A stretch of DNA of 64,000 bases, taken from a virus. Lineage: Duplodnaviria; Caudoviricetes. A program made the position numbers and the translations under genes. The stretch is taken from IMG/VR virus record IMGVR_UViG_3300021255_002694. The stretch is one strand, 5' to 3'. The notes under the pieces were generated by a model. The model did not search any database, was not told the origin of the DNA, and saw nothing but the letters and a program-made list of their open reading frames with translations. Positions 1 to 64,000 of this stretch are shown piece by piece (within the stretch, counting starts at the first letter, position 1; each line of letters begins with the position of its first letter).

Positions 1-158
1 AGTGGTGTGATCGCATTGTATTCGGTGGTAAGGAATACATCTTCAAGTCGCGTAATGTCGGTGTTGCATTTCTGTGGGATGTAAGCGCACATAGAGAGGT
101 CTATATTGATCTTATCAAAGTGTTTACAGAAGGAACAAAAATCTATGTTTTAGAATGA
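1..158 (+). CDS. 3' end of hypothetical protein (partial)
   Basis: Open frame ...WCDRIVFGGKEYIFK...KIYVLE ending TGA at 156-158. Confidence 0.6.
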   Translation, partial: WCDRIVFGGKEYIFKSRNVGVAFLWDVSAHREVYIDLIKVFTEGTKIYVLE

Positions 159-186
159 TCTAAAAATAAACAATAAATAAAAATAT

Positions 187-233
187 AATCGCAAGATTTT
201 TGAACTATACTTATGTAGTTCAATCTTGCGATT
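187..233 (+). terminator. hairpin upstream of gene 266 (terminator or regulatory)
   Basis: AATCGCAAGATT..GAACTA / TAGTTC-AATCTTGCGATT inverted repeat followed by T-rich run. Confidence 0.55.
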
Positions 234-265
234 TTTCTTATTCCATGATTTTTGAGGTGATATTT

Positions 266-1366
266 ATGGCAGATATTCCAGTTATATACATATTGTCAAG
301 AAATAATTACAATAATTTCGGTGATGAAAACTACGGTAACAACATATTTTTCGTTAGAGAGAATTCAGAAAATTTAGATGATATGATCTCTCTATATGTT
401 GGAAAAGCAAAGCAATCAGATGTTGTTATAGTAAATGGACAAAGTGTTTGGAATAATGTAACAAATACTGTTAATATTGGAACAGGCGGCGTACCAGAAG
501 ATTATAAAGTAGATGGAAAACTAATACTTGCACAGAGAACAATAAACGATAAGACATTCTACAATGCTCTAACATACAATGCAAGTGTTGGTACATTTGT
601 TGATTGCGGAATTCCAAATAATGTTGTATTAGTTGATGAAAATTGGTCAACATCCGATATACTAGACGGAGTAAAAGACTTCTTCTATATTCAACCAAGT
701 ACACATTCTATTTATGTTTTTAATGGATCAGCGTATGATCCGGTTATAACATCTACAATGTTTATAACTAGAGAAGAAGCAGAGACAAGATTTGTAACAA
801 ATGATAAGATGCCGACTGTTGACGGAATAACACTTAAATCAAGAGATGTTTCACAGCAAGGGGTTACTCACAGTGAATTTTACGGACCTATAAACATGCA
901 GACAGGTCAAATTACGCTGTATAATAGTAGTGATGAAGCTGTTTCTGGAAATGTTATATCCGGAACTGATGTTCCACTTGCAACAGTTGTGACACCTAAT
1001 TTAACAGCTTCCGGATTAGTTACATATGATCAGCTACCTAGGAATGGTGGTGAAATCAGAATAACTAATGCTATTGGAACAAATCAAAACGGCGCTATCG
1101 GCGTAACAGATGTCTCTAAAATGGATAAGTCTGATGGAACGGTTGTTTCAAGATCATCAGATTATTTGTCAACAATAATATTTAAAAAATCCAGTAATCT
1201 TAACGATGTTACAAAAGTAATGCCGAACTTTAGTTTGACAGGTGACAATAAAGTATATCTAATGAATCCGGATATTGATATATCAAGTTATACAGTTATT
1301 CATTTGATGCTTTATTATGATGGTTTCCATATGTGTGCGATTGTTACAGGATATCAGGAAACGTAA
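266..1366 (+). CDS. hypothetical protein, possibly virion/tail-associated (T/N/V/G-rich)
   Basis: Long ORF; GAGGTG RBS before ATG 266; composition only. Confidence 0.6.
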   Translation: MADIPVIYILSRNNYNNFGDENYGNNIFFVRENSENLDDMISLYVGKAKQSDVVIVNGQSVWNNVTNTVNIGTGGVPEDYKVDGKLILAQRTINDKTFYNALTYNASVGTFVDCGIPNNVVLVDENWSTSDILDGVKDFFYIQPSTHSIYVFNGSAYDPVITSTMFITREEAETRFVTNDKMPTVDGITLKSRDVSQQGVTHSEFYGPINMQTGQITLYNSSDEAVSGNVISGTDVPLATVVTPNLTASGLVTYDQLPRNGGEIRITNAIGTNQNGAIGVTDVSKMDKSDGTVVSRSSDYLSTIIFKKSSNLNDVTKVMPNFSLTGDNKVYLMNPDIDISSYTVIHLMLYYDGFHMCAIVTGYQET

Positions 1367-1381
1367 AACTGAGGTGATCTT

Positions 1382-1633
1382 ATGAATTATAGACAAAGAC
1401 AACTACGCAAATTTTACATGGCTTTTACAGTTCCACAAGTAATTGAGTTTTTATGGTATACAAATGGCAACTCAACACAAACTACTTTAAGATATTATGG
1501 CTCTGGAACATCAGTTAGGATACCTCAAAAACTTGATGATGTTAATGTTACACAACTAGAATGCACAACATTTTACGGTAACACAACACTAACAAGTGTT
1601 ACAATACCGGATGGCATTACAAAAATTAACTGA
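1382..1633 (+). CDS. small protein with a single BspA-type leucine-rich repeat
   Basis: IPQKLDDVNVTQL...TFYGNTTLTSVTIPDGITKI resembles LRR_5/BspA repeat; GAGGTG RBS. Confidence 0.55.
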   Translation: MNYRQRQLRKFYMAFTVPQVIEFLWYTNGNSTQTTLRYYGSGTSVRIPQKLDDVNVTQLECTTFYGNTTLTSVTIPDGITKIN

Positions 1634-1654
1634 TTTTAATAATATTGGTTACTA

Positions 1655-1683
1655 TTGACTTTTATCACAAATCTTGATATACT
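1655..1683 (+). promoter_or_regulatory. sigmaA-type promoter P1
   Basis: TTGACT-N17-TATACT with TG extended -10. Confidence 0.75.
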
Positions 1684-1733
1684 GTAAATGGATATTCATT
1701 ATCCAGAGTATTTTTATGGAGGCGATCTACACT

Positions 1734-2384
1734 ATGGAATTTGCAAGCATTATACCGTCACAGAACGATGAAAGAATTTTATATCTTTCAGCCGATGTTG
1801 GAAGCGAATCTGTTTCCGATATTTGTAAACAGATTCTACAGATCAATGAAACTGACCGCAAAGGTGTTGAGAAGTTTAAGAAATATGCAATCATGCCGAT
1901 TGAACTTCACGTTCAGTCTTTCGGCGGAAGTGTGTATGATATGTGGGCTTTGATTGATATTATTGAATCAAGCAATACTCCAATCATTACATATTGCAAT
2001 GGATATTGTATGTCTGCTGCTGCACTTATATTCCTATCCGGTCACATTCGCTGTATGTATAAGCACTCTACAATCATGTTACATCAGATGTGGACTATGG
2101 ACATGGGAAAGGTTAAAGATATTCAGCTTGCACAGAAGCAAACTGATGATCTCCATAAGCAGATGATCAAGTTTATCAAGAAACATACTAAATTGAAAAA
2201 GAAGTTTTTTGATCGGTATGATAAAGGCAAGGAAGATGTTTACTTTGATGCAAAGCAGTCACTAAAGCATGGAATTTGCGATCAGATTGTTGAGAACACT
2301 GATTGGAGAAACATGCTACTTGATCAGCTAAATTCTGAAACACAGATGGCTGTTGAATGTTCGGAGGATTTGCTGGATGATTAA
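1734..2384 (+). CDS. ClpP-like serine protease (Clp protease proteolytic subunit family)
   Basis: SFGGSV, GYCMSAAALIF (catalytic Ser), IMLHQ (His), DVYFDA..GICDQI motifs; GGAGG RBS. Confidence 0.85.
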   Translation: MEFASIIPSQNDERILYLSADVGSESVSDICKQILQINETDRKGVEKFKKYAIMPIELHVQSFGGSVYDMWALIDIIESSNTPIITYCNGYCMSAAALIFLSGHIRCMYKHSTIMLHQMWTMDMGKVKDIQLAQKQTDDLHKQMIKFIKKHTKLKKKFFDRYDKGKEDVYFDAKQSLKHGICDQIVENTDWRNMLLDQLNSETQMAVECSEDLLDD

Positions 2385-2625
2385 GCAAGATAGTATAGAA
2401 ACAGTTAGTAAAGAAAAATATTATGTTGCAAAATATTTCTTGAATGGATTTGAAGCTGTGTTACTTTTTCACGGCGAGCGTGATCTTGTTGCACAGTACA
2501 TAGCATCTACACTTGGAGATCAGGTAATGTGTAGAGAAATATCTGATGAACTTGCAACAAACCTATTTAATATTGGATTTAAGGTATACATGGTTCCAAA
2601 CAATAAGCAGTTCACAACTGAATAA
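2377..2625 (+). CDS. hypothetical protein
   Basis: ORF with GGAGG RBS overlapping ClpP-like stop. Confidence 0.65.
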   Translation: MIKQDSIETVSKEKYYVAKYFLNGFEAVLLFHGERDLVAQYIASTLGDQVMCREISDELATNLFNIGFKVYMVPNNKQFTTE

Positions 2626-2663
2626 AAAATAAGGGGTTTTCTGAAAATATTTTGGAAAACCCC

Positions 2664-2692
2664 TTGACATTTATGAATAAATATGATATACT
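2664..2692 (+). promoter_or_regulatory. sigmaA-type promoter P2, -35 overlapped by hairpin 2631-2665
   Basis: TTGACA-N17-TATACT; AAGGGGTTTT/AAAACCCCTT inverted repeat upstream. Confidence 0.85.
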
Positions 2693-2733
2693 ATAATTAC
2701 ACAAGATAAATTCAGTAATGTGAGGTAAGAATT

Positions 2734-2976
2734 ATGGTCAATAGAGTATTTGGAAATTTTTACAGGATCAGCAGAACAAAGGCAAGAACTGCTTTTAACT
2801 CCGGTGAATGCATATTTGTTTCTCCGTGCAATTTAAGACCTGATTCTATGTTTGGAACAGTGTGTCAGATTCCTGAAACCGAAAACTTTGATACATTTGT
2901 AGATCGGTTTACTGTCTATAACTGCACATGCACCGAGACAGGAAGATATGCTTCGTTCTGGATTGTGGTGAAATAA
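2734..2976 (+). CDS. hypothetical protein
   Basis: First ORF after P2, GAGG RBS. Confidence 0.7.
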   Translation: MVNRVFGNFYRISRTKARTAFNSGECIFVSPCNLRPDSMFGTVCQIPETENFDTFVDRFTVYNCTCTETGRYASFWIVVK

Positions 2977-2977
2977 C

Positions 2978-3391
2978 ATGACAAATAAAATGCTCAATAG
3001 GCTTGCAAGAATGTATGATTACATATATACAGATAAGCCGTATAAACACACAAAAACAGTGTCTTTTCTTATTTATCGTGGAAAAGTTGTAAATTTCGGC
3101 ATCAATTCGGATAAAACATCTCCGATGCAGAATAAGTATAGACTTAGAACAGAGTTGAAATTTATTGAAAACTTTGTTGACAAGGAACATTCAGAGGTTA
3201 ATTGTTTGCGTAAAACCGATGAATCAATTAACTTTGAAAAATGTGAACTTGTTATCATATCTAAGAAACACGATGGCGAATTTAGACTTGCCAGACCTTG
3301 TGCCGTATGCATGTCTGCAATTAAAGATTACGGCATTCATGATATTTATTATTCTAATAAAAATGGAACTTTTACTTATGAGAGGGTTTAA
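2978..3391 (+). CDS. cytidine/dCMP deaminase-superfamily zinc protein
   Basis: H-S-E and P-C-A-V-C zinc-binding motifs. Confidence 0.75.
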   Translation: MTNKMLNRLARMYDYIYTDKPYKHTKTVSFLIYRGKVVNFGINSDKTSPMQNKYRLRTELKFIENFVDKEHSEVNCLRKTDESINFEKCELVIISKKHDGEFRLARPCAVCMSAIKDYGIHDIYYSNKNGTFTYERV

Positions 3392-3394
3392 TAT

Positions 3395-4045
3395 ATGTCA
3401 TATTATAGAGATGATACAGTTAAAATCATTGCTATTATTTCTTCCATTGCTGTAGTAGTTGCATTGATTATTACATTTATTTGTATGCCAGTCAAAGGAT
3501 ATATGGACGTTGAATCATATCACTGGAACTGGACTATTGATCTTTTTGAATATAGACAGGTTCATGAATCCGACTCCGTAAGCGATCATTACACAAGAAG
3601 CGGTGCAGAAGATGCTGCCAGAAGCCGTATACCAGATGATGCATACAATATTGATGTAAAAACATATCCTTATACTAAGACACATCACTATGAAGATCAG
3701 GATGGTCACAGATATACAACAACCGAAATACGATATAGGACAGAATATTCATATACAGTTGATCGCTGGGTAAAATACTCCGAGTTAAATTCGTATGGAA
3801 ATGACAAATCTCCTTATGAACCTGAATGTGATCTTCCGACAAATATTGAAAATCCTAGTCTGGGTGATAGAAAAAGACAGTACGGACATAGTGAGAAGTA
3901 TACAGCAACAGGCATTGTGGATGGAAATAAAACAACTGTGATTATCACAAAAGATATTTTTAACAGACTAACAGAGAATGATGAATTTGAATATAAGCGT
4001 CATAGGTGGAATGATGTAGCTTATGATGTTAAAATTGCCGAGTAA
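3395..4045 (+). CDS. membrane-anchored hypothetical protein
   Basis: N-terminal hydrophobic helix IIAIISSIAVVVALIITFICM. Confidence 0.7.
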   Translation: MSYYRDDTVKIIAIISSIAVVVALIITFICMPVKGYMDVESYHWNWTIDLFEYRQVHESDSVSDHYTRSGAEDAARSRIPDDAYNIDVKTYPYTKTHHYEDQDGHRYTTTEIRYRTEYSYTVDRWVKYSELNSYGNDKSPYEPECDLPTNIENPSLGDRKRQYGHSEKYTATGIVDGNKTTVIITKDIFNRLTENDEFEYKRHRWNDVAYDVKIAE

Positions 4046-4094
4046 TAAGGAGAACTGAAATTGATACAATTATCAATGGTATGGAGGTTTAATT

Positions 4095-4970
4095 ATGGAA
4101 CTGAGTAATCCAATTAAATTAAAAAATGGATTAGAAATTGTAGATATCAGTGTTAATCATATATCTGATGTTGAGGAAGAAACATTAAACTATGTGGATG
4201 AAGAAGATAATCCGCTGTACGAAGATACAGAATTTTGTTCTGTGTGTCGTGATACTGTGTCTATGAGAATTAAGGATGATTCTTTTGATGATATGATATT
4301 TAAGTGCGAGTGTGACAGAATTGATCCCATTGAGCTACATGAATATCTACTTGTAGATCGGTCTGATTTAGATGTTATTGACTTTTGCCTTGATTTCGCA
4401 CGTAAATTTGGAAATCCGTCCGATAGAAGCAGAGAAGATAGTTTAATGTATGATAATATAGAAAAACATTCAGGGTGGTCATGCTATACACTTGAAGAAC
4501 CAATTAGATCGGCTGTGGTATCTTCAATACGTTGTCATCTTGTGAATGGATGGGTAGATATTATTGAGGTAGATTTTTCGGATAAGGATGCGATTAAAAT
4601 TTACCTTGATCTCGATAAATACAAAAAGGTCAGAGTTAATCCTGTAAGTTCGTTTACATTTATTGAGATAATTCTTTGTATGCTAGAACAAAGATGTTCG
4701 ATAGGTAAGGAAGAACTGCTGAAGAAGATTACAGATTATTTTGGATTTCTTGTGGATGTTGTTGATGTTCAAGGAAAATATATTGTGCAGTCATATCTTT
4801 CTAAGGTTGCTGAAAACTTGTCAATTTTCTATGTAAAACAGGAGAACAAACCACATACTAAGTTTATCCCAATGTACTTGAATACTCTTGTTGCAGACAT
4901 CAGCAGTATTTCCGCTTCGTTAAATGATATGAAAATTTTTCAAGATTTCAACATGGCGTTTGATTTCTGA
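4095..4970 (+). CDS. hypothetical protein, paralog family A
   Basis: Shares FCLxFAxxF and GWxDxIxVxF...DLxKY blocks with 5402. Confidence 0.75.
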   Translation: MELSNPIKLKNGLEIVDISVNHISDVEEETLNYVDEEDNPLYEDTEFCSVCRDTVSMRIKDDSFDDMIFKCECDRIDPIELHEYLLVDRSDLDVIDFCLDFARKFGNPSDRSREDSLMYDNIEKHSGWSCYTLEEPIRSAVVSSIRCHLVNGWVDIIEVDFSDKDAIKIYLDLDKYKKVRVNPVSSFTFIEIILCMLEQRCSIGKEELLKKITDYFGFLVDVVDVQGKYIVQSYLSKVAENLSIFYVKQENKPHTKFIPMYLNTLVADISSISASLNDMKIFQDFNMAFDF

Positions 4971-5000
4971 TGCCTTTGGATGTGAGTGAGGATGACGAAA

Positions 5001-5405
5001 ATGAAAGTTGATATTCAGTTAAAAGATACAAGATTGATTGAGATTGAAACAGATACTAGCTTTGATCTTACAAGAAATTCAAACTTGTACTACCCAGATA
5101 TTGAAAAAACATCTTATGTTGATTTCAGATTTGACAACGGTGATATTTTTTCCTCGAAGTTTTCAGGAATTGATATCCTAGAGTTGTTTGCATGGTTCTA
5201 TGACTATGATCTGTCTGCAAACACTCCAAGAGAGTTGTGTTTAAGTTGGATGCAGTATCACGCCGGAGATTTTGAAACGAATGGAAATACAATCATTGGA
5301 TGCTGGTTCAATGATGCTGACGGCAACCATATTGAATATGAGTACCATTACAATGACAGACATCTTGATACATCTAAAGTATATGAAAAGGAGAATCCAC
5401 AATGA
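5001..5405 (+). CDS. hypothetical protein, paralog family A (N-terminal domain only)
   Basis: IQLKDTRLIEIETD...VDFRFDNGDI resembles 39048. Confidence 0.65.
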   Translation: MKVDIQLKDTRLIEIETDTSFDLTRNSNLYYPDIEKTSYVDFRFDNGDIFSSKFSGIDILELFAWFYDYDLSANTPRELCLSWMQYHAGDFETNGNTIIGCWFNDADGNHIEYEYHYNDRHLDTSKVYEKENPQ

Positions 5406-6061
5406 CACCGAAACTGTATGATGCAGATATAACTAATATCAGAATCACAACAGAGTGTAGTGTTATTCCAGAGCCGTTTACTTGTGATTCTAGGTATGTT
5501 GATCTGAATAAAATCAAGACTCAGGTATATAATGATGTTACCATTGATTTTGCAGACGGATCATCTTTGTTTGTAAGGACTGATAAACCAATCAATCCAG
5601 ATGAGTACGCTGATTTTATGTTAAATAATTTTGAGTATACAACGAGATTCAAGTTTTGTTTGATGTTTGCCGCAAGATTCTCTGGTAGAAAATACGGTAG
5701 ATTACACATGTCAAATGATACTTTCAGATATTCATATTTTGGAAACAGACCGGAAAGCGTTTATATGGATATCTGTGTAGATTGTGGTGATGTTGTTCTT
5801 TCGAGAGTTAGATTCAGTTATACCGAAACTGGTTGGATTGATTCTATTACTGTCGTTTTTGACAACAATAAACAGATTGAAGTTAAAGTTGATCTTAGTA
5901 AATATGATACAGATGATCTTAGTTGCACCATAAATTTTTTCCGATATCTTGAAGTTATCTATGATTGTATTGGAGAAGTATTCCAAAACAGCACTGAAAA
6001 GATTTATGATGAACTTAAAGAAATGCTTAAATATTCTGCAAAGGAGATTGTGTTAAAATGA
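5402..6061 (+). CDS. hypothetical protein, paralog family A
   Basis: Similarity to 4095; ATGA overlap. Confidence 0.75.
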   Translation: MTPKLYDADITNIRITTECSVIPEPFTCDSRYVDLNKIKTQVYNDVTIDFADGSSLFVRTDKPINPDEYADFMLNNFEYTTRFKFCLMFAARFSGRKYGRLHMSNDTFRYSYFGNRPESVYMDICVDCGDVVLSRVRFSYTETGWIDSITVVFDNNKQIEVKVDLSKYDTDDLSCTINFFRYLEVIYDCIGEVFQNSTEKIYDELKEMLKYSAKEIVLK

Positions 6062-6501
6062 ATATTGATGATATTAAATATATTATCATTAGCAATAAAA
6101 TTATGGAGTATGCGGAGTTTTATAGAGAAGTGGCACAGATCAAAGAAGATATTGATTTTTTCGACATGTATATTCGTCGCAACAAGAGATGCGGTCGCCC
6201 ATTTACAATTCTTCCGTGCAGCGCATCCGATAGAGCATTTATCGACATTTATAATGCACTTGGATTTTATTCTAAAAACATTGAAGATGTCTACGCTATC
6301 TACGTTCTAATGAAAGCAATTATTGAAGATATCTATGATCAGACAATGAAATTTAATTCTGGTAAGATTAGAGAATTTGCAGAATATATTGAATCAGACT
6401 TTAATCTGAACATTAGAGATTATGTGACATGTTTTATCGGATGTAGTCAAGGATGCTCTGTAACGCTAAATGATCTTTGTGATATTCTAAATGCAGAATA
6501 A
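6058..6501 (+). CDS. hypothetical protein
   Basis: ATGA overlap, last gene before terminator. Confidence 0.7.
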   Translation: MNIDDIKYIIISNKIMEYAEFYREVAQIKEDIDFFDMYIRRNKRCGRPFTILPCSASDRAFIDIYNALGFYSKNIEDVYAIYVLMKAIIEDIYDQTMKFNSGKIREFAEYIESDFNLNIRDYVTCFIGCSQGCSVTLNDLCDILNAE

Positions 6502-6507
6502 ATAACT

Positions 6508-6548
6508 AAATAGATCAGCACTTGAAACAAATCGTGCTGATCTATTTT
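6508..6548 (+). terminator. intrinsic terminator
   Basis: AAATAGATCAGCAC / GTGCTGATCTATTT stem. Confidence 0.7.
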
Positions 6549-6587
6549 GTGCAATATGACAAAATAACAGTAATTTCATAAAAACAC

Positions 6588-6622
6588 TTGACACGCAAAG
6601 TTATTTGTGATATACTATATTT
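6588..6622 (+). promoter_or_regulatory. sigmaA-type promoter P3
   Basis: TTGACA-N17-TATACT-ATATTT. Confidence 0.85.
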
Positions 6623-6657
6623 ACAAGATAGCCAAATGCTTGAAAGGAGAATATACT

Positions 6658-6957
6658 ATGTTGTCAATTACATTCTATGATTCAGAATCAGTAAAGAAGA
6701 AGTTTCCTGACTATGATGCTGATTGCATCGTAGAAGTGTCTGGAAATTCAAAAGAAGCAGATAGTCTTATTGACAGTCTGTCTGAATCTTTCAGTAACTT
6801 CTGGGGAACAGGTAGCAAGAGTAAAACAACATACAGAATCATGGTTAAGGATTTCAGTCATTTCCTTGATTTTGTGATTGAGGTAAATGACTATATGAAT
6901 AAAGCCAAAGGTATTCAGACGATTGAATTTTATACAGGTAGTTTAGATGAAAATTAA
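6658..6957 (+). CDS. hypothetical protein
   Basis: AAAGGAG RBS, first gene after P3. Confidence 0.7.
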   Translation: MLSITFYDSESVKKKFPDYDADCIVEVSGNSKEADSLIDSLSESFSNFWGTGSKSKTTYRIMVKDFSHFLDFVIEVNDYMNKAKGIQTIEFYTGSLDEN

Positions 6958-6971
6958 AGGAGCGAACAAAA

Positions 6972-7544
6972 ATGAATAAAATTTTCAATATTATGGCTGG
7001 AACTGGTGACTACAAACACGTTATGTTTTCAACAACAGATTGGTTAAAAGCATCAAATTTTGTAGTTTCATTTAATATGCAATTCGATGTAAATGATCCG
7101 GATACATATGATGAATACCATGCATATATTGAGGAAATTGATAACTTTGTACCTGAATATGATTTTTGTAAGTATGCACATGGAAATGCAACTGTGTATA
7201 CTGTAAAAGTATATGATGGTGGAGTCATTAAACCAGCAGAAATTTATGGAAGCCCACTATATGATTACATTGATCTCTATAAAACAAAAGAATTTGGTAT
7301 GGATGTTGAGAAACTTCAACATTTACTTGATCACGAATACTGCATTGATTTCAACAATGTTTTCAGATGTGATGCAATCGTAAAGATTCTTATTGTTGAT
7401 GCAGATACTCAGCAATCTTTTGACATTACACGTAACAGCGATATCAGTGGTCATATGCTGAATCATCTTGTTAAGAGAGCATCGACTATCTACAGGAGAG
7501 AGAAGCAATACGCAGAATCTATGAATGAAACAGAATCAGAGTAA
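6972..7544 (+). CDS. hypothetical protein
   Basis: AAAGGAG RBS, 190 aa. Confidence 0.7.
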   Translation: MNKIFNIMAGTGDYKHVMFSTTDWLKASNFVVSFNMQFDVNDPDTYDEYHAYIEEIDNFVPEYDFCKYAHGNATVYTVKVYDGGVIKPAEIYGSPLYDYIDLYKTKEFGMDVEKLQHLLDHEYCIDFNNVFRCDAIVKILIVDADTQQSFDITRNSDISGHMLNHLVKRASTIYRREKQYAESMNETESE

Positions 7545-7555
7545 AGAGGTAGTTT

Positions 7556-8464
7556 ATGAGAGAAGTAATCGGAAGTTATAAAAACGGAAATTATACTGTT
7601 GTTATTCTGAGTGATGGTACACTGATCAGAGCATGTAAAGATGATGTCATGATTCCTGAATTTCCAGATTCTATGGACATTAAGATAACGAACAAGTGTT
7701 CTGGCGGATGTATGTATTGCCATGAGAATTCAAGCCCTGATGGTCTACATGGAAAGATTCTGAATGTTCCGTTTTTGAATAGTCTGCATCCATATACACA
7801 GCTTGCAGTCGGTGGTGGAAATGTTCTTGAACATCCTGATTTTCTTCCGTTCCTTATTTGGTGCAAAGAGAAAAAGCTGATTCCAAGTATTACACTTAAT
7901 CAAAAGCATTTCATGGATAATCTGCAACTTATTAAGAATTTGGCAGATAAGAAACTTATTTACGGTATTGGTGTTTCTCTGATTTATCCGACTGATGAAC
8001 TTATTAACGCTGTCAGAGAGTTTCCTAATGCTGTTATTCATGTAATTGCCGGAATTGTAAGTAAGACAGAACTTGAAAGAATTTCTGATAGAGGATTGAA
8101 AGTTCTCGTTCTTGGATATAAGCAGTTTAGGCGTGGCGATGAATTTTATAGGAGTTCTCCGGAAACACAGAGAAGAATTGATAGCAATATCAACTGGCTA
8201 AAAGACAATCTAAGTGAAATCGCTCCGCATTTTGATAAGATCAGTTTTGATAATCTTGCAATTAAGCAGCTTAATGTAAGATCACTGATGGATGATGATG
8301 CATGGGAAAGATTTTACATGGGCGATGATGGTCAATTTACCATGTACATTGATACTGTAAACGAAGAATTTGCAGTAAGTTCAACAACTAAAAAGAGATT
8401 TAAGTACACGGACGATATGTCTATTGAAGATATTTTTAAGATCGTTAGGGGTGAAATTGCATGA
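7556..8464 (+). CDS. radical SAM protein
   Basis: CSGGCMYC (CxxxCxxC) preceded by DIKITNK; GGGN glycine motif. Confidence 0.9.
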   Translation: MREVIGSYKNGNYTVVILSDGTLIRACKDDVMIPEFPDSMDIKITNKCSGGCMYCHENSSPDGLHGKILNVPFLNSLHPYTQLAVGGGNVLEHPDFLPFLIWCKEKKLIPSITLNQKHFMDNLQLIKNLADKKLIYGIGVSLIYPTDELINAVREFPNAVIHVIAGIVSKTELERISDRGLKVLVLGYKQFRRGDEFYRSSPETQRRIDSNINWLKDNLSEIAPHFDKISFDNLAIKQLNVRSLMDDDAWERFYMGDDGQFTMYIDTVNEEFAVSSTTKKRFKYTDDMSIEDIFKIVRGEIA

Positions 8465-9165
8465 AATTTGATGAACATAAACTGTACATAATTGAAAGAA
8501 AAAATGTACTTGAAACAGACCTTGATCTTGATATTACAAGAGACATGAATTACAATAGACATTGGAGAAACGAAGCTAAGTTAGAAGATTATGTTGACGG
8601 GTATGCTTATATAAATCCGGAAGGGTATTTTCCTGAAACAGTTGATCGTAATGAAAACAATATCACAATACTCAAATATTCGTATGAAAAACTTGCATAT
8701 ATCGCTTTCTGCCTTGCGTGTGGAAAAGCTGTAGATGAGGATATTGATAACTCATTAGCTGATTTTGTTTCGGGTATTAAAGAGTATGTTCCAGATTTCA
8801 TGGGATTTAGATTTCCACTTATCACAAAAATTAGAGTTGGAAAAACACGCGAATGGGAAGAAATTGAATATGATGAAGATTCAGTAAAGTATTACGATGT
8901 TGGGGACTATTTTGAGTGGCAGATTACAAATGAGCATGAGTTCAAAAAATACGGTCTTGATCTTGTAAAGATTGCACTTAGTAATAGATATATTCTCATT
9001 ATTGATGATATGGAAGATTCATACATTCAGAGAATGATTGAGGACGGAATTATCAATCTTGATCATAATAGAGTTCTTGTTCTTGATTCGTCAGACAAGA
9101 TGAAATCTGGTTTTATCGAAAAAGATGGAGTTGTAAATCTGTCAGAAAGTGAGGATGATGCATAA
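8461..9165 (+). CDS. divergent member of FETNSSS family
   Basis: RKNVLET, EKLAY, IKEYVPDF blocks align with 9165 (RPGVFET, EKVIY, VKEYVPEF). Confidence 0.6.
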   Translation: MKFDEHKLYIIERKNVLETDLDLDITRDMNYNRHWRNEAKLEDYVDGYAYINPEGYFPETVDRNENNITILKYSYEKLAYIAFCLACGKAVDEDIDNSLADFVSGIKEYVPDFMGFRFPLITKIRVGKTREWEEIEYDEDSVKYYDVGDYFEWQITNEHEFKKYGLDLVKIALSNRYILIIDDMEDSYIQRMIEDGIINLDHNRVLVLDSSDKMKSGFIEKDGVVNLSESEDDA

Positions 9166-9665
9166 TGATTATTACAATCAGACCAGGAGTATTTGAAACA
9201 AACAGTTCATCTTCTCACTCTATCTGCATTAGAAATGATAAAAGTGATCTATGTGTAGATAGAGAGAATATTGTTGACAATATTCTTAATGGCAGAGGTG
9301 AGTGGAAGATTACAGGAATGTATTTCGGTAGAGCGCCTTTTAGATATCTTGCAAAATTCAGCGAAAAGGTGATCTATGCACTTGCAAATGGAATTAACTA
9401 TCACGATATTGAAGGTATTGTTAAAGAGTATGTTCCAGAATTTACCGAATTTAAGTTTGTTACTGAATCTGGCAGTGGTTATACAGATGATTATATTCTC
9501 AGTGGTTGGCTTGAACATCATTCTGTATCACTTAAAGATTTTTTAACAAAAGATTCATATTTTGTAATCTGTGATGGAGATGAATACTACATCTATGCGG
9601 ATATGATCAAGACTGGAATTATCTCTAAATGTGTTGACACACATGAAGTTGAAGTTTTAGATTGA
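9165..9665 (+). CDS. FETNSSS-motif phage protein
   Basis: N-terminal IRPGVFETNSSSSHS; paralog at 27341. Confidence 0.75.
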   Translation: MIITIRPGVFETNSSSSHSICIRNDKSDLCVDRENIVDNILNGRGEWKITGMYFGRAPFRYLAKFSEKVIYALANGINYHDIEGIVKEYVPEFTEFKFVTESGSGYTDDYILSGWLEHHSVSLKDFLTKDSYFVICDGDEYYIYADMIKTGIISKCVDTHEVEVLD

Positions 9666-9679
9666 GGTATGATTATAAA

Positions 9680-11533
9680 ATGTCAAATACAAAAAGTATT
9701 ACTCTGTCTGACGAGCAACAGCGATTTATTGAATGCGCAAAGAAAGGTCAGAATATTAAAGTATCTGCATGTATTGGTTCTGGAAAGACAACCGCAATTC
9801 AAAAACTATGTGATGTTCTAAAAGGTAAGTCAATTCTTTATCTTACATACAATAAACTATTAAAGCTAGATGCTCAAAGTAAGATCAAGAATAAAGGCGT
9901 TGTGGTTCAAAATTATCACGGATTTGCATACAATGAATTGAAGTATAACGGAATTAGATGCCCGATACAACAACTAATTAAAGTGTACAATGAAGTAAAA
10001 CCGCCGATCTCTGAATATTTTGATGTTCTTATTCTTGATGAATACCAAGATATTGATAATGAAATTTCTAAGATGCTTACATATATTAAAGAAATTTTAC
10101 CAAATGTTCAGATCGTTGCTGTTGGAGACATGGAACAAAAAATCTATGATTATACTGATCTTGACGTTGTAAAATTCATGGATAAGTTTCTTGATAAGCA
10201 TAATGAAATGACTTTTTCAAGATGTTTCAGACTATCTAAAGACTATGCTTGTAAACTAGGTAACGCTTGGAACAAACCTATTATAGGTGTAAACAATAAC
10301 TGCTCTATCGAAAAAATGACAAAACCGGAGATAATTGAATATCTGAAAACACTTGATCCTGGTGATGTTTTATGCCTAGGCGCAAGATATGGTGACATGG
10401 TTGATGTACTAAATAGACTTGAAACAGAGTGCAGAGAGAAATATAATAAGTTCACAACATATGCATCAATCTCTGATAGAGATAAAGGTAGAGTTGATCC
10501 TAGAGATGATGTTGCAATCTTCACAACATTTGATTCTTCCAAGGGGCTTGAAAGAAAAGTCTGTATTGTATTTGATTTTGATGATGCTTATTGGGAAACA
10601 CGTAAAAAGCAACCAAATGTAAAATATAATATCCTCAGAAATATCTTCTTAGTGGCAGCAAGCCGTGGAAAAGAAAAGATCATTTTCTGTACTGGTGGAA
10701 ATAAAGAGATGCTTGAATTTGACGCTATTTCAGAACCATTTGAAACGTCACAAGACTATTCAGCACATCCATTTGATATGTCAACAATGTTTGATTATAA
10801 ATACAAAGAAGATGTTGCACGAGCATATGAATGTTTAGATATTAAGCAGATTGAAACAAGTGATCACACAGAGATCAATATTCAATCAACTGATGGTTTG
10901 ATTGATATGAGTCCATGCATCGGCATTTTCACAGAGGCTTGTTTCTTTAAGAATTACGATATTGATAAACGCATTAGGTTTCAGTTAAGCTGCGATAATA
11001 AGATGTTTCGTCAAGAGGATATGAAAGAGTTGACATTTTCCGATCTCATTAGAAAGATTAGATACTCTGTATATCTTAATACAAAACAAAGAAGATATTT
11101 TACACAGAGTAGAAAATCATTCGTAACACCAGAAGATGAAGAAATTATTAAAAGCAGACTTTCTGAATTTTTGACTCCTGATTGCGATACACAAAAGCAT
11201 TGCTCGATTAAGTGTGAGTATCTTGATGCAAATAATCAGGAAAAAGTAATTGAACTTAAAGGTCTTACGGATGCGATCAAGGATGATATAATCTATGAGA
11301 TCAAATTCATTCACGATGTATCGTATGAAAACTTCCTACAGGTAGCATCGTATATGCTTGCACTTGATTATGAAGTCGGAAGAATTTGGAATATTAGAAC
11401 CAATGAAATGTTTGAGGTTCGCATTAAGGACAGAGATGAACTATTGAAGAATATTGTTCGTTGTGTTACAAAGGGAACAATTCAGGAATTTACATTGGTC
11501 AAGGAGGAAAACTGTAATGTGGAAGTATCCTAA
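9680..11533 (+). CDS. superfamily 1 (UvrD-like) helicase with C-terminal PD-(D/E)xK nuclease-like domain
   Basis: Walker A GSGKTT, DEYQD, VGDMEQKIY, SKGLE, VAASRG; C-terminal GLTDAI..YEIKF..LQVASY. Confidence 0.85.
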   Translation: MSNTKSITLSDEQQRFIECAKKGQNIKVSACIGSGKTTAIQKLCDVLKGKSILYLTYNKLLKLDAQSKIKNKGVVVQNYHGFAYNELKYNGIRCPIQQLIKVYNEVKPPISEYFDVLILDEYQDIDNEISKMLTYIKEILPNVQIVAVGDMEQKIYDYTDLDVVKFMDKFLDKHNEMTFSRCFRLSKDYACKLGNAWNKPIIGVNNNCSIEKMTKPEIIEYLKTLDPGDVLCLGARYGDMVDVLNRLETECREKYNKFTTYASISDRDKGRVDPRDDVAIFTTFDSSKGLERKVCIVFDFDDAYWETRKKQPNVKYNILRNIFLVAASRGKEKIIFCTGGNKEMLEFDAISEPFETSQDYSAHPFDMSTMFDYKYKEDVARAYECLDIKQIETSDHTEINIQSTDGLIDMSPCIGIFTEACFFKNYDIDKRIRFQLSCDNKMFRQEDMKELTFSDLIRKIRYSVYLNTKQRRYFTQSRKSFVTPEDEEIIKSRLSEFLTPDCDTQKHCSIKCEYLDANNQEKVIELKGLTDAIKDDIIYEIKFIHDVSYENFLQVASYMLALDYEVGRIWNIRTNEMFEVRIKDRDELLKNIVRCVTKGTIQEFTLVKEENCNVEVS

Positions 11534-12128
11534 ATCGTATAAACATTTTATCAACTGGATGTACAAAAAAGTAACCAGACTTGAAAAGGAAGCACCTAAC
11601 AGATTTCGTATTCTAACAAGCAGAGATAAGAATGGAAATCTTGAATGTGTTATGTTTGCCGATCTTGATTGTAGTGGTGGCTCTTTCCATAAGGTAGTTA
11701 ATCAAAATCAACTTGTATACTATACATATAATCTTCCAATTAAATTTGATAGACAGCTATCAAAAGAACTATTTGAAAAAGAGTTTATTGCACTTGCATA
11801 TGCAGATCATATTGATGCATTTGTTCCAAACGGACGCGACGTTAAACTTTGTAGGTTGAAGCCTGATATCGTGTTCCATGATGTTACCGGAGACTACAAA
11901 CTTGTTGGTGTAAAGTCTGTAAAAATCGGAATCGGTAAAAGAACGTACTATGAACTTATTAAACTAGATGGCAATATACATATGCTTCTTTCAACTGAAA
12001 GTTTTTGCGACTGTACAGTAGATATTGTAGACTTCTATAATATCACAGAGAAGAAAGAAATTTGTCCAGAATACATTACATTTGAAACACGCGAAGAATT
12101 TACAGAATATTTTGATAAAATGAGGTGA
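11517..12128 (+). CDS. hypothetical protein
   Basis: AAGGAGG RBS before ATG 11517. Confidence 0.7.
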   Translation: MWKYPKSYKHFINWMYKKVTRLEKEAPNRFRILTSRDKNGNLECVMFADLDCSGGSFHKVVNQNQLVYYTYNLPIKFDRQLSKELFEKEFIALAYADHIDAFVPNGRDVKLCRLKPDIVFHDVTGDYKLVGVKSVKIGIGKRTYYELIKLDGNIHMLLSTESFCDCTVDIVDFYNITEKKEICPEYITFETREEFTEYFDKMR

Positions 12129-12133
12129 TCATT

Positions 12134-12325
12134 ATGAGAGAAAACACATGTGTCTGCTGTGGCAGAGAGATTCCAGAGGGATTACAGGTTTGTAAATTTT
12201 GCGAAACAAATGCATCAAAAACTACCGAAGTAAAAGATCATACAAAACTGCTCCGAGCAGTTAGACTTGTGCTTTGTCTCTCTGTAATCATCACAGCAGT
12301 ATTTGTAGTAATTTTTAATAAGTAA
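12134..12325 (+). CDS. small CxxC-CxxC protein with C-terminal transmembrane helix
   Basis: CVCCG...CKFC; hydrophobic C-terminus. Confidence 0.6.
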   Translation: MRENTCVCCGREIPEGLQVCKFCETNASKTTEVKDHTKLLRAVRLVLCLSVIITAVFVVIFNK

Positions 12326-12329
12326 GCAC

Positions 12330-12370
12330 ATACCGCACAATCATTTTTATGTGTTTGTGCGGTATTTTTT
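12330..12370 (+). terminator. intrinsic terminator
   Basis: ATACCGCACA / TGTGCGGTAT stem plus T-tract. Confidence 0.7.
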
Positions 12371-12382
12371 CTAAAAATACTA

Positions 12383-12417
12383 TTGACAAATTCACATCTT
12401 TGTGGTATACTATATTT
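12383..12417 (+). promoter_or_regulatory. sigmaA-type promoter P4
   Basis: TTGACA-N17-TATACT-ATATTT. Confidence 0.85.
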
Positions 12418-12433
12418 ATAAGGGGTGATTAGC

Positions 12434-12751
12434 ATGAAAACACTAGAAGATTTCCTGAAAGAACTTGATCGTGGTGAATATGCAGATCATATAAAGAGAA
12501 ATGTGACTATTATTATCAAACAGCTAAACAGCACAACACAGTTTCCCGTGTTCGGATCGGTTAATCAAGATATCACAAATTTCATATCATCTGGAAGTTT
12601 TGATTCCATTAGGAAATCAGAACGAGTTAGTCAATACTGTGAATATCCTGTTATCATGATTGATAACTATATGAATAACCTATTTATCTACATTGACGGA
12701 ACAACGCTGTATCCGGAAGAACCAAAATTTTATTGGGAGAAGGAGAATTAA
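12434..12751 (+). CDS. hypothetical protein
   Basis: First gene after P4. Confidence 0.7.
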   Translation: MKTLEDFLKELDRGEYADHIKRNVTIIIKQLNSTTQFPVFGSVNQDITNFISSGSFDSIRKSERVSQYCEYPVIMIDNYMNNLFIYIDGTTLYPEEPKFYWEKEN

Positions 12752-12752
12752 A

Positions 12753-13031
12753 ATGTCTAAATCTATTTCTGTTAGTAATTTTCTTTTCGGTGTTAAAAAC
12801 AAGGATATTGAAATTGATAATTTTAACATGGAAAATATCATTGTTTATAAATATATTGCAAGCACAAAAAGCAAGGTTGAACTTGTGCGTGGTAACTTTG
12901 ACAAGGTTTATGATTTCCTAGATAGAGAATACTGGCTTGATAACGATATAAAAGAATTAACAGTAAGTAAAGGTAAACCAACAGAAATTGAAATTGATTA
13001 TAAATGTGACTGTCTACTTTTTCGAGTGTAA
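12753..13031 (+). CDS. hypothetical protein, paralog of 15696
   Basis: GNFDKVYDFL vs GNFDDVYQFI. Confidence 0.65.
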   Translation: MSKSISVSNFLFGVKNKDIEIDNFNMENIIVYKYIASTKSKVELVRGNFDKVYDFLDREYWLDNDIKELTVSKGKPTEIEIDYKCDCLLFRV

Positions 13032-13058
13032 TTGATTTCAGAAAGGAGAGTCATTCAG

Positions 13059-13343
13059 ATGGCTGACTTCGGATACTGGCTTGCTAGAAGAATCGAAGAG
13101 CAAGGTAAACTAAACAAACTTATGGAAAAAGAAGAGTTTTTAAACTCCGCTTTAAGAATTTTGAATGGTTTGCACCTAGGCATTGATGAGGGGGCTAATC
13201 CATATCACTTTGATATTGATGATGTAGAATATACAGAAAAGTATGTAAAGAATATGTTAAGTGATATTGAAAAAGATATGAAAGACGCTGAATATAATAT
13301 TTCTATCTGCAATAGAGCAATGGACGGTGAGATTTCTAAGTGA
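13059..13343 (+). CDS. hypothetical protein
   Basis: AAAGGAG RBS. Confidence 0.65.
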   Translation: MADFGYWLARRIEEQGKLNKLMEKEEFLNSALRILNGLHLGIDEGANPYHFDIDDVEYTEKYVKNMLSDIEKDMKDAEYNISICNRAMDGEISK

Positions 13344-13897
13344 AGATCGGAATAGATATTGATAATACTGTGGTAAATACCGCTGAAACGATAATAGATT
13401 ATATAAATGAGAGACTTCCAGTCAATCTTTGTATTGATGATATAAAGCAGTATTATATTGAATATGCGTTGCCAGAGCAGTTCAGATGGATTGTTGAAGC
13501 TGCATTTAGAGATAGCTTAATGTGGAAGAGAGTAAAACTTATTGACGGCGTTTATGATGCACTAAAGGAAATGTATCTTGCCGGACATGATATATACTTT
13601 GTAACAAGTTCTTCACCAGAAAACTTTAAGAAGAAAGTCGGTAATCTTGAAAGAGTATTTGACTTTATTCCAAAGCATTATGTTTGGTCACACTCAATAA
13701 ATATTCAAGAGAAGCAGATGCTAAAATTGGATGTTTTGATTGATGATTTCATGGATAATTTAACCGGAGATCGTGAATACATTAGCGTATGTATTGAATA
13801 TCCGTGGAATCATATAGTAGATGATGAAAATTTTTACAGAACCAAATGGTGTAATGTGTGTCGATTGATTGATTTAATTGATAAATCTAAGAAGTGA
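13340..13897 (+). CDS. HAD-family 5'(3')-deoxyribonucleotidase
   Basis: IGIDIDNTV motif I, FVTS motif II, VLIDD motif IV, YPWN. Confidence 0.85.
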   Translation: MKIGIDIDNTVVNTAETIIDYINERLPVNLCIDDIKQYYIEYALPEQFRWIVEAAFRDSLMWKRVKLIDGVYDALKEMYLAGHDIYFVTSSSPENFKKKVGNLERVFDFIPKHYVWSHSINIQEKQMLKLDVLIDDFMDNLTGDREYISVCIEYPWNHIVDDENFYRTKWCNVCRLIDLIDKSKK

Positions 13898-13907
13898 GGA
13901 TCACAAG

Positions 13908-14534
13908 ATGATTGATTATTACGAAAAATATAGAGAAGTTGCAAATGAGAAATTTAAGAATCATGTTGCAACTATTGTAGAAGATACAGATTCTATTATT
14001 TCTATTGATTTTAGAAATAAGAGTGGAAGTTCATCTTATTATGTCAATTATATCATTGATAAGCGCTATGGCACACTTATCATTAGTGGTGATCTTGGTT
14101 ACTGTATTGCAGAGTGGTCACATCAAAATGATGCATCATCAATTAAAAATCTAATTAAAGATGATCCTGAATACTTCATTAGCAAGTTTAAGACTTCTAC
14201 AGATAAAACATACTATGATGAGGATAAACTATATTCAGATATAATGGAACTTGTTTCTGAGGATCAGTTAGAAGATGCACGTTCAATGTGGGATTCTGAG
14301 TGGCATCGAAACAGTGATGATAAAACTTATACATTTGAGGATGATCTAAAATATTCTATCCATTGGAGTATATTTCATAGTGAGGATAGGATTTCAGAAG
14401 AATTACAGACTTTTGTTTTAGAGCTTCTTGACATTGATTTGTATGAGATGTCACATATCGGTGAAGCGATTGCACCTAGAGTGTACTTGTGGATTTTTGG
14501 ATATTTGATGGCTTGTGAGCAGTTAGGATTGTGA
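13908..14534 (+). CDS. hypothetical phage protein
   Basis: Long ORF, GTGAGG RBS. Confidence 0.7.
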   Translation: MIDYYEKYREVANEKFKNHVATIVEDTDSIISIDFRNKSGSSSYYVNYIIDKRYGTLIISGDLGYCIAEWSHQNDASSIKNLIKDDPEYFISKFKTSTDKTYYDEDKLYSDIMELVSEDQLEDARSMWDSEWHRNSDDKTYTFEDDLKYSIHWSIFHSEDRISEELQTFVLELLDIDLYEMSHIGEAIAPRVYLWIFGYLMACEQLGL

Positions 14535-14538
14535 TAGT

Positions 14539-14763
14539 ATGCTAGCATCTGATATAGTGTTTGTAATGGCTCTGATCATATCATTGATCAGTGCGTTCAT
14601 CTTGATAATTCTTCCAATAGTATGTCTTATATATTGTCTAGGATTCTTTGAGACAAGTAGAAAAGATTTTACGAGAAGAACAGTTATACCTATTCTTTTA
14701 TATATTTTTGTATTTGGATCATCTTCCGGAATACTTTGGTTATTCTATTTTATGCTGAAATAA
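14539..14763 (+). CDS. small two-TM membrane protein
   Basis: Two hydrophobic segments. Confidence 0.55.
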   Translation: MLASDIVFVMALIISLISAFILIILPIVCLIYCLGFFETSRKDFTRRTVIPILLYIFVFGSSSGILWLFYFMLK

Positions 14764-14775
14764 GGAGGTGTTTGT

Positions 14776-15096
14776 ATGCACATTGATTTTGTAGGTGATC
14801 TTGACCTATCTGACTTCCCAACTGCCGAAGAAGCACGGAACTTATATGAAACCAATTTCCGTCAAGCGTATACAGCAGAGGCAAGTTCAATATTTAACTA
14901 TATCGGAGAAGAGATTATTAAGTATGCTCGGCTTGCTAAAAATGAGTTTTACATATCTCTTTTTGAGGATAGTTACGAATATGTTAAATTGGATGAAGAT
15001 TTCATTGCTGATCTGAAATCTGTTTTGAATACAAACAAATTCACTTTTGGCATTGAAAAACTTGAAAACGAAATTATTTTGAAAATTACTCTATAA
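14776..15096 (+). CDS. hypothetical protein
   Basis: AAGGAGGTG RBS. Confidence 0.7.
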   Translation: MHIDFVGDLDLSDFPTAEEARNLYETNFRQAYTAEASSIFNYIGEEIIKYARLAKNEFYISLFEDSYEYVKLDEDFIADLKSVLNTNKFTFGIEKLENEIILKITL

Positions 15097-15111
15097 ATTT
15101 CAAAAAACCAC

Positions 15112-15146
15112 TTGACAAATGTTTTGAAATGTGGTATACTATATTT
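15112..15146 (+). promoter_or_regulatory. sigmaA-type promoter P5
   Basis: TTGACA-N17-TATACT-ATATTT. Confidence 0.85.
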
Positions 15147-15201
15147 ACAGATAAGATTTGTATGTGAAAAGACAATACTGACACTATGAGGGAGAAATAC
15201 T

Positions 15202-15456
15202 ATGAGTCTTGAAAAGATGGTATTTGAATCAAACCCTGTTAGACGGGGGAAGAAGCTGTATGCTATTGTTGACTGCGATTGTTGCGGTCAAAAATACTAT
15301 ATGAGGTCAAAAGACTGTGATTTTGTTGGATGCTCTAATGCATCAAGAGTCTTTTATGCAAATGTTCGGTGCTACAACTGTGGATTTAATGTTACAGGAT
15401 GTCATCTTGTAGAAGAAGATCAGCTTGAATTTCCGGAGGAAGCTGAAAATGAATAA
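15202..15456 (+). CDS. small zinc-ribbon-like protein
   Basis: CDCCG...CYNCG. Confidence 0.6.
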   Translation: MSLEKMVFESNPVRRGKKLYAIVDCDCCGQKYYMRSKDCDFVGCSNASRVFYANVRCYNCGFNVTGCHLVEEDQLEFPEEAENE

Positions 15457-15709
15457 TTTTGAATATATTGTAATTTCTGATACGAACAGAGTCATTGCGC
15501 ACTTTGCAGAACTTGAAGATGCTGTTCTTTTTGTTCAGGCTTCATTTGAAAAATTTTACGCAGAACCGGATGTACTGTATTCCATTAAGCGTGTAACCGT
15601 TAGTGATAAGACTTCTGTCATCAATGTTCATGATCATATCGAACAGGAGCAGATTGATGAAATGGTCGATCATTTAAGACCAGGGGTTTATGGATATGAC
15701 TGTAAATGA
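15449..15709 (+). CDS. hypothetical protein
   Basis: GGAGG RBS. Confidence 0.6.
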   Translation: MNNFEYIVISDTNRVIAHFAELEDAVLFVQASFEKFYAEPDVLYSIKRVTVSDKTSVINVHDHIEQEQIDEMVDHLRPGVYGYDCK

Positions 15710-15998
15710 TCTGCTTTGTGGCATAGAAGAAAAATATACAAATTTCAAAGAATATAACTTTGAAATTTACACAATGAATGATCCAGATGCACTATTGCCT
15801 GTGTATCTGTTTGATAGTGACAATCTGAAACCAGTTGTATCTGGGAATTTCGATGATGTTTACCAGTTCATCTATCAAGAAGAATATCTGAGTTATAATG
15901 CTGTTTTTGTACGAAAGCATGACAATATTATTAAAGTATTTATCACATATAGACATTATGACAGAGATGTAATGCTGTGCGAGAAACTAGAGTTTTAA
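15696..15998 (+). CDS. hypothetical protein, paralog of 12753
   Basis: Shared GNFDxVY block. Confidence 0.65.
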   Translation: MTVNDLLCGIEEKYTNFKEYNFEIYTMNDPDALLPVYLFDSDNLKPVVSGNFDDVYQFIYQEEYLSYNAVFVRKHDNIIKVFITYRHYDRDVMLCEKLEF

Positions 15999-16046
15999 GA
16001 TAACTTCATGGCTGTTTGTTGAGTAACTTATATGTAGGTGGTTAAT

Positions 16047-16445
16047 ATGGAAAAAGAAATCTTCAATGCAAGAATTACAGATACAAGACTTGGATATGAC
16101 GATTTGAATAATCTTACACTTTGTTTATATACGGAATCTGAATATGGTATGTGCGGATTCGGTGGATGTACATTCGGTTGTCATAAAGATGATTATAGCA
16201 TTGATGATATGAGTCATGTAGGAAAGACATCATATATCAATTTTGAATGGACTTCTGAACTTATCATGAAAATTCTTGACACCGTTGGTGCTGATAAGTG
16301 GGAGGATATCAAGGGAAAATTGATCAGGATTCGTACAAATGGTAAAACTGGATGTGCTGGTGGAATTGAGGCTATTGGAAACATTTTAGAAAATAAGTGG
16401 TTTTCTATTCAAGATTTCTATGCAGAGAAAGGAATTTATGAATGA
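16047..16445 (+). CDS. hypothetical phage protein
   Basis: ORF in operon. Confidence 0.7.
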   Translation: MEKEIFNARITDTRLGYDDLNNLTLCLYTESEYGMCGFGGCTFGCHKDDYSIDDMSHVGKTSYINFEWTSELIMKILDTVGADKWEDIKGKLIRIRTNGKTGCAGGIEAIGNILENKWFSIQDFYAEKGIYE

Positions 16446-16909
16446 GATTCTTTGATCTATTTAGTAAACGAGAGAAAAGGCGTGGATCAAGCGTACCTAA
16501 GTATAGAGGATATACGCCGCCGCCGATGCCTAAAACAGCACCGTGCAAACCTGAAAATGACTTTCCTGATTTTGATATGCTTCATAACAAAGCAGAAGAT
16601 GCATTACGTGAAAGCAAGAGAAAATCATTTTATAGACTTATAGACAGAATATCAAAGGATATGGTAGAATCAGCAATGCATGGATCATTTCAATCAGGAA
16701 TGGTTATAAGACAAGGTGACTACATCGGACTAGATTTATCTAATCCGGATTCAACTGATTGTAAAAATGTGAAAGATTATATTCTATCTAAGGATTCTAG
16801 GTTTACTGTACTCATTGAACCTTTAGATGAAGTTTACAAAAAACGATGGCTGAAAGACGATGGTGTCCAATTAACTGTAAAGTGGGGTATCGAAGATGAA
16901 GCACATTGA
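16442..16909 (+). CDS. hypothetical protein
   Basis: ATGA overlap. Confidence 0.65.
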   Translation: MRFFDLFSKREKRRGSSVPKYRGYTPPPMPKTAPCKPENDFPDFDMLHNKAEDALRESKRKSFYRLIDRISKDMVESAMHGSFQSGMVIRQGDYIGLDLSNPDSTDCKNVKDYILSKDSRFTVLIEPLDEVYKKRWLKDDGVQLTVKWGIEDEAH

Positions 16910-17192
16910 GAACATTATCATAGGAGTTCCGCTTGTATCATGGACTGAACTAATTACAGACGGGACAAAGGAAGATATTAAAAAAGAAATTGAGCAAACA
17001 CATCTAACATCAGTTAGAAACCTTGCTTATATATTAAAAGAAATCGGTATTGTTTCTTCTGTATCTGAGGTACGTAGAAATAAACCTGATCTTTGTAAGG
17101 TCATTCCAGATGATGATACAGACTGTTTCTGGATCAAATGGGGCAAGCGTAGATTCTATGTTGTTGTTGGAAAGCACACATACATAGAATGA
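16896..17192 (+). CDS. S4-like RNA-binding protein resembling TyrRS C-terminal domain
   Basis: LKEIGIVSSVSEVRR...IKWGKRRFYVV matches the S4 pattern LxxxGLxxSxSEARR...GKKxF. Confidence 0.5.
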   Translation: MKHIENIIIGVPLVSWTELITDGTKEDIKKEIEQTHLTSVRNLAYILKEIGIVSSVSEVRRNKPDLCKVIPDDDTDCFWIKWGKRRFYVVVGKHTYIE

Positions 17193-17209
17193 GAAATTAG
17201 GTGATGTAT

Positions 17210-17653
17210 ATGTCAAGATATAAGGTAACAAAGCACGGGACCATGCATGTCAGTAAACATGAAATGATATTTTGTCCAGAATGTGCCTCGGAAATAATCA
17301 AATCAGACCGTAAAAGCGAAGTTGATTATGTGTTCTTTCGGCTAATTAAAAGAACAAAAACATATAGATTCATTAAATGTCCTGAATGTGGATGTGAAAT
17401 GCAAAAGATAGAAAAGACACAAATGAAACCTTGTATACTATTTCGGAAAATTTTAACATCAATTTTGCTTATTTCTTTGACGACATTTATTTTCTGGTTT
17501 ACAATCTATGCTGTGACACATGATAGTGGTGTGAAAACATGGCTTGGTGTATTAGGTGTTCTATCAATCTTTGTCACAATATTTATGTCCGTATTGGATA
17601 TATACTATATTGGTGACATATTAGAACATATACACATTTACAAGGAGTATTGA
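17210..17653 (+). CDS. zinc-ribbon plus two-TM membrane protein
   Basis: CPEC...CPECG then two hydrophobic helices. Confidence 0.65.
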   Translation: MSRYKVTKHGTMHVSKHEMIFCPECASEIIKSDRKSEVDYVFFRLIKRTKTYRFIKCPECGCEMQKIEKTQMKPCILFRKILTSILLISLTTFIFWFTIYAVTHDSGVKTWLGVLGVLSIFVTIFMSVLDIYYIGDILEHIHIYKEY

Positions 17654-17686
17654 TACTATATAAAATTTAATTAAAGGAGAATTTAT

Positions 17687-17968
17687 ATGGAACTAATGTC
17701 AATTAGAATGTTTATGGAGATTATGACTAATACTCTGATGCCGGATGATCAGAGTCCTTACTTTGGTATGTCTCCTGATAAGCGGTTGGATGCATTTGCA
17801 AAAGCATTCGAGGGTTATAAAGATTATCTTGATAGTAAATGCAAACCTGTAAAGATTTTAATTGAAGAAACACTTAAAGAAGTTAATATGTCTAATGTTA
17901 CAGATAAACTTCTTGAAGATATTGAAAATGATGTGTTTCCTGTATGTATTTTGTTTGCAATGGGATGA
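17687..17968 (+). CDS. hypothetical protein
   Basis: AAAGGAG RBS. Confidence 0.65.
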   Translation: MELMSIRMFMEIMTNTLMPDDQSPYFGMSPDKRLDAFAKAFEGYKDYLDSKCKPVKILIEETLKEVNMSNVTDKLLEDIENDVFPVCILFAMG

Positions 17969-17994
17969 TTTTATTTAAAGATTGAGGTGTAAAG

Positions 17995-18195
17995 ATGACT
18001 GTAAAAGAACTAAAAGAAAAGATCAATTCCATTCCTGAAACTATGAACGATATGCCAGTAGTAATTGAAAGACCTGATTATAATGATCATTGTCTTGGTG
18101 ATGGAATGGAAGATGTTACAAGTGTTGATGTTTGGAAATATGATCACCACAGAGAAGATAATCCTGCTGCTTGGCTTGAATTTCATTTTTATTGA
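17995..18195 (+). CDS. small phage protein (MTVxEL..P.DMPVV family, cf. 22042)
   Basis: N-terminus shared with 22042. Confidence 0.6.
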   Translation: MTVKELKEKINSIPETMNDMPVVIERPDYNDHCLGDGMEDVTSVDVWKYDHHREDNPAAWLEFHFY

Positions 18196-18313
18196 TGTTT
18201 TGATGTAAGTGATGTGATCATATGGATGTGCTTCCTGTATTCGTTGTGTATCTGGATTGATATAACTAAGGCGTGTTTTGTTATGAATGGGTTTATATGG
18301 GGTAGATGTTGAT

Positions 18314-18553
18314 ATGTCAAATTTAATTAGAAATGCTAAATTAGAAGAATTCAAGGAATCACTTTGTAGTTTCGGCATGAATTGTGGAATGTGTGTTTGT
18401 CAAGAATGTCCGAGAGATTGTTCTGAGTGTGCTGAAATTGAAGTTGGTGATCCTGAATGTTTATACATCTGCATGGATAGACAAGGTGTAAACAGATACA
18501 AAGGTTATAACGATGAAGAAGATGGTTGGATGAATTGGATTGATCTAACTTAA
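18314..18553 (+). CDS. Cys-rich hypothetical protein
   Basis: Multiple CxxC. Confidence 0.55.
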   Translation: MSNLIRNAKLEEFKESLCSFGMNCGMCVCQECPRDCSECAEIEVGDPECLYICMDRQGVNRYKGYNDEEDGWMNWIDLT

Positions 18554-18584
18554 TTACAGTAAGTGATTCGGATTGGAGTACAAT

Positions 18585-18800
18585 ATGAATGAGCGCAAAT
18601 GTAGAATATCATATGCCTTTCTACTTGATGGACAGATTGCAATATCAGCATTTGAAACAACATTTCCGCCTAAGATTGAAAATGATGTTGATTTCTTCGA
18701 TACAATAAGATCAAGGGTTGTTAAAAATATGGCAGACAATAATTTATCCGGAAGCGAATGTGAGAGTATCACTGTTCTTGGTTGGTCTTTCTATGATTAA
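18585..18800 (+). CDS. hypothetical protein
   Basis: GGAG RBS. Confidence 0.55.
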   Translation: MNERKCRISYAFLLDGQIAISAFETTFPPKIENDVDFFDTIRSRVVKNMADNNLSGSECESITVLGWSFYD

Positions 18801-18822
18801 GATTAGATTGGAGCATACTTAT

Positions 18823-19077
18823 ATGAGCAGTAAATCTTTGGAAGAACTTGAAGAAATGAAATCTATTCATGAGACATTGGTCAATCTATGTGAAGCTGTT
18901 ACAGCCCATGCAAAAACGCTAGATGAATATAGACAAGGCTTTAAGTTAGTTGAGGATGCAGTTGAAGCCTATCAAAAATCTATAAAGGCACTTGGAACAG
19001 TTTTAAGAGAATATGATAAAATTTCAAAAGAACATGAATTAAGATTGCTTGAACTAGAGAGCAAGTTGAAAGAATAA
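18823..19077 (+). CDS. coiled-coil hypothetical protein
   Basis: GGAG RBS; heptad E/K/L pattern. Confidence 0.6.
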   Translation: MSSKSLEELEEMKSIHETLVNLCEAVTAHAKTLDEYRQGFKLVEDAVEAYQKSIKALGTVLREYDKISKEHELRLLELESKLKE

Positions 19078-19091
19078 GGGGTATTTACATT

Positions 19092-19421
19092 ATGCGGATG
19101 TTAATTGACTACAAACAGTTGTTTACAATTATCATACATATTATAATGGAAACCGATCCTGACAGATATGAGTTCTGTTTTTCATATGACAGAAACGGAA
19201 GTAATGGAAAGTTATTTATCTGTGACAATAAGAGCGAGGATTTATGTAATTGGAGAAAAGCGCTGTGTTACGGAGAATATGCAGAGGTGACTGCGTTTAG
19301 GGATGAGATCATACAATTTGTTTCTGATGAATCAGACAAACTTAAATCTAATACTCTTGAATTTAGTAAACATCTATTTAAGGATATCGTAGAGGTGATA
19401 AATAATGAACATTCGACTTGA
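19092..19421 (+). CDS. hypothetical protein (tandem family with 19405, 19776)
   Basis: LIDYKQLFTIIIHI vs RLDYKVVAKIILGI. Confidence 0.65.
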   Translation: MRMLIDYKQLFTIIIHIIMETDPDRYEFCFSYDRNGSNGKLFICDNKSEDLCNWRKALCYGEYAEVTAFRDEIIQFVSDESDKLKSNTLEFSKHLFKDIVEVINNEHST

Positions 19422-19770
19422 TTATAAGGTGGTTGCAAAGATTATTTTAGGTATTGCAATGGATGATGATTTTTACCTTTTAATTTCTGATGATCACTCT
19501 GAACTTTATTGCATGGAAAAAGATAAAGTTAGAAGAAAAGCATTTGGATATAATTATAACACAACTCGTGGATGTTTTGATGCTGATAAGCTAATTGATA
19601 CAGTTGCATTCGGAACATCTGATGAACTTGCAAAACTTAAAGAATATATGGAAAATCAAGCAACAGAACTTAGAGATAAGGCATTGGAGTGTGCTACAAG
19701 ATGCTGTGTTTCAGAAACAGCACTTGATAAGAACGATGACTGTGAAAACAACAACACAATTACGTGGTGA
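19405..19770 (+). CDS. hypothetical protein
   Basis: GAGGTG RBS; ends ITW like 19776. Confidence 0.65.
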   Translation: MNIRLDYKVVAKIILGIAMDDDFYLLISDDHSELYCMEKDKVRRKAFGYNYNTTRGCFDADKLIDTVAFGTSDELAKLKEYMENQATELRDKALECATRCCVSETALDKNDDCENNNTITW

Positions 19771-19775
19771 TATGT

Positions 19776-20051
19776 ATGCTTAAAACAAATGTAAAAGATA
19801 TCATTCGTCAAATGGTAAAAGATGATTGTCTTTATTTAGACATTCTATGTGGAAATCAACTTTGTCTTAGGGAGCGTATTCAATATTGCGAAAGACGAAT
19901 TGATCCTTTTATCGCTCTGGTTGCAGAGAAAGATGAAAGTGCAGTTGAAGATCAGTTGCAGTACATTAAGTCTGATATAGAACAGAAAGTTTCAAACATT
20001 CGCTGCGGTAAGAACACGATCAGCGATTTTTGTGACTACATTACATGGTAA
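19776..20051 (+). CDS. hypothetical protein
   Basis: ORF in operon. Confidence 0.6.
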   Translation: MLKTNVKDIIRQMVKDDCLYLDILCGNQLCLRERIQYCERRIDPFIALVAEKDESAVEDQLQYIKSDIEQKVSNIRCGKNTISDFCDYITW

Positions 20052-20073
20052 TAATTAAAAAAAGGAGATTAAA

Positions 20074-21429
20074 ATGAAAAGACTTGTTTCCGGAATCATT
20101 AGTGCATCATTTGCACTCGCATGTTTTAATTCAGCGCCGATTACAGCATTTGCTTCGTATGAAGATGCAAGAAATCAGATTGTTTCAGAACTTGAATCAT
20201 TTGATAATGCAGAATTGTTTAATTTTGTAGACACAGTAAAGGATATTCCAGATAACGCTACTATTGTAGATCAGCAGTATAGGCAGAATATTAGAAAGAG
20301 ATATTCAGTTGACTATGGATCAGTAACTCTTGATATTACAGAATATGAAAATGATTCTATTACGATTGAACTAACAACGCTGAAAGCATCATATGATACT
20401 GTTTATTTGCCTAATATTGTTGTAGATGAAGATGAATTTACATTTGGTATTCAGCAGACTAATTTTGGTAAAGATTATACATATAAAGATTTTCATGGAA
20501 GTTCTGTAACAGATGTTCCGCTCCGAAATGAGTCTATTGTAACACATAGGGTACAGGTCAAAACAACTAATACTCGTGGAGAAAAGTTTGCAACAATTAC
20601 AATCAGCCGGAATATGAAAACAGCAACTAAGTCTGTTGAGATCAAGGGCTTTGCTAAGATCATTCATCTCAATGAATCTCCAAATAATTATAGCAGTTCA
20701 GAGGATTATGTAAAAGAATTCCGGCGTTGGTGCGATAAAATTGATGCCGATGTTTACTTTATTAGTTCTGCAACAAAAGACATTTACACATCAAGTACAG
20801 GCAACGTGTGTGCTGATTCTGACGAAAGCTATAATGTAATTGATAAGTTGATCACAGATACATACGGTGATGCAGAAAACGGTTCTGATGGAGTGTATTG
20901 GATTGTACAGAAACCAAGACTTTCGGAAGAAGATTCTGCAAAGCTAACTGAATTTTTCGGAAACGGATTTGATTATAGTAAATGTAAAGTTGATTATCTT
21001 AGTGACGTTTCATCTTCGCCAATCATGCTCCCAATGCATCATATTGTGTTTGATAAAAACCTTATTGCAAGACCTGAATATGATCTTGGAATGACAATTC
21101 ATTATTATGATAAGAACGGACTCGCTCCTGAAATCATGTTCAATGAAGAATATGAGGGAAAGATCAATAAGCTGACTGATGAACAATCATATATCAAGAC
21201 ACTTGAGGGTAGTCTGAATGAGAAATCGGAAGAAATTTCAAGACTAGAATCAGAAATTTCAAAGCTGAAAACGCAAAAATATATCACAAGTAATCTCGGT
21301 GATGTGAACAACGATAACACTATTGATGCGGCTGATGCACAGCTTATTTTGAATTACTATGTGTATACTTTGGCAAATAGTGATGCAGAACCACTTGAAG
21401 ATTGGATTTCTAAGATTGTAACAAATTAA
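20074..21429 (+). CDS. secreted protein with C-terminal dockerin module
   Basis: Sec signal MKRLVSGIISASFALACF...AFA; coiled coil; C-terminal GDVNNDNTIDAADAQLILNYY Ca-binding dockerin repeat. Confidence 0.8.
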   Translation: MKRLVSGIISASFALACFNSAPITAFASYEDARNQIVSELESFDNAELFNFVDTVKDIPDNATIVDQQYRQNIRKRYSVDYGSVTLDITEYENDSITIELTTLKASYDTVYLPNIVVDEDEFTFGIQQTNFGKDYTYKDFHGSSVTDVPLRNESIVTHRVQVKTTNTRGEKFATITISRNMKTATKSVEIKGFAKIIHLNESPNNYSSSEDYVKEFRRWCDKIDADVYFISSATKDIYTSSTGNVCADSDESYNVIDKLITDTYGDAENGSDGVYWIVQKPRLSEEDSAKLTEFFGNGFDYSKCKVDYLSDVSSSPIMLPMHHIVFDKNLIARPEYDLGMTIHYYDKNGLAPEIMFNEEYEGKINKLTDEQSYIKTLEGSLNEKSEEISRLESEISKLKTQKYITSNLGDVNNDNTIDAADAQLILNYYVYTLANSDAEPLEDWISKIVTN

Positions 21430-21474
21430 AACTATCTTGAAAAATATCCTTAGTAAAAGGAGTGTCTGGAAAAC

Positions 21475-21792
21475 ATGGGGAAGATAAAAAAGGTATTTGT
21501 TGTTATCGTGCGGATACTGGAAATTGTTATATTTTGTGCTATAATTTTCGGGATAGTGTTGCTTACAATCGTTTCTGTGAAATATACAATCAAATTAAAT
21601 AAGTATATAAAAGAGGACGCTAAGTGGAATATAAAGGTCGCTAACCATTCATATTACACTGAGGCTTATACAGAGATTGATCTAAATGAATATGGTTTTG
21701 ACGATACAGTTATTATTTTTACAGATCATAACTGTACAAACCGTAGCATACTGAAATCAGAGAATCCAGAGATTATAAGCACACAAGATTAA
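21475..21792 (+). CDS. membrane-anchored hypothetical protein
   Basis: N-terminal TM helix. Confidence 0.6.
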   Translation: MGKIKKVFVVIVRILEIVIFCAIIFGIVLLTIVSVKYTIKLNKYIKEDAKWNIKVANHSYYTEAYTEIDLNEYGFDDTVIIFTDHNCTNRSILKSENPEIISTQD

Positions 21793-21814
21793 ATTTGAGA
21801 AAGGATGTTTAGTT

Positions 21815-22042
21815 ATGAGTTCAAGTAGTAAAAGTTCTGGTTCGGGTGGTGGAGTTGGAATCCCGACAGTAATCCAGATTGTTTTTATCATTCTTAAAGT
21901 TGTTGGCGTTATCGAATGGTCATGGCTTTGGGTACTTTCACCAACATGGATTTCAATTTTAGTTGTTATCTTTGTTCTGCTTATCTTATTTATTGTGAAA
22001 GTAATCAGTGTTGTATTACGTAAAAAGAAAAGAGGTAAATAA
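21815..22042 (+). CDS. small two-TM phage membrane protein
   Basis: IVFIILKVVGVIEWSWLWVLSPTW motif typical of a small phage membrane family. Confidence 0.7.
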   Translation: MSSSSKSSGSGGGVGIPTVIQIVFIILKVVGVIEWSWLWVLSPTWISILVVIFVLLILFIVKVISVVLRKKKRGK

Positions 22043-22467
22043 TGACAGTAGCGGAATTGAGAAAAATATTAGAAGATTATCCAGATGATATGCCTGTTGT
22101 TGTTAAGCATAGTTCAATAGTTGTTGAGAAAGATTATGTAACTGGTTCAGATGATTTTGAACTTGTATGTGAAACCGGATACGGAGTACATTATGATGGG
22201 CTGTTGAAAAATCTTGAACAAGGTGTACGTTATGTTTATGAGAACGGTGATACATTTCCCGATGATTGTGACAATCATGAAGAAGATGAACCATATTGGA
22301 GATACAAGAATTTTACAAAATTTAAGGTTGATAGTGATTGCACTATAACTGCAAGATATGAATATGCTGATGTAAAACTTGTGATCGGTGAATACCAGTT
22401 TGCAACATCGAATCTTGATAGTGATATTGGTGCAAACCTATATGATGAATGTCTACTAATTTGTTGA
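22042..22467 (+). CDS. hypothetical protein
   Basis: MTVAELRKILEDYPDDMPVV start. Confidence 0.7.
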   Translation: MTVAELRKILEDYPDDMPVVVKHSSIVVEKDYVTGSDDFELVCETGYGVHYDGLLKNLEQGVRYVYENGDTFPDDCDNHEEDEPYWRYKNFTKFKVDSDCTITARYEYADVKLVIGEYQFATSNLDSDIGANLYDECLLIC

Positions 22468-22478
22468 GGTGTTGAAAA

Positions 22479-22946
22479 ATGATGGATGAAGTTCAATTTA
22501 AGTCATATGGAGAAATTAAGGCGCAGATCAAAGAACGTATTGCTGAACTATCTAAGCAGAGAAATAAACTTGAAATTCAAATGAGAGATGATAAGAAAAA
22601 GCTATTTCTATCTGCTGTTGATAAGTGGAAACCGCTTGTTGGATGCTGTTTTAAGATCAAAGACGATCTATATGATTACATGTTCGTTGTAACAGATGTT
22701 CCGCAAGAAGAATATACAATGACGGAAACAATATATAATCGTTATAAGCTGCCAGTGTTTTTGGTTGACAGAAAAGGCATGACTCGCAATTCATTTATCA
22801 CTTCATTTGCGGTGGATGCAGATGATGTTTACGCCGAATTTACTAAAAAGTTTGAACCAATTTCGCATGAAGATTTTTTAATTGAGATCGGAGACATTAT
22901 TTCATCTGAGATCATTGCAAAGGCTGTAAATAAATATAACAAATAA
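22479..22946 (+). CDS. hypothetical protein, paralog of 24030
   Basis: KW..VG.CFK, DVP, IYN.YK blocks shared. Confidence 0.75.
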   Translation: MMDEVQFKSYGEIKAQIKERIAELSKQRNKLEIQMRDDKKKLFLSAVDKWKPLVGCCFKIKDDLYDYMFVVTDVPQEEYTMTETIYNRYKLPVFLVDRKGMTRNSFITSFAVDADDVYAEFTKKFEPISHEDFLIEIGDIISSEIIAKAVNKYNK

Positions 22947-22963
22947 AATATTTTCAAAACCCC

Positions 22964-22998
22964 TTGACATTCTGCAAAAATTGTGGTATACTATATTT
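22964..22998 (+). promoter_or_regulatory. sigmaA-type promoter P6 inside long inverted repeat
   Basis: TTGACA-N17-TATACT-ATATTT; AACCCCTTGAC / GTCAAGGGGTT arms. Confidence 0.85.
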
Positions 22999-23054
22999 AC
23001 GAAGTACCTTTGCAAAAGTCAAGGGGTTATTTTTAAGAAGTGAGGTAAATAAAT

Positions 23055-23348
23055 ATGAAAGAGGATTTTAGCAAAATCGCAGCACAGGGTTTGTATGCCT
23101 TTGTAGCAAATATTTATAAGGAAGCCTATAATCAGGGTGCAAGGGATATTCTGAAAGCCCTTGCAAAGAATGATGAAGTGCAAAAAGCATATAAGAATAT
23201 GCAAGATGATTGTTTCCGCGATCTAGCTGGATTTCAATATGGAGGTAGCTACTGCCCAAAGCAATGCTGTATCGGAGCAGAAACTTGTACTGAATGTATA
23301 GACGAAACAGATTTCTATGAGGAACTAGTAGAAATGGGGATTGAATAA
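23055..23348 (+). CDS. hypothetical protein
   Basis: GTGAGG RBS after P6. Confidence 0.65.
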   Translation: MKEDFSKIAAQGLYAFVANIYKEAYNQGARDILKALAKNDEVQKAYKNMQDDCFRDLAGFQYGGSYCPKQCCIGAETCTECIDETDFYEELVEMGIE

Positions 23349-23665
23349 TGATTACAGAAAAACATACATTTGTAACAGATTGTGACGACAAGGAGTTTAA
23401 GACTCGTGATGCCGCAGAAGATCATGAGGTAGAATATGATAAGATTAAGGAATTAAAAGAAGCATTACAAACTATTCACGATTTTTGTAAATGGTTCAGA
23501 AATGAAAAGACAGATGCATGTTGTGACTACACATTTAAGTGTCCGCTTTATGATCTTTGTTCTAAATTAGGTTGTTCCGGATGTTCGACATTCGACAAAA
23601 TTCCGTTTACAGTTCGTGTTGATAATCTAAAAAGAACTATGCCGAACACAGTTAAGAAGAATTGA
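23348..23665 (+). CDS. Cys-rich hypothetical protein
   Basis: TAATG overlap. Confidence 0.65.
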   Translation: MITEKHTFVTDCDDKEFKTRDAAEDHEVEYDKIKELKEALQTIHDFCKWFRNEKTDACCDYTFKCPLYDLCSKLGCSGCSTFDKIPFTVRVDNLKRTMPNTVKKN

Positions 23666-23702
23666 TTATAGTGACAGGTAGAACTAAAGGTGTGTGATTT
23701 AG

Positions 23703-23990
23703 TTGGATATAAAAATTGGTGATGTATTAGACAGAATACCGCATGATTATCGTGAATCAGGAAACATAAATTTATCAATTTTAGGAACAACCTTATCGAA
23801 ATTAGGATATGCAATATTCAGATTTCCATTTCCAGTTACACAGCACAGTTGTTATTTCGTATTTAAGTATTTAGATAAAGATAATCCTGATCAAAGCAAA
23901 GTTATATATCTTGGTGAATATAGATATCTCAATCACGCTGTTTACTGGATAAGGAATGATCTATTTAACAACAGTGGTGTATGGCATTGA
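23703..23990 (+). CDS. hypothetical protein
   Basis: ORF in operon, TTG start. Confidence 0.55.
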   Translation: MDIKIGDVLDRIPHDYRESGNINLSILGTTLSKLGYAIFRFPFPVTQHSCYFVFKYLDKDNPDQSKVIYLGEYRYLNHAVYWIRNDLFNNSGVWH

Positions 23991-24029
23991 GTGATTTTGT
24001 CTTTTTGAAAAATAAGGAGAAGTGTTGTA

Positions 24030-24518
24030 ATGAATAAAGATGATCTAATTGCTGAATACGGTAAGATATCAGACGAAATCAATGCTCTTTCTAAGAGAAA
24101 ACTTGAAATAAAGAATGAACTGCACAAACTTTCGGAAGAAGAATATGATTCAGTTTGTGCGAAATGGCAACAGTTTGTAGGAAAATGTTTCAAGAAAGAA
24201 TGGTCAGATTATTCAAAATACTCACAATATTTTATCATTATTGATGTTCCTAAAATTGAAAATAGTTCAACATATGGAAAAATATATAATAAATATAAGG
24301 TTAAAGCATTTATGTTTCAGCCAATAGATTCTATTACAGAGGTAAAAACAATTACATCAAATGCAGTTGATTTTGATAACTTCACAGAAAGATTTTGTGA
24401 AAACTTTACACCGATTAGCTTTGATGAATTTATGGATAAACTTAGAGAATCTATTTTAGAAAAATATAATGTTGACACTTTCATAAGCATTGATTCATTC
24501 CATAACAAACATGAATGA
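24030..24518 (+). CDS. hypothetical protein, paralog of 22479
   Basis: See 22479. Confidence 0.75.
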   Translation: MNKDDLIAEYGKISDEINALSKRKLEIKNELHKLSEEEYDSVCAKWQQFVGKCFKKEWSDYSKYSQYFIIIDVPKIENSSTYGKIYNKYKVKAFMFQPIDSITEVKTITSNAVDFDNFTERFCENFTPISFDEFMDKLRESILEKYNVDTFISIDSFHNKHE

Positions 24519-24579
24519 ATAATGTACTGTCGGAGATGCGGAAGTTATATGTATATTATGAGGGGTGGGGAGTATAAAA

Positions 24580-24786
24580 ATGACTAACGGAGAGATTATC
24601 AGAAAATTACTAAATGGATGCGATATAGCAGATGAGGAATTTGCAAAAATACGAATCTGCCCCTATAATGTATCCGAAACATGTAACATTGACATGGAAT
24701 GTGACGAATGCCGACTTAAATGGCTGAAAAAAGATTGTTTTGACTTTCAACCGTGTGTAAATGATTTACGGTTTGGAATATCCTAA
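24580..24786 (+). CDS. small Cys-rich phage protein
   Basis: MTNGE.IR...CPY...C.EC..KWL pattern. Confidence 0.55.
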   Translation: MTNGEIIRKLLNGCDIADEEFAKIRICPYNVSETCNIDMECDECRLKWLKKDCFDFQPCVNDLRFGIS

Positions 24787-24812
24787 ACATCAGAACTGTG
24801 GGGAGAATTAGA

Positions 24813-25118
24813 ATGTATAAGTTGTGTGAAACATGTAAAAATAGAAATGATACAAGAAGTGGTTTTGACAGCCCGTGCTATGGATGTGCCGCGCCACACT
24901 GTTTGAAATATAAAGAGGATATAGAAGAGATTAAACGTCAAGAAGGTAGTTTGTCCGATATGGATAGGTTTAATAATTTATTGGATAATACAAGTACACA
25001 TGATCAATGCGGATACAGTGATCGTAGAACCGGAAATTCCGCATATACATTCTTTGAAAGACAACGAATTGATCATGATGAATTAAATATTGATTTGAGA
25101 AGAAACGGTTGGAGATGA
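24813..25118 (+). CDS. Cys-rich hypothetical protein
   Basis: CETC...CYGC. Confidence 0.55.
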   Translation: MYKLCETCKNRNDTRSGFDSPCYGCAAPHCLKYKEDIEEIKRQEGSLSDMDRFNNLLDNTSTHDQCGYSDRRTGNSAYTFFERQRIDHDELNIDLRRNGWR

Positions 25119-25124
25119 TTTATC

Positions 25125-25430
25125 GTGACTAATAAAGAAGCATGTTTAATTATTGACGAATTTGAGAGATATCATCGTGGAGATATTTCTGATGAGCAGG
25201 AAGAAGCCTTTACACTTGCATCAAGACTTTTATCGCGTATTCCTGATGAATTTGATGGAGATTATGATACTCTTGATACAGATGATATTGCAATTATACT
25301 TGAACTTATAGCATCAAAAAGAATTGAATCTTCATATAGATTACGTGAACATGAATATATAGAAAGACTTGACAAATTGACGAGATATTTTAAAAATCAC
25401 TTCTTAGGCGAGAGTGATCTTGCTGAATAA
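25125..25430 (+). CDS. hypothetical protein
   Basis: ORF in operon. Confidence 0.6.
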   Translation: MTNKEACLIIDEFERYHRGDISDEQEEAFTLASRLLSRIPDEFDGDYDTLDTDDIAIILELIASKRIESSYRLREHEYIERLDKLTRYFKNHFLGESDLAE

Positions 25431-25451
25431 TGTAAGGAGAGTGTATTTCAC

Positions 25452-25934
25452 ATGACAAGAGAAGAAAAAGAAACTGCAATCAATAACAATATTGTTTGTT
25501 TTTCAAAATTAGATTCAATCAAACATGCTGTTGTTAATAATGGTGCAGATGTATATTCTGAAGTTGCATCTGAAATTTTCCAGCTCATTCCGGATGATTG
25601 CAAGGAGTTCCGGAGAGATGAATCTGGAAATTTTGTTAAATATGCTGATGGTAAAAAGCGTAGAGATGTTGCAAAATATTTGATGCTGAACAGAATGATG
25701 TTAGATGATATTGCATGTAAATTTGAAGTTTATGATCTTGCAGATAAAATTATCTCTGCTTTTCCATATACACCTATTGATGAACTTGAATCAGATGATC
25801 CGGATATTGAAATTGATAGAGAGTGCGCAGCTATCAATGCATACAGTTTCATTACGCTGATCCGTGGATACTGCATTCTCCCATATTATCAGAAGAAGTT
25901 TAATCAGATTAAAGAGGATTTTTGGAATGAATAA
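25452..25934 (+). CDS. hypothetical protein
   Basis: AAGGAG RBS. Confidence 0.7.
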   Translation: MTREEKETAINNNIVCFSKLDSIKHAVVNNGADVYSEVASEIFQLIPDDCKEFRRDESGNFVKYADGKKRRDVAKYLMLNRMMLDDIACKFEVYDLADKIISAFPYTPIDELESDDPDIEIDRECAAINAYSFITLIRGYCILPYYQKKFNQIKEDFWNE

Positions 25935-26121
25935 GTTGCCTAGTACAGAGATTAAATGGGAAACGATCACTAATGAAAATGGTGATGTATTTATTGTAAC
26001 TAGCAATAAGGAAAGATCACTATACTATATCTATTCTTTTGATGGAAAAGAGTATACTAAGATTGACAAAGCTAAAACTCCACCTGAATTGATGAAACAT
26101 ACGATTAAGAAAAAGAGGTAA
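25927..26121 (+). CDS. hypothetical protein
   Basis: GAGG RBS, overlap. Confidence 0.55.
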   Translation: MNKLPSTEIKWETITNENGDVFIVTSNKERSLYYIYSFDGKEYTKIDKAKTPPELMKHTIKKKR

Positions 26122-26282
26122 TAAGTCTTGATTTTAGATATAACAGCTAGTTACGCAAATATTCTTGTAACAATTTTAATTATGTGTCTTGTAATTTCAG
26201 TATTTATCGGACTAATTTCTCCGGCTGTTGAAGAACACAGACGTAAACAAAAACTTAGGAACAGAAAGAAAGGAAATAAGAA

Positions 26283-26579
26283 GTGAAATACATCCAATGT
26301 AACGATACATTATATAACATTGAAAATGCAGATGAAATCTCAGTTTTCAAAAGTTATGCACAGTCTAAAAATCATTATCTTATGAAGATTACAAGATACT
26401 TGCCTGATCCATCAAAAGGGCTTGTTTCACGGATTATTACATTCATTTTGCCGTTTTGTGAGGAATCAGACAAGGATGCTTTTATGCACGAACTGAAACT
26501 GTTTATGGTGGATAATGATAAATTTATTCTGGATGTACTTGATGAACATTTATTCCACTATGTATTGGGTGATAAGTAA
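26283..26579 (+). CDS. hypothetical protein
   Basis: ORF in operon. Confidence 0.6.
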   Translation: MKYIQCNDTLYNIENADEISVFKSYAQSKNHYLMKITRYLPDPSKGLVSRIITFILPFCEESDKDAFMHELKLFMVDNDKFILDVLDEHLFHYVLGDK

Positions 26580-27079
26580 TGAGAGACAATATCTTATTTC
26601 GCGGAAAGCGTTTGAGTAAATATGATCGGAAAAGATCATGGGTTTATGGTGTTCCAGTTGTTGAGTTGCTAAATCCGAGAGAAGTGGCTATTGTAACATC
26701 CAATACAACAAGGTATGTAAATGCGAAAACTGTTGGTGAATTTACTGGACTGTATGATATCAATGGTACACCAATATTTGAGGGTGACATTGTATTAACA
26801 CAAGATTTTAGTACAACACGATCAAAAATGTCTAAAGGCTATAAGGCAATGAAGTTTAAGGGTGTTGTTGAACATGTTGTAAAATCTGGAACTAATTTCT
26901 ATAACGAAAATACAGGAGAATACGATATGACAGCGTATTATTCATCCGAATTTGATGTAAGACTTATTGATTACGATGACAAATATCCACATTATGCATG
27001 GAGTAAGTTCTGGGGTTGTCAAGTAATAGGAAATATTTACGATAATCCAGAACTTCTTAAAATACCAGGAAAGGATTGA
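26579..27079 (+). CDS. YopX-family protein
   Basis: ILFRG...FTGLYDINGTPIFEGDIV...VIGNIYDNPELL. Confidence 0.85.
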   Translation: MRDNILFRGKRLSKYDRKRSWVYGVPVVELLNPREVAIVTSNTTRYVNAKTVGEFTGLYDINGTPIFEGDIVLTQDFSTTRSKMSKGYKAMKFKGVVEHVVKSGTNFYNENTGEYDMTAYYSSEFDVRLIDYDDKYPHYAWSKFWGCQVIGNIYDNPELLKIPGKD

Positions 27080-27084
27080 TTTTT

Positions 27085-27348
27085 ATGATGAGATTTTGTG
27101 GAATGATGCCAGAAAGTGAAATTAAAAGGAAATCGGTGTATACTGATCGCAACGGGGATGAAGTAATAATTTATTCAGGACCTAATGGTTGGACTGTGCA
27201 TTATTGTGATAGTACATGCTACAGGGATGAATCAATCGGTACAGATGCAAATTTTGAAAATGCCTATAACTGTGCAAATGAAGAGGTTGGTCCGCTTAAA
27301 ATGCTTACTCATGAGAATGAAGAATGCGAGGTAGATGTCGATGATTAA
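27085..27348 (+). CDS. hypothetical protein
   Basis: ORF in operon. Confidence 0.6.
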   Translation: MMRFCGMMPESEIKRKSVYTDRNGDEVIIYSGPNGWTVHYCDSTCYRDESIGTDANFENAYNCANEEVGPLKMLTHENEECEVDVDD

Positions 27349-27856
27349 GTATACATTGCGCAGTGGTGTGTTTGAAACAAATTCAAGTTCAAGTCATACA
27401 CTTGTATACAATAAAATCGAAAGTGAGAATATATTTGATTTCAATTTTGAAAAGGTTGATGAAAACGGATTTATTCACATTGAAACACAGTATTTTCATG
27501 ACGATTATAGCTATGTTGAAACACCAACAGAAAAGCTATCTTATCTAATCACTCAAATTGCTCGGAGATGTGTAATTTTTGATGAGTTTGAATATCTGAT
27601 GCCGGAACAAGTAATGTTAAGTCATCAGTTTATTGAATTGAGTAACTATATCAAGGAGAAAACACCTTATGCCGGAATTATAATTGACGGAAAAATAACC
27701 GAAGATAATTGCTACATTGATCATGAATCATGCGAATCAGACTACAAAGAGATTCTTAACCATGTTGAGAACAGAGAGACTGGTGAGTACGATTCTGTCT
27801 CACTATATGATTTCTTATTTAATAAAAATTATTACATTGTTTTGGCTTATTGCTGA
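27341..27856 (+). CDS. FETNSSS-motif phage protein (paralog of 9165)
   Basis: LRSGVFETNSSSSHT, EKLSYL, YIDHES. Confidence 0.75.
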   Translation: MIKYTLRSGVFETNSSSSHTLVYNKIESENIFDFNFEKVDENGFIHIETQYFHDDYSYVETPTEKLSYLITQIARRCVIFDEFEYLMPEQVMLSHQFIELSNYIKEKTPYAGIIIDGKITEDNCYIDHESCESDYKEILNHVENRETGEYDSVSLYDFLFNKNYYIVLAYC

Positions 27857-27943
27857 CGGTAGTTTGAATCGTTATCTTATCTGTCAATATGAATTAGAGT
27901 TTTATTGTAAAATATACATGCAAAATAACAACTATTATGAACA

Positions 27944-27976
27944 ATAGCTACTGGAAATTATGTTTCCAGTAGCTAT
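27944..27976 (+). promoter_or_regulatory. perfect 14-bp hairpin (TTATG loop) preceding tagged-gene cassette 1
   Basis: ATAGCTACTGGAAA-TTATG-TTTCCAGTAGCTAT. Confidence 0.6.
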
Positions 27977-28003
27977 AATTTTAAGAAAGGGATTGATTTA
28001 ATT

Positions 28004-28471
28004 ATGAAATTGTTTATTAGAGAAAGCAATATAGATGAATCAGCACAAGATGAACTCTATAGAATTGCAGAGTATGAACTATTACCAGAAACACAACTAT
28101 ATAAGATATCAGAGCGTTGTACTATTGATGAAGATACTTTTGATTTTACTCAAACTGGTACTGCTTGGGGCGGATATATCTGTTATGATATCTATATGGA
28201 GTGGACTGCTGAGTATCTACCGAGAATAGAGGATTTTTATAGAGATAATATTGATGATATTTGGCATAGAGATTGGAAACTGGATGAAATTAAAATATAC
28301 TTTAATATCCATGTTGATGGCGATAAAGTTACTGTAGAAATTGCAGATATGGATATTGTAGAACCTAAAAATTTTGAAAAAGTATTTGATCTTGATGCTC
28401 TTTGTGATGCAATTAGAGAAATTGCTGAAAATTCTGCTAACTATATTCATTCTAAGATCGGAAGCTATTAA
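28004..28471 (+). CDS. MKLxIxE-tagged protein (candidate virion internal protein)
   Basis: Starts MKLFIRES; acidic. Confidence 0.7.
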   Translation: MKLFIRESNIDESAQDELYRIAEYELLPETQLYKISERCTIDEDTFDFTQTGTAWGGYICYDIYMEWTAEYLPRIEDFYRDNIDDIWHRDWKLDEIKIYFNIHVDGDKVTVEIADMDIVEPKNFEKVFDLDALCDAIREIAENSANYIHSKIGSY

Positions 28472-28490
28472 AAATTGGCGGTGATGTAAA

Positions 28491-29039
28491 GTGAAACTTA
28501 TTTTTGAAACTGTTTATGATGTAAACAAAGTTAAAAATCTTATACTGAAACACTTGACAAAATACTATTTTGATAGTTGCGGCGGATATGGAATATCAAA
28601 GAAACAGCAAACAGATTTTGCAAGAGAAGATGCATTAAAAACAATGAATTCAAATGTTGCATATGATGATGAATTTCTCCAAGAAGTTGCTGATTTCTTA
28701 AATTCTATAAGTTATCCTGTTACAGTATATAGAGGTCTTGCAACAGATAATATAAATGACATAAAAACAGGAATTAAATCAGGTGTTCACTGGACTATTG
28801 ATCCGGAGTATATAAAGAATCAAACTAATTTATTACACTTTAAGTATGTAATGATCGGAAAATTCAATGAACAAGATATTGACTTTGAAAAGACTGCAAA
28901 TACATATCTACATTATTCTCTAAATGATCAAAAACATAGATATAATAAATCTCGTGAGATGGAGATATGGGTGAAACAGCGTAAAGAACCAAAAGACCTT
29001 GAAATAGTAACTTTTGAAGATTTCTGTAAGAACTATTGA
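28491..29039 (+). CDS. tagged protein, ADP-ribosyltransferase-like (R-S-E type)
   Basis: Starts MKLIFE; TVYRG, GVHWT, EMEIWV motifs in ART order. Confidence 0.6.
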   Translation: MKLIFETVYDVNKVKNLILKHLTKYYFDSCGGYGISKKQQTDFAREDALKTMNSNVAYDDEFLQEVADFLNSISYPVTVYRGLATDNINDIKTGIKSGVHWTIDPEYIKNQTNLLHFKYVMIGKFNEQDIDFEKTANTYLHYSLNDQKHRYNKSREMEIWVKQRKEPKDLEIVTFEDFCKNY

Positions 29040-29085
29040 TCACATTCAGGAGTTAGGTCTTTGATTAAACACATACATATTACAC

Positions 29086-29117
29086 AAAAATCTGCACATA
29101 TCTTTGTGCAGATTTTT
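29086..29117 (+). terminator. intrinsic terminator (near-duplicate at 61226)
   Basis: AAAAATCTGCACA / TGTGCAGATTTTT. Confidence 0.75.
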
Positions 29118-29140
29118 CTTTATATTTTTCAGGAAAAGTA

Positions 29141-29175
29141 TTGACAAAAAGAAATAAATATGATATACTATATTT
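29141..29175 (+). promoter_or_regulatory. sigmaA-type promoter P7
   Basis: TTGACA-N17-TATACT-ATATTT. Confidence 0.85.
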
Positions 29176-29332
29176 GTAAAGAGAAAACAGATTATCTGTA
29201 GAGTGCGCATTATATAGATGATTTGCCAGTATCTAATCCAGATATTCTGGTACGGTGTGTAGTTTTAAGTGTGGTTAAAATGACAGGTGACTGCGTTGGC
29301 GGTTCAACTCCGCCCACATCGTTTCTATTTAC
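29176..29332 (+). ncRNA. structured RNA containing an anticodon-less tRNA-like domain (29253-29322)
   Basis: Acceptor CGGTGTG/CACATCG, D-arm with GG, T-arm GGCGG-TTCAACT-CCGCC; anticodon arm reduced to CAG-GTGA-CTG; two upstream hairpins; 5' and 3' ends complementary. Confidence 0.55.
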
Positions 29333-29461
29333 TATATTTTGAAAGTGAGGAATGTGTGTATGACTGATATCATTAAGCTGAGATGTGGTATTCTTAGTTT
29401 ATCCAACTATTAAATTTAGTGAGTATTGTAATTATCCGGTTTATTTTAAGGAGGGTTGATT

Positions 29462-29773
29462 ATGACGATCTATATTGTTGAAAAATATAATGGTGAAAAT
29501 AGTGGTAATTACTCTTTCATTGCATCCTATATGACATTTGAGGGTGCTTTGAAATGTGTACAATCTGCATATAGAGATCATGTTCATGAAGATAATGTTG
29601 TATACTGTCATTATACAATCCCAAATGATAAGAATGCATGGTCTAATATTATTCACGGACTCCCAGATTCTAGTGAAACTAACTGGTTTCGTGTTTCGTG
29701 CGAATACCGACTGCCTTGGCTCACAGAAGATTCCAGATACATTATCACAAAAACCGACCTGACTGGTGAATGA
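29462..29773 (+). CDS. hypothetical protein
   Basis: GGGAGG RBS. Confidence 0.65.
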   Translation: MTIYIVEKYNGENSGNYSFIASYMTFEGALKCVQSAYRDHVHEDNVVYCHYTIPNDKNAWSNIIHGLPDSSETNWFRVSCEYRLPWLTEDSRYIITKTDLTGE

Positions 29774-29790
29774 TTGAGGGGTGTCACAAC

Positions 29791-30042
29791 ATGAAAGATT
29801 TTATTGGATACATTATCATCATCCGCACATTTAGCGGAGAAACCTATTATGTGAATTCGTATTGTGAAGTACCAACTCTTTATACCTATGTTCATCCTAA
29901 ATATATTAAGATTTTCAAGACAAAACAGGATGCTAAAAAATTTATGGATTTAAACATCAAAACAATTCAGGATGAACTTGATTTTAATTATTTTTACATT
30001 GAGAAAGTTTATCGTTATGAAAACGGTTTGATTGATGTTTGA
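29791..30042 (+). CDS. hypothetical protein
   Basis: GAGGGG RBS. Confidence 0.6.
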   Translation: MKDFIGYIIIIRTFSGETYYVNSYCEVPTLYTYVHPKYIKIFKTKQDAKKFMDLNIKTIQDELDFNYFYIEKVYRYENGLIDV

Positions 30043-30055
30043 GGTGGAATTAAAA

Positions 30056-30583
30056 ATGAAAAATAAGCCTGATCTGAAAGAACTTACAAATCTTCTCACT
30101 AGAACTCGTGAGGAACTTGAATCTGTGACAACAGAATATTTCTGCGTTGCAACTGCTGTTGCGAATAAGAGAGCAGATATTATCTCTAAAGACATGTTCT
30201 ATCTGCTTTTCTACGATGCATGGTTCGATGAACATAGAAACGGTAAATCTGATGATATGAGGAAACTCATTGAAAATGCTGTTGGAAGAGAGGTTAAAAA
30301 CCTTACTTTCGGCAGAACTGAGTGGAATACTCTAAATGTAGATTTTACAGACTCTAAAACAGGCTACAGGTATTCTATTCAGATTCCGGCAGATGTATTT
30401 AGGTGCTGTGATGTTGAATACGATATTGGTGATACAGAAAGACTTATTAACTCTATTGCAATCAAACTGTATAGAGTTGTAGATAACGGCACTATCACAT
30501 ATAACACCATTATCTCTTTCCCGAACAGTGAGTTTGACTGTGGTGTAAGAGATCAGATCAACGGATTTTTCGATTCTATCTGA
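30056..30583 (+). CDS. hypothetical protein, tandem paralog of 30669
   Basis: CVA....K.D.I..DMFY.LF..AW shared. Confidence 0.75.
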   Translation: MKNKPDLKELTNLLTRTREELESVTTEYFCVATAVANKRADIISKDMFYLLFYDAWFDEHRNGKSDDMRKLIENAVGREVKNLTFGRTEWNTLNVDFTDSKTGYRYSIQIPADVFRCCDVEYDIGDTERLINSIAIKLYRVVDNGTITYNTIISFPNSEFDCGVRDQINGFFDSI

Positions 30584-30590
30584 AAAACAC

Positions 30591-30625
30591 TTGACAAATC
30601 TTTACAGATACGGTATACTATATTT
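30591..30625 (+). promoter_or_regulatory. sigmaA-type promoter P8 (palindromic)
   Basis: TTGACA-N17-TATACT-ATATTT; TTGACAAATC / GATTTGTCAA arms. Confidence 0.85.
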
Positions 30626-30668
30626 GTAAGGATTTGTCAAACTTAAAACTTAGAAAGTGAGGATAAAT

Positions 30669-31193
30669 ATGAAGTACAATCTTAATGATCTTATGAAAAA
30701 TCTCTGTGACACAAAGGCTACGATCAAAGACAATACGATTACATTCTACTGTGTTGCAGATAGAATTGTGCGGACAAAGAGTGATCTTATTGAAAACGAT
30801 ATGTTCTACAAGCTGTTTGTTGAAGCATGGAATGAAAGCATCAATGGCAACGATTTTGAAATGATCAAGTTGCTGTCTGATGCTACTGGTAAAACTGTTA
30901 CTGATGTTCAGGCGTACAGCACGGAGCGTGTTGAAAGAAATGTTGATTTCAAGGTTGATTGTGATGAATCGACATATTCTATTGCTGTTCCGATTCTCAG
31001 GAGCAAGAAACCTGTAGATGAGGTTCCGTTTGAGTATGTTGAAAGCTATATTAAATCTTTTGAGATCAGGCTTTACAAAGTAAATGCCGGAAGAACTACT
31101 ACATATGAAAGACTTTCTGCATTTCCGTGTTCTGATTCTGACGCAACTGCAAGAGAGATTATTCGTTACTGGTTTGCTGCAAATAACAGCTAA
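30669..31193 (+). CDS. hypothetical protein, tandem paralog of 30056
   Basis: GAAAGTGAGG RBS; see 30056. Confidence 0.75.
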   Translation: MKYNLNDLMKNLCDTKATIKDNTITFYCVADRIVRTKSDLIENDMFYKLFVEAWNESINGNDFEMIKLLSDATGKTVTDVQAYSTERVERNVDFKVDCDESTYSIAVPILRSKKPVDEVPFEYVESYIKSFEIRLYKVNAGRTTTYERLSAFPCSDSDATAREIIRYWFAANNS

Positions 31194-31238
31194 CATCACG
31201 TAATCACTAAATTAAAATAATTTTTTTTTCAAAAACAC

Positions 31239-31273
31239 TTGACAAATTACTTGAAATATGGTATACTATATTT
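31239..31273 (+). promoter_or_regulatory. sigmaA-type promoter P9
   Basis: TTGACA-N17-TATACT-ATATTT. Confidence 0.85.
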
Positions 31274-31319
31274 ACAAGGTTAAGTCAAGCCTAAAATTTA
31301 GAAAGTGAGGATAATAATT

Positions 31320-31574
31320 ATGAAGAAGCAGTTTTCTTATGAACTCATCTACACGGACAATTATGAGGTATATACTTATATTGACGGAGTTGTTGAAGGC
31401 TCTGAGATTGTTTCTTACTATGAACTTTCCGGATACATTGAAAGACTTGAAAATGAAGGATATGAGTTCTGCTATTCGGATGCAGAATTCGCAAGAGTTC
31501 AGTCCGAACTCTCCCGTCTGACCGCTCTGATGGAGGACATTCAGCGTAACAGACTCTACCACAAGGAATCTTGA
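31320..31574 (+). CDS. hypothetical early protein
   Basis: GAAAGTGAGG RBS. Confidence 0.7.
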   Translation: MKKQFSYELIYTDNYEVYTYIDGVVEGSEIVSYYELSGYIERLENEGYEFCYSDAEFARVQSELSRLTALMEDIQRNRLYHKES

Positions 31575-31613
31575 TTAAAACAACTTGATAAAATAGTGAA
31601 AGTGAGGTATATT

Positions 31614-32177
31614 ATGGGAATTGATACTTATGGAAAGATTAAAGGTTACATTTCTCCGGAACAGATCGCACAGACGATCAAAGACAAGTTTTGTGTTGAA
31701 GTTACTGTAGATGTACATAAGCATGTACACGAAAAACTGGATGATCTTGATTGGACATTCAGAAATTATGGTGACAGCGATTACTGGTGGGACGAATTCG
31801 GATACATTGAATTTGAACTCAATGGTGAAAAGAGAAGCCTGTTCTATTCCTACAGCAATATCAATACATATGATAACATTGATTATTATGTAAGAAATTT
31901 TCCTGACAGACCTGATCTCAAAGAGATGGTAAAGTCTGAAAAGACTCACATCGGTCTTGGATGTTGGGGTGCTTCTGTCAGAATTATTGAAACAATCGTT
32001 TCCGCTTTCGGCGGATGGGTTGACGATAATGATTGTGATAGCATTCCGTACCGTAAGATCGAAAAGGATACACCTTCCATTTGGGATATCTCTGGTGAAT
32101 ATAATAATCATACATATAAGACAGACTGTTCGACAGATGCACCTATTTATAGAGGGATGCCGGAATACGATGATTGA
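31614..32177 (+). CDS. hypothetical early protein
   Basis: GAAAGTGAGG RBS. Confidence 0.75.
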   Translation: MGIDTYGKIKGYISPEQIAQTIKDKFCVEVTVDVHKHVHEKLDDLDWTFRNYGDSDYWWDEFGYIEFELNGEKRSLFYSYSNINTYDNIDYYVRNFPDRPDLKEMVKSEKTHIGLGCWGASVRIIETIVSAFGGWVDDNDCDSIPYRKIEKDTPSIWDISGEYNNHTYKTDCSTDAPIYRGMPEYDD

Positions 32178-32272
32178 GGGGTAATAGATATGTTTAAGCT
32201 AATAGGCTTTATCGTTATTTTCAAGATCAATGAATAAAACACACTAAAAAATATAACTATTCATAACTATAA

Positions 32273-32303
32273 TCAATGTGGTAAGTGTATCTTATCACAT
32301 TGA
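32273..32303 (+). promoter_or_regulatory. hairpin preceding tagged-gene cassette 2
   Basis: TCAATGTGGTAAG-TGTAT-CTTATCACATTGA. Confidence 0.55.
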
Positions 32304-32326
32304 ATTTTTATATGGCGGTGAGAGTA

Positions 32327-32623
32327 ATGGTAAAACTAAATGAAGCATTCATGGAAACAGATAATGGTACAATAAGAGAATATCTTGATACTATGGATGA
32401 TATAAAAAGAATGCTTGGTGATACTGATTGGGATTTTGATTCTGTTATGAGTGAAGATGCTGTAGCTATTCTTGAAGATATGGCAAATTCAGATCGCGGA
32501 ATTGTAAAACTTGGAAAAGTCATTCAATCTGCTAAGAATATGAAAAATGCTATTGAGGATGCTAATTTTGAACTTGATGGTATTTATGAATTACTTGCAG
32601 ATTGGGGCAATTTAGGACTTTGA
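32327..32623 (+). CDS. tagged protein variant (MVKLNE)
   Basis: GGCGGTGA RBS; first gene of cassette 2. Confidence 0.6.
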   Translation: MVKLNEAFMETDNGTIREYLDTMDDIKRMLGDTDWDFDSVMSEDAVAILEDMANSDRGIVKLGKVIQSAKNMKNAIEDANFELDGIYELLADWGNLGL

Positions 32624-32633
32624 GGATGATCTT

Positions 32634-33053
32634 ATGAAACTAATGATATGTGAAAATAGTTTCTCTAAAAGAGAGATCAGCGATCAGGTAAAAGATTACA
32701 TGGAGCGTTTCTGTGATTCAGTTGAATTAGCTTTTAGTGATAATCCTGAGAAGTTTGGTATTGAGGATGAAAGCGAAGAATATTATATCTTTGCAAATGC
32801 AATTAGAAAGCAACTTTCTCCAATGCTTAAATTGATTGGAAAATCAATAAGCTACGATAGGAACATGAAAATTCCAAGACGATTATCAGATAAAGTTAAA
32901 GAATATTTATCCGGAAAACTGTACGATGCTTTGGAACTAAGTGACTATGATCTTGATAGATATGAACTAGAGCCTGATACTGATAAATATGATTATTTTT
33001 GTTCTCAGCTTAATAAGTATATAAAGTCCATGCTGAGATATATTGAAAGATAA
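32634..33053 (+). CDS. MKLxIxE-tagged protein
   Basis: Starts MKLMICEN. Confidence 0.7.
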   Translation: MKLMICENSFSKREISDQVKDYMERFCDSVELAFSDNPEKFGIEDESEEYYIFANAIRKQLSPMLKLIGKSISYDRNMKIPRRLSDKVKEYLSGKLYDALELSDYDLDRYELEPDTDKYDYFCSQLNKYIKSMLRYIER

Positions 33054-33071
33054 GAAAGGAATTGATTACTA

Positions 33072-33599
33072 ATGAGACTTATGATAAAGGAAGATGATAG
33101 TCACATTCCAGATAAAAGCAAATATATACTGTATACTAGAGACAGTATATCAGAGTTTGATAATTATGAAGATGCTGTTGATGCATATAAATCTTTTCAC
33201 GGAGAAAAATTTTTATATCAACCAGATAAGAGGTACTTCGCTGTAACCATTTCATCAACTGGATTTGAAAGTGGTAGGAAAACTACATCAAAAGTGCATG
33301 TTATATTTATTGCAAAAAACTTAAATCAGATTAAAAAATTCTTATTAAATGATGTTGATTGGCATTATCCTGGGTATAATCCATTAGATTATAGTAAGTA
33401 TCGTGTATATATTGGTGGTTATGGTTCAAAACCTGTTTGCAGTGATATTGATTGGGAAGGGTTCAATAATGAAATTCGTGGATATTTACAAGGTATTTTA
33501 TATCCACGATATCTTGAAAAAGATTTTGGAGTTATTGATGTATCTTCTCCACCAAGCGGAATACAAGGTGCAAATGATATGCCGTTTAAGTATTGGTAA
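33072..33599 (+). CDS. MKLxIxE-tagged protein
   Basis: Starts MRLMIKED. Confidence 0.7.
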   Translation: MRLMIKEDDSHIPDKSKYILYTRDSISEFDNYEDAVDAYKSFHGEKFLYQPDKRYFAVTISSTGFESGRKTTSKVHVIFIAKNLNQIKKFLLNDVDWHYPGYNPLDYSKYRVYIGGYGSKPVCSDIDWEGFNNEIRGYLQGILYPRYLEKDFGVIDVSSPPSGIQGANDMPFKYW

Positions 33600-33619
33600 T
33601 TTGAAAGTAGTATCTTAGC

Positions 33620-33741
33620 ATGAAACTTAGAATTTGTGAATCAGATATGAAATTGAAGTTGAAGCAGATCAGTATGACTATTTCTGTTCACAAGTTCATA
33701 GATATGTTAAATCTATGTTAAGTTAAATTGAAAAAAAATAA
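33620..33741 (+). pseudogene. internally deleted, frameshifted paralog of 32634
   Basis: MKLRICES tag followed in shifted frame by RYEIEVEADQYDYFCSQVHRYVKSMLS*IEKK, matching the 32634 C-terminus RYELEPDTDKYDYFCSQLNKYIKSMLRYIER. Confidence 0.75.
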
Positions 33742-33756
33742 ACTGGGGTGTTTTGA

Positions 33757-34002
33757 ATGAAACTTATGATAAGAGAATCATCTTTTATGGAAGATGATTG
33801 GTCTACAGAGATTGGAAATTATGTAATTTCAATGTCTTGGAATAGTAATTCTCGTGGCGGTTCATATTCAGTTGAAGTATGTGAAAAACAGTCAGATGGT
33901 CTATGTGGCTATCCACTATATAAAAATACATATGCAACAGAAGAACAAGCCAGAAGAATGTATAAGAAAAGAATTAAACAAGCTGAGAGAGGGGAAATCT
34001 AA
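33757..34002 (+). CDS. MKLxIxE-tagged protein
   Basis: Starts MKLMIRES. Confidence 0.7.
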   Translation: MKLMIRESSFMEDDWSTEIGNYVISMSWNSNSRGGSYSVEVCEKQSDGLCGYPLYKNTYATEEQARRMYKKRIKQAERGEI

Positions 34003-34003
34003 G

Positions 34004-34402
34004 ATGAAACTAACAATTAGAGAAGAATTTGATGGCGATGAATACCGTGATTCAGACGGATATCTAACAGAAGATCATGCAGATTATCTTGAATGTCAAA
34101 TAACACTTACGGTTGCAACATTTACAGAAGATGTAAGAATAATTAGAGAGTATATTATTGATGAAGTTCTGCATTCTCGTGATTGCAATAGAATTTCTCT
34201 GCATGACTATAAGTTAATTGAAAGAAATAATGAACTTGTTAGTCTTGATGGCGATCCGTATATGTTTGATGGTCAGGGTGTTGTTGATCTAGTTGTAAGA
34301 TTCTCTGTTGATGATAACGGTGAATATGACTTTAATGAATACGGATTTGACGAAGCTATTGAAGAAATACAAAGATATTTACGTGGTGAAAGGTTTGTGT
34401 AA
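34004..34402 (+). CDS. MKLxIxE-tagged protein
   Basis: True start MKLTIREE at 34004 (ORF track extends to 33854). Confidence 0.7.
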   Translation: MKLTIREEFDGDEYRDSDGYLTEDHADYLECQITLTVATFTEDVRIIREYIIDEVLHSRDCNRISLHDYKLIERNNELVSLDGDPYMFDGQGVVDLVVRFSVDDNGEYDFNEYGFDEAIEEIQRYLRGERFV

Positions 34403-34404
34403 TT

Positions 34405-35073
34405 ATGAAACTATTTATTGAAGAAGTAGATACTCTTGATTGGGTTGGAAAAGAGTATAAAGTTGGAATGGCAAAATATAATGCTGATGTAACATTTAAG
34501 CGCGGTGGGATTACATACTTTATTGAGTTCCTTGATCCATACGGTTCTAATATGCTTGCTAAGTGGTGGGATAATTCTGATAATGGTGTAGGATATAACA
34601 ATCAGGGTTATGTGTTTGTTGATAATCCGTTTAACCGGATGACTGGTTATTTCTCTCCTGAGAACATTGACGAGTACATTAAAGTTGATTCTGATTATGG
34701 CAGAAAACCATCAATGTCAATCCAAAGAATTCTCATAGATAAAGTAAAAAGACAGCTTGACTACGATGCTCTCAATGATGTAAAAAGCACATATAGGGGA
34801 GAATCATACAATAGAAAAACATCAAGCAGAAGAATAACAGAAGCTAGGCGTGGACTGTTGACACAGGAAGAATATGATTACTGGTTCAATGTTGGATTAA
34901 ATGCGTTTGAAAATGGAGATAAGGCTGTTCCAGCACATAGTAAAGAGATCAGAGATTATATGAAAGAAAACCCATCCATGATAGGATCAAAAGAATCAAA
35001 GAAAACAGATAAAATCATTAAGGCATGGATTGATGGCTGGACATATGGAAATCTTAAAGTAGATATTGACTAA
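34405..35073 (+). CDS. MKLxIxE-tagged protein
   Basis: Starts MKLFIEE. Confidence 0.7.
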   Translation: MKLFIEEVDTLDWVGKEYKVGMAKYNADVTFKRGGITYFIEFLDPYGSNMLAKWWDNSDNGVGYNNQGYVFVDNPFNRMTGYFSPENIDEYIKVDSDYGRKPSMSIQRILIDKVKRQLDYDALNDVKSTYRGESYNRKTSSRRITEARRGLLTQEEYDYWFNVGLNAFENGDKAVPAHSKEIRDYMKENPSMIGSKESKKTDKIIKAWIDGWTYGNLKVDID

Positions 35074-35098
35074 TTTCGATGATCGGAGATGCTTATAT

Positions 35099-35686
35099 AT
35101 GAAATTAAATATTACAGAAAAAACATCAAATGCAGATATTCTTGATTCTATTGAAGCAAATGCAAAAGCAATTCTTGATAAAGTAGAATCTATCAGAAAA
35201 GGTGGACTTGATGATTATAATTCAAGTATTTTGAAGAAACAGAAAAAGGCTTTGATAGACGTTAATTCCGCACTTAGTAATGTTGCTTCTTATGCTTCTG
35301 CATATACAAAAGAGGACTATGGAAGAATGTGCAAGAAGTCTGTTACTGAGGGTGATGCATCTAAAAAGACGAATTACGCTGTTATGGTAAGAAATATGAG
35401 TAAAGGAACATATAATCTTTACACTGGGACTAAAGCAAAGTGTGAAGAATTACTTGACGTTCTTGAATCACTTGAATCTCTTGCGACTGAGTGTGAAGAT
35501 GAAGATGAATATTGTTGGGAAGAAGCATATGCTATTGATCTAATGGATGACTATGGATGCATTGAAGAAATATACTATAGAATGATTGATGAAAATGATA
35601 ACTACAATCTTGCAAACCACTACGGTGATTATGGTCAAATTGTTCACATTATAAATGCTGATGCTCCTGTTGATCTATACCTATAA
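35099..35686 (+). CDS. MKLxIxE-tagged protein
   Basis: True start MKLNITEK at 35099, GGAG RBS. Confidence 0.7.
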   Translation: MKLNITEKTSNADILDSIEANAKAILDKVESIRKGGLDDYNSSILKKQKKALIDVNSALSNVASYASAYTKEDYGRMCKKSVTEGDASKKTNYAVMVRNMSKGTYNLYTGTKAKCEELLDVLESLESLATECEDEDEYCWEEAYAIDLMDDYGCIEEIYYRMIDENDNYNLANHYGDYGQIVHIINADAPVDLYL

Positions 35687-35702
35687 TGTAATTTGTTTAT
35701 AT

Positions 35703-35743
35703 AATACAAAAACTCCGGTACTATATGCCGGAGTTTTTGTATT
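35703..35743 (+). terminator. intrinsic terminator
   Basis: ATACAAAAACTCCGG / CCGGAGTTTTTGTAT. Confidence 0.8.
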
Positions 35744-35752
35744 TACTCATAA

Positions 35753-35787
35753 TTGACAAATCATCGTTTTAATGGTATACTATGTTT
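35753..35787 (+). promoter_or_regulatory. sigmaA-type promoter P10
   Basis: TTGACA-N17-TATACT-ATGTTT. Confidence 0.8.
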
Positions 35788-35799
35788 AGGGGTGATTAT

Positions 35800-36123
35800 A
35801 TGAAATATATCGAATGCGGTGATAGCTTTAAGGATATTTGTAAATTTGATGTTGGTTTGCTTCTACAGCAGATTGATAGATTGAATACATATAATTCTTC
35901 AATTATTCCGGAAAATTTTATAGATCATAAGCATGAGAATTATTCTTTGAAAGACTATGCTGTAAAGTTTGACCGTGATAGGCTTGATTCACTTATTGAT
36001 ACACTATTTGCTAACATTGAACCAGAGTTTGTTCCACCTGAACCAGAGTCGGTTTTAAGGTTCTACGAGGAAGTCTATAGAAAATATGGAGATGCATGTG
36101 ATGAAGAACTCGAATCTAACTAA
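35800..36123 (+). CDS. hypothetical protein
   Basis: First gene after P10. Confidence 0.65.
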   Translation: MKYIECGDSFKDICKFDVGLLLQQIDRLNTYNSSIIPENFIDHKHENYSLKDYAVKFDRDRLDSLIDTLFANIEPEFVPPEPESVLRFYEEVYRKYGDACDEELESN

Positions 36124-36343
36124 ATTAGATGATCTTTGTCAGCAACTATCTGTTGTAATGACTACAAAGCTAAATAGAGTTTCTTATGAAATCATGGAAA
36201 ATGACACGTATAAGATTGTAGCTGTTGATTCAAACGGGTTGATTGAGTGCGATTTATCTAATCCGGTTGATTATAAAACTGCATGTGAATTGTTGAGAAC
36301 AGCGATCAACGCTGTAAATTTATCATATAAAGTGAGGTACTAA
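36101..36343 (+). CDS. hypothetical protein
   Basis: GGAG RBS. Confidence 0.55.
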   Translation: MKNSNLTKLDDLCQQLSVVMTTKLNRVSYEIMENDTYKIVAVDSNGLIECDLSNPVDYKTACELLRTAINAVNLSYKVRY

Positions 36344-36345
36344 CT

Positions 36346-36825
36346 ATGCATAACTTTAAGGAATCTTTTACCACTGATAATGCAATTATCGAACAGTGGA
36401 TGCGTGATATGTGCATCAAGTTTGATAATGATAGAAGCGTTGAACTGCATGTTCAGCCGAGAGGAAATAGAATCTTGTGCTATGTTCTAAACACGCATAA
36501 TGGAAAAACATTTAGATGCATTGTTCCGCAGTATATGAGTACATATGGAATTGCACGATGCTATGCCCGTTCTATCGGGCAAAAAGTAAAGACACTTGTA
36601 ACACAAGTTAGCATGGAGACTGCGTTTCAAAATCATGAATTTATTTGCAGACCTATTTATTATGTGACAAATGCTGCCGGAGTAACACGCACAGAACTCG
36701 GAAAATATAAATTATATTGCGGTGATGATGCAAAGCAGATTGCAGAAGATGCTCTAAATCTAAATACATTGTCAGATAATAATACGAAATTTTATATCAA
36801 AACAACACATATTTATGATCTGTAA
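36346..36825 (+). CDS. hypothetical protein
   Basis: AAAGTGAGG RBS. Confidence 0.7.
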   Translation: MHNFKESFTTDNAIIEQWMRDMCIKFDNDRSVELHVQPRGNRILCYVLNTHNGKTFRCIVPQYMSTYGIARCYARSIGQKVKTLVTQVSMETAFQNHEFICRPIYYVTNAAGVTRTELGKYKLYCGDDAKQIAEDALNLNTLSDNNTKFYIKTTHIYDL

Positions 36826-37193
36826 AGGTGGATGTATGTATGACGTTCAAGGAATATGTTGATGGTGTAAACAGGATGCTTGAAGAACATCCTGAGTACA
36901 GTGACATGGAAATGGAGCAAACAGAACGATGGGACGATGAAGAAGTTTGTTTGCCTTGGCACAAAGATGATGATAAATACTACAGCAGTAATAAGATATA
37001 TGTTTGAATGAAAGGATTGCACAAAAAATGAAATCTAAACTTTTTGTTATGAGAACTGTTTTTCAAGTTCCGGAGAATACTGATCCGGATACATTTATTT
37101 CAAATGTTGCAGACGCACTGGATGAAATGCTTGGTGAATCTCCAATCACATATTGTTTCCAGTTCGGAGTTGAAGATAGCGAGGATGAGATTG

Positions 37194-37520
37194 ATGTACA
37201 AGATCAAGGATGATGAATACTACGAGAACATGTCTGAATCTCTAAAAGAACTTATTTATCCAGTTCTTACAGAGACTATGGTTACTGAAAGGCTTAATGA
37301 AGTTGCGTGGATCAAAAACAAAACAACATCTGTATTTCTACCGTTTACAGGTTATGCTAATATCGGAGAATTAACAGTAGCTTATGCAAAACAAAAAGGA
37401 ACTTACAAAGAATTGTTTGATGAAGTAGTAGACGATATTATTTTAGAAATCGAAGATACACTCAAACATGCAACAGAGGTTTCTATGTACCATGAAAAAT
37501 TTACAATCACAAAGGAGTAA
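37194..37520 (+). CDS. hypothetical protein
   Basis: ORF in operon. Confidence 0.6.
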   Translation: MYKIKDDEYYENMSESLKELIYPVLTETMVTERLNEVAWIKNKTTSVFLPFTGYANIGELTVAYAKQKGTYKELFDEVVDDIILEIEDTLKHATEVSMYHEKFTITKE

Positions 37521-37526
37521 TTAAAC

Positions 37527-38078
37527 ATGTCTATATATCTAACAAGTGACACACATTTTTGTCACGATAAACCGTTTATATACGAGCCAAGAGGGTTTTC
37601 AAGTATTCAGGAAATGAATGAAACATTGATTAAAAACTGGAATGAAACTGTATCAAAAAATGATATTGTATATGTTCTCGGAGATTTCTTTTTAGGAACT
37701 GATTACGATTTTATTAAAAATACAGTAGAGAATCTTAACGGTAATATTTATTTGATCCTAGGCAATCATGACACAAATGCAAAATGGGAACTCTATACAA
37801 CGCTTTCAAAAATTTTATCTGTTAAATTTGCTGACATTATTGTTTACAAGAAAAGACAGTTTTACATGAGTCATTATCCAACACTTACAGCAACATTACA
37901 GTCTAACCAAGAGAAAGCAATATTCAATCTTTTCGGGCATACACACAGTAAGGATAAGTTTTATGAAAACAGTCCTTATATGTACAATGTTGCTGTAGAT
38001 GCCAATGACAATGCTCCGGTATCTATTGACTTTATATACGATTCGATCATGATGAAGATTTCCGAAACAGTTGTTTAA
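37527..38078 (+). CDS. calcineurin-like metallophosphoesterase
   Basis: SDTHF, LGDF, GNHD, SHYP, GHTH motifs. Confidence 0.9.
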   Translation: MSIYLTSDTHFCHDKPFIYEPRGFSSIQEMNETLIKNWNETVSKNDIVYVLGDFFLGTDYDFIKNTVENLNGNIYLILGNHDTNAKWELYTTLSKILSVKFADIIVYKKRQFYMSHYPTLTATLQSNQEKAIFNLFGHTHSKDKFYENSPYMYNVAVDANDNAPVSIDFIYDSIMMKISETVV

Positions 38079-38150
38079 TATATACAAAATAACATATTAT
38101 AAATTCAAGTAGTTTGTGAATTTTTATTTCAAAAATATTTCGCAAACTAC

Positions 38151-38185
38151 TTGACTTTTTACAATAAATGTGTTATACTATATTT
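38151..38185 (+). promoter_or_regulatory. sigmaA-type promoter P11, -35 overlapped by hairpin 38105-38154
   Basis: TTGACT-N17-TATACT-ATATTT; TCAAGTAGTTTG / CAAACTACTTGA. Confidence 0.85.
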
Positions 38186-38309
38186 GTAAGAGGAAATATG
38201 AAGTGTTCAGTTGAACGGACTGTTGCTGTGAAGGTTGTAGTTTGTTCGATCTAAAGCAATCGCTTTAGAAATGTCAACTGATGTTGATTTTGAAAGTGAG
38301 GAAAACATC

Positions 38310-38636
38310 ATGAAGAAGAAGTTTTATTTTATTGAACTTATCTCTACCGCAACACCGGAAAATAAGAACTATGCCGGAGATGTTCACAGAGGTGTGTACG
38401 GAAAGGGCGAGGAACTTGTTGCATTCGAGATTGTAAAGGATGTATCCAGAAATGCATACCACCTCAAAGAGTTTGATATCACCAATGTTGAATGTGTCAT
38501 CGCTGATTACGGATTCAAGTCTGCAAAAATGGCAGAGACAATGGGAAAAAGAATTTACGGCAACAACGATGTGTATAATGGAGTTACGATTTGGACAAAC
38601 GAAATTCACATCATCGAAAGAGAAATTGATATTTAA
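38310..38636 (+). CDS. hypothetical early protein
   Basis: GAAAGTGAGG RBS; monocistronic between P11 and terminator. Confidence 0.7.
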   Translation: MKKKFYFIELISTATPENKNYAGDVHRGVYGKGEELVAFEIVKDVSRNAYHLKEFDITNVECVIADYGFKSAKMAETMGKRIYGNNDVYNGVTIWTNEIHIIEREIDI

Positions 38637-38645
38637 TGTAGATGT

Positions 38646-38690
38646 AAATAGTGCATAAAAATTTAACCTTATTTTTATGCACTATTTTTT
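38646..38690 (+). terminator. intrinsic terminator
   Basis: AAATAGTGCATAAAAA / TTTTTATGCACTATTT plus T-tract. Confidence 0.75.
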
Positions 38691-38701
38691 ATCCGGAACA
38701 C

Positions 38702-38736
38702 TTGACAAATGATCTGAAATATGATATACTATATTC
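38702..38736 (+). promoter_or_regulatory. sigmaA-type promoter P12
   Basis: TTGACA-N17-TATACT-ATATTC. Confidence 0.85.
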
Positions 38737-38779
38737 ATAAAGATGAAACGATGGCTTATATGTGAAAGTGAGGTACACC

Positions 38780-39037
38780 ATGACTATTTATGAGAATCTT
38801 ATCCGTAGACATCTTGATGATGAAGGAATCAGATATACTGATATTTGGAGTCGTGCTTACTCCGACAGAATTGAGGTTACTGTGTATATCGAACATGGAG
38901 ACTGGAAGCATGATCACCTGAGAATGGTGAGAAGTGTTGACAAGTTCGATCCTGACGAACACATTGAAACAGTAACCGATGAAGATGGTTCTGATTGCTA
39001 TTCCGCCGAACATATTTTTGTATTTACAGGAGAGTGA
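38780..39037 (+). CDS. hypothetical early protein
   Basis: GAAAGTGAGG RBS. Confidence 0.7.
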   Translation: MTIYENLIRRHLDDEGIRYTDIWSRAYSDRIEVTVYIEHGDWKHDHLRMVRSVDKFDPDEHIETVTDEDGSDCYSAEHIFVFTGE

Positions 39038-39047
39038 GGGATTATAT

Positions 39048-39368
39048 ATGACCACCAATATCATTAACCTCAGAGATGGTGTTCTTGTTGACATCCAGAC
39101 TGATCTTGATAATCAAATTTATGACTGGTATCTTGAAAATGGTGTCATTGATACCGTTGCATTTACCTTCAACAATGGTAATATTATCCGCTACAATGTC
39201 AATTATGGTATTGAGAGAACTGAAATGATGAAGTTTTTTGCCCGTGATTTCGATGGCATGACTATTAAGGAGTTCGGCATTGCATTTGCATACTTCCTCT
39301 ACGACTACACTGGTGTCTATCCAGATGTTGACTTTGATCAGTACGGCACATATCCTACTGAAATCTAA
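39048..39368 (+). CDS. hypothetical protein, related to family A (5001)
   Basis: INLRDGVLVDIQTD...FTFNNGNI. Confidence 0.65.
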   Translation: MTTNIINLRDGVLVDIQTDLDNQIYDWYLENGVIDTVAFTFNNGNIIRYNVNYGIERTEMMKFFARDFDGMTIKEFGIAFAYFLYDYTGVYPDVDFDQYGTYPTEI

Positions 39369-39379
39369 TTAAAACTACG

Positions 39380-39432
39380 TCACATGCGATCAGTTTGTAA
39401 ACTATTATAACAGCCGCTCTGATCGCATGTGA
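39380..39432 (+). terminator. inverted repeat with long loop (terminator or processing site)
   Basis: TCACATGCGATCAG / CTGATCGCATGTGA. Confidence 0.5.
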
Positions 39433-39454
39433 AAACTTATGTAAGGAGTATATT

Positions 39455-39871
39455 ATGAAGGCTATCGTATATGCAAAAAAGTATGAAAACAATCTTCTGT
39501 GTGACTGTGAGGTAAACACAGTTAGATGTGTACATGATGCTGACTACGAAAATAATATTGAGATCATCAAATATAATTCTGATAAATATACCTTGATCGG
39601 CACAGTTAATCTTGACGCAGATGATGCTGTCAGACAGGCAGTTATTGTGTTTAACTGCGTTCTTACACAGTTCTATGGTAGCGGAATCGCTCTCTATATT
39701 GCTGAAAACAGCAATGAAGCAAGCGTTGGAATCGCCAGACGAAATTTTGTATCTTTTGCAGAAATTAAAACTTCCGAGGATTTTAAGACTCTTGTGAGTA
39801 ATTTCTTTGCAGATATGAAAATCTCTGTTGACTATGTTTCTGACAGAAAGATCATTCTAACTAGGGGGTGA
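39455..39871 (+). CDS. hypothetical protein
   Basis: AAGGAG RBS; weak similarity to next ORF. Confidence 0.7.
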   Translation: MKAIVYAKKYENNLLCDCEVNTVRCVHDADYENNIEIIKYNSDKYTLIGTVNLDADDAVRQAVIVFNCVLTQFYGSGIALYIAENSNEASVGIARRNFVSFAEIKTSEDFKTLVSNFFADMKISVDYVSDRKIILTRG

Positions 39872-39883
39872 TTCTCGGTGTGC

Positions 39884-40294
39884 ATGATTGTTGTATACAT
39901 AGATGACTATAAGATAAAAACAACGATAACACAGAATTATGATGATTTTATTGAAAAGATTGAATATAAGCATAATATGATAGATGCATATGACGTTGAC
40001 AATAAAACATTTGCAGATCAAGTTGAACACGGAATCAGACTTATAAATAGAATCATATCTGAATATTTCAATGATTTTGTAAATATTGCCGTTGTGAAAG
40101 ATGACAATAGACATAGCGATAACATCTTTGTACTTGCTCCAATATTTTCAAAAGAATCTGCATTTGTAAGAACAGATAAAATAACAGTCACAGACGAGTT
40201 CATTGATTTTGTGATTGGATTTTTCAGGGACAGATCGCTTAATATTGTCCCACTTGCCGGAACCGATCCGGTTAGATTTATCATCGTTAAGTAG
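39884..40294 (+). CDS. hypothetical protein
   Basis: ORF in operon. Confidence 0.65.
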   Translation: MIVVYIDDYKIKTTITQNYDDFIEKIEYKHNMIDAYDVDNKTFADQVEHGIRLINRIISEYFNDFVNIAVVKDDNRHSDNIFVLAPIFSKESAFVRTDKITVTDEFIDFVIGFFRDRSLNIVPLAGTDPVRFIIVK

Positions 40295-40647
40295 GTGTAT
40301 TTTATGACTGATACATGTGAGACATGCAGATATTTTAGAAAGATGATTCGAGGAAGCAACAATGGAATTTGTGAATGTTCAAAAATACTCATACCAAAAC
40401 TAATTGAAAGATCAGTTAATGATGAAGCCTGTAAATTTTACGTATGCAAGAGAGGTGTAAAGAGTGGAGACTAAGAAGTGCAAAGATTGTGTATTCTATA
40501 CTCCAATGTGCAAGTGCAGCGAAAACAGCGTACTTGATACAAAATATGGCTTTTGTTCTGAACAGGTAATTAAACTTAAAAATTTTACGATGCATGAACA
40601 GACAGAAGCAAGCAGAGATGCTTGTACCATGTTTAAGGAGAAATAAT

Positions 40648-41097
40648 ATGAAATATAAATATGTGTGGTACGTAGATACGTCAGGTGATGTCATTACATG
40701 CAGAACACTTGAGGATGCTATTGAAACGGCAGAGAAGTACATTAAACAAAAATATCCAGATAAATTTGAAAGACTTGTTGAGTCACTACACGATCAGGTA
40801 GAGAAAAATAGAGACTTAGAAGAATTCTATGTGATCGACTATGAACGCGAATATCCGCTTACTGTTGTATCTATTGATAAAGGCGCATTCCTTGAAAGAG
40901 TGGATGACGAATGTGATGCTCCAACAGCCAGTGATATTGAAGATATGGCAGAACAGGTGGCAAACGATCTATATGTAAACAAGTATTACTGTGTAAAAAT
41001 TGAAGCATTGAGAGATGAATTTATTAAAAGATTCTTAGATGCTACCGATAGGGTGATTAAAGATTATGCAGAGAAGACGAGTTGGTTTGAAGATTAG
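40648..41097 (+). CDS. hypothetical protein
   Basis: AAGGAG RBS. Confidence 0.7.
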   Translation: MKYKYVWYVDTSGDVITCRTLEDAIETAEKYIKQKYPDKFERLVESLHDQVEKNRDLEEFYVIDYEREYPLTVVSIDKGAFLERVDDECDAPTASDIEDMAEQVANDLYVNKYYCVKIEALRDEFIKRFLDATDRVIKDYAEKTSWFED

Positions 41098-41108
41098 GGG
41101 TGATTTAT

Positions 41109-41327
41109 ATGATTTTCTACAAAGCTATCGCTGATTGTAAGTATGAAAATGAAGATATTGTAACAATGAACAGCGAATACATGGCTGGCTTTAAGACGGC
41201 ATACTCATCGTTTCATATTTGGAAATCTGATGGATATGATATTCTGAATGCAAGAATCGAAATGTTTGACGATTCTCGCTCTGAGATTGTTGGAACAATG
41301 AATGTAGATGCAACTAAAATTATGTAA
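41109..41327 (+). CDS. hypothetical protein
   Basis: GGGGTGA RBS. Confidence 0.55.
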   Translation: MIFYKAIADCKYENEDIVTMNSEYMAGFKTAYSSFHIWKSDGYDILNARIEMFDDSRSEIVGTMNVDATKIM

Positions 41328-41338
41328 GAGGTGATTTT

Positions 41339-41560
41339 ATGAGAGCTTGTATCAATGTGATTGCCCTTGATCAAAACGGAGAAAGATTTGATTTTACAAA
41401 ATACGTTTTCAATGTCTTTAATAAGACAGAGAGTCAGTTTATCAGCTTCATTGAAAACAATGCTTCTGACTTTGCGGAAGAAGCATGTCATGATGAAGCA
41501 CCAAATTTGGATTTTGTAGCAATATCTGGAATCGAGTTTGACAATGAGGATGAACAATGA
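41339..41560 (+). CDS. hypothetical protein
   Basis: GAGGTGA RBS. Confidence 0.6.
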   Translation: MRACINVIALDQNGERFDFTKYVFNVFNKTESQFISFIENNASDFAEEACHDEAPNLDFVAISGIEFDNEDEQ

Positions 41561-41853
41561 TTGTATTTACAGTAACAACTTCTAGCGGTAAAACACATAA
41601 ATATAGAGAAACTGATTATATTCTAAGTAGATATGGTACAACAGATATTGTAGGTAAGAAGTTTCAGGTAACACTTGAAGATGAAATTGTAAAGGTATAC
41701 TGTTACAGGATCAAAGCAGAAGATTTCAGGTATGATACAGAACTACCGCCTAAAAAATATGAGTGGATTGTTGAATCTCTATATAAGTTTGGAAAGATTA
41801 TAACACTAAAAGAACAAAAGAAACAAAGAGAGAAGAAGCTAGCAATGCTTTAA
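41557..41853 (+). CDS. hypothetical protein
   Basis: ATGA overlap. Confidence 0.6.
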   Translation: MIVFTVTTSSGKTHKYRETDYILSRYGTTDIVGKKFQVTLEDEIVKVYCYRIKAEDFRYDTELPPKKYEWIVESLYKFGKIITLKEQKKQREKKLAML

Positions 41854-41865
41854 AAGGAGACTGCT

Positions 41866-42210
41866 ATGAAACTTACTCCGAATCAGATTAACATTATATA
41901 TGAATATGCATCATGGCTTGCAGAACATCCGGTTCCGTGTGATGAATGTATATCAAGACAGGACTCCGTTATCTGTGATGGCTGTGATCAGCAGCTTGAC
42001 TGGATTAAGAATAGATCGCAAGCTAAGACTGTTTTTATGAATCTTGTTGGATGTGAACTGGCTGTAAATAGTTATATTCAGAAAATTATTCATTTATACG
42101 TTAAACGAATAAGACTTGAATCCGAACTTAATCATGTTAAAACAGCATTGGAAGAAAATGCTGAAAATCTAAAATGCGCATTAAAAGCATTTGAAGAAAA
42201 GGAGAATTGA
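41866..42210 (+). CDS. hypothetical protein with CxxC...CxxC
   Basis: AAAGGAG RBS; CDEC, CDGC. Confidence 0.65.
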   Translation: MKLTPNQINIIYEYASWLAEHPVPCDECISRQDSVICDGCDQQLDWIKNRSQAKTVFMNLVGCELAVNSYIQKIIHLYVKRIRLESELNHVKTALEENAENLKCALKAFEEKEN

Positions 42211-42214
42211 TTTT

Positions 42215-42712
42215 ATGCTAAAGTACATGATTTCTGACACAAAGGTTATTGGGCGTAAGCTGTTTGAAATTGTTGAAGACGTTGCTTATGATGTTCTGCG
42301 ATCTGTAGATAAGTCAAAAAAGACAAAAGTTGTATATCCAGATAAAGAAGATGCTATGGAAACTGAAAAAGGTGAAAAGTGTCTATCTGAATCATGGATC
42401 ATTGACTTTGACATGACAGATAATGAAGAAACACAGCTTGCAAACATCGCACATCTAAAGAAAAAGAAGTTCGGACATTTTGTAAATATTGTAACAGATA
42501 TTGATGATTCTGACTATGTTTTCAGCTACCTTATTGCTATTGAGGATATCGAAGATGGTTTTTCTGTTTCAACAAGTGTATCCTATATAAACAAGAATAC
42601 AGGTGATTCAAAAACCGTAGATGATCCTGAAAAAGAGTTGTCCGGAACTGACAAAGAACTGTGTGATAAGATCACCAAGAAAGCAAAGAACTTTCTTGAA
42701 ATGATCGGATAA
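42215..42712 (+). CDS. hypothetical protein
   Basis: AAAGGAG RBS. Confidence 0.7.
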   Translation: MLKYMISDTKVIGRKLFEIVEDVAYDVLRSVDKSKKTKVVYPDKEDAMETEKGEKCLSESWIIDFDMTDNEETQLANIAHLKKKKFGHFVNIVTDIDDSDYVFSYLIAIEDIEDGFSVSTSVSYINKNTGDSKTVDDPEKELSGTDKELCDKITKKAKNFLEMIG

Positions 42713-42724
42713 GTATTATATAAA

Positions 42725-42785
42725 AACTCCCTTAAATATAGATTTTATACACTTTATGTTTTGTAAAATCTATGTTAAGGGAGTT
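42725..42785 (+). promoter_or_regulatory. long hairpin sequestering the Shine-Dalgarno of tagged gene 42792
   Basis: AACTCCCTTAA-ATATAGATTTTATA pairs with TGTAAAATCTATG-TTAAGGGAGTT; SD lies in the 3' arm. Confidence 0.65.
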
Positions 42786-42791
42786 GTTTTT

Positions 42792-43088
42792 ATGCGACTT
42801 ATGATAAACGAAAGTGATTACAGATCGTGTAACCTAACATTTGAGAAACTACAGGCAGACCAATATGATATACTATGTAACGGTGAATCAGTTGGAACAA
42901 TATACTGCCGCAGTTACTATAGCAATACTAGAAACCGTGTATGGACTGTTTTTGTTGAACTTGATTCATTCAAAGAAGACGATACTGCTTCATCTGTGGC
43001 TGATGCAAAGAATGTTGCAAAACGTCTTTGGCTTGAACTTAAAGATAAGGTAGATAGATGGAACAGAAGCATGGGGAGTGATGTATAA
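42792..43088 (+). CDS. MKLxIxE-tagged protein
   Basis: True start MRLMINES. Confidence 0.7.
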   Translation: MRLMINESDYRSCNLTFEKLQADQYDILCNGESVGTIYCRSYYSNTRNRVWTVFVELDSFKEDDTASSVADAKNVAKRLWLELKDKVDRWNRSMGSDV

Positions 43089-43864
43089 TGAAATTATATT
43101 TTGAAAACATAATTACCGATCTTAGAAAGAATGGAATAAAAATATCACAAGATATGTTTGATGCTATAAATGAGTTTGTTGATATACAGAACTCTTTTGC
43201 AAGACCTGTTAATGTTGATAGGTGGCAAGATGTTAAAGGTAAGACTGTCCTGTTTACAGAGAACGGGAATATTGTTGCTGTATATGGTAACGATAAATTT
43301 ATGTACAATCCAAATAAATTAAAGATTAGCCAAGCACCTGAGTATGATATATTTGAAATAGAAGTTCTTGGAACACATGTTCAAAATCGCCGTCAGGAGC
43401 GCAGAGACTACTTAAAAGGTCTTACAAGAACATCCGATTCACCATATTCAAATACTCCAAAATCAACAACCTATATATGGGATAAGGACTGGAATCCGGA
43501 AGTAAATAAAGCATATTATTCTAAACTGTTACAGCGCAATCATTTGAATAAATACGCACAGCAACTTGAAGATGCTTATGATGTAGTAAAAGATATGATA
43601 GATCAGCGTAAGGAGCGTCTTACAGGAAAAAGAACAGAGTATGATCGTATGATTACAGATATATCAAGACAGATCGGTAAGATTGAAGATGAAATGATAG
43701 CTGCTGAGAGAGACTTTTCTTTCGATGTTGACAAACTTAAAAAAGAAATATCTAAACTGCCAAACCTTGTGAATAAGGCAAAAGAGTTCATGGAGACTGA
43801 GGAAAAAGAATATAAGTATTGGGGCAAGCGTAAGAAGATTCCGTATGATAAAATAGAAAAATGA
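43088..43864 (+). CDS. tagged protein (MKLYFE variant), C-terminal coiled coil
   Basis: Starts MKLYFEN; TAATG overlap. Confidence 0.7.
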   Translation: MKLYFENIITDLRKNGIKISQDMFDAINEFVDIQNSFARPVNVDRWQDVKGKTVLFTENGNIVAVYGNDKFMYNPNKLKISQAPEYDIFEIEVLGTHVQNRRQERRDYLKGLTRTSDSPYSNTPKSTTYIWDKDWNPEVNKAYYSKLLQRNHLNKYAQQLEDAYDVVKDMIDQRKERLTGKRTEYDRMITDISRQIGKIEDEMIAAERDFSFDVDKLKKEISKLPNLVNKAKEFMETEEKEYKYWGKRKKIPYDKIEK

Positions 43865-43896
43865 TAATTTTGCATGAAAAATATTTGGAAAAATGC

Positions 43897-43931
43897 TTGA
43901 CAAAACAGTTAAAATGTGATATACTATATTT
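43897..43931 (+). promoter_or_regulatory. sigmaA-type promoter P13
   Basis: TTGACA-N17-TATACT-ATATTT. Confidence 0.85.
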
Positions 43932-43976
43932 ATAAGAGATAAGTATGACTTGATTGTAAACTTGGAGGATTTACCT

Positions 43977-44369
43977 ATGATTAAAAAGGAATTCAATAAA
44001 CTTTATAAGGAAATTGAACAGATCAGACGAAAGATTGATTCTGGTAAACTCAAATATTTCGGTGAAAAGAATTACATGAATGCATCCCCATATTATGTAT
44101 TCCTCCGAAATGGGAAGTGGTTTAAGATTGAACTTGGTACAAAGATTATCCCTACATTTAATAAGAATGATGTTGTGTTTATTCAGAAACATATCCTTCG
44201 TGATTCTACAGATACAAACTGGAAGTATACCCGTGATTATGTTGATAGTGACCGTGGATTCGTGAGATATTCTGGGTGTATCACAGATAATATTGATTAC
44301 TTCCTTGATAGGGCAAACAAGTATAAGATAAATCTTGTTGATGAAATTGAAACATATTATTGGGATTAA
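43977..44369 (+). CDS. hypothetical protein
   Basis: GGAGG RBS. Confidence 0.7.
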   Translation: MIKKEFNKLYKEIEQIRRKIDSGKLKYFGEKNYMNASPYYVFLRNGKWFKIELGTKIIPTFNKNDVVFIQKHILRDSTDTNWKYTRDYVDSDRGFVRYSGCITDNIDYFLDRANKYKINLVDEIETYYWD

Positions 44370-44384
44370 ATTGGAGTGATTTAT

Positions 44385-44957
44385 GTGAAACTAATGATAA
44401 GAGAAGATAGACTATCAATGTTGTCGGAAAGTGTCTTTTATAAGGCACTCCTTGAATTCCTCACGAAGGATACAGAGATAAAATACGCTGATGATTATAT
44501 TGATAACTTTGATAAGTCGAAGAAACAGAGGTATGCAAAAGAATACCCGATCAGAGACATTAAAAATGACATTGCATCATTCATTGATGATTGGCTGAAA
44601 GAAATTAAAAGAGATTGTGATATATACTCTATGAAGAATAATCGTATGTCTGATTCATATGGATTTTCTAATTATATTACTCTTTCATTTAATCGTCCGG
44701 CAGATCGTAGATTATACCAATTCTATCAAGATAACAGCGAAAAATATAATAATGTAAAATTTAGATTTTCAGAGCATGATCCTAAAAATGACACATCCGA
44801 TATTGCCGATAGTGTGAACTTTGTCGGAAAGACGTTTAATCAGGCAGCAGATGAAATGAAGTGCAAAATTGAAAACTATGTAATTGATTTAAGATCAGCA
44901 GAAAAACAATATCTTAAAAAGCTAGATAAACAGGCAAAGAAAAAGAATCGGCGGTGA
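44385..44957 (+). CDS. MKLxIxE-tagged protein, paralog of 60662
   Basis: GTG start MKLMIRED; YGFSNYITLSF..P...FRFSEH. Confidence 0.7.
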   Translation: MKLMIREDRLSMLSESVFYKALLEFLTKDTEIKYADDYIDNFDKSKKQRYAKEYPIRDIKNDIASFIDDWLKEIKRDCDIYSMKNNRMSDSYGFSNYITLSFNRPADRRLYQFYQDNSEKYNNVKFRFSEHDPKNDTSDIADSVNFVGKTFNQAADEMKCKIENYVIDLRSAEKQYLKKLDKQAKKKNRR

Positions 44958-44962
44958 GCATA

Positions 44963-45247
44963 ATGATTATACTTGAAAATAAAACGATCGAAAAAGACAT
45001 ATTTGATTCTATAATCAGAACAGTTAAAACAAATTTCAATAAAAACAATTTCAGTTTTGATATTGATATCACTGATACTGTCAATATCTGGTGCGATAAC
45101 GATAAAGATAAAACAGTGTTTATTCAAACACAGGATGAAGATTCATACGCAACATTTACAAAGGATGATCTTGATAATGTTGATGAGGCGGATATAAAGG
45201 AGAGCATTGAATATCAGCTTAATGCAACCGGATCAGAGAATGAATAA
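44963..45247 (+). CDS. acidic protein, possible short-tag variant (MIILE)
   Basis: GGCGGTGA RBS as in other tagged genes. Confidence 0.55.
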   Translation: MIILENKTIEKDIFDSIIRTVKTNFNKNNFSFDIDITDTVNIWCDNDKDKTVFIQTQDEDSYATFTKDDLDNVDEADIKESIEYQLNATGSENE

Positions 45248-45256
45248 GATGCAATG

Positions 45257-45297
45257 TAGAACTTACGTGAAAATTCCGTAAGTTCTATTTTTTTTTA
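45257..45297 (+). terminator. intrinsic terminator
   Basis: TAGAACTTACG / CGTAAGTTCTA plus T-tract. Confidence 0.8.
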
Positions 45298-45307
45298 TAA
45301 AAACCAC

Positions 45308-45342
45308 TTGACATTTCATACAATATGTGATATACTATATTT
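45308..45342 (+). promoter_or_regulatory. sigmaA-type promoter P14
   Basis: TTGACA-N17-TATACT-ATATTT. Confidence 0.85.
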
Positions 45343-45377
45343 GTAAAATACTACCAGAAAGGTGGAATCACATAAAA

Positions 45378-45695
45378 ATGTTGTCATTTGCAAGCAAAAA
45401 GTGGACTGATTCTGAAAAAGAACATATCCGAAAAATGCAGGATGCGGTAGATGAATCAAAAAAGATAAAAATTATGTACATTGCGACAGATGTTTCAACA
45501 GGAAATGTTTTATGTGAACTCAATAACATGCTTGATGTAATTAGCTGTATACAGGGATATGCAATAATGGTACTCGGAACACGTAATTACATCTTGAACG
45601 AGTTTTATTCAATGAATCATGTTACAAAGACTTATTCACATGAAAACACATCATTTACGGTTGATGTAGAAGAACGTGTGTATATAGAGAACTGA
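45378..45695 (+). CDS. hypothetical protein
   Basis: First gene after P14. Confidence 0.65.
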   Translation: MLSFASKKWTDSEKEHIRKMQDAVDESKKIKIMYIATDVSTGNVLCELNNMLDVISCIQGYAIMVLGTRNYILNEFYSMNHVTKTYSHENTSFTVDVEERVYIEN

Positions 45696-45706
45696 GGTGC
45701 TTTAGC

Positions 45707-46123
45707 ATGACTGAGATTAAAAATGGAATCATTCGCTTCATGTTTGCCGGAAATTCTATTTTCACAATAATTAAAGGCAATGAACATCATTCCTATAAAA
45801 TTTATAGGAAAAAGACTGATGATGGTGTAAAAATTTATCATCTATATCTTAGAAAAGCAAATAAATGTACGTATAGCGGATACTTTAAGATTGAGGATAA
45901 CAAACTGACATTCAAAAGAAGCTATAAGTACCGCTGTGATCATGCAGATGATGATATTGCAGTTCTGCTTGATGTTGTTCACAACAGGAACAATCTTCCG
46001 GAAGATATTTCTGTGTATCACTCTGGAAGATGTGGTTGCTGTGGTCGCGTCCTGACCGATCCAGAAGCTATTTCGCGTGGATTCGGACCAGAATGCTGGA
46101 AGAAAGTTAAAGATCATGTTTGA
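45707..46123 (+). CDS. DUF6011-like zinc-finger protein
   Basis: C-terminal GRCGCCGRVLTDPEAISRGFGPEC. Confidence 0.75.
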   Translation: MTEIKNGIIRFMFAGNSIFTIIKGNEHHSYKIYRKKTDDGVKIYHLYLRKANKCTYSGYFKIEDNKLTFKRSYKYRCDHADDDIAVLLDVVHNRNNLPEDISVYHSGRCGCCGRVLTDPEAISRGFGPECWKKVKDHV

Positions 46124-46140
46124 ATAAGGTTGGTGTGTTT

Positions 46141-46398
46141 ATGTTCTATGTAAGAAAAATCGGCAAAGAATACAAGGTTTCAGAAGTTCAATCTAGTGAG
46201 GATTCAGGTGAGTTTGAATCATACATTGATGCGTACATATATGCCAAAGAAATGAGCGGCAATATCAGTCTTGAAAAATATAAAGAGGTAAAGTCTGACG
46301 AATATATGTACAGTCATCTTATAGATTCAGACACAACTGAATTAGAAAAAGACTTAAACAATTATTCAAAAAAGAAACGTGGTGAAAACAAAAAATGA
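46141..46398 (+). CDS. hypothetical protein
   Basis: ORF in operon. Confidence 0.55.
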   Translation: MFYVRKIGKEYKVSEVQSSEDSGEFESYIDAYIYAKEMSGNISLEKYKEVKSDEYMYSHLIDSDTTELEKDLNNYSKKKRGENKK

Positions 46399-48434
46399 CA
46401 GTAGATTACTCACGAGAGATAAATAAACTTGTAGAATACCTAAATACATGCAGAGATCAGTATTATAATCACAATAATTCTATTATCACAGATAAGCAGT
46501 ATGATGATCTATTTGATCGGCTAAAAGAACTTGAAGAAGAATCAGGCATCATTCTTTCAAATTCTCCTACACAATCAGTAGGATATAATGCTGTAAGTTC
46601 ATTGCAGAAAGTTAAACATGAGGAAAGATTACTCTCTCTTGATAAGACAAAGAGCGTTTCTGATGTTTTAAAGTTCTGCGGTACAAAGAATGTTATCTTC
46701 ATGCATAAGATGGATGGACTTACTGTCGATCTAACATATGTTGACGGAAAGATCACACAAGCACTTACTCGCGGCGGTGACGATGGATACGGTGAAGATA
46801 TCACGCATAATGTAAAGTCAATTCTTGGTATTCCAACAACAATTCCAGTTAGCGGAAAGGTGCATATTTCCGGCGAAGCAATTATAACATATAAAGATTT
46901 TCAGTATATAAATTCTGGATTGAAAGAACCATATAAACATGTTAGGAATTGTGCAAGTGGAAGTGTTAGACAGTTTGACAGTGCTATCTGCGCACAAAGA
47001 AAAGTACGTTTTATTACATGGAATGCAAACGATCTATCAAAGAATGGAACAATGATGTCTGGACTTGATGAAGCTGATAAACTAGGATTTATTACAGTAT
47101 TTCGCAGAGGCGGAATGTCTGTTTCACGTATGATTGAAAAAGAGATTGCTGAAATCTTTGATAGTTTCAAGAAACGTGCTGAGATGTTAAGTTATCCTAT
47201 TGATGGAATTGTTATTATGTACGATAACATTGCATATGGTAAATCTTTAGGATCAACAGCACATCACCCTAGATGTGGTATTGCATATAAATTCTACGAT
47301 GAAACAGTTGAATCAAAGCTAAGAGGAATTGAATACTCAATAGGTAAAACAGGTGTTCTAACTCCTGTTGCTATATTTGATCCGAGAGATATTGACGGAA
47401 CTTCTGTGTCAAGAGCATCACTTAGCAATATATCTGTTCTAAAGTCTACACTAAATGTTGCATTTGATGGTCAGATTGTAAACATATCAAAAAGAAACGC
47501 TGTTATTCCGCATATTGAAAGTGCTGATATTAGCGGAATCACTCTTGGAAGTAAAGTATTTACAGTTCCAGATAAATGTCCGTGCTGCGGAGAACCAACA
47601 GCTATTGTAACAGACAGCAATTCTGGTGTCGAAACACTTGTTTGCACTAATAATAAATGCTCCGGCAGACTACTTAAAAAGTTCTCAGCGTTTGTTTCAA
47701 GAAGTGCAATGAATATTGACGGAATGTCTGAAAAAACTCTTGAAAAGTTTATTGACATGGGTTTGCTAAATACATATTCAGATATTTTCAGATTGAAAGA
47801 TTTTGCCGATAAAATTGTATGCCTTGACGGTTTTGCTGAAAAGTCTGTTACAAAGATGCTTGATTCTATTGAAAATGCAAAAAATACAACTCTTGTAAGG
47901 TTGTTTGTTGCACTAAATATTGATGGTATCGGCAAACAGACAGCAAATGATCTATCAACATTTTTTGCCGATAATCCTGAAAATGTACTGAAAATGAAAA
48001 CATCTGAAATTAGAGATAAACTAATTCATGTTGACGGATTTGGTGAAACTCTTGTTGATTCTATATGCAAGTGGCATGATTCAGATGAAGATATGAGTGA
48101 GTTCAGAAATCTACTCAGCTATATCACGATTGAAAGTACACCAGATCAAAAGTCAGATGTTCTAAATGGTCTAAAATTTGTTATTACCGGAAGTTTGGAA
48201 ACATATAGGAATAGAAACGATCTTATTTCTGATATTGAGAAAAATGGTGGAAAGGTACAATCTTCTGTAAGCAAAGAGACTTCATATCTTATCAATAATG
48301 ATGTAAATAGTACATCTGGTAAAAATAAAAAGGCAAAGGAACTTGGTGTTTCGATAATTTCAGAGAAAGATTTTGTACGTCTTTTGAACGGCAATCAGCC
48401 GCAAAAATCTGTAAAAAAGAAAGGGTTGTTTTAA
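46395..48434 (+). CDS. ligA: NAD-dependent DNA ligase
   Basis: KMDG adenylation motif, TRG, OB fold (GKTGVLTPV), Cys4 zinc finger, HhH, C-terminal BRCT (FVITG...GG..SVSK.T). Confidence 0.95.
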   Translation: MTVDYSREINKLVEYLNTCRDQYYNHNNSIITDKQYDDLFDRLKELEEESGIILSNSPTQSVGYNAVSSLQKVKHEERLLSLDKTKSVSDVLKFCGTKNVIFMHKMDGLTVDLTYVDGKITQALTRGGDDGYGEDITHNVKSILGIPTTIPVSGKVHISGEAIITYKDFQYINSGLKEPYKHVRNCASGSVRQFDSAICAQRKVRFITWNANDLSKNGTMMSGLDEADKLGFITVFRRGGMSVSRMIEKEIAEIFDSFKKRAEMLSYPIDGIVIMYDNIAYGKSLGSTAHHPRCGIAYKFYDETVESKLRGIEYSIGKTGVLTPVAIFDPRDIDGTSVSRASLSNISVLKSTLNVAFDGQIVNISKRNAVIPHIESADISGITLGSKVFTVPDKCPCCGEPTAIVTDSNSGVETLVCTNNKCSGRLLKKFSAFVSRSAMNIDGMSEKTLEKFIDMGLLNTYSDIFRLKDFADKIVCLDGFAEKSVTKMLDSIENAKNTTLVRLFVALNIDGIGKQTANDLSTFFADNPENVLKMKTSEIRDKLIHVDGFGETLVDSICKWHDSDEDMSEFRNLLSYITIESTPDQKSDVLNGLKFVITGSLETYRNRNDLISDIEKNGGKVQSSVSKETSYLINNDVNSTSGKNKKAKELGVSIISEKDFVRLLNGNQPQKSVKKKGLF

Positions 48435-49019
48435 TTGATTCTTATTCTGTGTGGCAAATCTGGATCAGGTAAAGATGCTATATTAAAGCATCTTGTAACA
48501 GATCATAAGTTTCTTCCGATCATTTCAACAACATCAAGACCTCCAAGATTCGGTGAGATGAGTGGTGTTGAGTATTACTTCACATCAAAATCAGAATTTC
48601 TTAAACTGATTGATCAGGATTTGCTTATTGAGTATAGAAAATACAATACGCTTGTAGACAATGTTCCAGATGTCTGGTATTATGGCATTGAAAAACGTGA
48701 TTTTGATGATAGATATGATTATGTTGTTATTCTTGACATCAAAGGAGCAAAAGAGTTCATTAAATATGCCGGAGATAATAATTGTGTTGTTCAATACATT
48801 GAAACAAGTGATGATGTTCGTGAACTGAGAGCAAAGAACAGAGGTTCTTTTAACAAGCCTGAGTGGGATCGCAGACTTGAAGCCGATGCTGTTGATTTCT
48901 CAGAAGAAGAAATTGAATCAGTAAGCGATTACATTGTCAACAATAACGGATTGCTGAAATATGCTATTGATGAAGTTATCGACAATTTCTACGTGTATAA
49001 ATCCGTATATAGGGAGTGA
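48435..49019 (+). CDS. gmk: guanylate kinase-like protein
   Basis: GKSGSGKD P-loop, STTSRPPRFGE..GVEYYF, YYG. Confidence 0.85.
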   Translation: MILILCGKSGSGKDAILKHLVTDHKFLPIISTTSRPPRFGEMSGVEYYFTSKSEFLKLIDQDLLIEYRKYNTLVDNVPDVWYYGIEKRDFDDRYDYVVILDIKGAKEFIKYAGDNNCVVQYIETSDDVRELRAKNRGSFNKPEWDRRLEADAVDFSEEEIESVSDYIVNNNGLLKYAIDEVIDNFYVYKSVYRE

Positions 49020-49025
49020 TTACAA

Positions 49026-49379
49026 ATGATTAACAAGAAACAGAAATTGATCAAAGAGTTGGAAACTAAATTAGATAATTTTCGCAAGATGTACACGGAA
49101 CTTGGTACTGAATTATCTAAAATTGAGAAAGATATTGCGATCTTAGAATTGATTGAATCTGGTGATTTGAAAGATGTTTATTTTGAATCAGACTTAGAGA
49201 AAATTCCAGAAACACCGTATTTTCCAAATCCAAGTACACCCCCATATTATAATCCAGTTGTAACACTTTATGGGTGTCCCACAGTAGGCGGAACAGGACT
49301 TCCTATTGATTATTACATGAATATCACATCTATCAACTCTGATGTAAAGGAAGATTCAAATGAAGAAGAATCTAAATAA
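49026..49379 (+). CDS. hypothetical protein (coiled coil plus Pro-rich)
   Basis: ORF in operon. Confidence 0.6.
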   Translation: MINKKQKLIKELETKLDNFRKMYTELGTELSKIEKDIAILELIESGDLKDVYFESDLEKIPETPYFPNPSTPPYYNPVVTLYGCPTVGGTGLPIDYYMNITSINSDVKEDSNEEESK

Positions 49380-49854
49380 AGGTAAACCTCTTTTTGGTGA
49401 TACTTCTAGTGCTGATCAGAGCGTTAAATTAAACAAGGTTGTAAAAGAAGATAAACCAAAAAGAGGTAGACCTAAAAAGACCACAACTGTAAATGAACCT
49501 AAGAGTGAAACAGTTGTAAAACCTAAACAGAAACAACAGCCTATCAAACAGATTACAAAGAAAAGAGTACCAGATCAGACAGATAAAAATGGTAAGTGGA
49601 GAGATTTCAATACATCTAAACCGGAATGCATGAAACCATGTGAGTTCTATGTCGATACTGGAAAAGATAAAATTGATATCTTTTACGGGTATGTTGAAAG
49701 AGCCGGAGTAACAGTTACAGATGAACCGTATAAGATGCGAGTATTGCGTAAGAAATATGGCAATCTTCAATACAGGGAAGTTAAAGGTTGTCAATCTGTA
49801 AATGACTGTCCGAATGGTTTTCCGCACTGTGATAAATGTAAGAAGAAGAATTGA
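49360..49854 (+). CDS. basic hypothetical protein with AT-hook-like KRGRPKK
   Basis: PKRGRPKK; C-terminal Cys cluster. Confidence 0.6.
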   Translation: MKKNLNKGKPLFGDTSSADQSVKLNKVVKEDKPKRGRPKKTTTVNEPKSETVVKPKQKQQPIKQITKKRVPDQTDKNGKWRDFNTSKPECMKPCEFYVDTGKDKIDIFYGYVERAGVTVTDEPYKMRVLRKKYGNLQYREVKGCQSVNDCPNGFPHCDKCKKKN

Positions 49855-49877
49855 TGCAACTGAAAGAGGTTTTGCAA

Positions 49878-50429
49878 ATGGATAAAAAGATAAAAGATAT
49901 GAGAAACGGGATATTATCTCTCCAAACGAGGCGTTTCGGAAACATGATGGAGATAATTATAAGAGAACTGTACGGGCTTGAAGAGTGTAATGGATCATCT
50001 TGCAACTTGTATGATAGTAATAAAGGATATAAGATTGCCCTCGCTTTTTCAAGAGCATTACTTTTTGCAGAAGGAAACTTAAAAGTGAATCCGCTTGAAG
50101 CGTGTATATGCTCCACAATACACAAAAGGTCTATAAAATCGACTGATACTGGGAAGAAATATAACTGTGTATTTCAGCAACTAAAGCTGAAAAATTTTGA
50201 CTACTTGTACTACGGTATATTGTTTAAGGATAAGGTTTTGATTTTCAAAGCACCGAGTTCAGACATACCACACATGCCATGCTTTTCAAACTTTCAGCAC
50301 AGAGACAATAAAAATGAGTCTCAGTTTCACTTAGATCAAACATCTATTTTGTGGCATGTTGACAGATACTTAGATAGAGAACTGACCTATGAGGAAATAT
50401 ATGATCTTCTGAGTAAGCTGGGAAAGTGA
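49878..50429 (+). CDS. hypothetical protein, possibly degenerate restriction-endonuclease-like fold
   Basis: FG..EI, FQQLK..FDYLYYG..F pattern; no clear PD-(D/E)xK catalytic residues. Confidence 0.45.
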   Translation: MDKKIKDMRNGILSLQTRRFGNMMEIIIRELYGLEECNGSSCNLYDSNKGYKIALAFSRALLFAEGNLKVNPLEACICSTIHKRSIKSTDTGKKYNCVFQQLKLKNFDYLYYGILFKDKVLIFKAPSSDIPHMPCFSNFQHRDNKNESQFHLDQTSILWHVDRYLDRELTYEEIYDLLSKLGK

Positions 50430-50467
50430 TTTTATGACAAAAGCATATTGGGGGAAGTTTTTAACAC

Positions 50468-50692
50468 ATGAATTTTGATATCAGTCTTAAAATGTGGAAA
50501 GTGATATTTAATCAATCCGGATATTGTATAGGTGCATTTGAATTTGATCTAGTTGATGATAACACTAAATTTGATGTTATTTACCAATCAGATAATAATT
50601 GTACCGCAGTAAACATTATTGCTGTAAACGAAACGATTGCAATGAATATGGCTAATCACATTTATTATGGTGTCACAAGACATTCAGCATAA
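50468..50692 (+). CDS. hypothetical protein
   Basis: ORF. Confidence 0.5.
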   Translation: MNFDISLKMWKVIFNQSGYCIGAFEFDLVDDNTKFDVIYQSDNNCTAVNIIAVNETIAMNMANHIYYGVTRHSA

Positions 50693-50751
50693 TGCACAAA
50701 ATTTACTTGTTTTATTTGTGAGCATTTTTCAGATATTTTTCTGAAAAATGC

Positions 50752-50786
50752 TTGACTTTTATCTTGAAATATGTTATACTATATTT
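50752..50786 (+). promoter_or_regulatory. sigmaA-type promoter P15, hairpin 50721-50752 abutting -35
   Basis: TTGACT-N17-TATACT-ATATTT. Confidence 0.85.
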
Positions 50787-50827
50787 ACAAGGTTAAGGAA
50801 AACAAAAGCGATAGTGAGGTACATATT

Positions 50828-51079
50828 ATGAGAATTTATGTTGTTACTGAGATGATTGATCTTAAAGTTAAAAGAATCACTGGTGCGACTGCTGATCGTG
50901 AGAGGGCTTTAGGAATGGCTTGTGCAGTTATGAAAGATCGTCTTAGAAATCATCTTGACATAACCGATCTCAATAAGTATTTGGCAAAGGAAAATGAAGA
51001 ACTTGATCACTATACACAGTGTGGTATTAACTGCATTGATACGTATAACACAGTTCAAATTACTGTATTCGATGATTGA
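50828..51079 (+). CDS. hypothetical early protein
   Basis: GTGAGG RBS. Confidence 0.65.
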   Translation: MRIYVVTEMIDLKVKRITGATADRERALGMACAVMKDRLRNHLDITDLNKYLAKENEELDHYTQCGINCIDTYNTVQITVFDD

Positions 51080-51095
51080 AAGTGAGGAATGTAAA

Positions 51096-51458
51096 ATGAA
51101 AGATATCAAAGATATGAACTATAAGGAATTCTCTACTACATATAAGAAAACTCTGCGTAGATATCCAGGTATGGAGTGTACTTTTAATACGGATACTAAA
51201 TATGAACTCACTCAGGTTCAATATGAGAAGATAGATGGATCAAATAAGTGGATTGAAGTTGATAGAAAAAATAAGATCATTACAGGTCAGAATTATATGA
51301 ATATTATTGATGCCATTGATTTCTTCCGTGATCTCGGTGGAAGAGAAACAGTTTCTATGGGATATACCTCTGTAGGCTATATTCCTGTTAAACTGAAAAG
51401 CATCAATCCTGATATTACTGTTAAGGTTGTAAGAACTTTTAATCCTGTTGACAAGTGA
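51096..51458 (+). CDS. hypothetical early protein
   Basis: GAAAGTGAGG RBS. Confidence 0.7.
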   Translation: MKDIKDMNYKEFSTTYKKTLRRYPGMECTFNTDTKYELTQVQYEKIDGSNKWIEVDRKNKIITGQNYMNIIDAIDFFRDLGGRETVSMGYTSVGYIPVKLKSINPDITVKVVRTFNPVDK

Positions 51459-51478
51459 TCTGAAAGTGAGGTAAAACT

Positions 51479-51895
51479 ATGAAAGAACTGAAATATGTCA
51501 TCACAACTGAGTTCGGTAATTCCAGAGACTTCTTCATGATCTGGGACGGTAACTATACATTTGATGATCCGCTCGGCATGACATGGACTAGCTTTAATGT
51601 CTTTGCAAAGTGCCAGAGACAGATCATGGTATCTGATAGACTCGGTACACTTACGCTGTTTAATACAGCGGAAGATGCCAAGAGACTCGCAGATGAGTGT
51701 GGTCTTAAAGACTACACAATTCGTCAAATTCTGTTTGATACAGATATTGACGGAGATACTCGTCTTTTAGCACAGCATAAGGCATTTTACGGTGCTGACA
51801 CATCTGTTACTGTTGAAACCTACACAAATAACAGATATGCAGAACCAGGCATTTCTGATGCCGCTATGAAACAGCTTGCTGAAATCTTCGGATAA
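51479..51895 (+). CDS. hypothetical early protein
   Basis: GAAAGTGAGG RBS. Confidence 0.7.
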   Translation: MKELKYVITTEFGNSRDFFMIWDGNYTFDDPLGMTWTSFNVFAKCQRQIMVSDRLGTLTLFNTAEDAKRLADECGLKDYTIRQILFDTDIDGDTRLLAQHKAFYGADTSVTVETYTNNRYAEPGISDAAMKQLAEIFG

Positions 51896-51923
51896 CGGCA
51901 ACATGAGAAAGTGAGGAAATGAT

Positions 51924-52205
51924 ATGAAATACACTAAAGATGAAATTAAAAAGATGGTAACAAGATATGTGGCGCTCCGTAAGCGTCAGAACGAGATCGA
52001 GACAGAGATGAAACTTATCAAGAGTGCGCTCATTGAATGTCTGGAAGAATTGCCGGATAAGAAGATGGAAGTTGGAAAGAGAGTTGTATCTGTTTCTGAC
52101 TGCTCGAAGAAAACCATCTCCTTTGCAAACCTCTACAAAAAGCATCCGAAGATTGCAGAGATGTTTGCAAGCGTGAGCGAATATAAGCAGCTCAATGTTA
52201 AATAA
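51924..52205 (+). CDS. small coiled-coil phage protein
   Basis: GAAAGTGAGG RBS. Confidence 0.7.
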   Translation: MKYTKDEIKKMVTRYVALRKRQNEIETEMKLIKSALIECLEELPDKKMEVGKRVVSVSDCSKKTISFANLYKKHPKIAEMFASVSEYKQLNVK

Positions 52206-52210
52206 ATGTA

Positions 52211-52249
52211 AAATCTGCTGTTCAGATAGTAAGTCTGAACAGCAGATTT
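52211..52249 (+). terminator. intrinsic terminator
   Basis: AAATCTGCTGTTCAGA / TCTGAACAGCAGATTT. Confidence 0.8.
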
Positions 52250-52284
52250 GCTATACTTATAATAAAAAAAACATTAAAAACCTA

Positions 52285-52318
52285 TTGACAAAATCATCTT
52301 ATTATGATATACTATATA
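52285..52318 (+). promoter_or_regulatory. sigmaA-type promoter P16
   Basis: TTGACA-N17-TATACT-ATATA. Confidence 0.8.
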
Positions 52319-52339
52319 TATAAGAAAGGTGTGATCAAT

Positions 52340-52864
52340 ATGAAATTCTATCATTATAGACTTGTTCCATATCTACCAGAAACACAGTTCCGCGAACAGA
52401 TTAAGAATATTCTGCTGTGCATGGAACAGTATGTAGAGGGAATTGATAAAAAGAGAAACGGTCCTAAAGAACCACAGTACAGAAAGGTTCTCGAAGATAT
52501 AAACAGCTTTTATCGTTATTTTGTTTGGTGTGAGTTCTGGTTGGAAAAACGAATCAAGAACTGTAAAGTTTCATCTGTCAAGACATATCTAAAAGAAACA
52601 TCTGAAACAACTAAAAACGCTGTTATTGATTTTTGCCAAAGTTTTGATGATTTTGACAACACTCTTATTTCAGGTCTTTCTGCGATTACAAGAACTGATC
52701 CAATTTACGGCGATCTTATGAATAAAGATTATCTTAGAATCTGTATGGCAGAGTTTTATTACAAATATATCTTTAGATCACCGAATAGTAAATTCACAGA
52801 TTTTGATTGGAAATATCTGTGTACAGGATATAAGGAAATAACTGGTGAAGAATATGCTATTTGA
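52340..52864 (+). CDS. possible pyrimidine-dimer glycosylase (DenV-like/TIGR02328) family, divergent
   Basis: MKFYHYRLVPYLPETQFREQ resembles the family N-terminus MRLWHxxLIPxLPxQQLLGQ. Confidence 0.4.
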   Translation: MKFYHYRLVPYLPETQFREQIKNILLCMEQYVEGIDKKRNGPKEPQYRKVLEDINSFYRYFVWCEFWLEKRIKNCKVSSVKTYLKETSETTKNAVIDFCQSFDDFDNTLISGLSAITRTDPIYGDLMNKDYLRICMAEFYYKYIFRSPNSKFTDFDWKYLCTGYKEITGEEYAI

Positions 52865-53336
52865 CGATTTCAATTTCATGCGAGATCAATTTGCACAAAT
52901 GTTTGTAGATGATTTATCAAGACATGGTGATGTGCAAACATCTCTCGAACACGCACTACAACACATTGCAAAAAAGTACAAAAAGTGGATTTTACCACAA
53001 TTTATTAAGATTGGAAATTCCGAAAGTAATCTTTTAGATATTAAAATTTTCGGTTGGGACAGAAATTATAACGGTGAGTACATTCAGGAAGATGAAGTGA
53101 AGTATTTATTATATGATTTCATTGACATTCATCCTTATGGAGATAACAGTATAGATTCAATCTGTAATCGAATTACAGATAAATTTGACAGATACATGAA
53201 ATCATCTTATACTATGGACCATGTTGAAGATGAAAATTCAACACCAAATGTATCTGCGCATAACTGTCCTAACTGCGGCGCATTTCTTAGAAAAGGCGTA
53301 CATAAGTGTGAATACTGCCAGACTGAGTTCTGGTAA
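52854..53336 (+). CDS. hypothetical protein with C-terminal zinc ribbon
   Basis: CPNCGA....CEYC. Confidence 0.65.
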   Translation: MLFDDFNFMRDQFAQMFVDDLSRHGDVQTSLEHALQHIAKKYKKWILPQFIKIGNSESNLLDIKIFGWDRNYNGEYIQEDEVKYLLYDFIDIHPYGDNSIDSICNRITDKFDRYMKSSYTMDHVEDENSTPNVSAHNCPNCGAFLRKGVHKCEYCQTEFW

Positions 53337-53369
53337 ATAATAATAAAAAAAACAAGGAGTTATATTCAA

Positions 53370-53690
53370 ATGAGCGATTTCAAAAATGGTGATATTGTTT
53401 CTTATCCAGTAAACGAGGGAACAAAATCAGAGAGACTTACACTTGGAAGATTGTCTGGAACAGGCTCTAATTTTTGGATTACTGGACCTGAAATTTCATC
53501 TGTTGTAAATGATCTATCCAAATGCACACTTATTGCGCATAAAAGCAAAAGAGTAGACAAAATCTACAAAAGATTTGAGGAACAGATGGATAAAGTAAGC
53601 ATCGAAGAGAGTGGATTTGATGTGTATGAGAGTGTAGCATCACTTGCATATGAACGATACACAAGAAAAATGTGTGATCTTGACGAGTGA
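53370..53690 (+). CDS. hypothetical protein
   Basis: AAGGAG RBS. Confidence 0.65.
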   Translation: MSDFKNGDIVSYPVNEGTKSERLTLGRLSGTGSNFWITGPEISSVVNDLSKCTLIAHKSKRVDKIYKRFEEQMDKVSIEESGFDVYESVASLAYERYTRKMCDLDE

Positions 53691-53700
53691 GGTAATTCAC

Positions 53701-53919
53701 ATGGATGAAGATTTTATTCTTTCTAAGGAAAAACAGTCTTTTTCAGGTGGAACAACTGAATGTCCTGTTTGCGGAAAAACATTTTATGTTCCATCCGGAA
53801 CAAGAAAAGAATATGTCTACAAAAAAGTAAATAGACAAGGCATAGTAAGATTTACATGTAGTAATAAGTGTTACACAAAATTATGTGATTATATTTCAAG
53901 TCACAGGTGGTCAAGATGA
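53701..53919 (+). CDS. small zinc-finger (TRASH/MYM-like) protein
   Basis: CPVCGK...TCSNKC. Confidence 0.6.
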   Translation: MDEDFILSKEKQSFSGGTTECPVCGKTFYVPSGTRKEYVYKKVNRQGIVRFTCSNKCYTKLCDYISSHRWSR

Positions 53920-54082
53920 TTTCCTTTGTAATTTCAATGGTTATCATGTTCAGAGAAGATTATTTTATTGAAAAGTATGGATTTGACTATTTACGTTCAA
54001 TACAGCTTGTTTTAGGATTACTTGAAGTTATCGAACTTTTTGTTGAATCTTTGTTCTTTATTGGTTTATCGAGGTTATTAAA

Positions 54083-55081
54083 ATGACGATAAAAGACATG
54101 ATTAAATTTAAGGCAATATCAAAATACGGTAAATTTGTTTCCGGTTATCATGTTGTCCAACATGGAAAACACTATATTGTAGATAATTCAGGAAACTACA
54201 CCGAAGTAAATGAAAATACTCTGTGTCTATTTACAGGATATAAAGACAGCAATGGTGTTGATCTGTATACAGACGATATTATTGAATATACAAGCACTAG
54301 AAGTGATCGGAAGATGATTGCGTGGATTGATTTCAATTCAGGTGCTATTGCTGTATCAGATGTTGATTATACACTTGTATATGATTTCTTCAACTCTCCG
54401 TTTGTGAAAGACATTCATTTTATTGGCAATGTCAATATTGGTGATTCCATGCGTGTAATGGATGAGTACGAAAATGATTATTACGAAAGTTGTGCTGAGG
54501 ACCCGATTGATGTAGATATTTGCATTGATAAAATTTCTAAAGCATGGAATAATTTTCAATGTATCATTTCATGTCATGACATAAACAATCCAGAGACTCT
54601 TACCGCCGATGATTTGGACACGGATGAGTATAGTAAATCTTTGTTTAGTTGTGCTAAGAATCTTAATATTAAAAAATATACTCCTGAAATTGATACGCAT
54701 ATCATTTCAAGTAAAATTGATGAATCATTTGATATTGATGATATTTGTTGTGATCCGTATACACCATTTCACGAACAAATAGATTTTATTATCAAACATG
54801 AAAGTGATATAATTGATAAAATTTTTATTGATGAATTCAGAGCAAACGGCTATGATACACCAGAAAAGATCAGGATTTTATTTGATACACATTTCTATAA
54901 ACTTGGTGATATGTTGAAAAACATAAAGCAAACTATAAGCGAATATCATGAAGCCGGAATTTTGAACTACTTGATTTATGATGTTTACGCACCACCAACA
55001 GAACCAAGTAAGTTATCAGATGAAGTAATTGAACGCATAAAAGATAGGATGGAATTTCTATATGGAACAGATGCCGAATGA
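54083..55081 (+). CDS. YopX-domain protein with long acidic C-terminal extension
   Basis: IKFKA...FTGYKDSNGVDLYTDDII...FIGNV. Confidence 0.7.
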   Translation: MTIKDMIKFKAISKYGKFVSGYHVVQHGKHYIVDNSGNYTEVNENTLCLFTGYKDSNGVDLYTDDIIEYTSTRSDRKMIAWIDFNSGAIAVSDVDYTLVYDFFNSPFVKDIHFIGNVNIGDSMRVMDEYENDYYESCAEDPIDVDICIDKISKAWNNFQCIISCHDINNPETLTADDLDTDEYSKSLFSCAKNLNIKKYTPEIDTHIISSKIDESFDIDDICCDPYTPFHEQIDFIIKHESDIIDKIFIDEFRANGYDTPEKIRILFDTHFYKLGDMLKNIKQTISEYHEAGILNYLIYDVYAPPTEPSKLSDEVIERIKDRMEFLYGTDAE

Positions 55082-55337
55082 TGTGCTTGAAAATTTGATG
55101 AAAAATATAAATGATAGAGCAAAAAATTGTGAGTTCAAATTCAATGATCACTTATCATGTGATTCAAGTTTCTATGATGCAATTAAAAATTATTTGATTT
55201 CTGCCGGAATGTTCAATCCACAGACAGATGAACTAACTATAAGTTCTCCGGCAAAAGAGCCATATCATTTCGATGTAAAGATAGTTAAACAGATTTATGA
55301 ATTTGATCTTACGATTGAACCGCCACAGGGGGGATAA
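55071..55337 (+). CDS. hypothetical protein
   Basis: ORF in operon. Confidence 0.55.
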   Translation: MPNDVLENLMKNINDRAKNCEFKFNDHLSCDSSFYDAIKNYLISAGMFNPQTDELTISSPAKEPYHFDVKIVKQIYEFDLTIEPPQGG

Positions 55338-55339
55338 AA

Positions 55340-55750
55340 ATGAGTAATTATACAAGACTTGCAAAGAGACATGGATTTGATCATGAGTATGAATATAAAA
55401 ACTATGTAAAGGCGAAGTGCAAAGGTAAGCTAGGAGAGTTTTACCTTAATAGATGCGGTAGAAGTCTTGTTAAAGCAAATGAACATTTTGATAGTGTTAT
55501 TAGAGGTCTACAAGAAGCATGTATTGACGATCTAAGAAAAGCGCTTTTCAACTGCGTTCCAGTACCCCGTGAATACATAGACAGAGAATACCTCATACAT
55601 GCTGATCTAGCACAAAAACCAGATGTTGTTGTACCACCTATAGAGATAATTCCATACGGAATACACACTCACCCTGGAAAGTCTTGGATTTGGTTGAAAG
55701 AGTTGATTGCAGAGAAAATAGCCGAAGCTGAAAATGAATTAAGCGAATGA
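55340..55750 (+). CDS. hypothetical protein (HGFDH family)
   Basis: RLAKRHGFDHEY shared with 56268 and 56505. Confidence 0.65.
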   Translation: MSNYTRLAKRHGFDHEYEYKNYVKAKCKGKLGEFYLNRCGRSLVKANEHFDSVIRGLQEACIDDLRKALFNCVPVPREYIDREYLIHADLAQKPDVVVPPIEIIPYGIHTHPGKSWIWLKELIAEKIAEAENELSE

Positions 55751-55758
55751 GGTTTATT

Positions 55759-56280
55759 ATGCGTAATGTTTTCCACGTTTCTCTGGACGCATATCTTAAT
55801 GGCGTTACTTTTAATCCAAGAGTTCCGGAAGATGCATCAAATGCAGCAAGAGATTACTTTGATAGTGATACTGGAACTTTTGAAAATACAAAAGCAGAGC
55901 GAGTTTGTTTTTCAAAAACAATCAATGGTGCATTAAATGCACTATCATGTGTACTATCAAGAAATAACCCGGTTCTTATGTTTGATCGAGTTTATGTTTA
56001 TATTCCAGAAAAAGATTTCAGATCGTATAAGCATAAGACAAATCGTAAAATCATAAGAGACAAAGATGTGTTTGATGCAAATGTAACAGGAGAAGTGTGG
56101 ATTACTGAGCCTGTAAAACTAAAACTGTATGCCGTGATCAATGTTGACGGAATTAAATATGTTAAAAACAAGAAATGTGTTTCTGATCGTTTTGGATATA
56201 GACATAAACGAAAGTATTTTAACTATAAATTCCATTATATTTTATCACCGAAAGTTGTTAAGAGAGGGTGTTCGGATTGA
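55759..56280 (+). CDS. phage protein, possible ART-like fold
   Basis: FHVS, FNPRVP, RVCFSKTINGAL, DANVTGEVW. Confidence 0.5.
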   Translation: MRNVFHVSLDAYLNGVTFNPRVPEDASNAARDYFDSDTGTFENTKAERVCFSKTINGALNALSCVLSRNNPVLMFDRVYVYIPEKDFRSYKHKTNRKIIRDKDVFDANVTGEVWITEPVKLKLYAVINVDGIKYVKNKKCVSDRFGYRHKRKYFNYKFHYILSPKVVKRGCSD

Positions 56281-56498
56281 ATTACAGGAAAAGGAAGAAA
56301 CTTAGTCGCATTGCTAAGTCACATGGGTTCGATCATTATTATATGTGGAAACGGTATGTAAAGCTGTCATGTGTACTGCAACCAAAAATTAAAGAGTTCT
56401 GCCCAAACTCAACGATAAATGTTCCGAAATCATTTTGGAATTGCTTTTGGATTTGTAAGGGCAGACCAAATCACATGATTGGCGGACAGAGTTCATAA
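56268..56498 (+). CDS. basic small protein, tandem paralog of 56505
   Basis: MFGLNYRKRKKLSRIAKSHGFDHYY. Confidence 0.7.
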   Translation: MFGLNYRKRKKLSRIAKSHGFDHYYMWKRYVKLSCVLQPKIKEFCPNSTINVPKSFWNCFWICKGRPNHMIGGQSS

Positions 56499-56504
56499 GA
56501 AAGG

Positions 56505-56747
56505 GTGCTTGGATTGAACTGGAAGAAAAGAAAGAAACTTAACCAGATTGCTAAATCACATGGATATGACCATTACTATCTATATGAACAACACATGAAA
56601 TTTTCATGCAAGGTGAAACCAAAGTTAGAAAAGTTTTTTGCCACAAGAAAACTGGACACGCCGTACTATTTTCTATATAGCAGTGTTAAAATGAGACATT
56701 TTTGTGACTTAGATTTGCACAAACCGAATAACATGATCTGTTGGTGA
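56505..56747 (+). CDS. basic small protein, tandem paralog of 56268
   Basis: MLGLNWKKRKKLNQIAKSHGYDHYY. Confidence 0.7.
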   Translation: MLGLNWKKRKKLNQIAKSHGYDHYYLYEQHMKFSCKVKPKLEKFFATRKLDTPYYFLYSSVKMRHFCDLDLHKPNNMICW

Positions 56748-56752
56748 TAACT

Positions 56753-57088
56753 ATGAATAAACGAAAGAAAAAGAAGATTATCAATAGGAACGGATTTCGT
56801 AAATATAGCAATTACAAGCTATATAAAGCTATTGATGAATTTTGCATTGATAAGTACGGAAAAGACGTTTATGATAGATTTAGAGTAACAAATGAAACAA
56901 AAGGATACAAAAGAAATATGATATTTGTAAAATATAAAAAGAAAATTGATTACAAACATATTTCCGATGTAAGCTGCTTTTTCGATGTTATTCCATATGG
57001 TCCTAGTCCATTTCAAAATAAACCAGAAGAGTTCATACATACTGTAAAAAATGGTGGTGAAAATAGTGGATTACCGAACAATAGTTGA
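56753..57088 (+). CDS. basic hypothetical protein
   Basis: MNKRKKKK start. Confidence 0.6.
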   Translation: MNKRKKKKIINRNGFRKYSNYKLYKAIDEFCIDKYGKDVYDRFRVTNETKGYKRNMIFVKYKKKIDYKHISDVSCFFDVIPYGPSPFQNKPEEFIHTVKNGGENSGLPNNS

Positions 57089-57692
57089 TCAGAGATTCAA
57101 AGAGTATCGTGTAGAAAACAAGACAAGAGTAGATCACCTGTCCAAAATTAAAAATGATTTTGGTGATGCTGTTTTTAAGTTTACGGTCTATAAATTCAGC
57201 ATTAAAGTACCAGCATCAAAAGATATTGACTCGTCTTATAATACTACAATGAAGCTATGTGAGATAATTGATAAGATGGGGCATTATAAATACGATACAG
57301 AAGATATAACAGGGGTTCGTTTGCCATACCCATCTAAAAAGCGAATTATTTGTTCGATTAGATTTAATGTTAGTTCATTTACAAGCGTTGTTGTAACTGC
57401 ATATGAGGGTAATCTTTTTCATATCTATTTTCAAACAGAGAGCCTCGATGTTCATAATAAAACCACAGAATTTTACTTCTATAAGAATTTCATATCCATA
57501 TTAGATAAAGATGTTAAAACTGCTAAACTCTCCGATATAGGATATGATAGTGAGGAATGCAGAGATATGTGTGAAGATGTATATGCCATGTATGTATATT
57601 TATTCGGGCAAGTTTACAGAACAATCAATAACTGTACATTTGAATGCTCTGAATACAATGCCTTTAAGAAATATATAACGGTTGATCCGTGA
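57051..57692 (+). CDS. hypothetical protein, tandem paralog of 57705
   Basis: DFGDAV, YKN.I.I..V.TA.L.D, YA..YL.G..Y shared. Confidence 0.75.
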   Translation: MVVKIVDYRTIVDQRFKEYRVENKTRVDHLSKIKNDFGDAVFKFTVYKFSIKVPASKDIDSSYNTTMKLCEIIDKMGHYKYDTEDITGVRLPYPSKKRIICSIRFNVSSFTSVVVTAYEGNLFHIYFQTESLDVHNKTTEFYFYKNFISILDKDVKTAKLSDIGYDSEECRDMCEDVYAMYVYLFGQVYRTINNCTFECSEYNAFKKYITVDP

Positions 57693-57704
57693 AGGAGTAA
57701 AAAC

Positions 57705-58376
57705 ATGGAAAGACAAGTTCTTAAAAACACTATATACAGTCATATAAAAGATTTATCAGATTTTGAGAAATCAAAAATTGATAAATACAAGACTATAAAA
57801 CTTGATTTTGGTGATGCTGTATGTGATTTTGTCAAAAAGCAATTTCAGTACGATTCAAAGAAGATGCAAAAATACGAAAATGCAATCAGACTTATGTTAG
57901 ATGTCTGTGATTACGTTATGTTAGATATTTGTGATGACATTAGACTGTATGATTGGATTGATGCTACTGGCGATGTAGACATCCTAAAAAGCGAAACCGT
58001 ATGCTCTCTGATGTTTACATCAACAACAGTTACAGGCGATAAAATTATTGTATCGTTGCTAAGAGACTATCGGATCGCTGTTATATTTGCTAAAATTGAT
58101 CATTCACCACTCGGTTTTAAAACTAAGATCATGAGAGCATTATGTCCTAGATATATAACATACTATTATAAGAATTATATTTTGATTGGTAATGATACTG
58201 TTGAAACAGCTAGATTAAAAGATTCTTTTACTCTTGAAGATAGATTACTTTCGATGAATGAATTAACATACGCTAAGTTTATCTATCTTTGGGGAAAAAT
58301 TTATCAGTATGTCACTAAAAAAGACTTTACTGACGAATACAAGGCATATGCAAACCATATTGATGCAAAACCGTGA
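57705..58376 (+). CDS. hypothetical protein, tandem paralog of 57051
   Basis: See 57051. Confidence 0.75.
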   Translation: MERQVLKNTIYSHIKDLSDFEKSKIDKYKTIKLDFGDAVCDFVKKQFQYDSKKMQKYENAIRLMLDVCDYVMLDICDDIRLYDWIDATGDVDILKSETVCSLMFTSTTVTGDKIIVSLLRDYRIAVIFAKIDHSPLGFKTKIMRALCPRYITYYYKNYILIGNDTVETARLKDSFTLEDRLLSMNELTYAKFIYLWGKIYQYVTKKDFTDEYKAYANHIDAKP

Positions 58377-58391
58377 AAGAGGTGTTACATA

Positions 58392-58817
58392 GTGACTGAT
58401 TCAAATAAAACTTATTTTGAATTTTTGGAATTTTTAGCAGAAAGATATTCTGTTCTTCCAAGTGATACGGTATGCCTGAAAGATGTTAAAGATTTTCTGT
58501 CTGAATCTAGTACATATAATGTTAGACTGGATTCTTCAATTTCTGACATTATTCCAGATGATGTAAAAGACTTTCTTGCACATTATAAAAATACACATTA
58601 TGATGCAAGAACAAGATCATTCACAGTTAAGATTCTGATGTGTGATGTGTGTGGAAATACTCACTACATTACTTTTTACATTAACGGTAGCTATACTGTT
58701 TTTGATGATCGTGGTCATGATATAACTATTCGGCAGTCTGACTGGATTCCGATGCAAATTAAATCTATTGAAGATGCTAGAGAAGTTATATTTTTCTATG
58801 AGAATCAAGGCAAATAA
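58392..58817 (+). CDS. hypothetical protein
   Basis: GAGGTG RBS. Confidence 0.65.
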   Translation: MTDSNKTYFEFLEFLAERYSVLPSDTVCLKDVKDFLSESSTYNVRLDSSISDIIPDDVKDFLAHYKNTHYDARTRSFTVKILMCDVCGNTHYITFYINGSYTVFDDRGHDITIRQSDWIPMQIKSIEDAREVIFFYENQGK

Positions 58818-58835
58818 AAAATAAGGAGATTATAT

Positions 58836-59231
58836 ATGAAACTAAAGAAACTGATTACTTGTTCAATCGCATGTGCATCATTACTTGCAATTACTGGATG
58901 CAGAGAGGTAACTTATGCATCCTACAATGTCTCAAAAGATGCTGATAATTTCAAGGTTTTAAGAAGAATTACTGTAATCAACACAAGAACAGATAATGTT
59001 CTATATGAATTAACTGGATTTTTCAGCCTACAAAATTCATCAACTGATGAAATTGCTGTTGTCTGTCGCGTGGATCAAGATAAGTACAAAAAGGACTTTA
59101 TTTATCTGAATGAGTGGACAACGTATGTTGTTGAGGATTTAGACGGAAATGATGTTTCACCATATCACTACGAACTGTCAATCATTCCAAAGTCTATTCC
59201 TGTTGCTGTTCCTGATGTTGTTTTAGATTGA
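58836..59231 (+). CDS. phage lipoprotein
   Basis: Signal peptide with lipobox ITGC; SKDADNFKVLRRITVIN. Confidence 0.7.
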   Translation: MKLKKLITCSIACASLLAITGCREVTYASYNVSKDADNFKVLRRITVINTRTDNVLYELTGFFSLQNSSTDEIAVVCRVDQDKYKKDFIYLNEWTTYVVEDLDGNDVSPYHYELSIIPKSIPVAVPDVVLD

Positions 59232-59242
59232 GGGCTAACGCA

Positions 59243-59683
59243 ATGAGATTTTATAACAACCATGACGGCAAAATTTACAGAGAAATAGAAGAATATATAA
59301 ATAAATTCTATCTTGACTGTAAAACATGCATAAAAGAAACTATTGTAACAATAAGATTTCCAAATGATACTGATGAAACATATTTATTTATTGATCCAGA
59401 TAGATTTGATGGTTGTGGATGGTTGACTTGTGCAGATGATTATGTAGAATCAGAATCATATGTAGATGTTGTTGGATTTGTACCAGTTGATAACATACGA
59501 GTAGTTGGAGATCAGATTGTTTGCGATTTCAAAGAGTTTTTACCGCCTGAACTTGTAGACTTTTACTGGAAATATCTAGGAATCGAGAAACCGAAAACTG
59601 TAGCAGAAGCAATAGATGAGTGCAACAAAGCACTGAAAGATAAACCAGAATTAGATTTTTCAGTGGTAAAAATGATAAAGTAA
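59243..59683 (+). CDS. hypothetical protein
   Basis: GAGGG RBS. Confidence 0.65.
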   Translation: MRFYNNHDGKIYREIEEYINKFYLDCKTCIKETIVTIRFPNDTDETYLFIDPDRFDGCGWLTCADDYVESESYVDVVGFVPVDNIRVVGDQIVCDFKEFLPPELVDFYWKYLGIEKPKTVAEAIDECNKALKDKPELDFSVVKMIK

Positions 59684-59694
59684 ATAACTATATA

Positions 59695-59719
59695 AGCGGT
59701 AGATTTATGATCTGCCGCT
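59695..59719 (+). promoter_or_regulatory. hairpin (TTATG loop) preceding tagged GNAT gene
   Basis: AGCGGTAGAT-TTATG-ATCTGCCGCT. Confidence 0.55.
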
Positions 59720-59746
59720 ATTCTTATATATATGGAGTTGATTTAT

Positions 59747-60163
59747 ATGAAACTTAGAATTATGGAATCTAATGATATCAATATTCGGAAAATCATGTTC
59801 CCGAGTGATGAAGCTAATGAATATTTAAAGCATGAGGATGAAAATGAATATCTCACCGATATAAATAAAACTTGTATTGGAGAACTAATTGTAAACGATG
59901 ATAACGGTGAGTTGATTGGAAAGGTATTTGTCTATAAGAAGAAGTATCCAGGATTTATCTTTAATGTCGAAACTAAGCCGAAATATAGAGGAAAAGGTTT
60001 TGGAAAAATGCTTGTAGATGATGCAGTTAAAAAACTAGGCGGGTATGATCTAACAGTAAAGAAAACAAACTATAGAGCAATTCAATTATATAGAGACTAC
60101 GGGTTTGAAATTATATCTGATGGAAATGATGAATCAGAATGGTACATGAAACTGGAAAAATAA
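59747..60163 (+). CDS. MKLxIxE-tagged GNAT acetyltransferase
   Basis: Starts MKLRIMES; acetyl-CoA motif PKYRGKGFGKML; N..AIQLYRDYGF. Confidence 0.85.
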   Translation: MKLRIMESNDINIRKIMFPSDEANEYLKHEDENEYLTDINKTCIGELIVNDDNGELIGKVFVYKKKYPGFIFNVETKPKYRGKGFGKMLVDDAVKKLGGYDLTVKKTNYRAIQLYRDYGFEIISDGNDESEWYMKLEK

Positions 60164-60178
60164 TTTTTCAAAATCCTC

Positions 60179-60213
60179 TTGACAAATCAGAATAAATATG
60201 GTATAATATATTC
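60179..60213 (+). promoter_or_regulatory. sigmaA-type promoter P17
   Basis: TTGACA-N17-TATAAT-ATATTC. Confidence 0.85.
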
Positions 60214-60230
60214 TGAAAGAGGTGACATGT

Positions 60231-60662
60231 ATGCTGAATCTTAGAGATGATTATAAGAAAAATCTTGTTAGAAGCCTTGAATATATTATTGATCGCAACG
60301 AAGATATTGAAGTAGATATGAATAATAATAACAGAGATTATCTTGATTCTATAGAGATCATTGATTTTAAGTTTCATCGACACAGGGCGTATTGTCATGT
60401 TGTATTCCTGTGCGGAAAATACTATAAAGTAGATGCATTCATGAAAGTTGAGGATGCAAAATTCATTCTTAATAATATTGATAAGATTGAATATGTGTAC
60501 AATATTGATAAGATGTATGATACGATTCTTGGAGACTTACTGGACTTATATATAAAATATAATACAAACGGATACAGATATATGGAGTTCATGATGAAAT
60601 TTAACGATCTTTTCACAAAAGACGATGCAATTAAATTTTTTGAGAAAGGTGATAATTTATAA
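60231..60662 (+). CDS. hypothetical protein
   Basis: GAGGTG RBS after P17. Confidence 0.65.
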   Translation: MLNLRDDYKKNLVRSLEYIIDRNEDIEVDMNNNNRDYLDSIEIIDFKFHRHRAYCHVVFLCGKYYKVDAFMKVEDAKFILNNIDKIEYVYNIDKMYDTILGDLLDLYIKYNTNGYRYMEFMMKFNDLFTKDDAIKFFEKGDNL

Positions 60663-61216
60663 TGAAACTATCAATAAGGGAGTCAGATAACAACGGTAAT
60701 TTTATAATTTACATTGACATGTTGCCGTTTTTAGATGTTAAAGACAACATACAGTTACACGAAGATGATATACAGCCAGATCATGTATTCTCTAAAGATA
60801 AAAAGTATGACAATGAATTCGATACAAGGCAGTACATTTTGGCAAAATATATAGCACCATTTGCAAAAAGACTTGTTGAAGATTTTGATTTTGTTGTTGA
60901 TTATGATGCACACTCATCTAGTGAAGGTAACTATGGTCTTTCAAACTATCTGACTCTAACATTTGAACATCCAGACAATATAACCGAGAGCGAACTTGAA
61001 GAAACGTATATGTACACAATTAGATTTTCTGATCACGAAAATAAACATCCAGAATTAGGTGCTGTTGAAGAAGTTGATATGACTGATATGAAAGCATCCA
61101 ATTTGATGAAAGCTGGAATGAGAGTGTTTAAAAGAAAACTAAGTGATGTTCAGAGGAACATAGCGAAATTTGAAATTGAAAAATTTGGAGAACAACAAAC
61201 ATTTTTCGATATGTAA
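60662..61216 (+). CDS. MKLxIxE-tagged protein, paralog of 44385
   Basis: Starts MKLSIRES; YGLSNYLTLTF..P...IRFSDH. Confidence 0.7.
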   Translation: MKLSIRESDNNGNFIIYIDMLPFLDVKDNIQLHEDDIQPDHVFSKDKKYDNEFDTRQYILAKYIAPFAKRLVEDFDFVVDYDAHSSSEGNYGLSNYLTLTFEHPDNITESELEETYMYTIRFSDHENKHPELGAVEEVDMTDMKASNLMKAGMRVFKRKLSDVQRNIAKFEIEKFGEQQTFFDM

Positions 61217-61225
61217 ATATTACAC

Positions 61226-61257
61226 AAAAATCTGCCAAAATATCATGGCAGATTTTT
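61226..61257 (+). terminator. intrinsic terminator (near-duplicate of 29086)
   Basis: AAAAATCTGCCA / TGGCAGATTTTT. Confidence 0.75.
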
Positions 61258-61281
61258 ATTTATATTTTTTCGTATTTGCTA

Positions 61282-61316
61282 TTGACAAACATTATTTTTT
61301 ATGATATACTATATTT
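61282..61316 (+). promoter_or_regulatory. sigmaA-type promoter P18
   Basis: TTGACA-N17-TATACT-ATATTT. Confidence 0.85.
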
Positions 61317-61394
61317 ACAAGATTAAGATACTTTAGAGGGCGGATCAGGCTGTTCACATCCCAACTTTCTACAATTTTAAGAGGCGTGATTAAG

Positions 61395-61580
61395 ATGGAT
61401 AGGATTTGTGTTGATATTTTCGACAATTCTGTAAATGTCAAAAAAGCGATCTGTGGTGATTGCAAATGGTGTATCAAAGGTAATATAATGGTTACTTGCG
61501 AATGCCGTTACTGGAATAAAAAATTAAGGATTGATAGCAGACCGTGTGAATGGTTTGAACGTGGAGAGTATAAATCTTAA
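61395..61580 (+). CDS. small Cys-rich protein
   Basis: CGDCKWC...C...C. Confidence 0.5.
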   Translation: MDRICVDIFDNSVNVKKAICGDCKWCIKGNIMVTCECRYWNKKLRIDSRPCEWFERGEYKS

Positions 61581-61609
61581 AGATATCACTCAGAGTCCGG
61601 AGGTACATT

Positions 61610-61921
61610 ATGACAGGCGATGAGTTGTATGTAGTGAACACATCAACAGGTGAACGTGTAAAAGCTAAACCTGATAAAAACCCTCTTTCAAACTTAAAAA
61701 GTACAATGCTTTATCATGTGAATGGATTTGATTCAAATTTCAGAGATGCTTGGATGCTTGGAATTGTTGTTGGTTATGATTGGAAGGACAATAGTTTCAA
61801 GGAAGTATGTGATCGGTGGAATTGGACAAATGAAGATGCAGATTTGCTTAGAAAGTTGCATGAACAGTATGAGGAATTGCTTGAAGTCTGCAATAAGAAA
61901 ATTGTATTGTTTGGAGATTAA
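61610..61921 (+). CDS. hypothetical phage protein
   Basis: GGAGG RBS. Confidence 0.65.
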   Translation: MTGDELYVVNTSTGERVKAKPDKNPLSNLKSTMLYHVNGFDSNFRDAWMLGIVVGYDWKDNSFKEVCDRWNWTNEDADLLRKLHEQYEELLEVCNKKIVLFGD

Positions 61922-61967
61922 AGCTAAAATATAAACAATCTTATAAAATACAATAGGAGTGATCTGA

Positions 61968-62303
61968 TTGAATAAATCAATAATACTATCATTGTGCAAT
62001 CAAATTGAAATGATAGTTGCAACTGTTTGTGATACTGGATATACATTGCAACCAGGTGACGAAGAAGCCATATTCAACATGGTAAAAGAAATCATTGACG
62101 AAGTAAATGCCCCACCGAAAAGTAATGGTGATTTTATTCGACATATGACAGATGAAGAACTTGCTGACTGGTTTGCACCATGCATGATGTGTCATATGTG
62201 CGATAAGGAAAACAAACCAGTTGGATGTAATAAAGATGAGTGTAGAAAATATGCACTTAGATATATGAAAAATGGGGTGAACACAAATGATGACAATGGA
62301 TGA
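61968..62303 (+). CDS. hypothetical protein
   Basis: SNGDFIRHMTDEELADW motif; Cys cluster. Confidence 0.6.
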   Translation: MNKSIILSLCNQIEMIVATVCDTGYTLQPGDEEAIFNMVKEIIDEVNAPPKSNGDFIRHMTDEELADWFAPCMMCHMCDKENKPVGCNKDECRKYALRYMKNGVNTNDDNG

Positions 62304-62410
62304 AATCAAAGAACTTGGTCTTGACTCAGTTGATAGTTTTGCTCTATTCTTTGGTCAGATGTTCGGATTGTTTGATGATGATGAAAATAGTGATGAGAGG
62401 GCTGACGAAG

Positions 62411-62719
62411 ATGCCGGAACTGATTGACAGACAGGCAGTACGATTGCTTGAAAGCGATGCAGACGCATATACTGAAAACTGGAACGATGATTATGAAAAA
62501 GGATTTTGTGACGCTATCAACAAAGTGTTGGAACTTCCAACAATAGAATCCGAACCTGTAAGGAACGGAAGGTGGATTAACGATACGTTTTGCAGTGAAT
62601 GTAAGCGATTTCCGGTTGATGTTTCTGTATCCATAAGCAATCGGGAATTGACAAAGTATTTTTCACGATGTCCACATTGCGGCGCACACATGCGAGATGG
62701 ATGTGCTGACGATGACTGA
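62411..62719 (+). CDS. zinc-ribbon phage protein, paralog of 63180
   Basis: MPELIDRQA...EPVR.G.W...CSEC...CPHCGA. Confidence 0.7.
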   Translation: MPELIDRQAVRLLESDADAYTENWNDDYEKGFCDAINKVLELPTIESEPVRNGRWINDTFCSECKRFPVDVSVSISNRELTKYFSRCPHCGAHMRDGCADDD

Positions 62720-62978
62720 ATTGAAATTACGTAGCTGTCCGTTTTGCGGCGGAAGAGCAAAAGTATCATATAGACAGTATAGATTCATAAAGCAATATGA
62801 TGATGGCACAAAACGAATTAAATATGCATTTTATGGAATCTGTAACCGTTGTAAAGCAACAGGTGGCACAATCACAGGAGAAATTCATTGTGGACTTGGA
62901 CAATCAAGAGATGATTTTCGGTTTTATGAGGAACTTGCCGCCGAAGCATGGAACAGTAGAACTAGCAATGAATCTTGA
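62712..62978 (+). CDS. Lar-family (restriction alleviation-like) zinc-finger protein
   Basis: LRSCPFCGG...CNRC...AAEAWNSR. Confidence 0.7.
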   Translation: MTELKLRSCPFCGGRAKVSYRQYRFIKQYDDGTKRIKYAFYGICNRCKATGGTITGEIHCGLGQSRDDFRFYEELAAEAWNSRTSNES

Positions 62979-63179
62979 TGAAACAATCAAACATTGCGCG
63001 TAATGTGTCTTGAAACGGATCAAACTGGAGGAACAGAGTTATGAAAACTAGCGAAAAGGAAAAAGAAATGTATTTCATGTGTTGCCTTGCACGGGATAGA
63101 GGAATCAAGGCAGATTATTTTGATTTCGACAAAAGAAGTGAAATCTCTGATTTTACAAAGAATAAAGTGGTGAACAAAG

Positions 63180-63521
63180 ATGCCAGAACTAATTGACAGA
63201 CAGGCGGCACTTGAAATAGCTATGAGTTATTGTCCAGATGATGACGGTTGCTGTTCAAAATCCGGTCATGATCTCAGAGAAATGCTTGATGAAATCGAGG
63301 CATTGCATGAAATCGAAGCTGAACCAGTGCGATACGGATATTGGAAACAAAGAAGAAATTTGGAATACTATTGCTCTAACTGTGGACGCGAAGAAAAGTA
63401 CATTTTTCAGAAGAACTACTGTCCTAGGTGTGGTAGTAAGATGCAATTTCGCTCACCGACAGAGGCACAACTTGACGAGTCTGATAGTGTGATTATGGGA
63501 GATTCCGACAATGAAATTTGA
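63180..63521 (+). CDS. zinc-ribbon phage protein, paralog of 62411
   Basis: MPELIDRQA...EPVRYGYW...CSNC...CPRCGS. Confidence 0.7.
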   Translation: MPELIDRQAALEIAMSYCPDDDGCCSKSGHDLREMLDEIEALHEIEAEPVRYGYWKQRRNLEYYCSNCGREEKYIFQKNYCPRCGSKMQFRSPTEAQLDESDSVIMGDSDNEI

Positions 63522-64000
63522 AAATTACAGAAAGTGGTTAGCGCAACATGATTTTCTAGGATCATAAGAATTTGACTATTTAGATAGTTTAGATTTAAGT
63601 GTTATTATCTGTGCAAATATAGATAAAACATGTGAGGAAATTATGGAAATTATCGAAGATAGATATGAGGAAGATTATCTATCTAAGTATCCAAATGACG
63701 AAATGTTGTTTAATAGCATTTCAGAGAGTGACTTTGTTAGTTACATTAAATATCGTTACGGGATTTCTCATACAGAAACTATAACTAACTATTTTAATTT
63801 ATAAAAAGATAATTACTGGATGAGGTGCTGACAATGAGTGAAATTGAGAATCCTTGCTACCACTGCTATCAAGGTGCGATTGGTGAGTGTCTAAGATGCA
63901 AGTATGGTGGAGAATATTGGAGCGGTGATCTAAGCGCTGAAACAGTCGAAGTCGAAAAGGAAGAAAGTGCAGAAAATGAACGATCTGATTTATCGGAATT

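Follow-up and report, generated by a model that had tools for sequence, protein, structure and literature searches.

Mostly unrelated proteins of a rumen phage share an N-terminal leader that may correspond to the T4 capsid-targeting sequence

The window analysed here is a stretch of 64,000 nucleotides from a tailed rumen phage (Caudoviricetes; IMG/VR record IMGVR_UViG_3300021255_002694), the host of which is probably a Gram-positive rumen bacterium. From the window's own contig (ENA scaffold_7, 323,500 bp), 92 kb were assembled and read. Between positions 28,004 and 61,216, on the plus strand, a series of genes opens with the same short peptide, given below with the predicted cleavage position marked (⎮). 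The first cassette, which follows a hairpin, is headed by an ORF of 155 aa (28004..28471, MKLFIRE⎮S) with no match in Pfam or PHROG; it is followed by a GTG-initiated ORF of 182 aa bearing a short form of the leader (28491..29039, MKLIFE⎮T), the final gene before a terminator-like hairpin (29086-29117) and a TTGACA-N17-TATACT promoter (29141-29169). The second cassette begins after a hairpin at 32273-32303 with a tag-like ORF of 98 aa (32327..32623, MVKLNE⎮A), whose leader is similar to the ..LKLNE⎮S leader of the phage's own head protease. Behind it lie tagged ORFs of 139 aa (32634..33053, MKLMICE⎮N) and 175 aa (33072..33599, MRLMIKE⎮D), a 33-codon remnant of a tagged gene with a weak ribosome-binding site (33620..33721, MKLRICE⎮S), and four more tagged ORFs of 81 aa (33757..34002, MKLMIRE⎮S), 132 aa (34004..34402, MKLTIRE⎮E), 222 aa (34405..35073, MKLFIEE⎮V) and 195 aa (35099..35686, MKLNITE⎮K), the last being the final gene before the promoter at 35753.

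Further along, an ORF of 98 aa (42792..43088, MRLMINE⎮S) precedes one of 258 aa with a short leader (43088..43864, MKLYFE⎮N), which ends its run before the promoter at 43897. A GTG-initiated ORF of 190 aa (44385..44957, MKLMIRE⎮D) is followed by a tag-like ORF of 94 aa (44963..45247, MIILE⎮N), the final gene before the promoter at 45308. A GNAT acetyltransferase of 138 aa (59747..60163, MKLRIME⎮SND; Pfam Acetyltransf_1) and an ORF of 184 aa (60662..61216, MKLSIRE⎮S), the final gene before the promoter at 61282, complete the series; the latter is a paralogue of 44385 and has no counterpart in the sister genome. The original prediction had listed 16 such starts, and all 16 are present with the leaders as quoted, with the corrections that 28491 and 44385 begin with GTG and that 33620 is merely the 33-codon remnant.

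The arrangement of these genes follows the layout that had been proposed, in which tagged genes end runs of genes. The boundary of hairpin and TTGACA-N17-TATACT promoter recurs after each tagged cassette; 6 of the 18 identical promoters lie directly 3' of a tagged gene (p=0.004), and no tagged gene is among the first genes after such a promoter. Tagged genes are promoter-distal, some of them behind hairpins, and at least eight cassettes contain them across the 92 kb read. At least 44385 and 44963 belong to one operon with a host-type (sigma-A-type) TTGACA-N17-TATACT promoter, and this shared promoter suggests that both genes are transcribed early, which weighs against a capsid address. A late-promoter motif was sought and none was established; TATAAATA was not enriched.

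Start codons were called from the Shine-Dalgarno score and the type of start codon, and the tag was never used as a criterion. With these calls, the strict leader pattern (^M[IV]?[KR][LIVM].[IVLF].E) was found on 11 window genes, and shortened leaders (MKLIFE, MVKLNE, MKLYFE and MIILE) on four others; no strict leader occurs in positions 1-28,000 of the window. In 8 of the 15 full tagged ORFs, no other start codon separates the called start from the upstream stop; in the remainder the called start lies 3-14 codons further in, except for 34004 (50 codons), each with a Shine-Dalgarno match. Across the protein set of the 92 kb (n=199), 13 proteins carry the strict leader with its core at residue 2-3, against the 0.10 expected from the internal rate of the core (7 matches in 27,038 positions), an enrichment of about 126-fold that places the leader far above background; a background frequency would have refuted the original prediction. 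When all in-frame starts in other phages' loci (about 1 Mb) were tested, the more restricted pattern ^M[KR]L.[IF].E was absent. The codons of the leader vary (Leu as TTG, CTT, CTA or TTA; Ile as ATT or ATA), indicating that it is conserved as a peptide and that selection acts on the peptide. Serine directly follows the leader glutamate in 9 of 19 tags, compared with a background of 6.5% (p=1e-6).

Behind the leader, the protein bodies are mostly unrelated, as blastp, Pfam and PHROGs comparisons confirmed. The only pair linked by blastp among the tagged proteins was 44385 and 60662 (29% identity over 138 aa). The cargo had been described as ART-like and GNAT; the GNAT assignment of 59747-60163 held (Acetyltransf_1, 44.8 bits, cut-off 20.7; Acetyltransf_7, 40.9 bits, cut-off 27), but Pfam (E up to 0.01-0.1) returned no ART family for any tagged window protein, and neither did PHROGs for the proteins scanned there. 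Two of the tagged window proteins were also searched by feature in the Atlas, again with no match, and the tagged window proteins other than the GNAT gave nothing in Pfam, PHROGs or Atlas as far as they were scanned. Elsewhere in the genome the tagged cargo includes SAM lyases, a DUF3293 protein and a SprT-like protein, the rest being ORFans. On average the tagged proteins are acidic (D+E 18.9% vs 16.3%), and since a basic character is reported for internal proteins in relatives of T4, this composition counts against a T4-style capsid address.

In the GNAT, the tag forms a 10-residue extension; the ortholog in the sister phage begins at the GNAT beta-1 strand and lacks it, and in the AF2 model residues 1-8 fall outside the fold, at a pLDDT below 50. 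Together, the untagged ortholog and the disordered model residues indicate that the tag is an add-on to the protein bodies. Its modularity, which the original prediction had assumed, is also apparent from the SAM lyases: homologues at 52% identity retain M1, K2, L3, I5 and E7 with different x positions and spacer, and one distant homologue is without the tag.

What is known of the head module comes from the sister genome, whose protease is 99% identical to that of the window phage; in the window's own genome, the protease alone was confirmed, as a 608-aa protease-scaffold protein (P0246) on the 323,500-bp contig. In the sister genome, the largest tagged block is immediately followed by the module, whose genes stand in T4 order: a gp20-like portal (Portal_T4, 176 bits), a fusion of a gp21-family (S77) protease (Peptidase_S77, 43.6 bits, cut-off 27) with a coiled-coil scaffold, and a capsid protein of gp23 type (Gp23, 117 bits). 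A prohead protease of the T4 gp21 family, on which the proposal of a cleaved leader depended, is therefore present, and its catalytic His and Ser motifs are intact, GELDHP and GVSSRG being invariant across the family. A catalytically dead prohead-protease-like protein was also found.

Comparison of the leader with the scaffold revealed the same motif in both. The scaffold part contains 11 hydrophobic-x-E-S sites, compared with 1.64 ± 1.22 in shuffled sequences; Ser follows 11 of the 22 Glu residues in hydrophobic-x-Glu context and 3 of the 29 other Glu residues. Several of these sites are invariant at 54% identity, whereas the coiled coil around them diverges. The protease begins with MPQVLIE⎮T, resembling the ..PQLLIE⎮T of T4 gp21, which is the 'LIE-9' logo site (PMC9026906). 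The N-terminal region of the capsid protein offers KLAE⎮R, AAE⎮S and MICE⎮A, among which the alignment with T4 leaves the maturation site ambiguous. Proteins adjoining the head module contain basic linkers between two sites (..FSE⎮SKRVRSNRTIKE⎮S..), and internal sites preceded by basic residues number 10, compared with 2.4 ± 1.6 expected.

These results are consistent with the M-[KR]-L-x-[IF]-x-E leader playing the part in this phage that the capsid-targeting sequence plays in T4, a reading to which we assign a probability of about 60% and by which the earlier capsid-targeting interpretation is supported in part. Because the shared start ends in a likely site of the phage's T4-type head protease, it is likely that the capsid takes up the tagged proteins, that they are trimmed and that they reach the host cell along with the DNA. 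The head would be built in the T4 way, from the gp20-like portal, the gp21-family serine protease fused to the coiled-coil scaffold and the gp23-like shell, and leader-bearing proteins would join the scaffold core during prohead assembly. Once activated, the protease would cut after Glu at hydrophobic-x-Glu⎮(Ser/Asn/Asp/Ala) sites, destroying the scaffold, trimming the capsid protein and stripping the leader of 6-8 residues from each cargo protein; the trimmed cargo would be kept in the head and then enter the cell together with the DNA, where it may act against the host or its defences. In T4, ten residues are enough for packaging. A match to the cleavage site is no proof of targeting, and the residues for targeting and for processing are partly separate in T4, which counts against this reading, as do the leader's shortness (6-8 aa, against 10 aa in T4) and the very large size of the tagged set (18 within the 92 kb).

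The closest parallel is the capsid-targeting sequence of T4 itself, carried by IPI, IPII, IPIII and Alt and removed by gp21: there, as here, a short Met-Lys leader ending in hydrophobic-x-Glu stands on unrelated proteins, cargo genes vary and leader-type sites crowd the scaffold (PMC3012670, PMC9026906). Portal (gp20 type), capsid protein (gp23 type) and protease (gp21 family) likewise correspond. T4 head-core and internal proteins (taken from NC_000866) begin with short leaders of the same build, among them MKTYQEFIAE⎮A (ipII/ipIII), MAKINELLRE⎮S (gp24), MEGLIE⎮A (gp67) and MLLIPE⎮T (gp68). The consensus differs (MKLxIxE⎮S here, MKTYQEFIAE⎮A in T4), as do the length of the leader (6-8 aa vs 10-19 aa) and the number of tagged genes (dozens vs about five). 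Unlike that of T4, the cargo here would contain many acidic proteins and some enzymes (GNAT, SAM lyase), and protease and scaffold form one protein of 608 aa. The internal-protein sets of T-even phages likewise consist of swappable cargo united solely by a CTS-like leader, their variability having been interpreted as the outcome of an arms race against restriction (PMC3012670, PMC9026906), but reviews of these phages describe a handful of internal proteins per phage, compared with the number of cassettes found here.

Other phages share parts of this system. The jumbo phages phiKZ, 201phi2-1 and SPN3US (proteases gp175 and gp245) have a gp21-family protease that cuts after Glu, process and eject many head proteins, have several redundant propeptide sites and, like the phage studied here, possess a diverged protease paralogue (PMC5694885, PMC9026906). 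Their motif has Ser, Ala or Gly at P3, where a hydrophobic residue stands here, and their propeptides, on the 8-19 proteins processed, range in most cases from 20 to over 100 residues and lack a uniform short leader. The best protease match among cultured phages was Bacillus phage SP-15 (Thornevirus; 28% identity over 90% of the protein), which also combines a protease-scaffold fusion and a T4-type portal and capsid protein with a Firmicutes host. However, a DNA-level search of SP-15 (222 kb) for MKLxIxE starts found none, and only about four of its proteins share a leader, a different one (xIxF[LV]RE⎮). The Dar antirestriction proteins of phage P1 are anti-defence proteins that are packaged in the head and injected, as proposed here, but they are loaded by an ordered protein hierarchy and are not known to use a common short N-terminal leader.

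Of the other explanations considered, one would retain the leader as a true prohead-protease site and make the tagged proteins accessory parts of the core or scaffold, cut up and expelled or left as head filler, with no active effectors among them. The scaffold, which would be destroyed, bears the same site, many tagged proteins are small acidic ORFans without an enzyme domain, and the largest tagged block adjoins the head genes. We nevertheless regard this role as unlikely: several tagged enzymes with intact domains (GNAT, SAM lyases) would make poor sense as filler, and in most tagged proteins the site is at the extreme N-terminus alone, so that cleavage would spare the protein body.

It is similarly doubtful that the leader is an uncleaved amphipathic beta-strand motif that docks on a hub and governs stability or localisation in the cytoplasm. 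The hub might be the inactive protease paralogue, a chaperone or, with the leader serving as an N-degron, an unfoldase of the ClpXP type. Its Met-basic-hydrophobic pattern resembles published N-terminal motifs for ClpX, and the catalytically dead protease-like protein could be such a hub, but ClpX-type motifs lack the invariant Glu-then-Ser in which the scaffold is enriched, and the motif is also found internally, in pairs of sites around basic linkers.

Less probable than either is a common start that arose as a by-product of cassette turnover or of optimised translation initiation, the peptide having no function. Tagged genes do stand at operon ends, where accessory genes insert, Shine-Dalgarno-like sequences precede internal copies of the tag, as fused genes would show, and AAA is a generally favourable second codon. 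Yet synonymous codons are free to vary and the x positions vary while K2, L3, I5 and E7 are fixed, upstream regions are alike only in a general Shine-Dalgarno that untagged genes also have, and nothing would account for the Ser after Glu or for the resemblance to the sites in the scaffold. Equally improbable is a single, highly diverged paralogous family with the tag as its conserved first beta-strand. The ..FYxALLEYL.. region near the N-terminus is common to 44385, 60662 and one sister-genome relative, but the tagged bodies include unrelated GNAT and SAM-lyase folds and a SprT-like domain, and the GNAT fold does not need the tag to be complete.

More tentatively and with less than even odds, the leader could be a general plug-in address by which this phage lineage loads its capsid with a very large, fast-changing arsenal, maybe 60-80 proteins (about one-fifth of the genes), polyproteins among them. 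SAM lyases and the GNAT would be among the enzymes of such an arsenal, and its polyproteins would be cut by the head protease inside the capsid into several effectors and basic peptides. The catalytically dead protease paralogue might then read the tag. A variant of T4 capsid targeting with dozens of cargo genes would be the new aspect of this system, and with a plug-in address of this kind the proteins that uncultured phages inject could be listed from a simple N-terminal pattern.

Otherwise unrelated proteins of this phage had been predicted to begin with a common short leader (M[KR]LxIxE-like, hereafter the tag), and all sixteen starts listed for it read as claimed; in detail, genes 28491 and 44385 (named by their start positions in the window) use GTG and 33620 is only a 33-codon remnant, the others being as described. 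Genes were called on ribosome-binding-site score and start-codon type only, in the window and three further stretches of scaffold_7, its own ENA contig (92,340 bp, 199 proteins). The core [KR][LIVM]x[IVLF]xE stood at residue 2-3 in 13 of the 199 proteins and at 7 of 27,038 internal positions, a rate at which 0.10 N-terminal matches would be expected, and the tag motif is thus above background as originally predicted. Five further proteins carry shortened forms, for example MKLIFE, MKLYFE, MVKLNE, MIILE and MKLIVES. Of 19 tags, 9 have Ser right after the Glu (background 6.5%). A narrower tag pattern had no match in ~1 Mb of loci from ~55 other phages, with all in-frame starts allowed, and its DNA equivalent had none in the 222-kb Bacillus phage SP-15. 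The Leu and Ile codons of the tag vary freely, and the only element common to the regions upstream of tagged genes was a general Shine-Dalgarno sequence also found on untagged genes, which together argue for selection on the tag peptide. Weaker leader-like strings on three untagged-looking genes of the window, 36346 (MHNFKE/S, the slash marking a predicted cut after Glu), 38780 (MTIYE/N) and 63643 (MEIIE/D), could be tags that have diverged or could have arisen by chance.

Comparison of homologues indicates a modular tag, separable from the protein behind it. Orthologs of the window GNAT (59747) at 70-72% identity, in a sister phage (MUNK18-1 scaffold_3, 319,545 bp) and on a Logan contig, begin right at the GNAT beta-1 strand; compared with them, the window protein is extended N-terminally by ten residues, MKLRIMESND. 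In its AlphaFold model (shallow alignment, mean pLDDT 66), residues 1-8 are the sole segment below pLDDT 50 and the first strand comprises residues 13-18. All homologues of a tagged SAM lyase of the sister genome at 52-53% identity keep M1, K2, L3, I5 and E7, with the x positions varying and the spacer after Glu varying in sequence and length; a distant homologue at 35% identity is without the tag. The tag of a 102-aa ORFan was kept in three genomes.

To reach the head module, the sister genome, from a related phage whose protease is 99% identical, was walked over 94 kb; the module was read there, and the protease alone was confirmed for the window's phage. Searches among distant IMG/VR relatives with the S77, S78, HK97-capsid and terminase families, and by terminase homology, did not find the head genes of the window phage, the matches being dominated by an abundant 65%-identical clade. 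In the sister genome, tail-fibre genes, a diversity-generating retroelement (DGR), a lysin and small genes are followed by a 17-kb block of tagged genes, and straight after it by an intein-bearing terminase-like ATPase and four head genes. The first of the four encodes the portal (Portal_T4, 176 bits) and the last the major capsid protein (Gp23, 117 bits); between them are the genes for proteins of 151 and then 608 aa. The ATPase, an 810-aa Walker-A protein upstream of the portal (L081:12715-15147; Intein_splicing, 42.8 bits), is probably the large terminase. Residues 1-170 of the 608-aa protein belong to the T4 gp21 protease family (Peptidase_S77, 43.6 bits, cut-off 27), the remainder is a coiled coil, and the T4 His and Ser motifs, GELDHP and GVSSRG, are invariant across the protease family. 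One member of this protease cluster, the 99%-identical P0246, lies on a 323,500-bp contig, so the window's own phage has the protease. Its best cultured-phage matches were in Bacillus SP-15, Listeria LIS04 and Streptococcus GXN1, with weaker ones to T4-like gp21 proteins. Separately, a 149-aa protein adjoining a NADAR gene ~10 kb past the window end (scaffold_7 305,432-305,881; L047:15592-16041) resembles HK97-type prohead proteases (Peptidase_S78, 18.1 bits, below the cut-off of 21); its catalytic His and Ser positions are apparently replaced (..LLGYSRD.., ..FGFALYG..), and it is possibly an inactive protease paralogue as described for SPN3US.

Protease and tag are linked by predicted cleavage sites. 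Hydrophobic-x-Glu-Ser sites number 11 in the scaffold part of the 608-aa protein, compared with 1.64 ± 1.22 in 2000 shuffles, and Ser follows 11 of 22 hydrophobic-x-Glu compared with 3 of 29 other Glu. Its sites VVE/S, FxE/S, ILE/S, LSE/A and IVE/S are invariant down to 54% identity, whereas the flanking coiled coil diverges; the T4 scaffold gp22, annotated as degraded by gp21, looks alike, with many such sites. The protease itself begins MPQVLIE/T, followed by ..LKLNE/S, and its counterpart in T4 gp21, ..PQLLIE/T, is the 'LIE-9' site (PMC9026906). The capsid protein contains KLAE/R, AAE/S and MICE/A in its N-terminal region, ahead of the conserved PNLIA block, and alignment with T4 does not single out one of them as the maturation site. 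In head-adjacent proteins, basic linkers lie between two sites (..FSE/SKRVRSNRTIKE/S.., ..VTE/SKRKVARKPIRE/S.. and ..LPE/GIQRKRSKRPVKE/S..); basic-preceded internal sites numbered 10 in the block beside the head genes (2.4 ± 1.6 expected), whereas the 92 kb of the window's own contig showed no enrichment (3 found, 3.1 expected).

Complete tags also occur inside proteins: ..EENMKLEIRES.. at residue 120 of a 315-aa scaffold_7 protein (L062:18042-18989), conserved in the sister genome, and MKLMIKEN and MKLSIKES in further sister-genome proteins. We rejected these as proof of cleavage, since each has a Shine-Dalgarno-like sequence upstream and is therefore explicable by internal initiation or recent gene fusion. 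A 234-aa scaffold_7 protein (L062:17321-18025) begins with tandem tags, MKLIVES and then IKLKISES.

Leaders of the same design are found in T4 (NC_000866): MKTYQEFIAE/A in ipII and ipIII, MKTFKE/F..ITE/A in ipI, MAKINELLRE/S in gp24, MEGLIE/A in gp67, MLLIPE/T in gp68 and MLKE/QLIAE/A in gp22. The first ten residues of IPIII are enough for packaging, gp21-family proteases cut after Glu, T-even internal proteins are diverse and have the capsid-targeting sequence alone in common, and jumbo phages such as SPN3US have ~50 head proteins (PMC3012670, PMC5694885, PMC9026906). Eighteen tagged genes were counted in 92 kb of scaffold_7, and the following 60 kb, read in the sister genome, added ~19; T4 has ~five cargo proteins and SP-15 ~four leader-bearing proteins. 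The SP-15 proteins have a leader of their own (MPITFLRE/N, MIQFLRE/S, MAIQFLRE/A and MSIKFVRE/G, at 15673, 192624, 195365 and 196812 of L087-L098), one of them just upstream of the terminase; this leader is a candidate for capsid targeting in a phage that has been cultured.

The bodies behind the tag were indeed mostly unrelated, the sole blastp link being that of 44385 with 60662. Pfam recognized only the GNAT at 59747 among the tagged window proteins, and PHROGs and Atlas gave no function for the others. The tagged block of the sister genome contains two SAM lyases, two DUF3293 proteins, a SprT-like protein and several multi-domain proteins. SAM lyases of T3 act against restriction.

The predicted layout, with cassettes ending just before a promoter, was borne out: for six of eighteen promoters, the gene immediately upstream is tagged (p = 0.004). 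These promoters, TTGACA-N17-TATACT, are identical, number 18 in 92 kb, and none has a tagged gene as its direct next gene; a hairpin precedes each of the cassette-head genes 28004, 32327 and 59747. The fifteen sites of the window, all on the + strand, are at 2664, 6588, 12383, 15112, 22964, 29141, 30591, 31239, 35753, 38702, 43897, 45308, 52285, 53185 and 61282. Nearly all are intergenic and 18-84 nt ahead of a gene, several with an extended TG; the exceptions, 29141 and 53185, are farther from a gene, and 53185 lies inside a called gene. They probably belong to a single promoter class, by which the array of genes is divided into short operons. The T4 late-promoter word TATAAATA occurred 14 times in 92 kb, close to the ~15 estimated from base composition, and therefore carries no information on timing.

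The window matches scaffold_7 of ENA SHIW14-1 (323,500 bp) from 231,161, differing at 2 positions in the stretches that overlap, has a G+C of 33% and carries nearly all its genes on the + strand. No close relative was found in a cultured-phage collection (near-DNA search) or in IMG/VR, where queries with the ligase, a 291-aa protein and the exact tag-coding pattern gave 58% identity at most. A scan of genome contigs yielded only relatives at 57-58% identity (one protein), binned with Ruminococcus or Oscillospiraceae MAGs; taken together with the lysin domains of the sister genome (Peptidase_M15_3, GH25 and PG_binding_1), this binning points to a Gram-positive rumen bacterium as host.

Other features of these genomes lie outside the tagged set. 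Neither the NAD-dependent DNA ligase at 46395-48434, which has a BRCT domain (best phage matches ~42% identity), nor the UvrD-like helicase at 9662-11533, which may have a PD-(D/E)XK tail, is tagged; both genes are ordinary ones of replication and repair. Small untagged genes form five local paralogue pairs (26-47% identity; 30056-31193, 56277-56747, 22479-24518, 57051-58376 and 62411-63521), a sign of frequent tandem duplication in this region. Inserted in sister genomes are IS605-type OrfB/TnpB (Cas12f-like) elements, in one case accompanied by a resolvase, and homing endonucleases of the HNH or NUMOD type (L048:1-973, L073:3404-5195); scaffold_7 lacks these insertions at the corresponding places. 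In the sister phage, a 1212-aa DUF6273 fibre, a 139-aa protein and a reverse transcriptase (RVT_1) follow one another (L076:11666-17222) in what looks like a complete DGR; scaffold_7 ends just short of the matching region.

On the simplest reading, the tag is a leader of the T4 style, for capsid targeting and cleavage. Several independent in-silico lines support the cleavage half of this reading, to which we assign a probability of roughly three in four. Loading into the capsid would follow from cleavage because gp21-type proteases act inside proheads, as is established for T4 and as we infer here; by this analogy, we consider it somewhat likely that the tagged proteins are packaged. Injection and an anti-defence role are further steps that we put forward tentatively, plausible for the SAM lyases. 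Against the T4-style reading we count a leader shorter than that of T4, cargo that is acidic on average (its isoelectric point did not differ between tagged and untagged proteins), the host-type promoter behind which two tagged genes sit, the very large set, and the reading of the head module in a sister genome.

The T4 targeting principle is already known; the distinct tag consensus, the number of tagged genes and their enzymatic cargo are new, as is the fused protease-scaffold context in a jumbo phage of a probably Gram-positive host. Injected phage proteins act ahead of any phage gene expression and are therefore prime candidates for first-strike counter-defence; their discovery normally depends on virion proteomics of phages in culture. 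If the leader is a capsid address, it would allow the injected proteins of an uncultured 320-kb rumen phage lineage to be listed from sequence alone, giving dozens of new candidates, mostly ORFans together with SAM lyases and a GNAT, and, at 7 residues, it would be a very short candidate tag with which foreign proteins could be loaded into capsids. If true, the T4 capsid-targeting principle would reach Gram-positive jumbo phages, at a scale beyond that in the literature consulted on T4, phiKZ and SPN3US.
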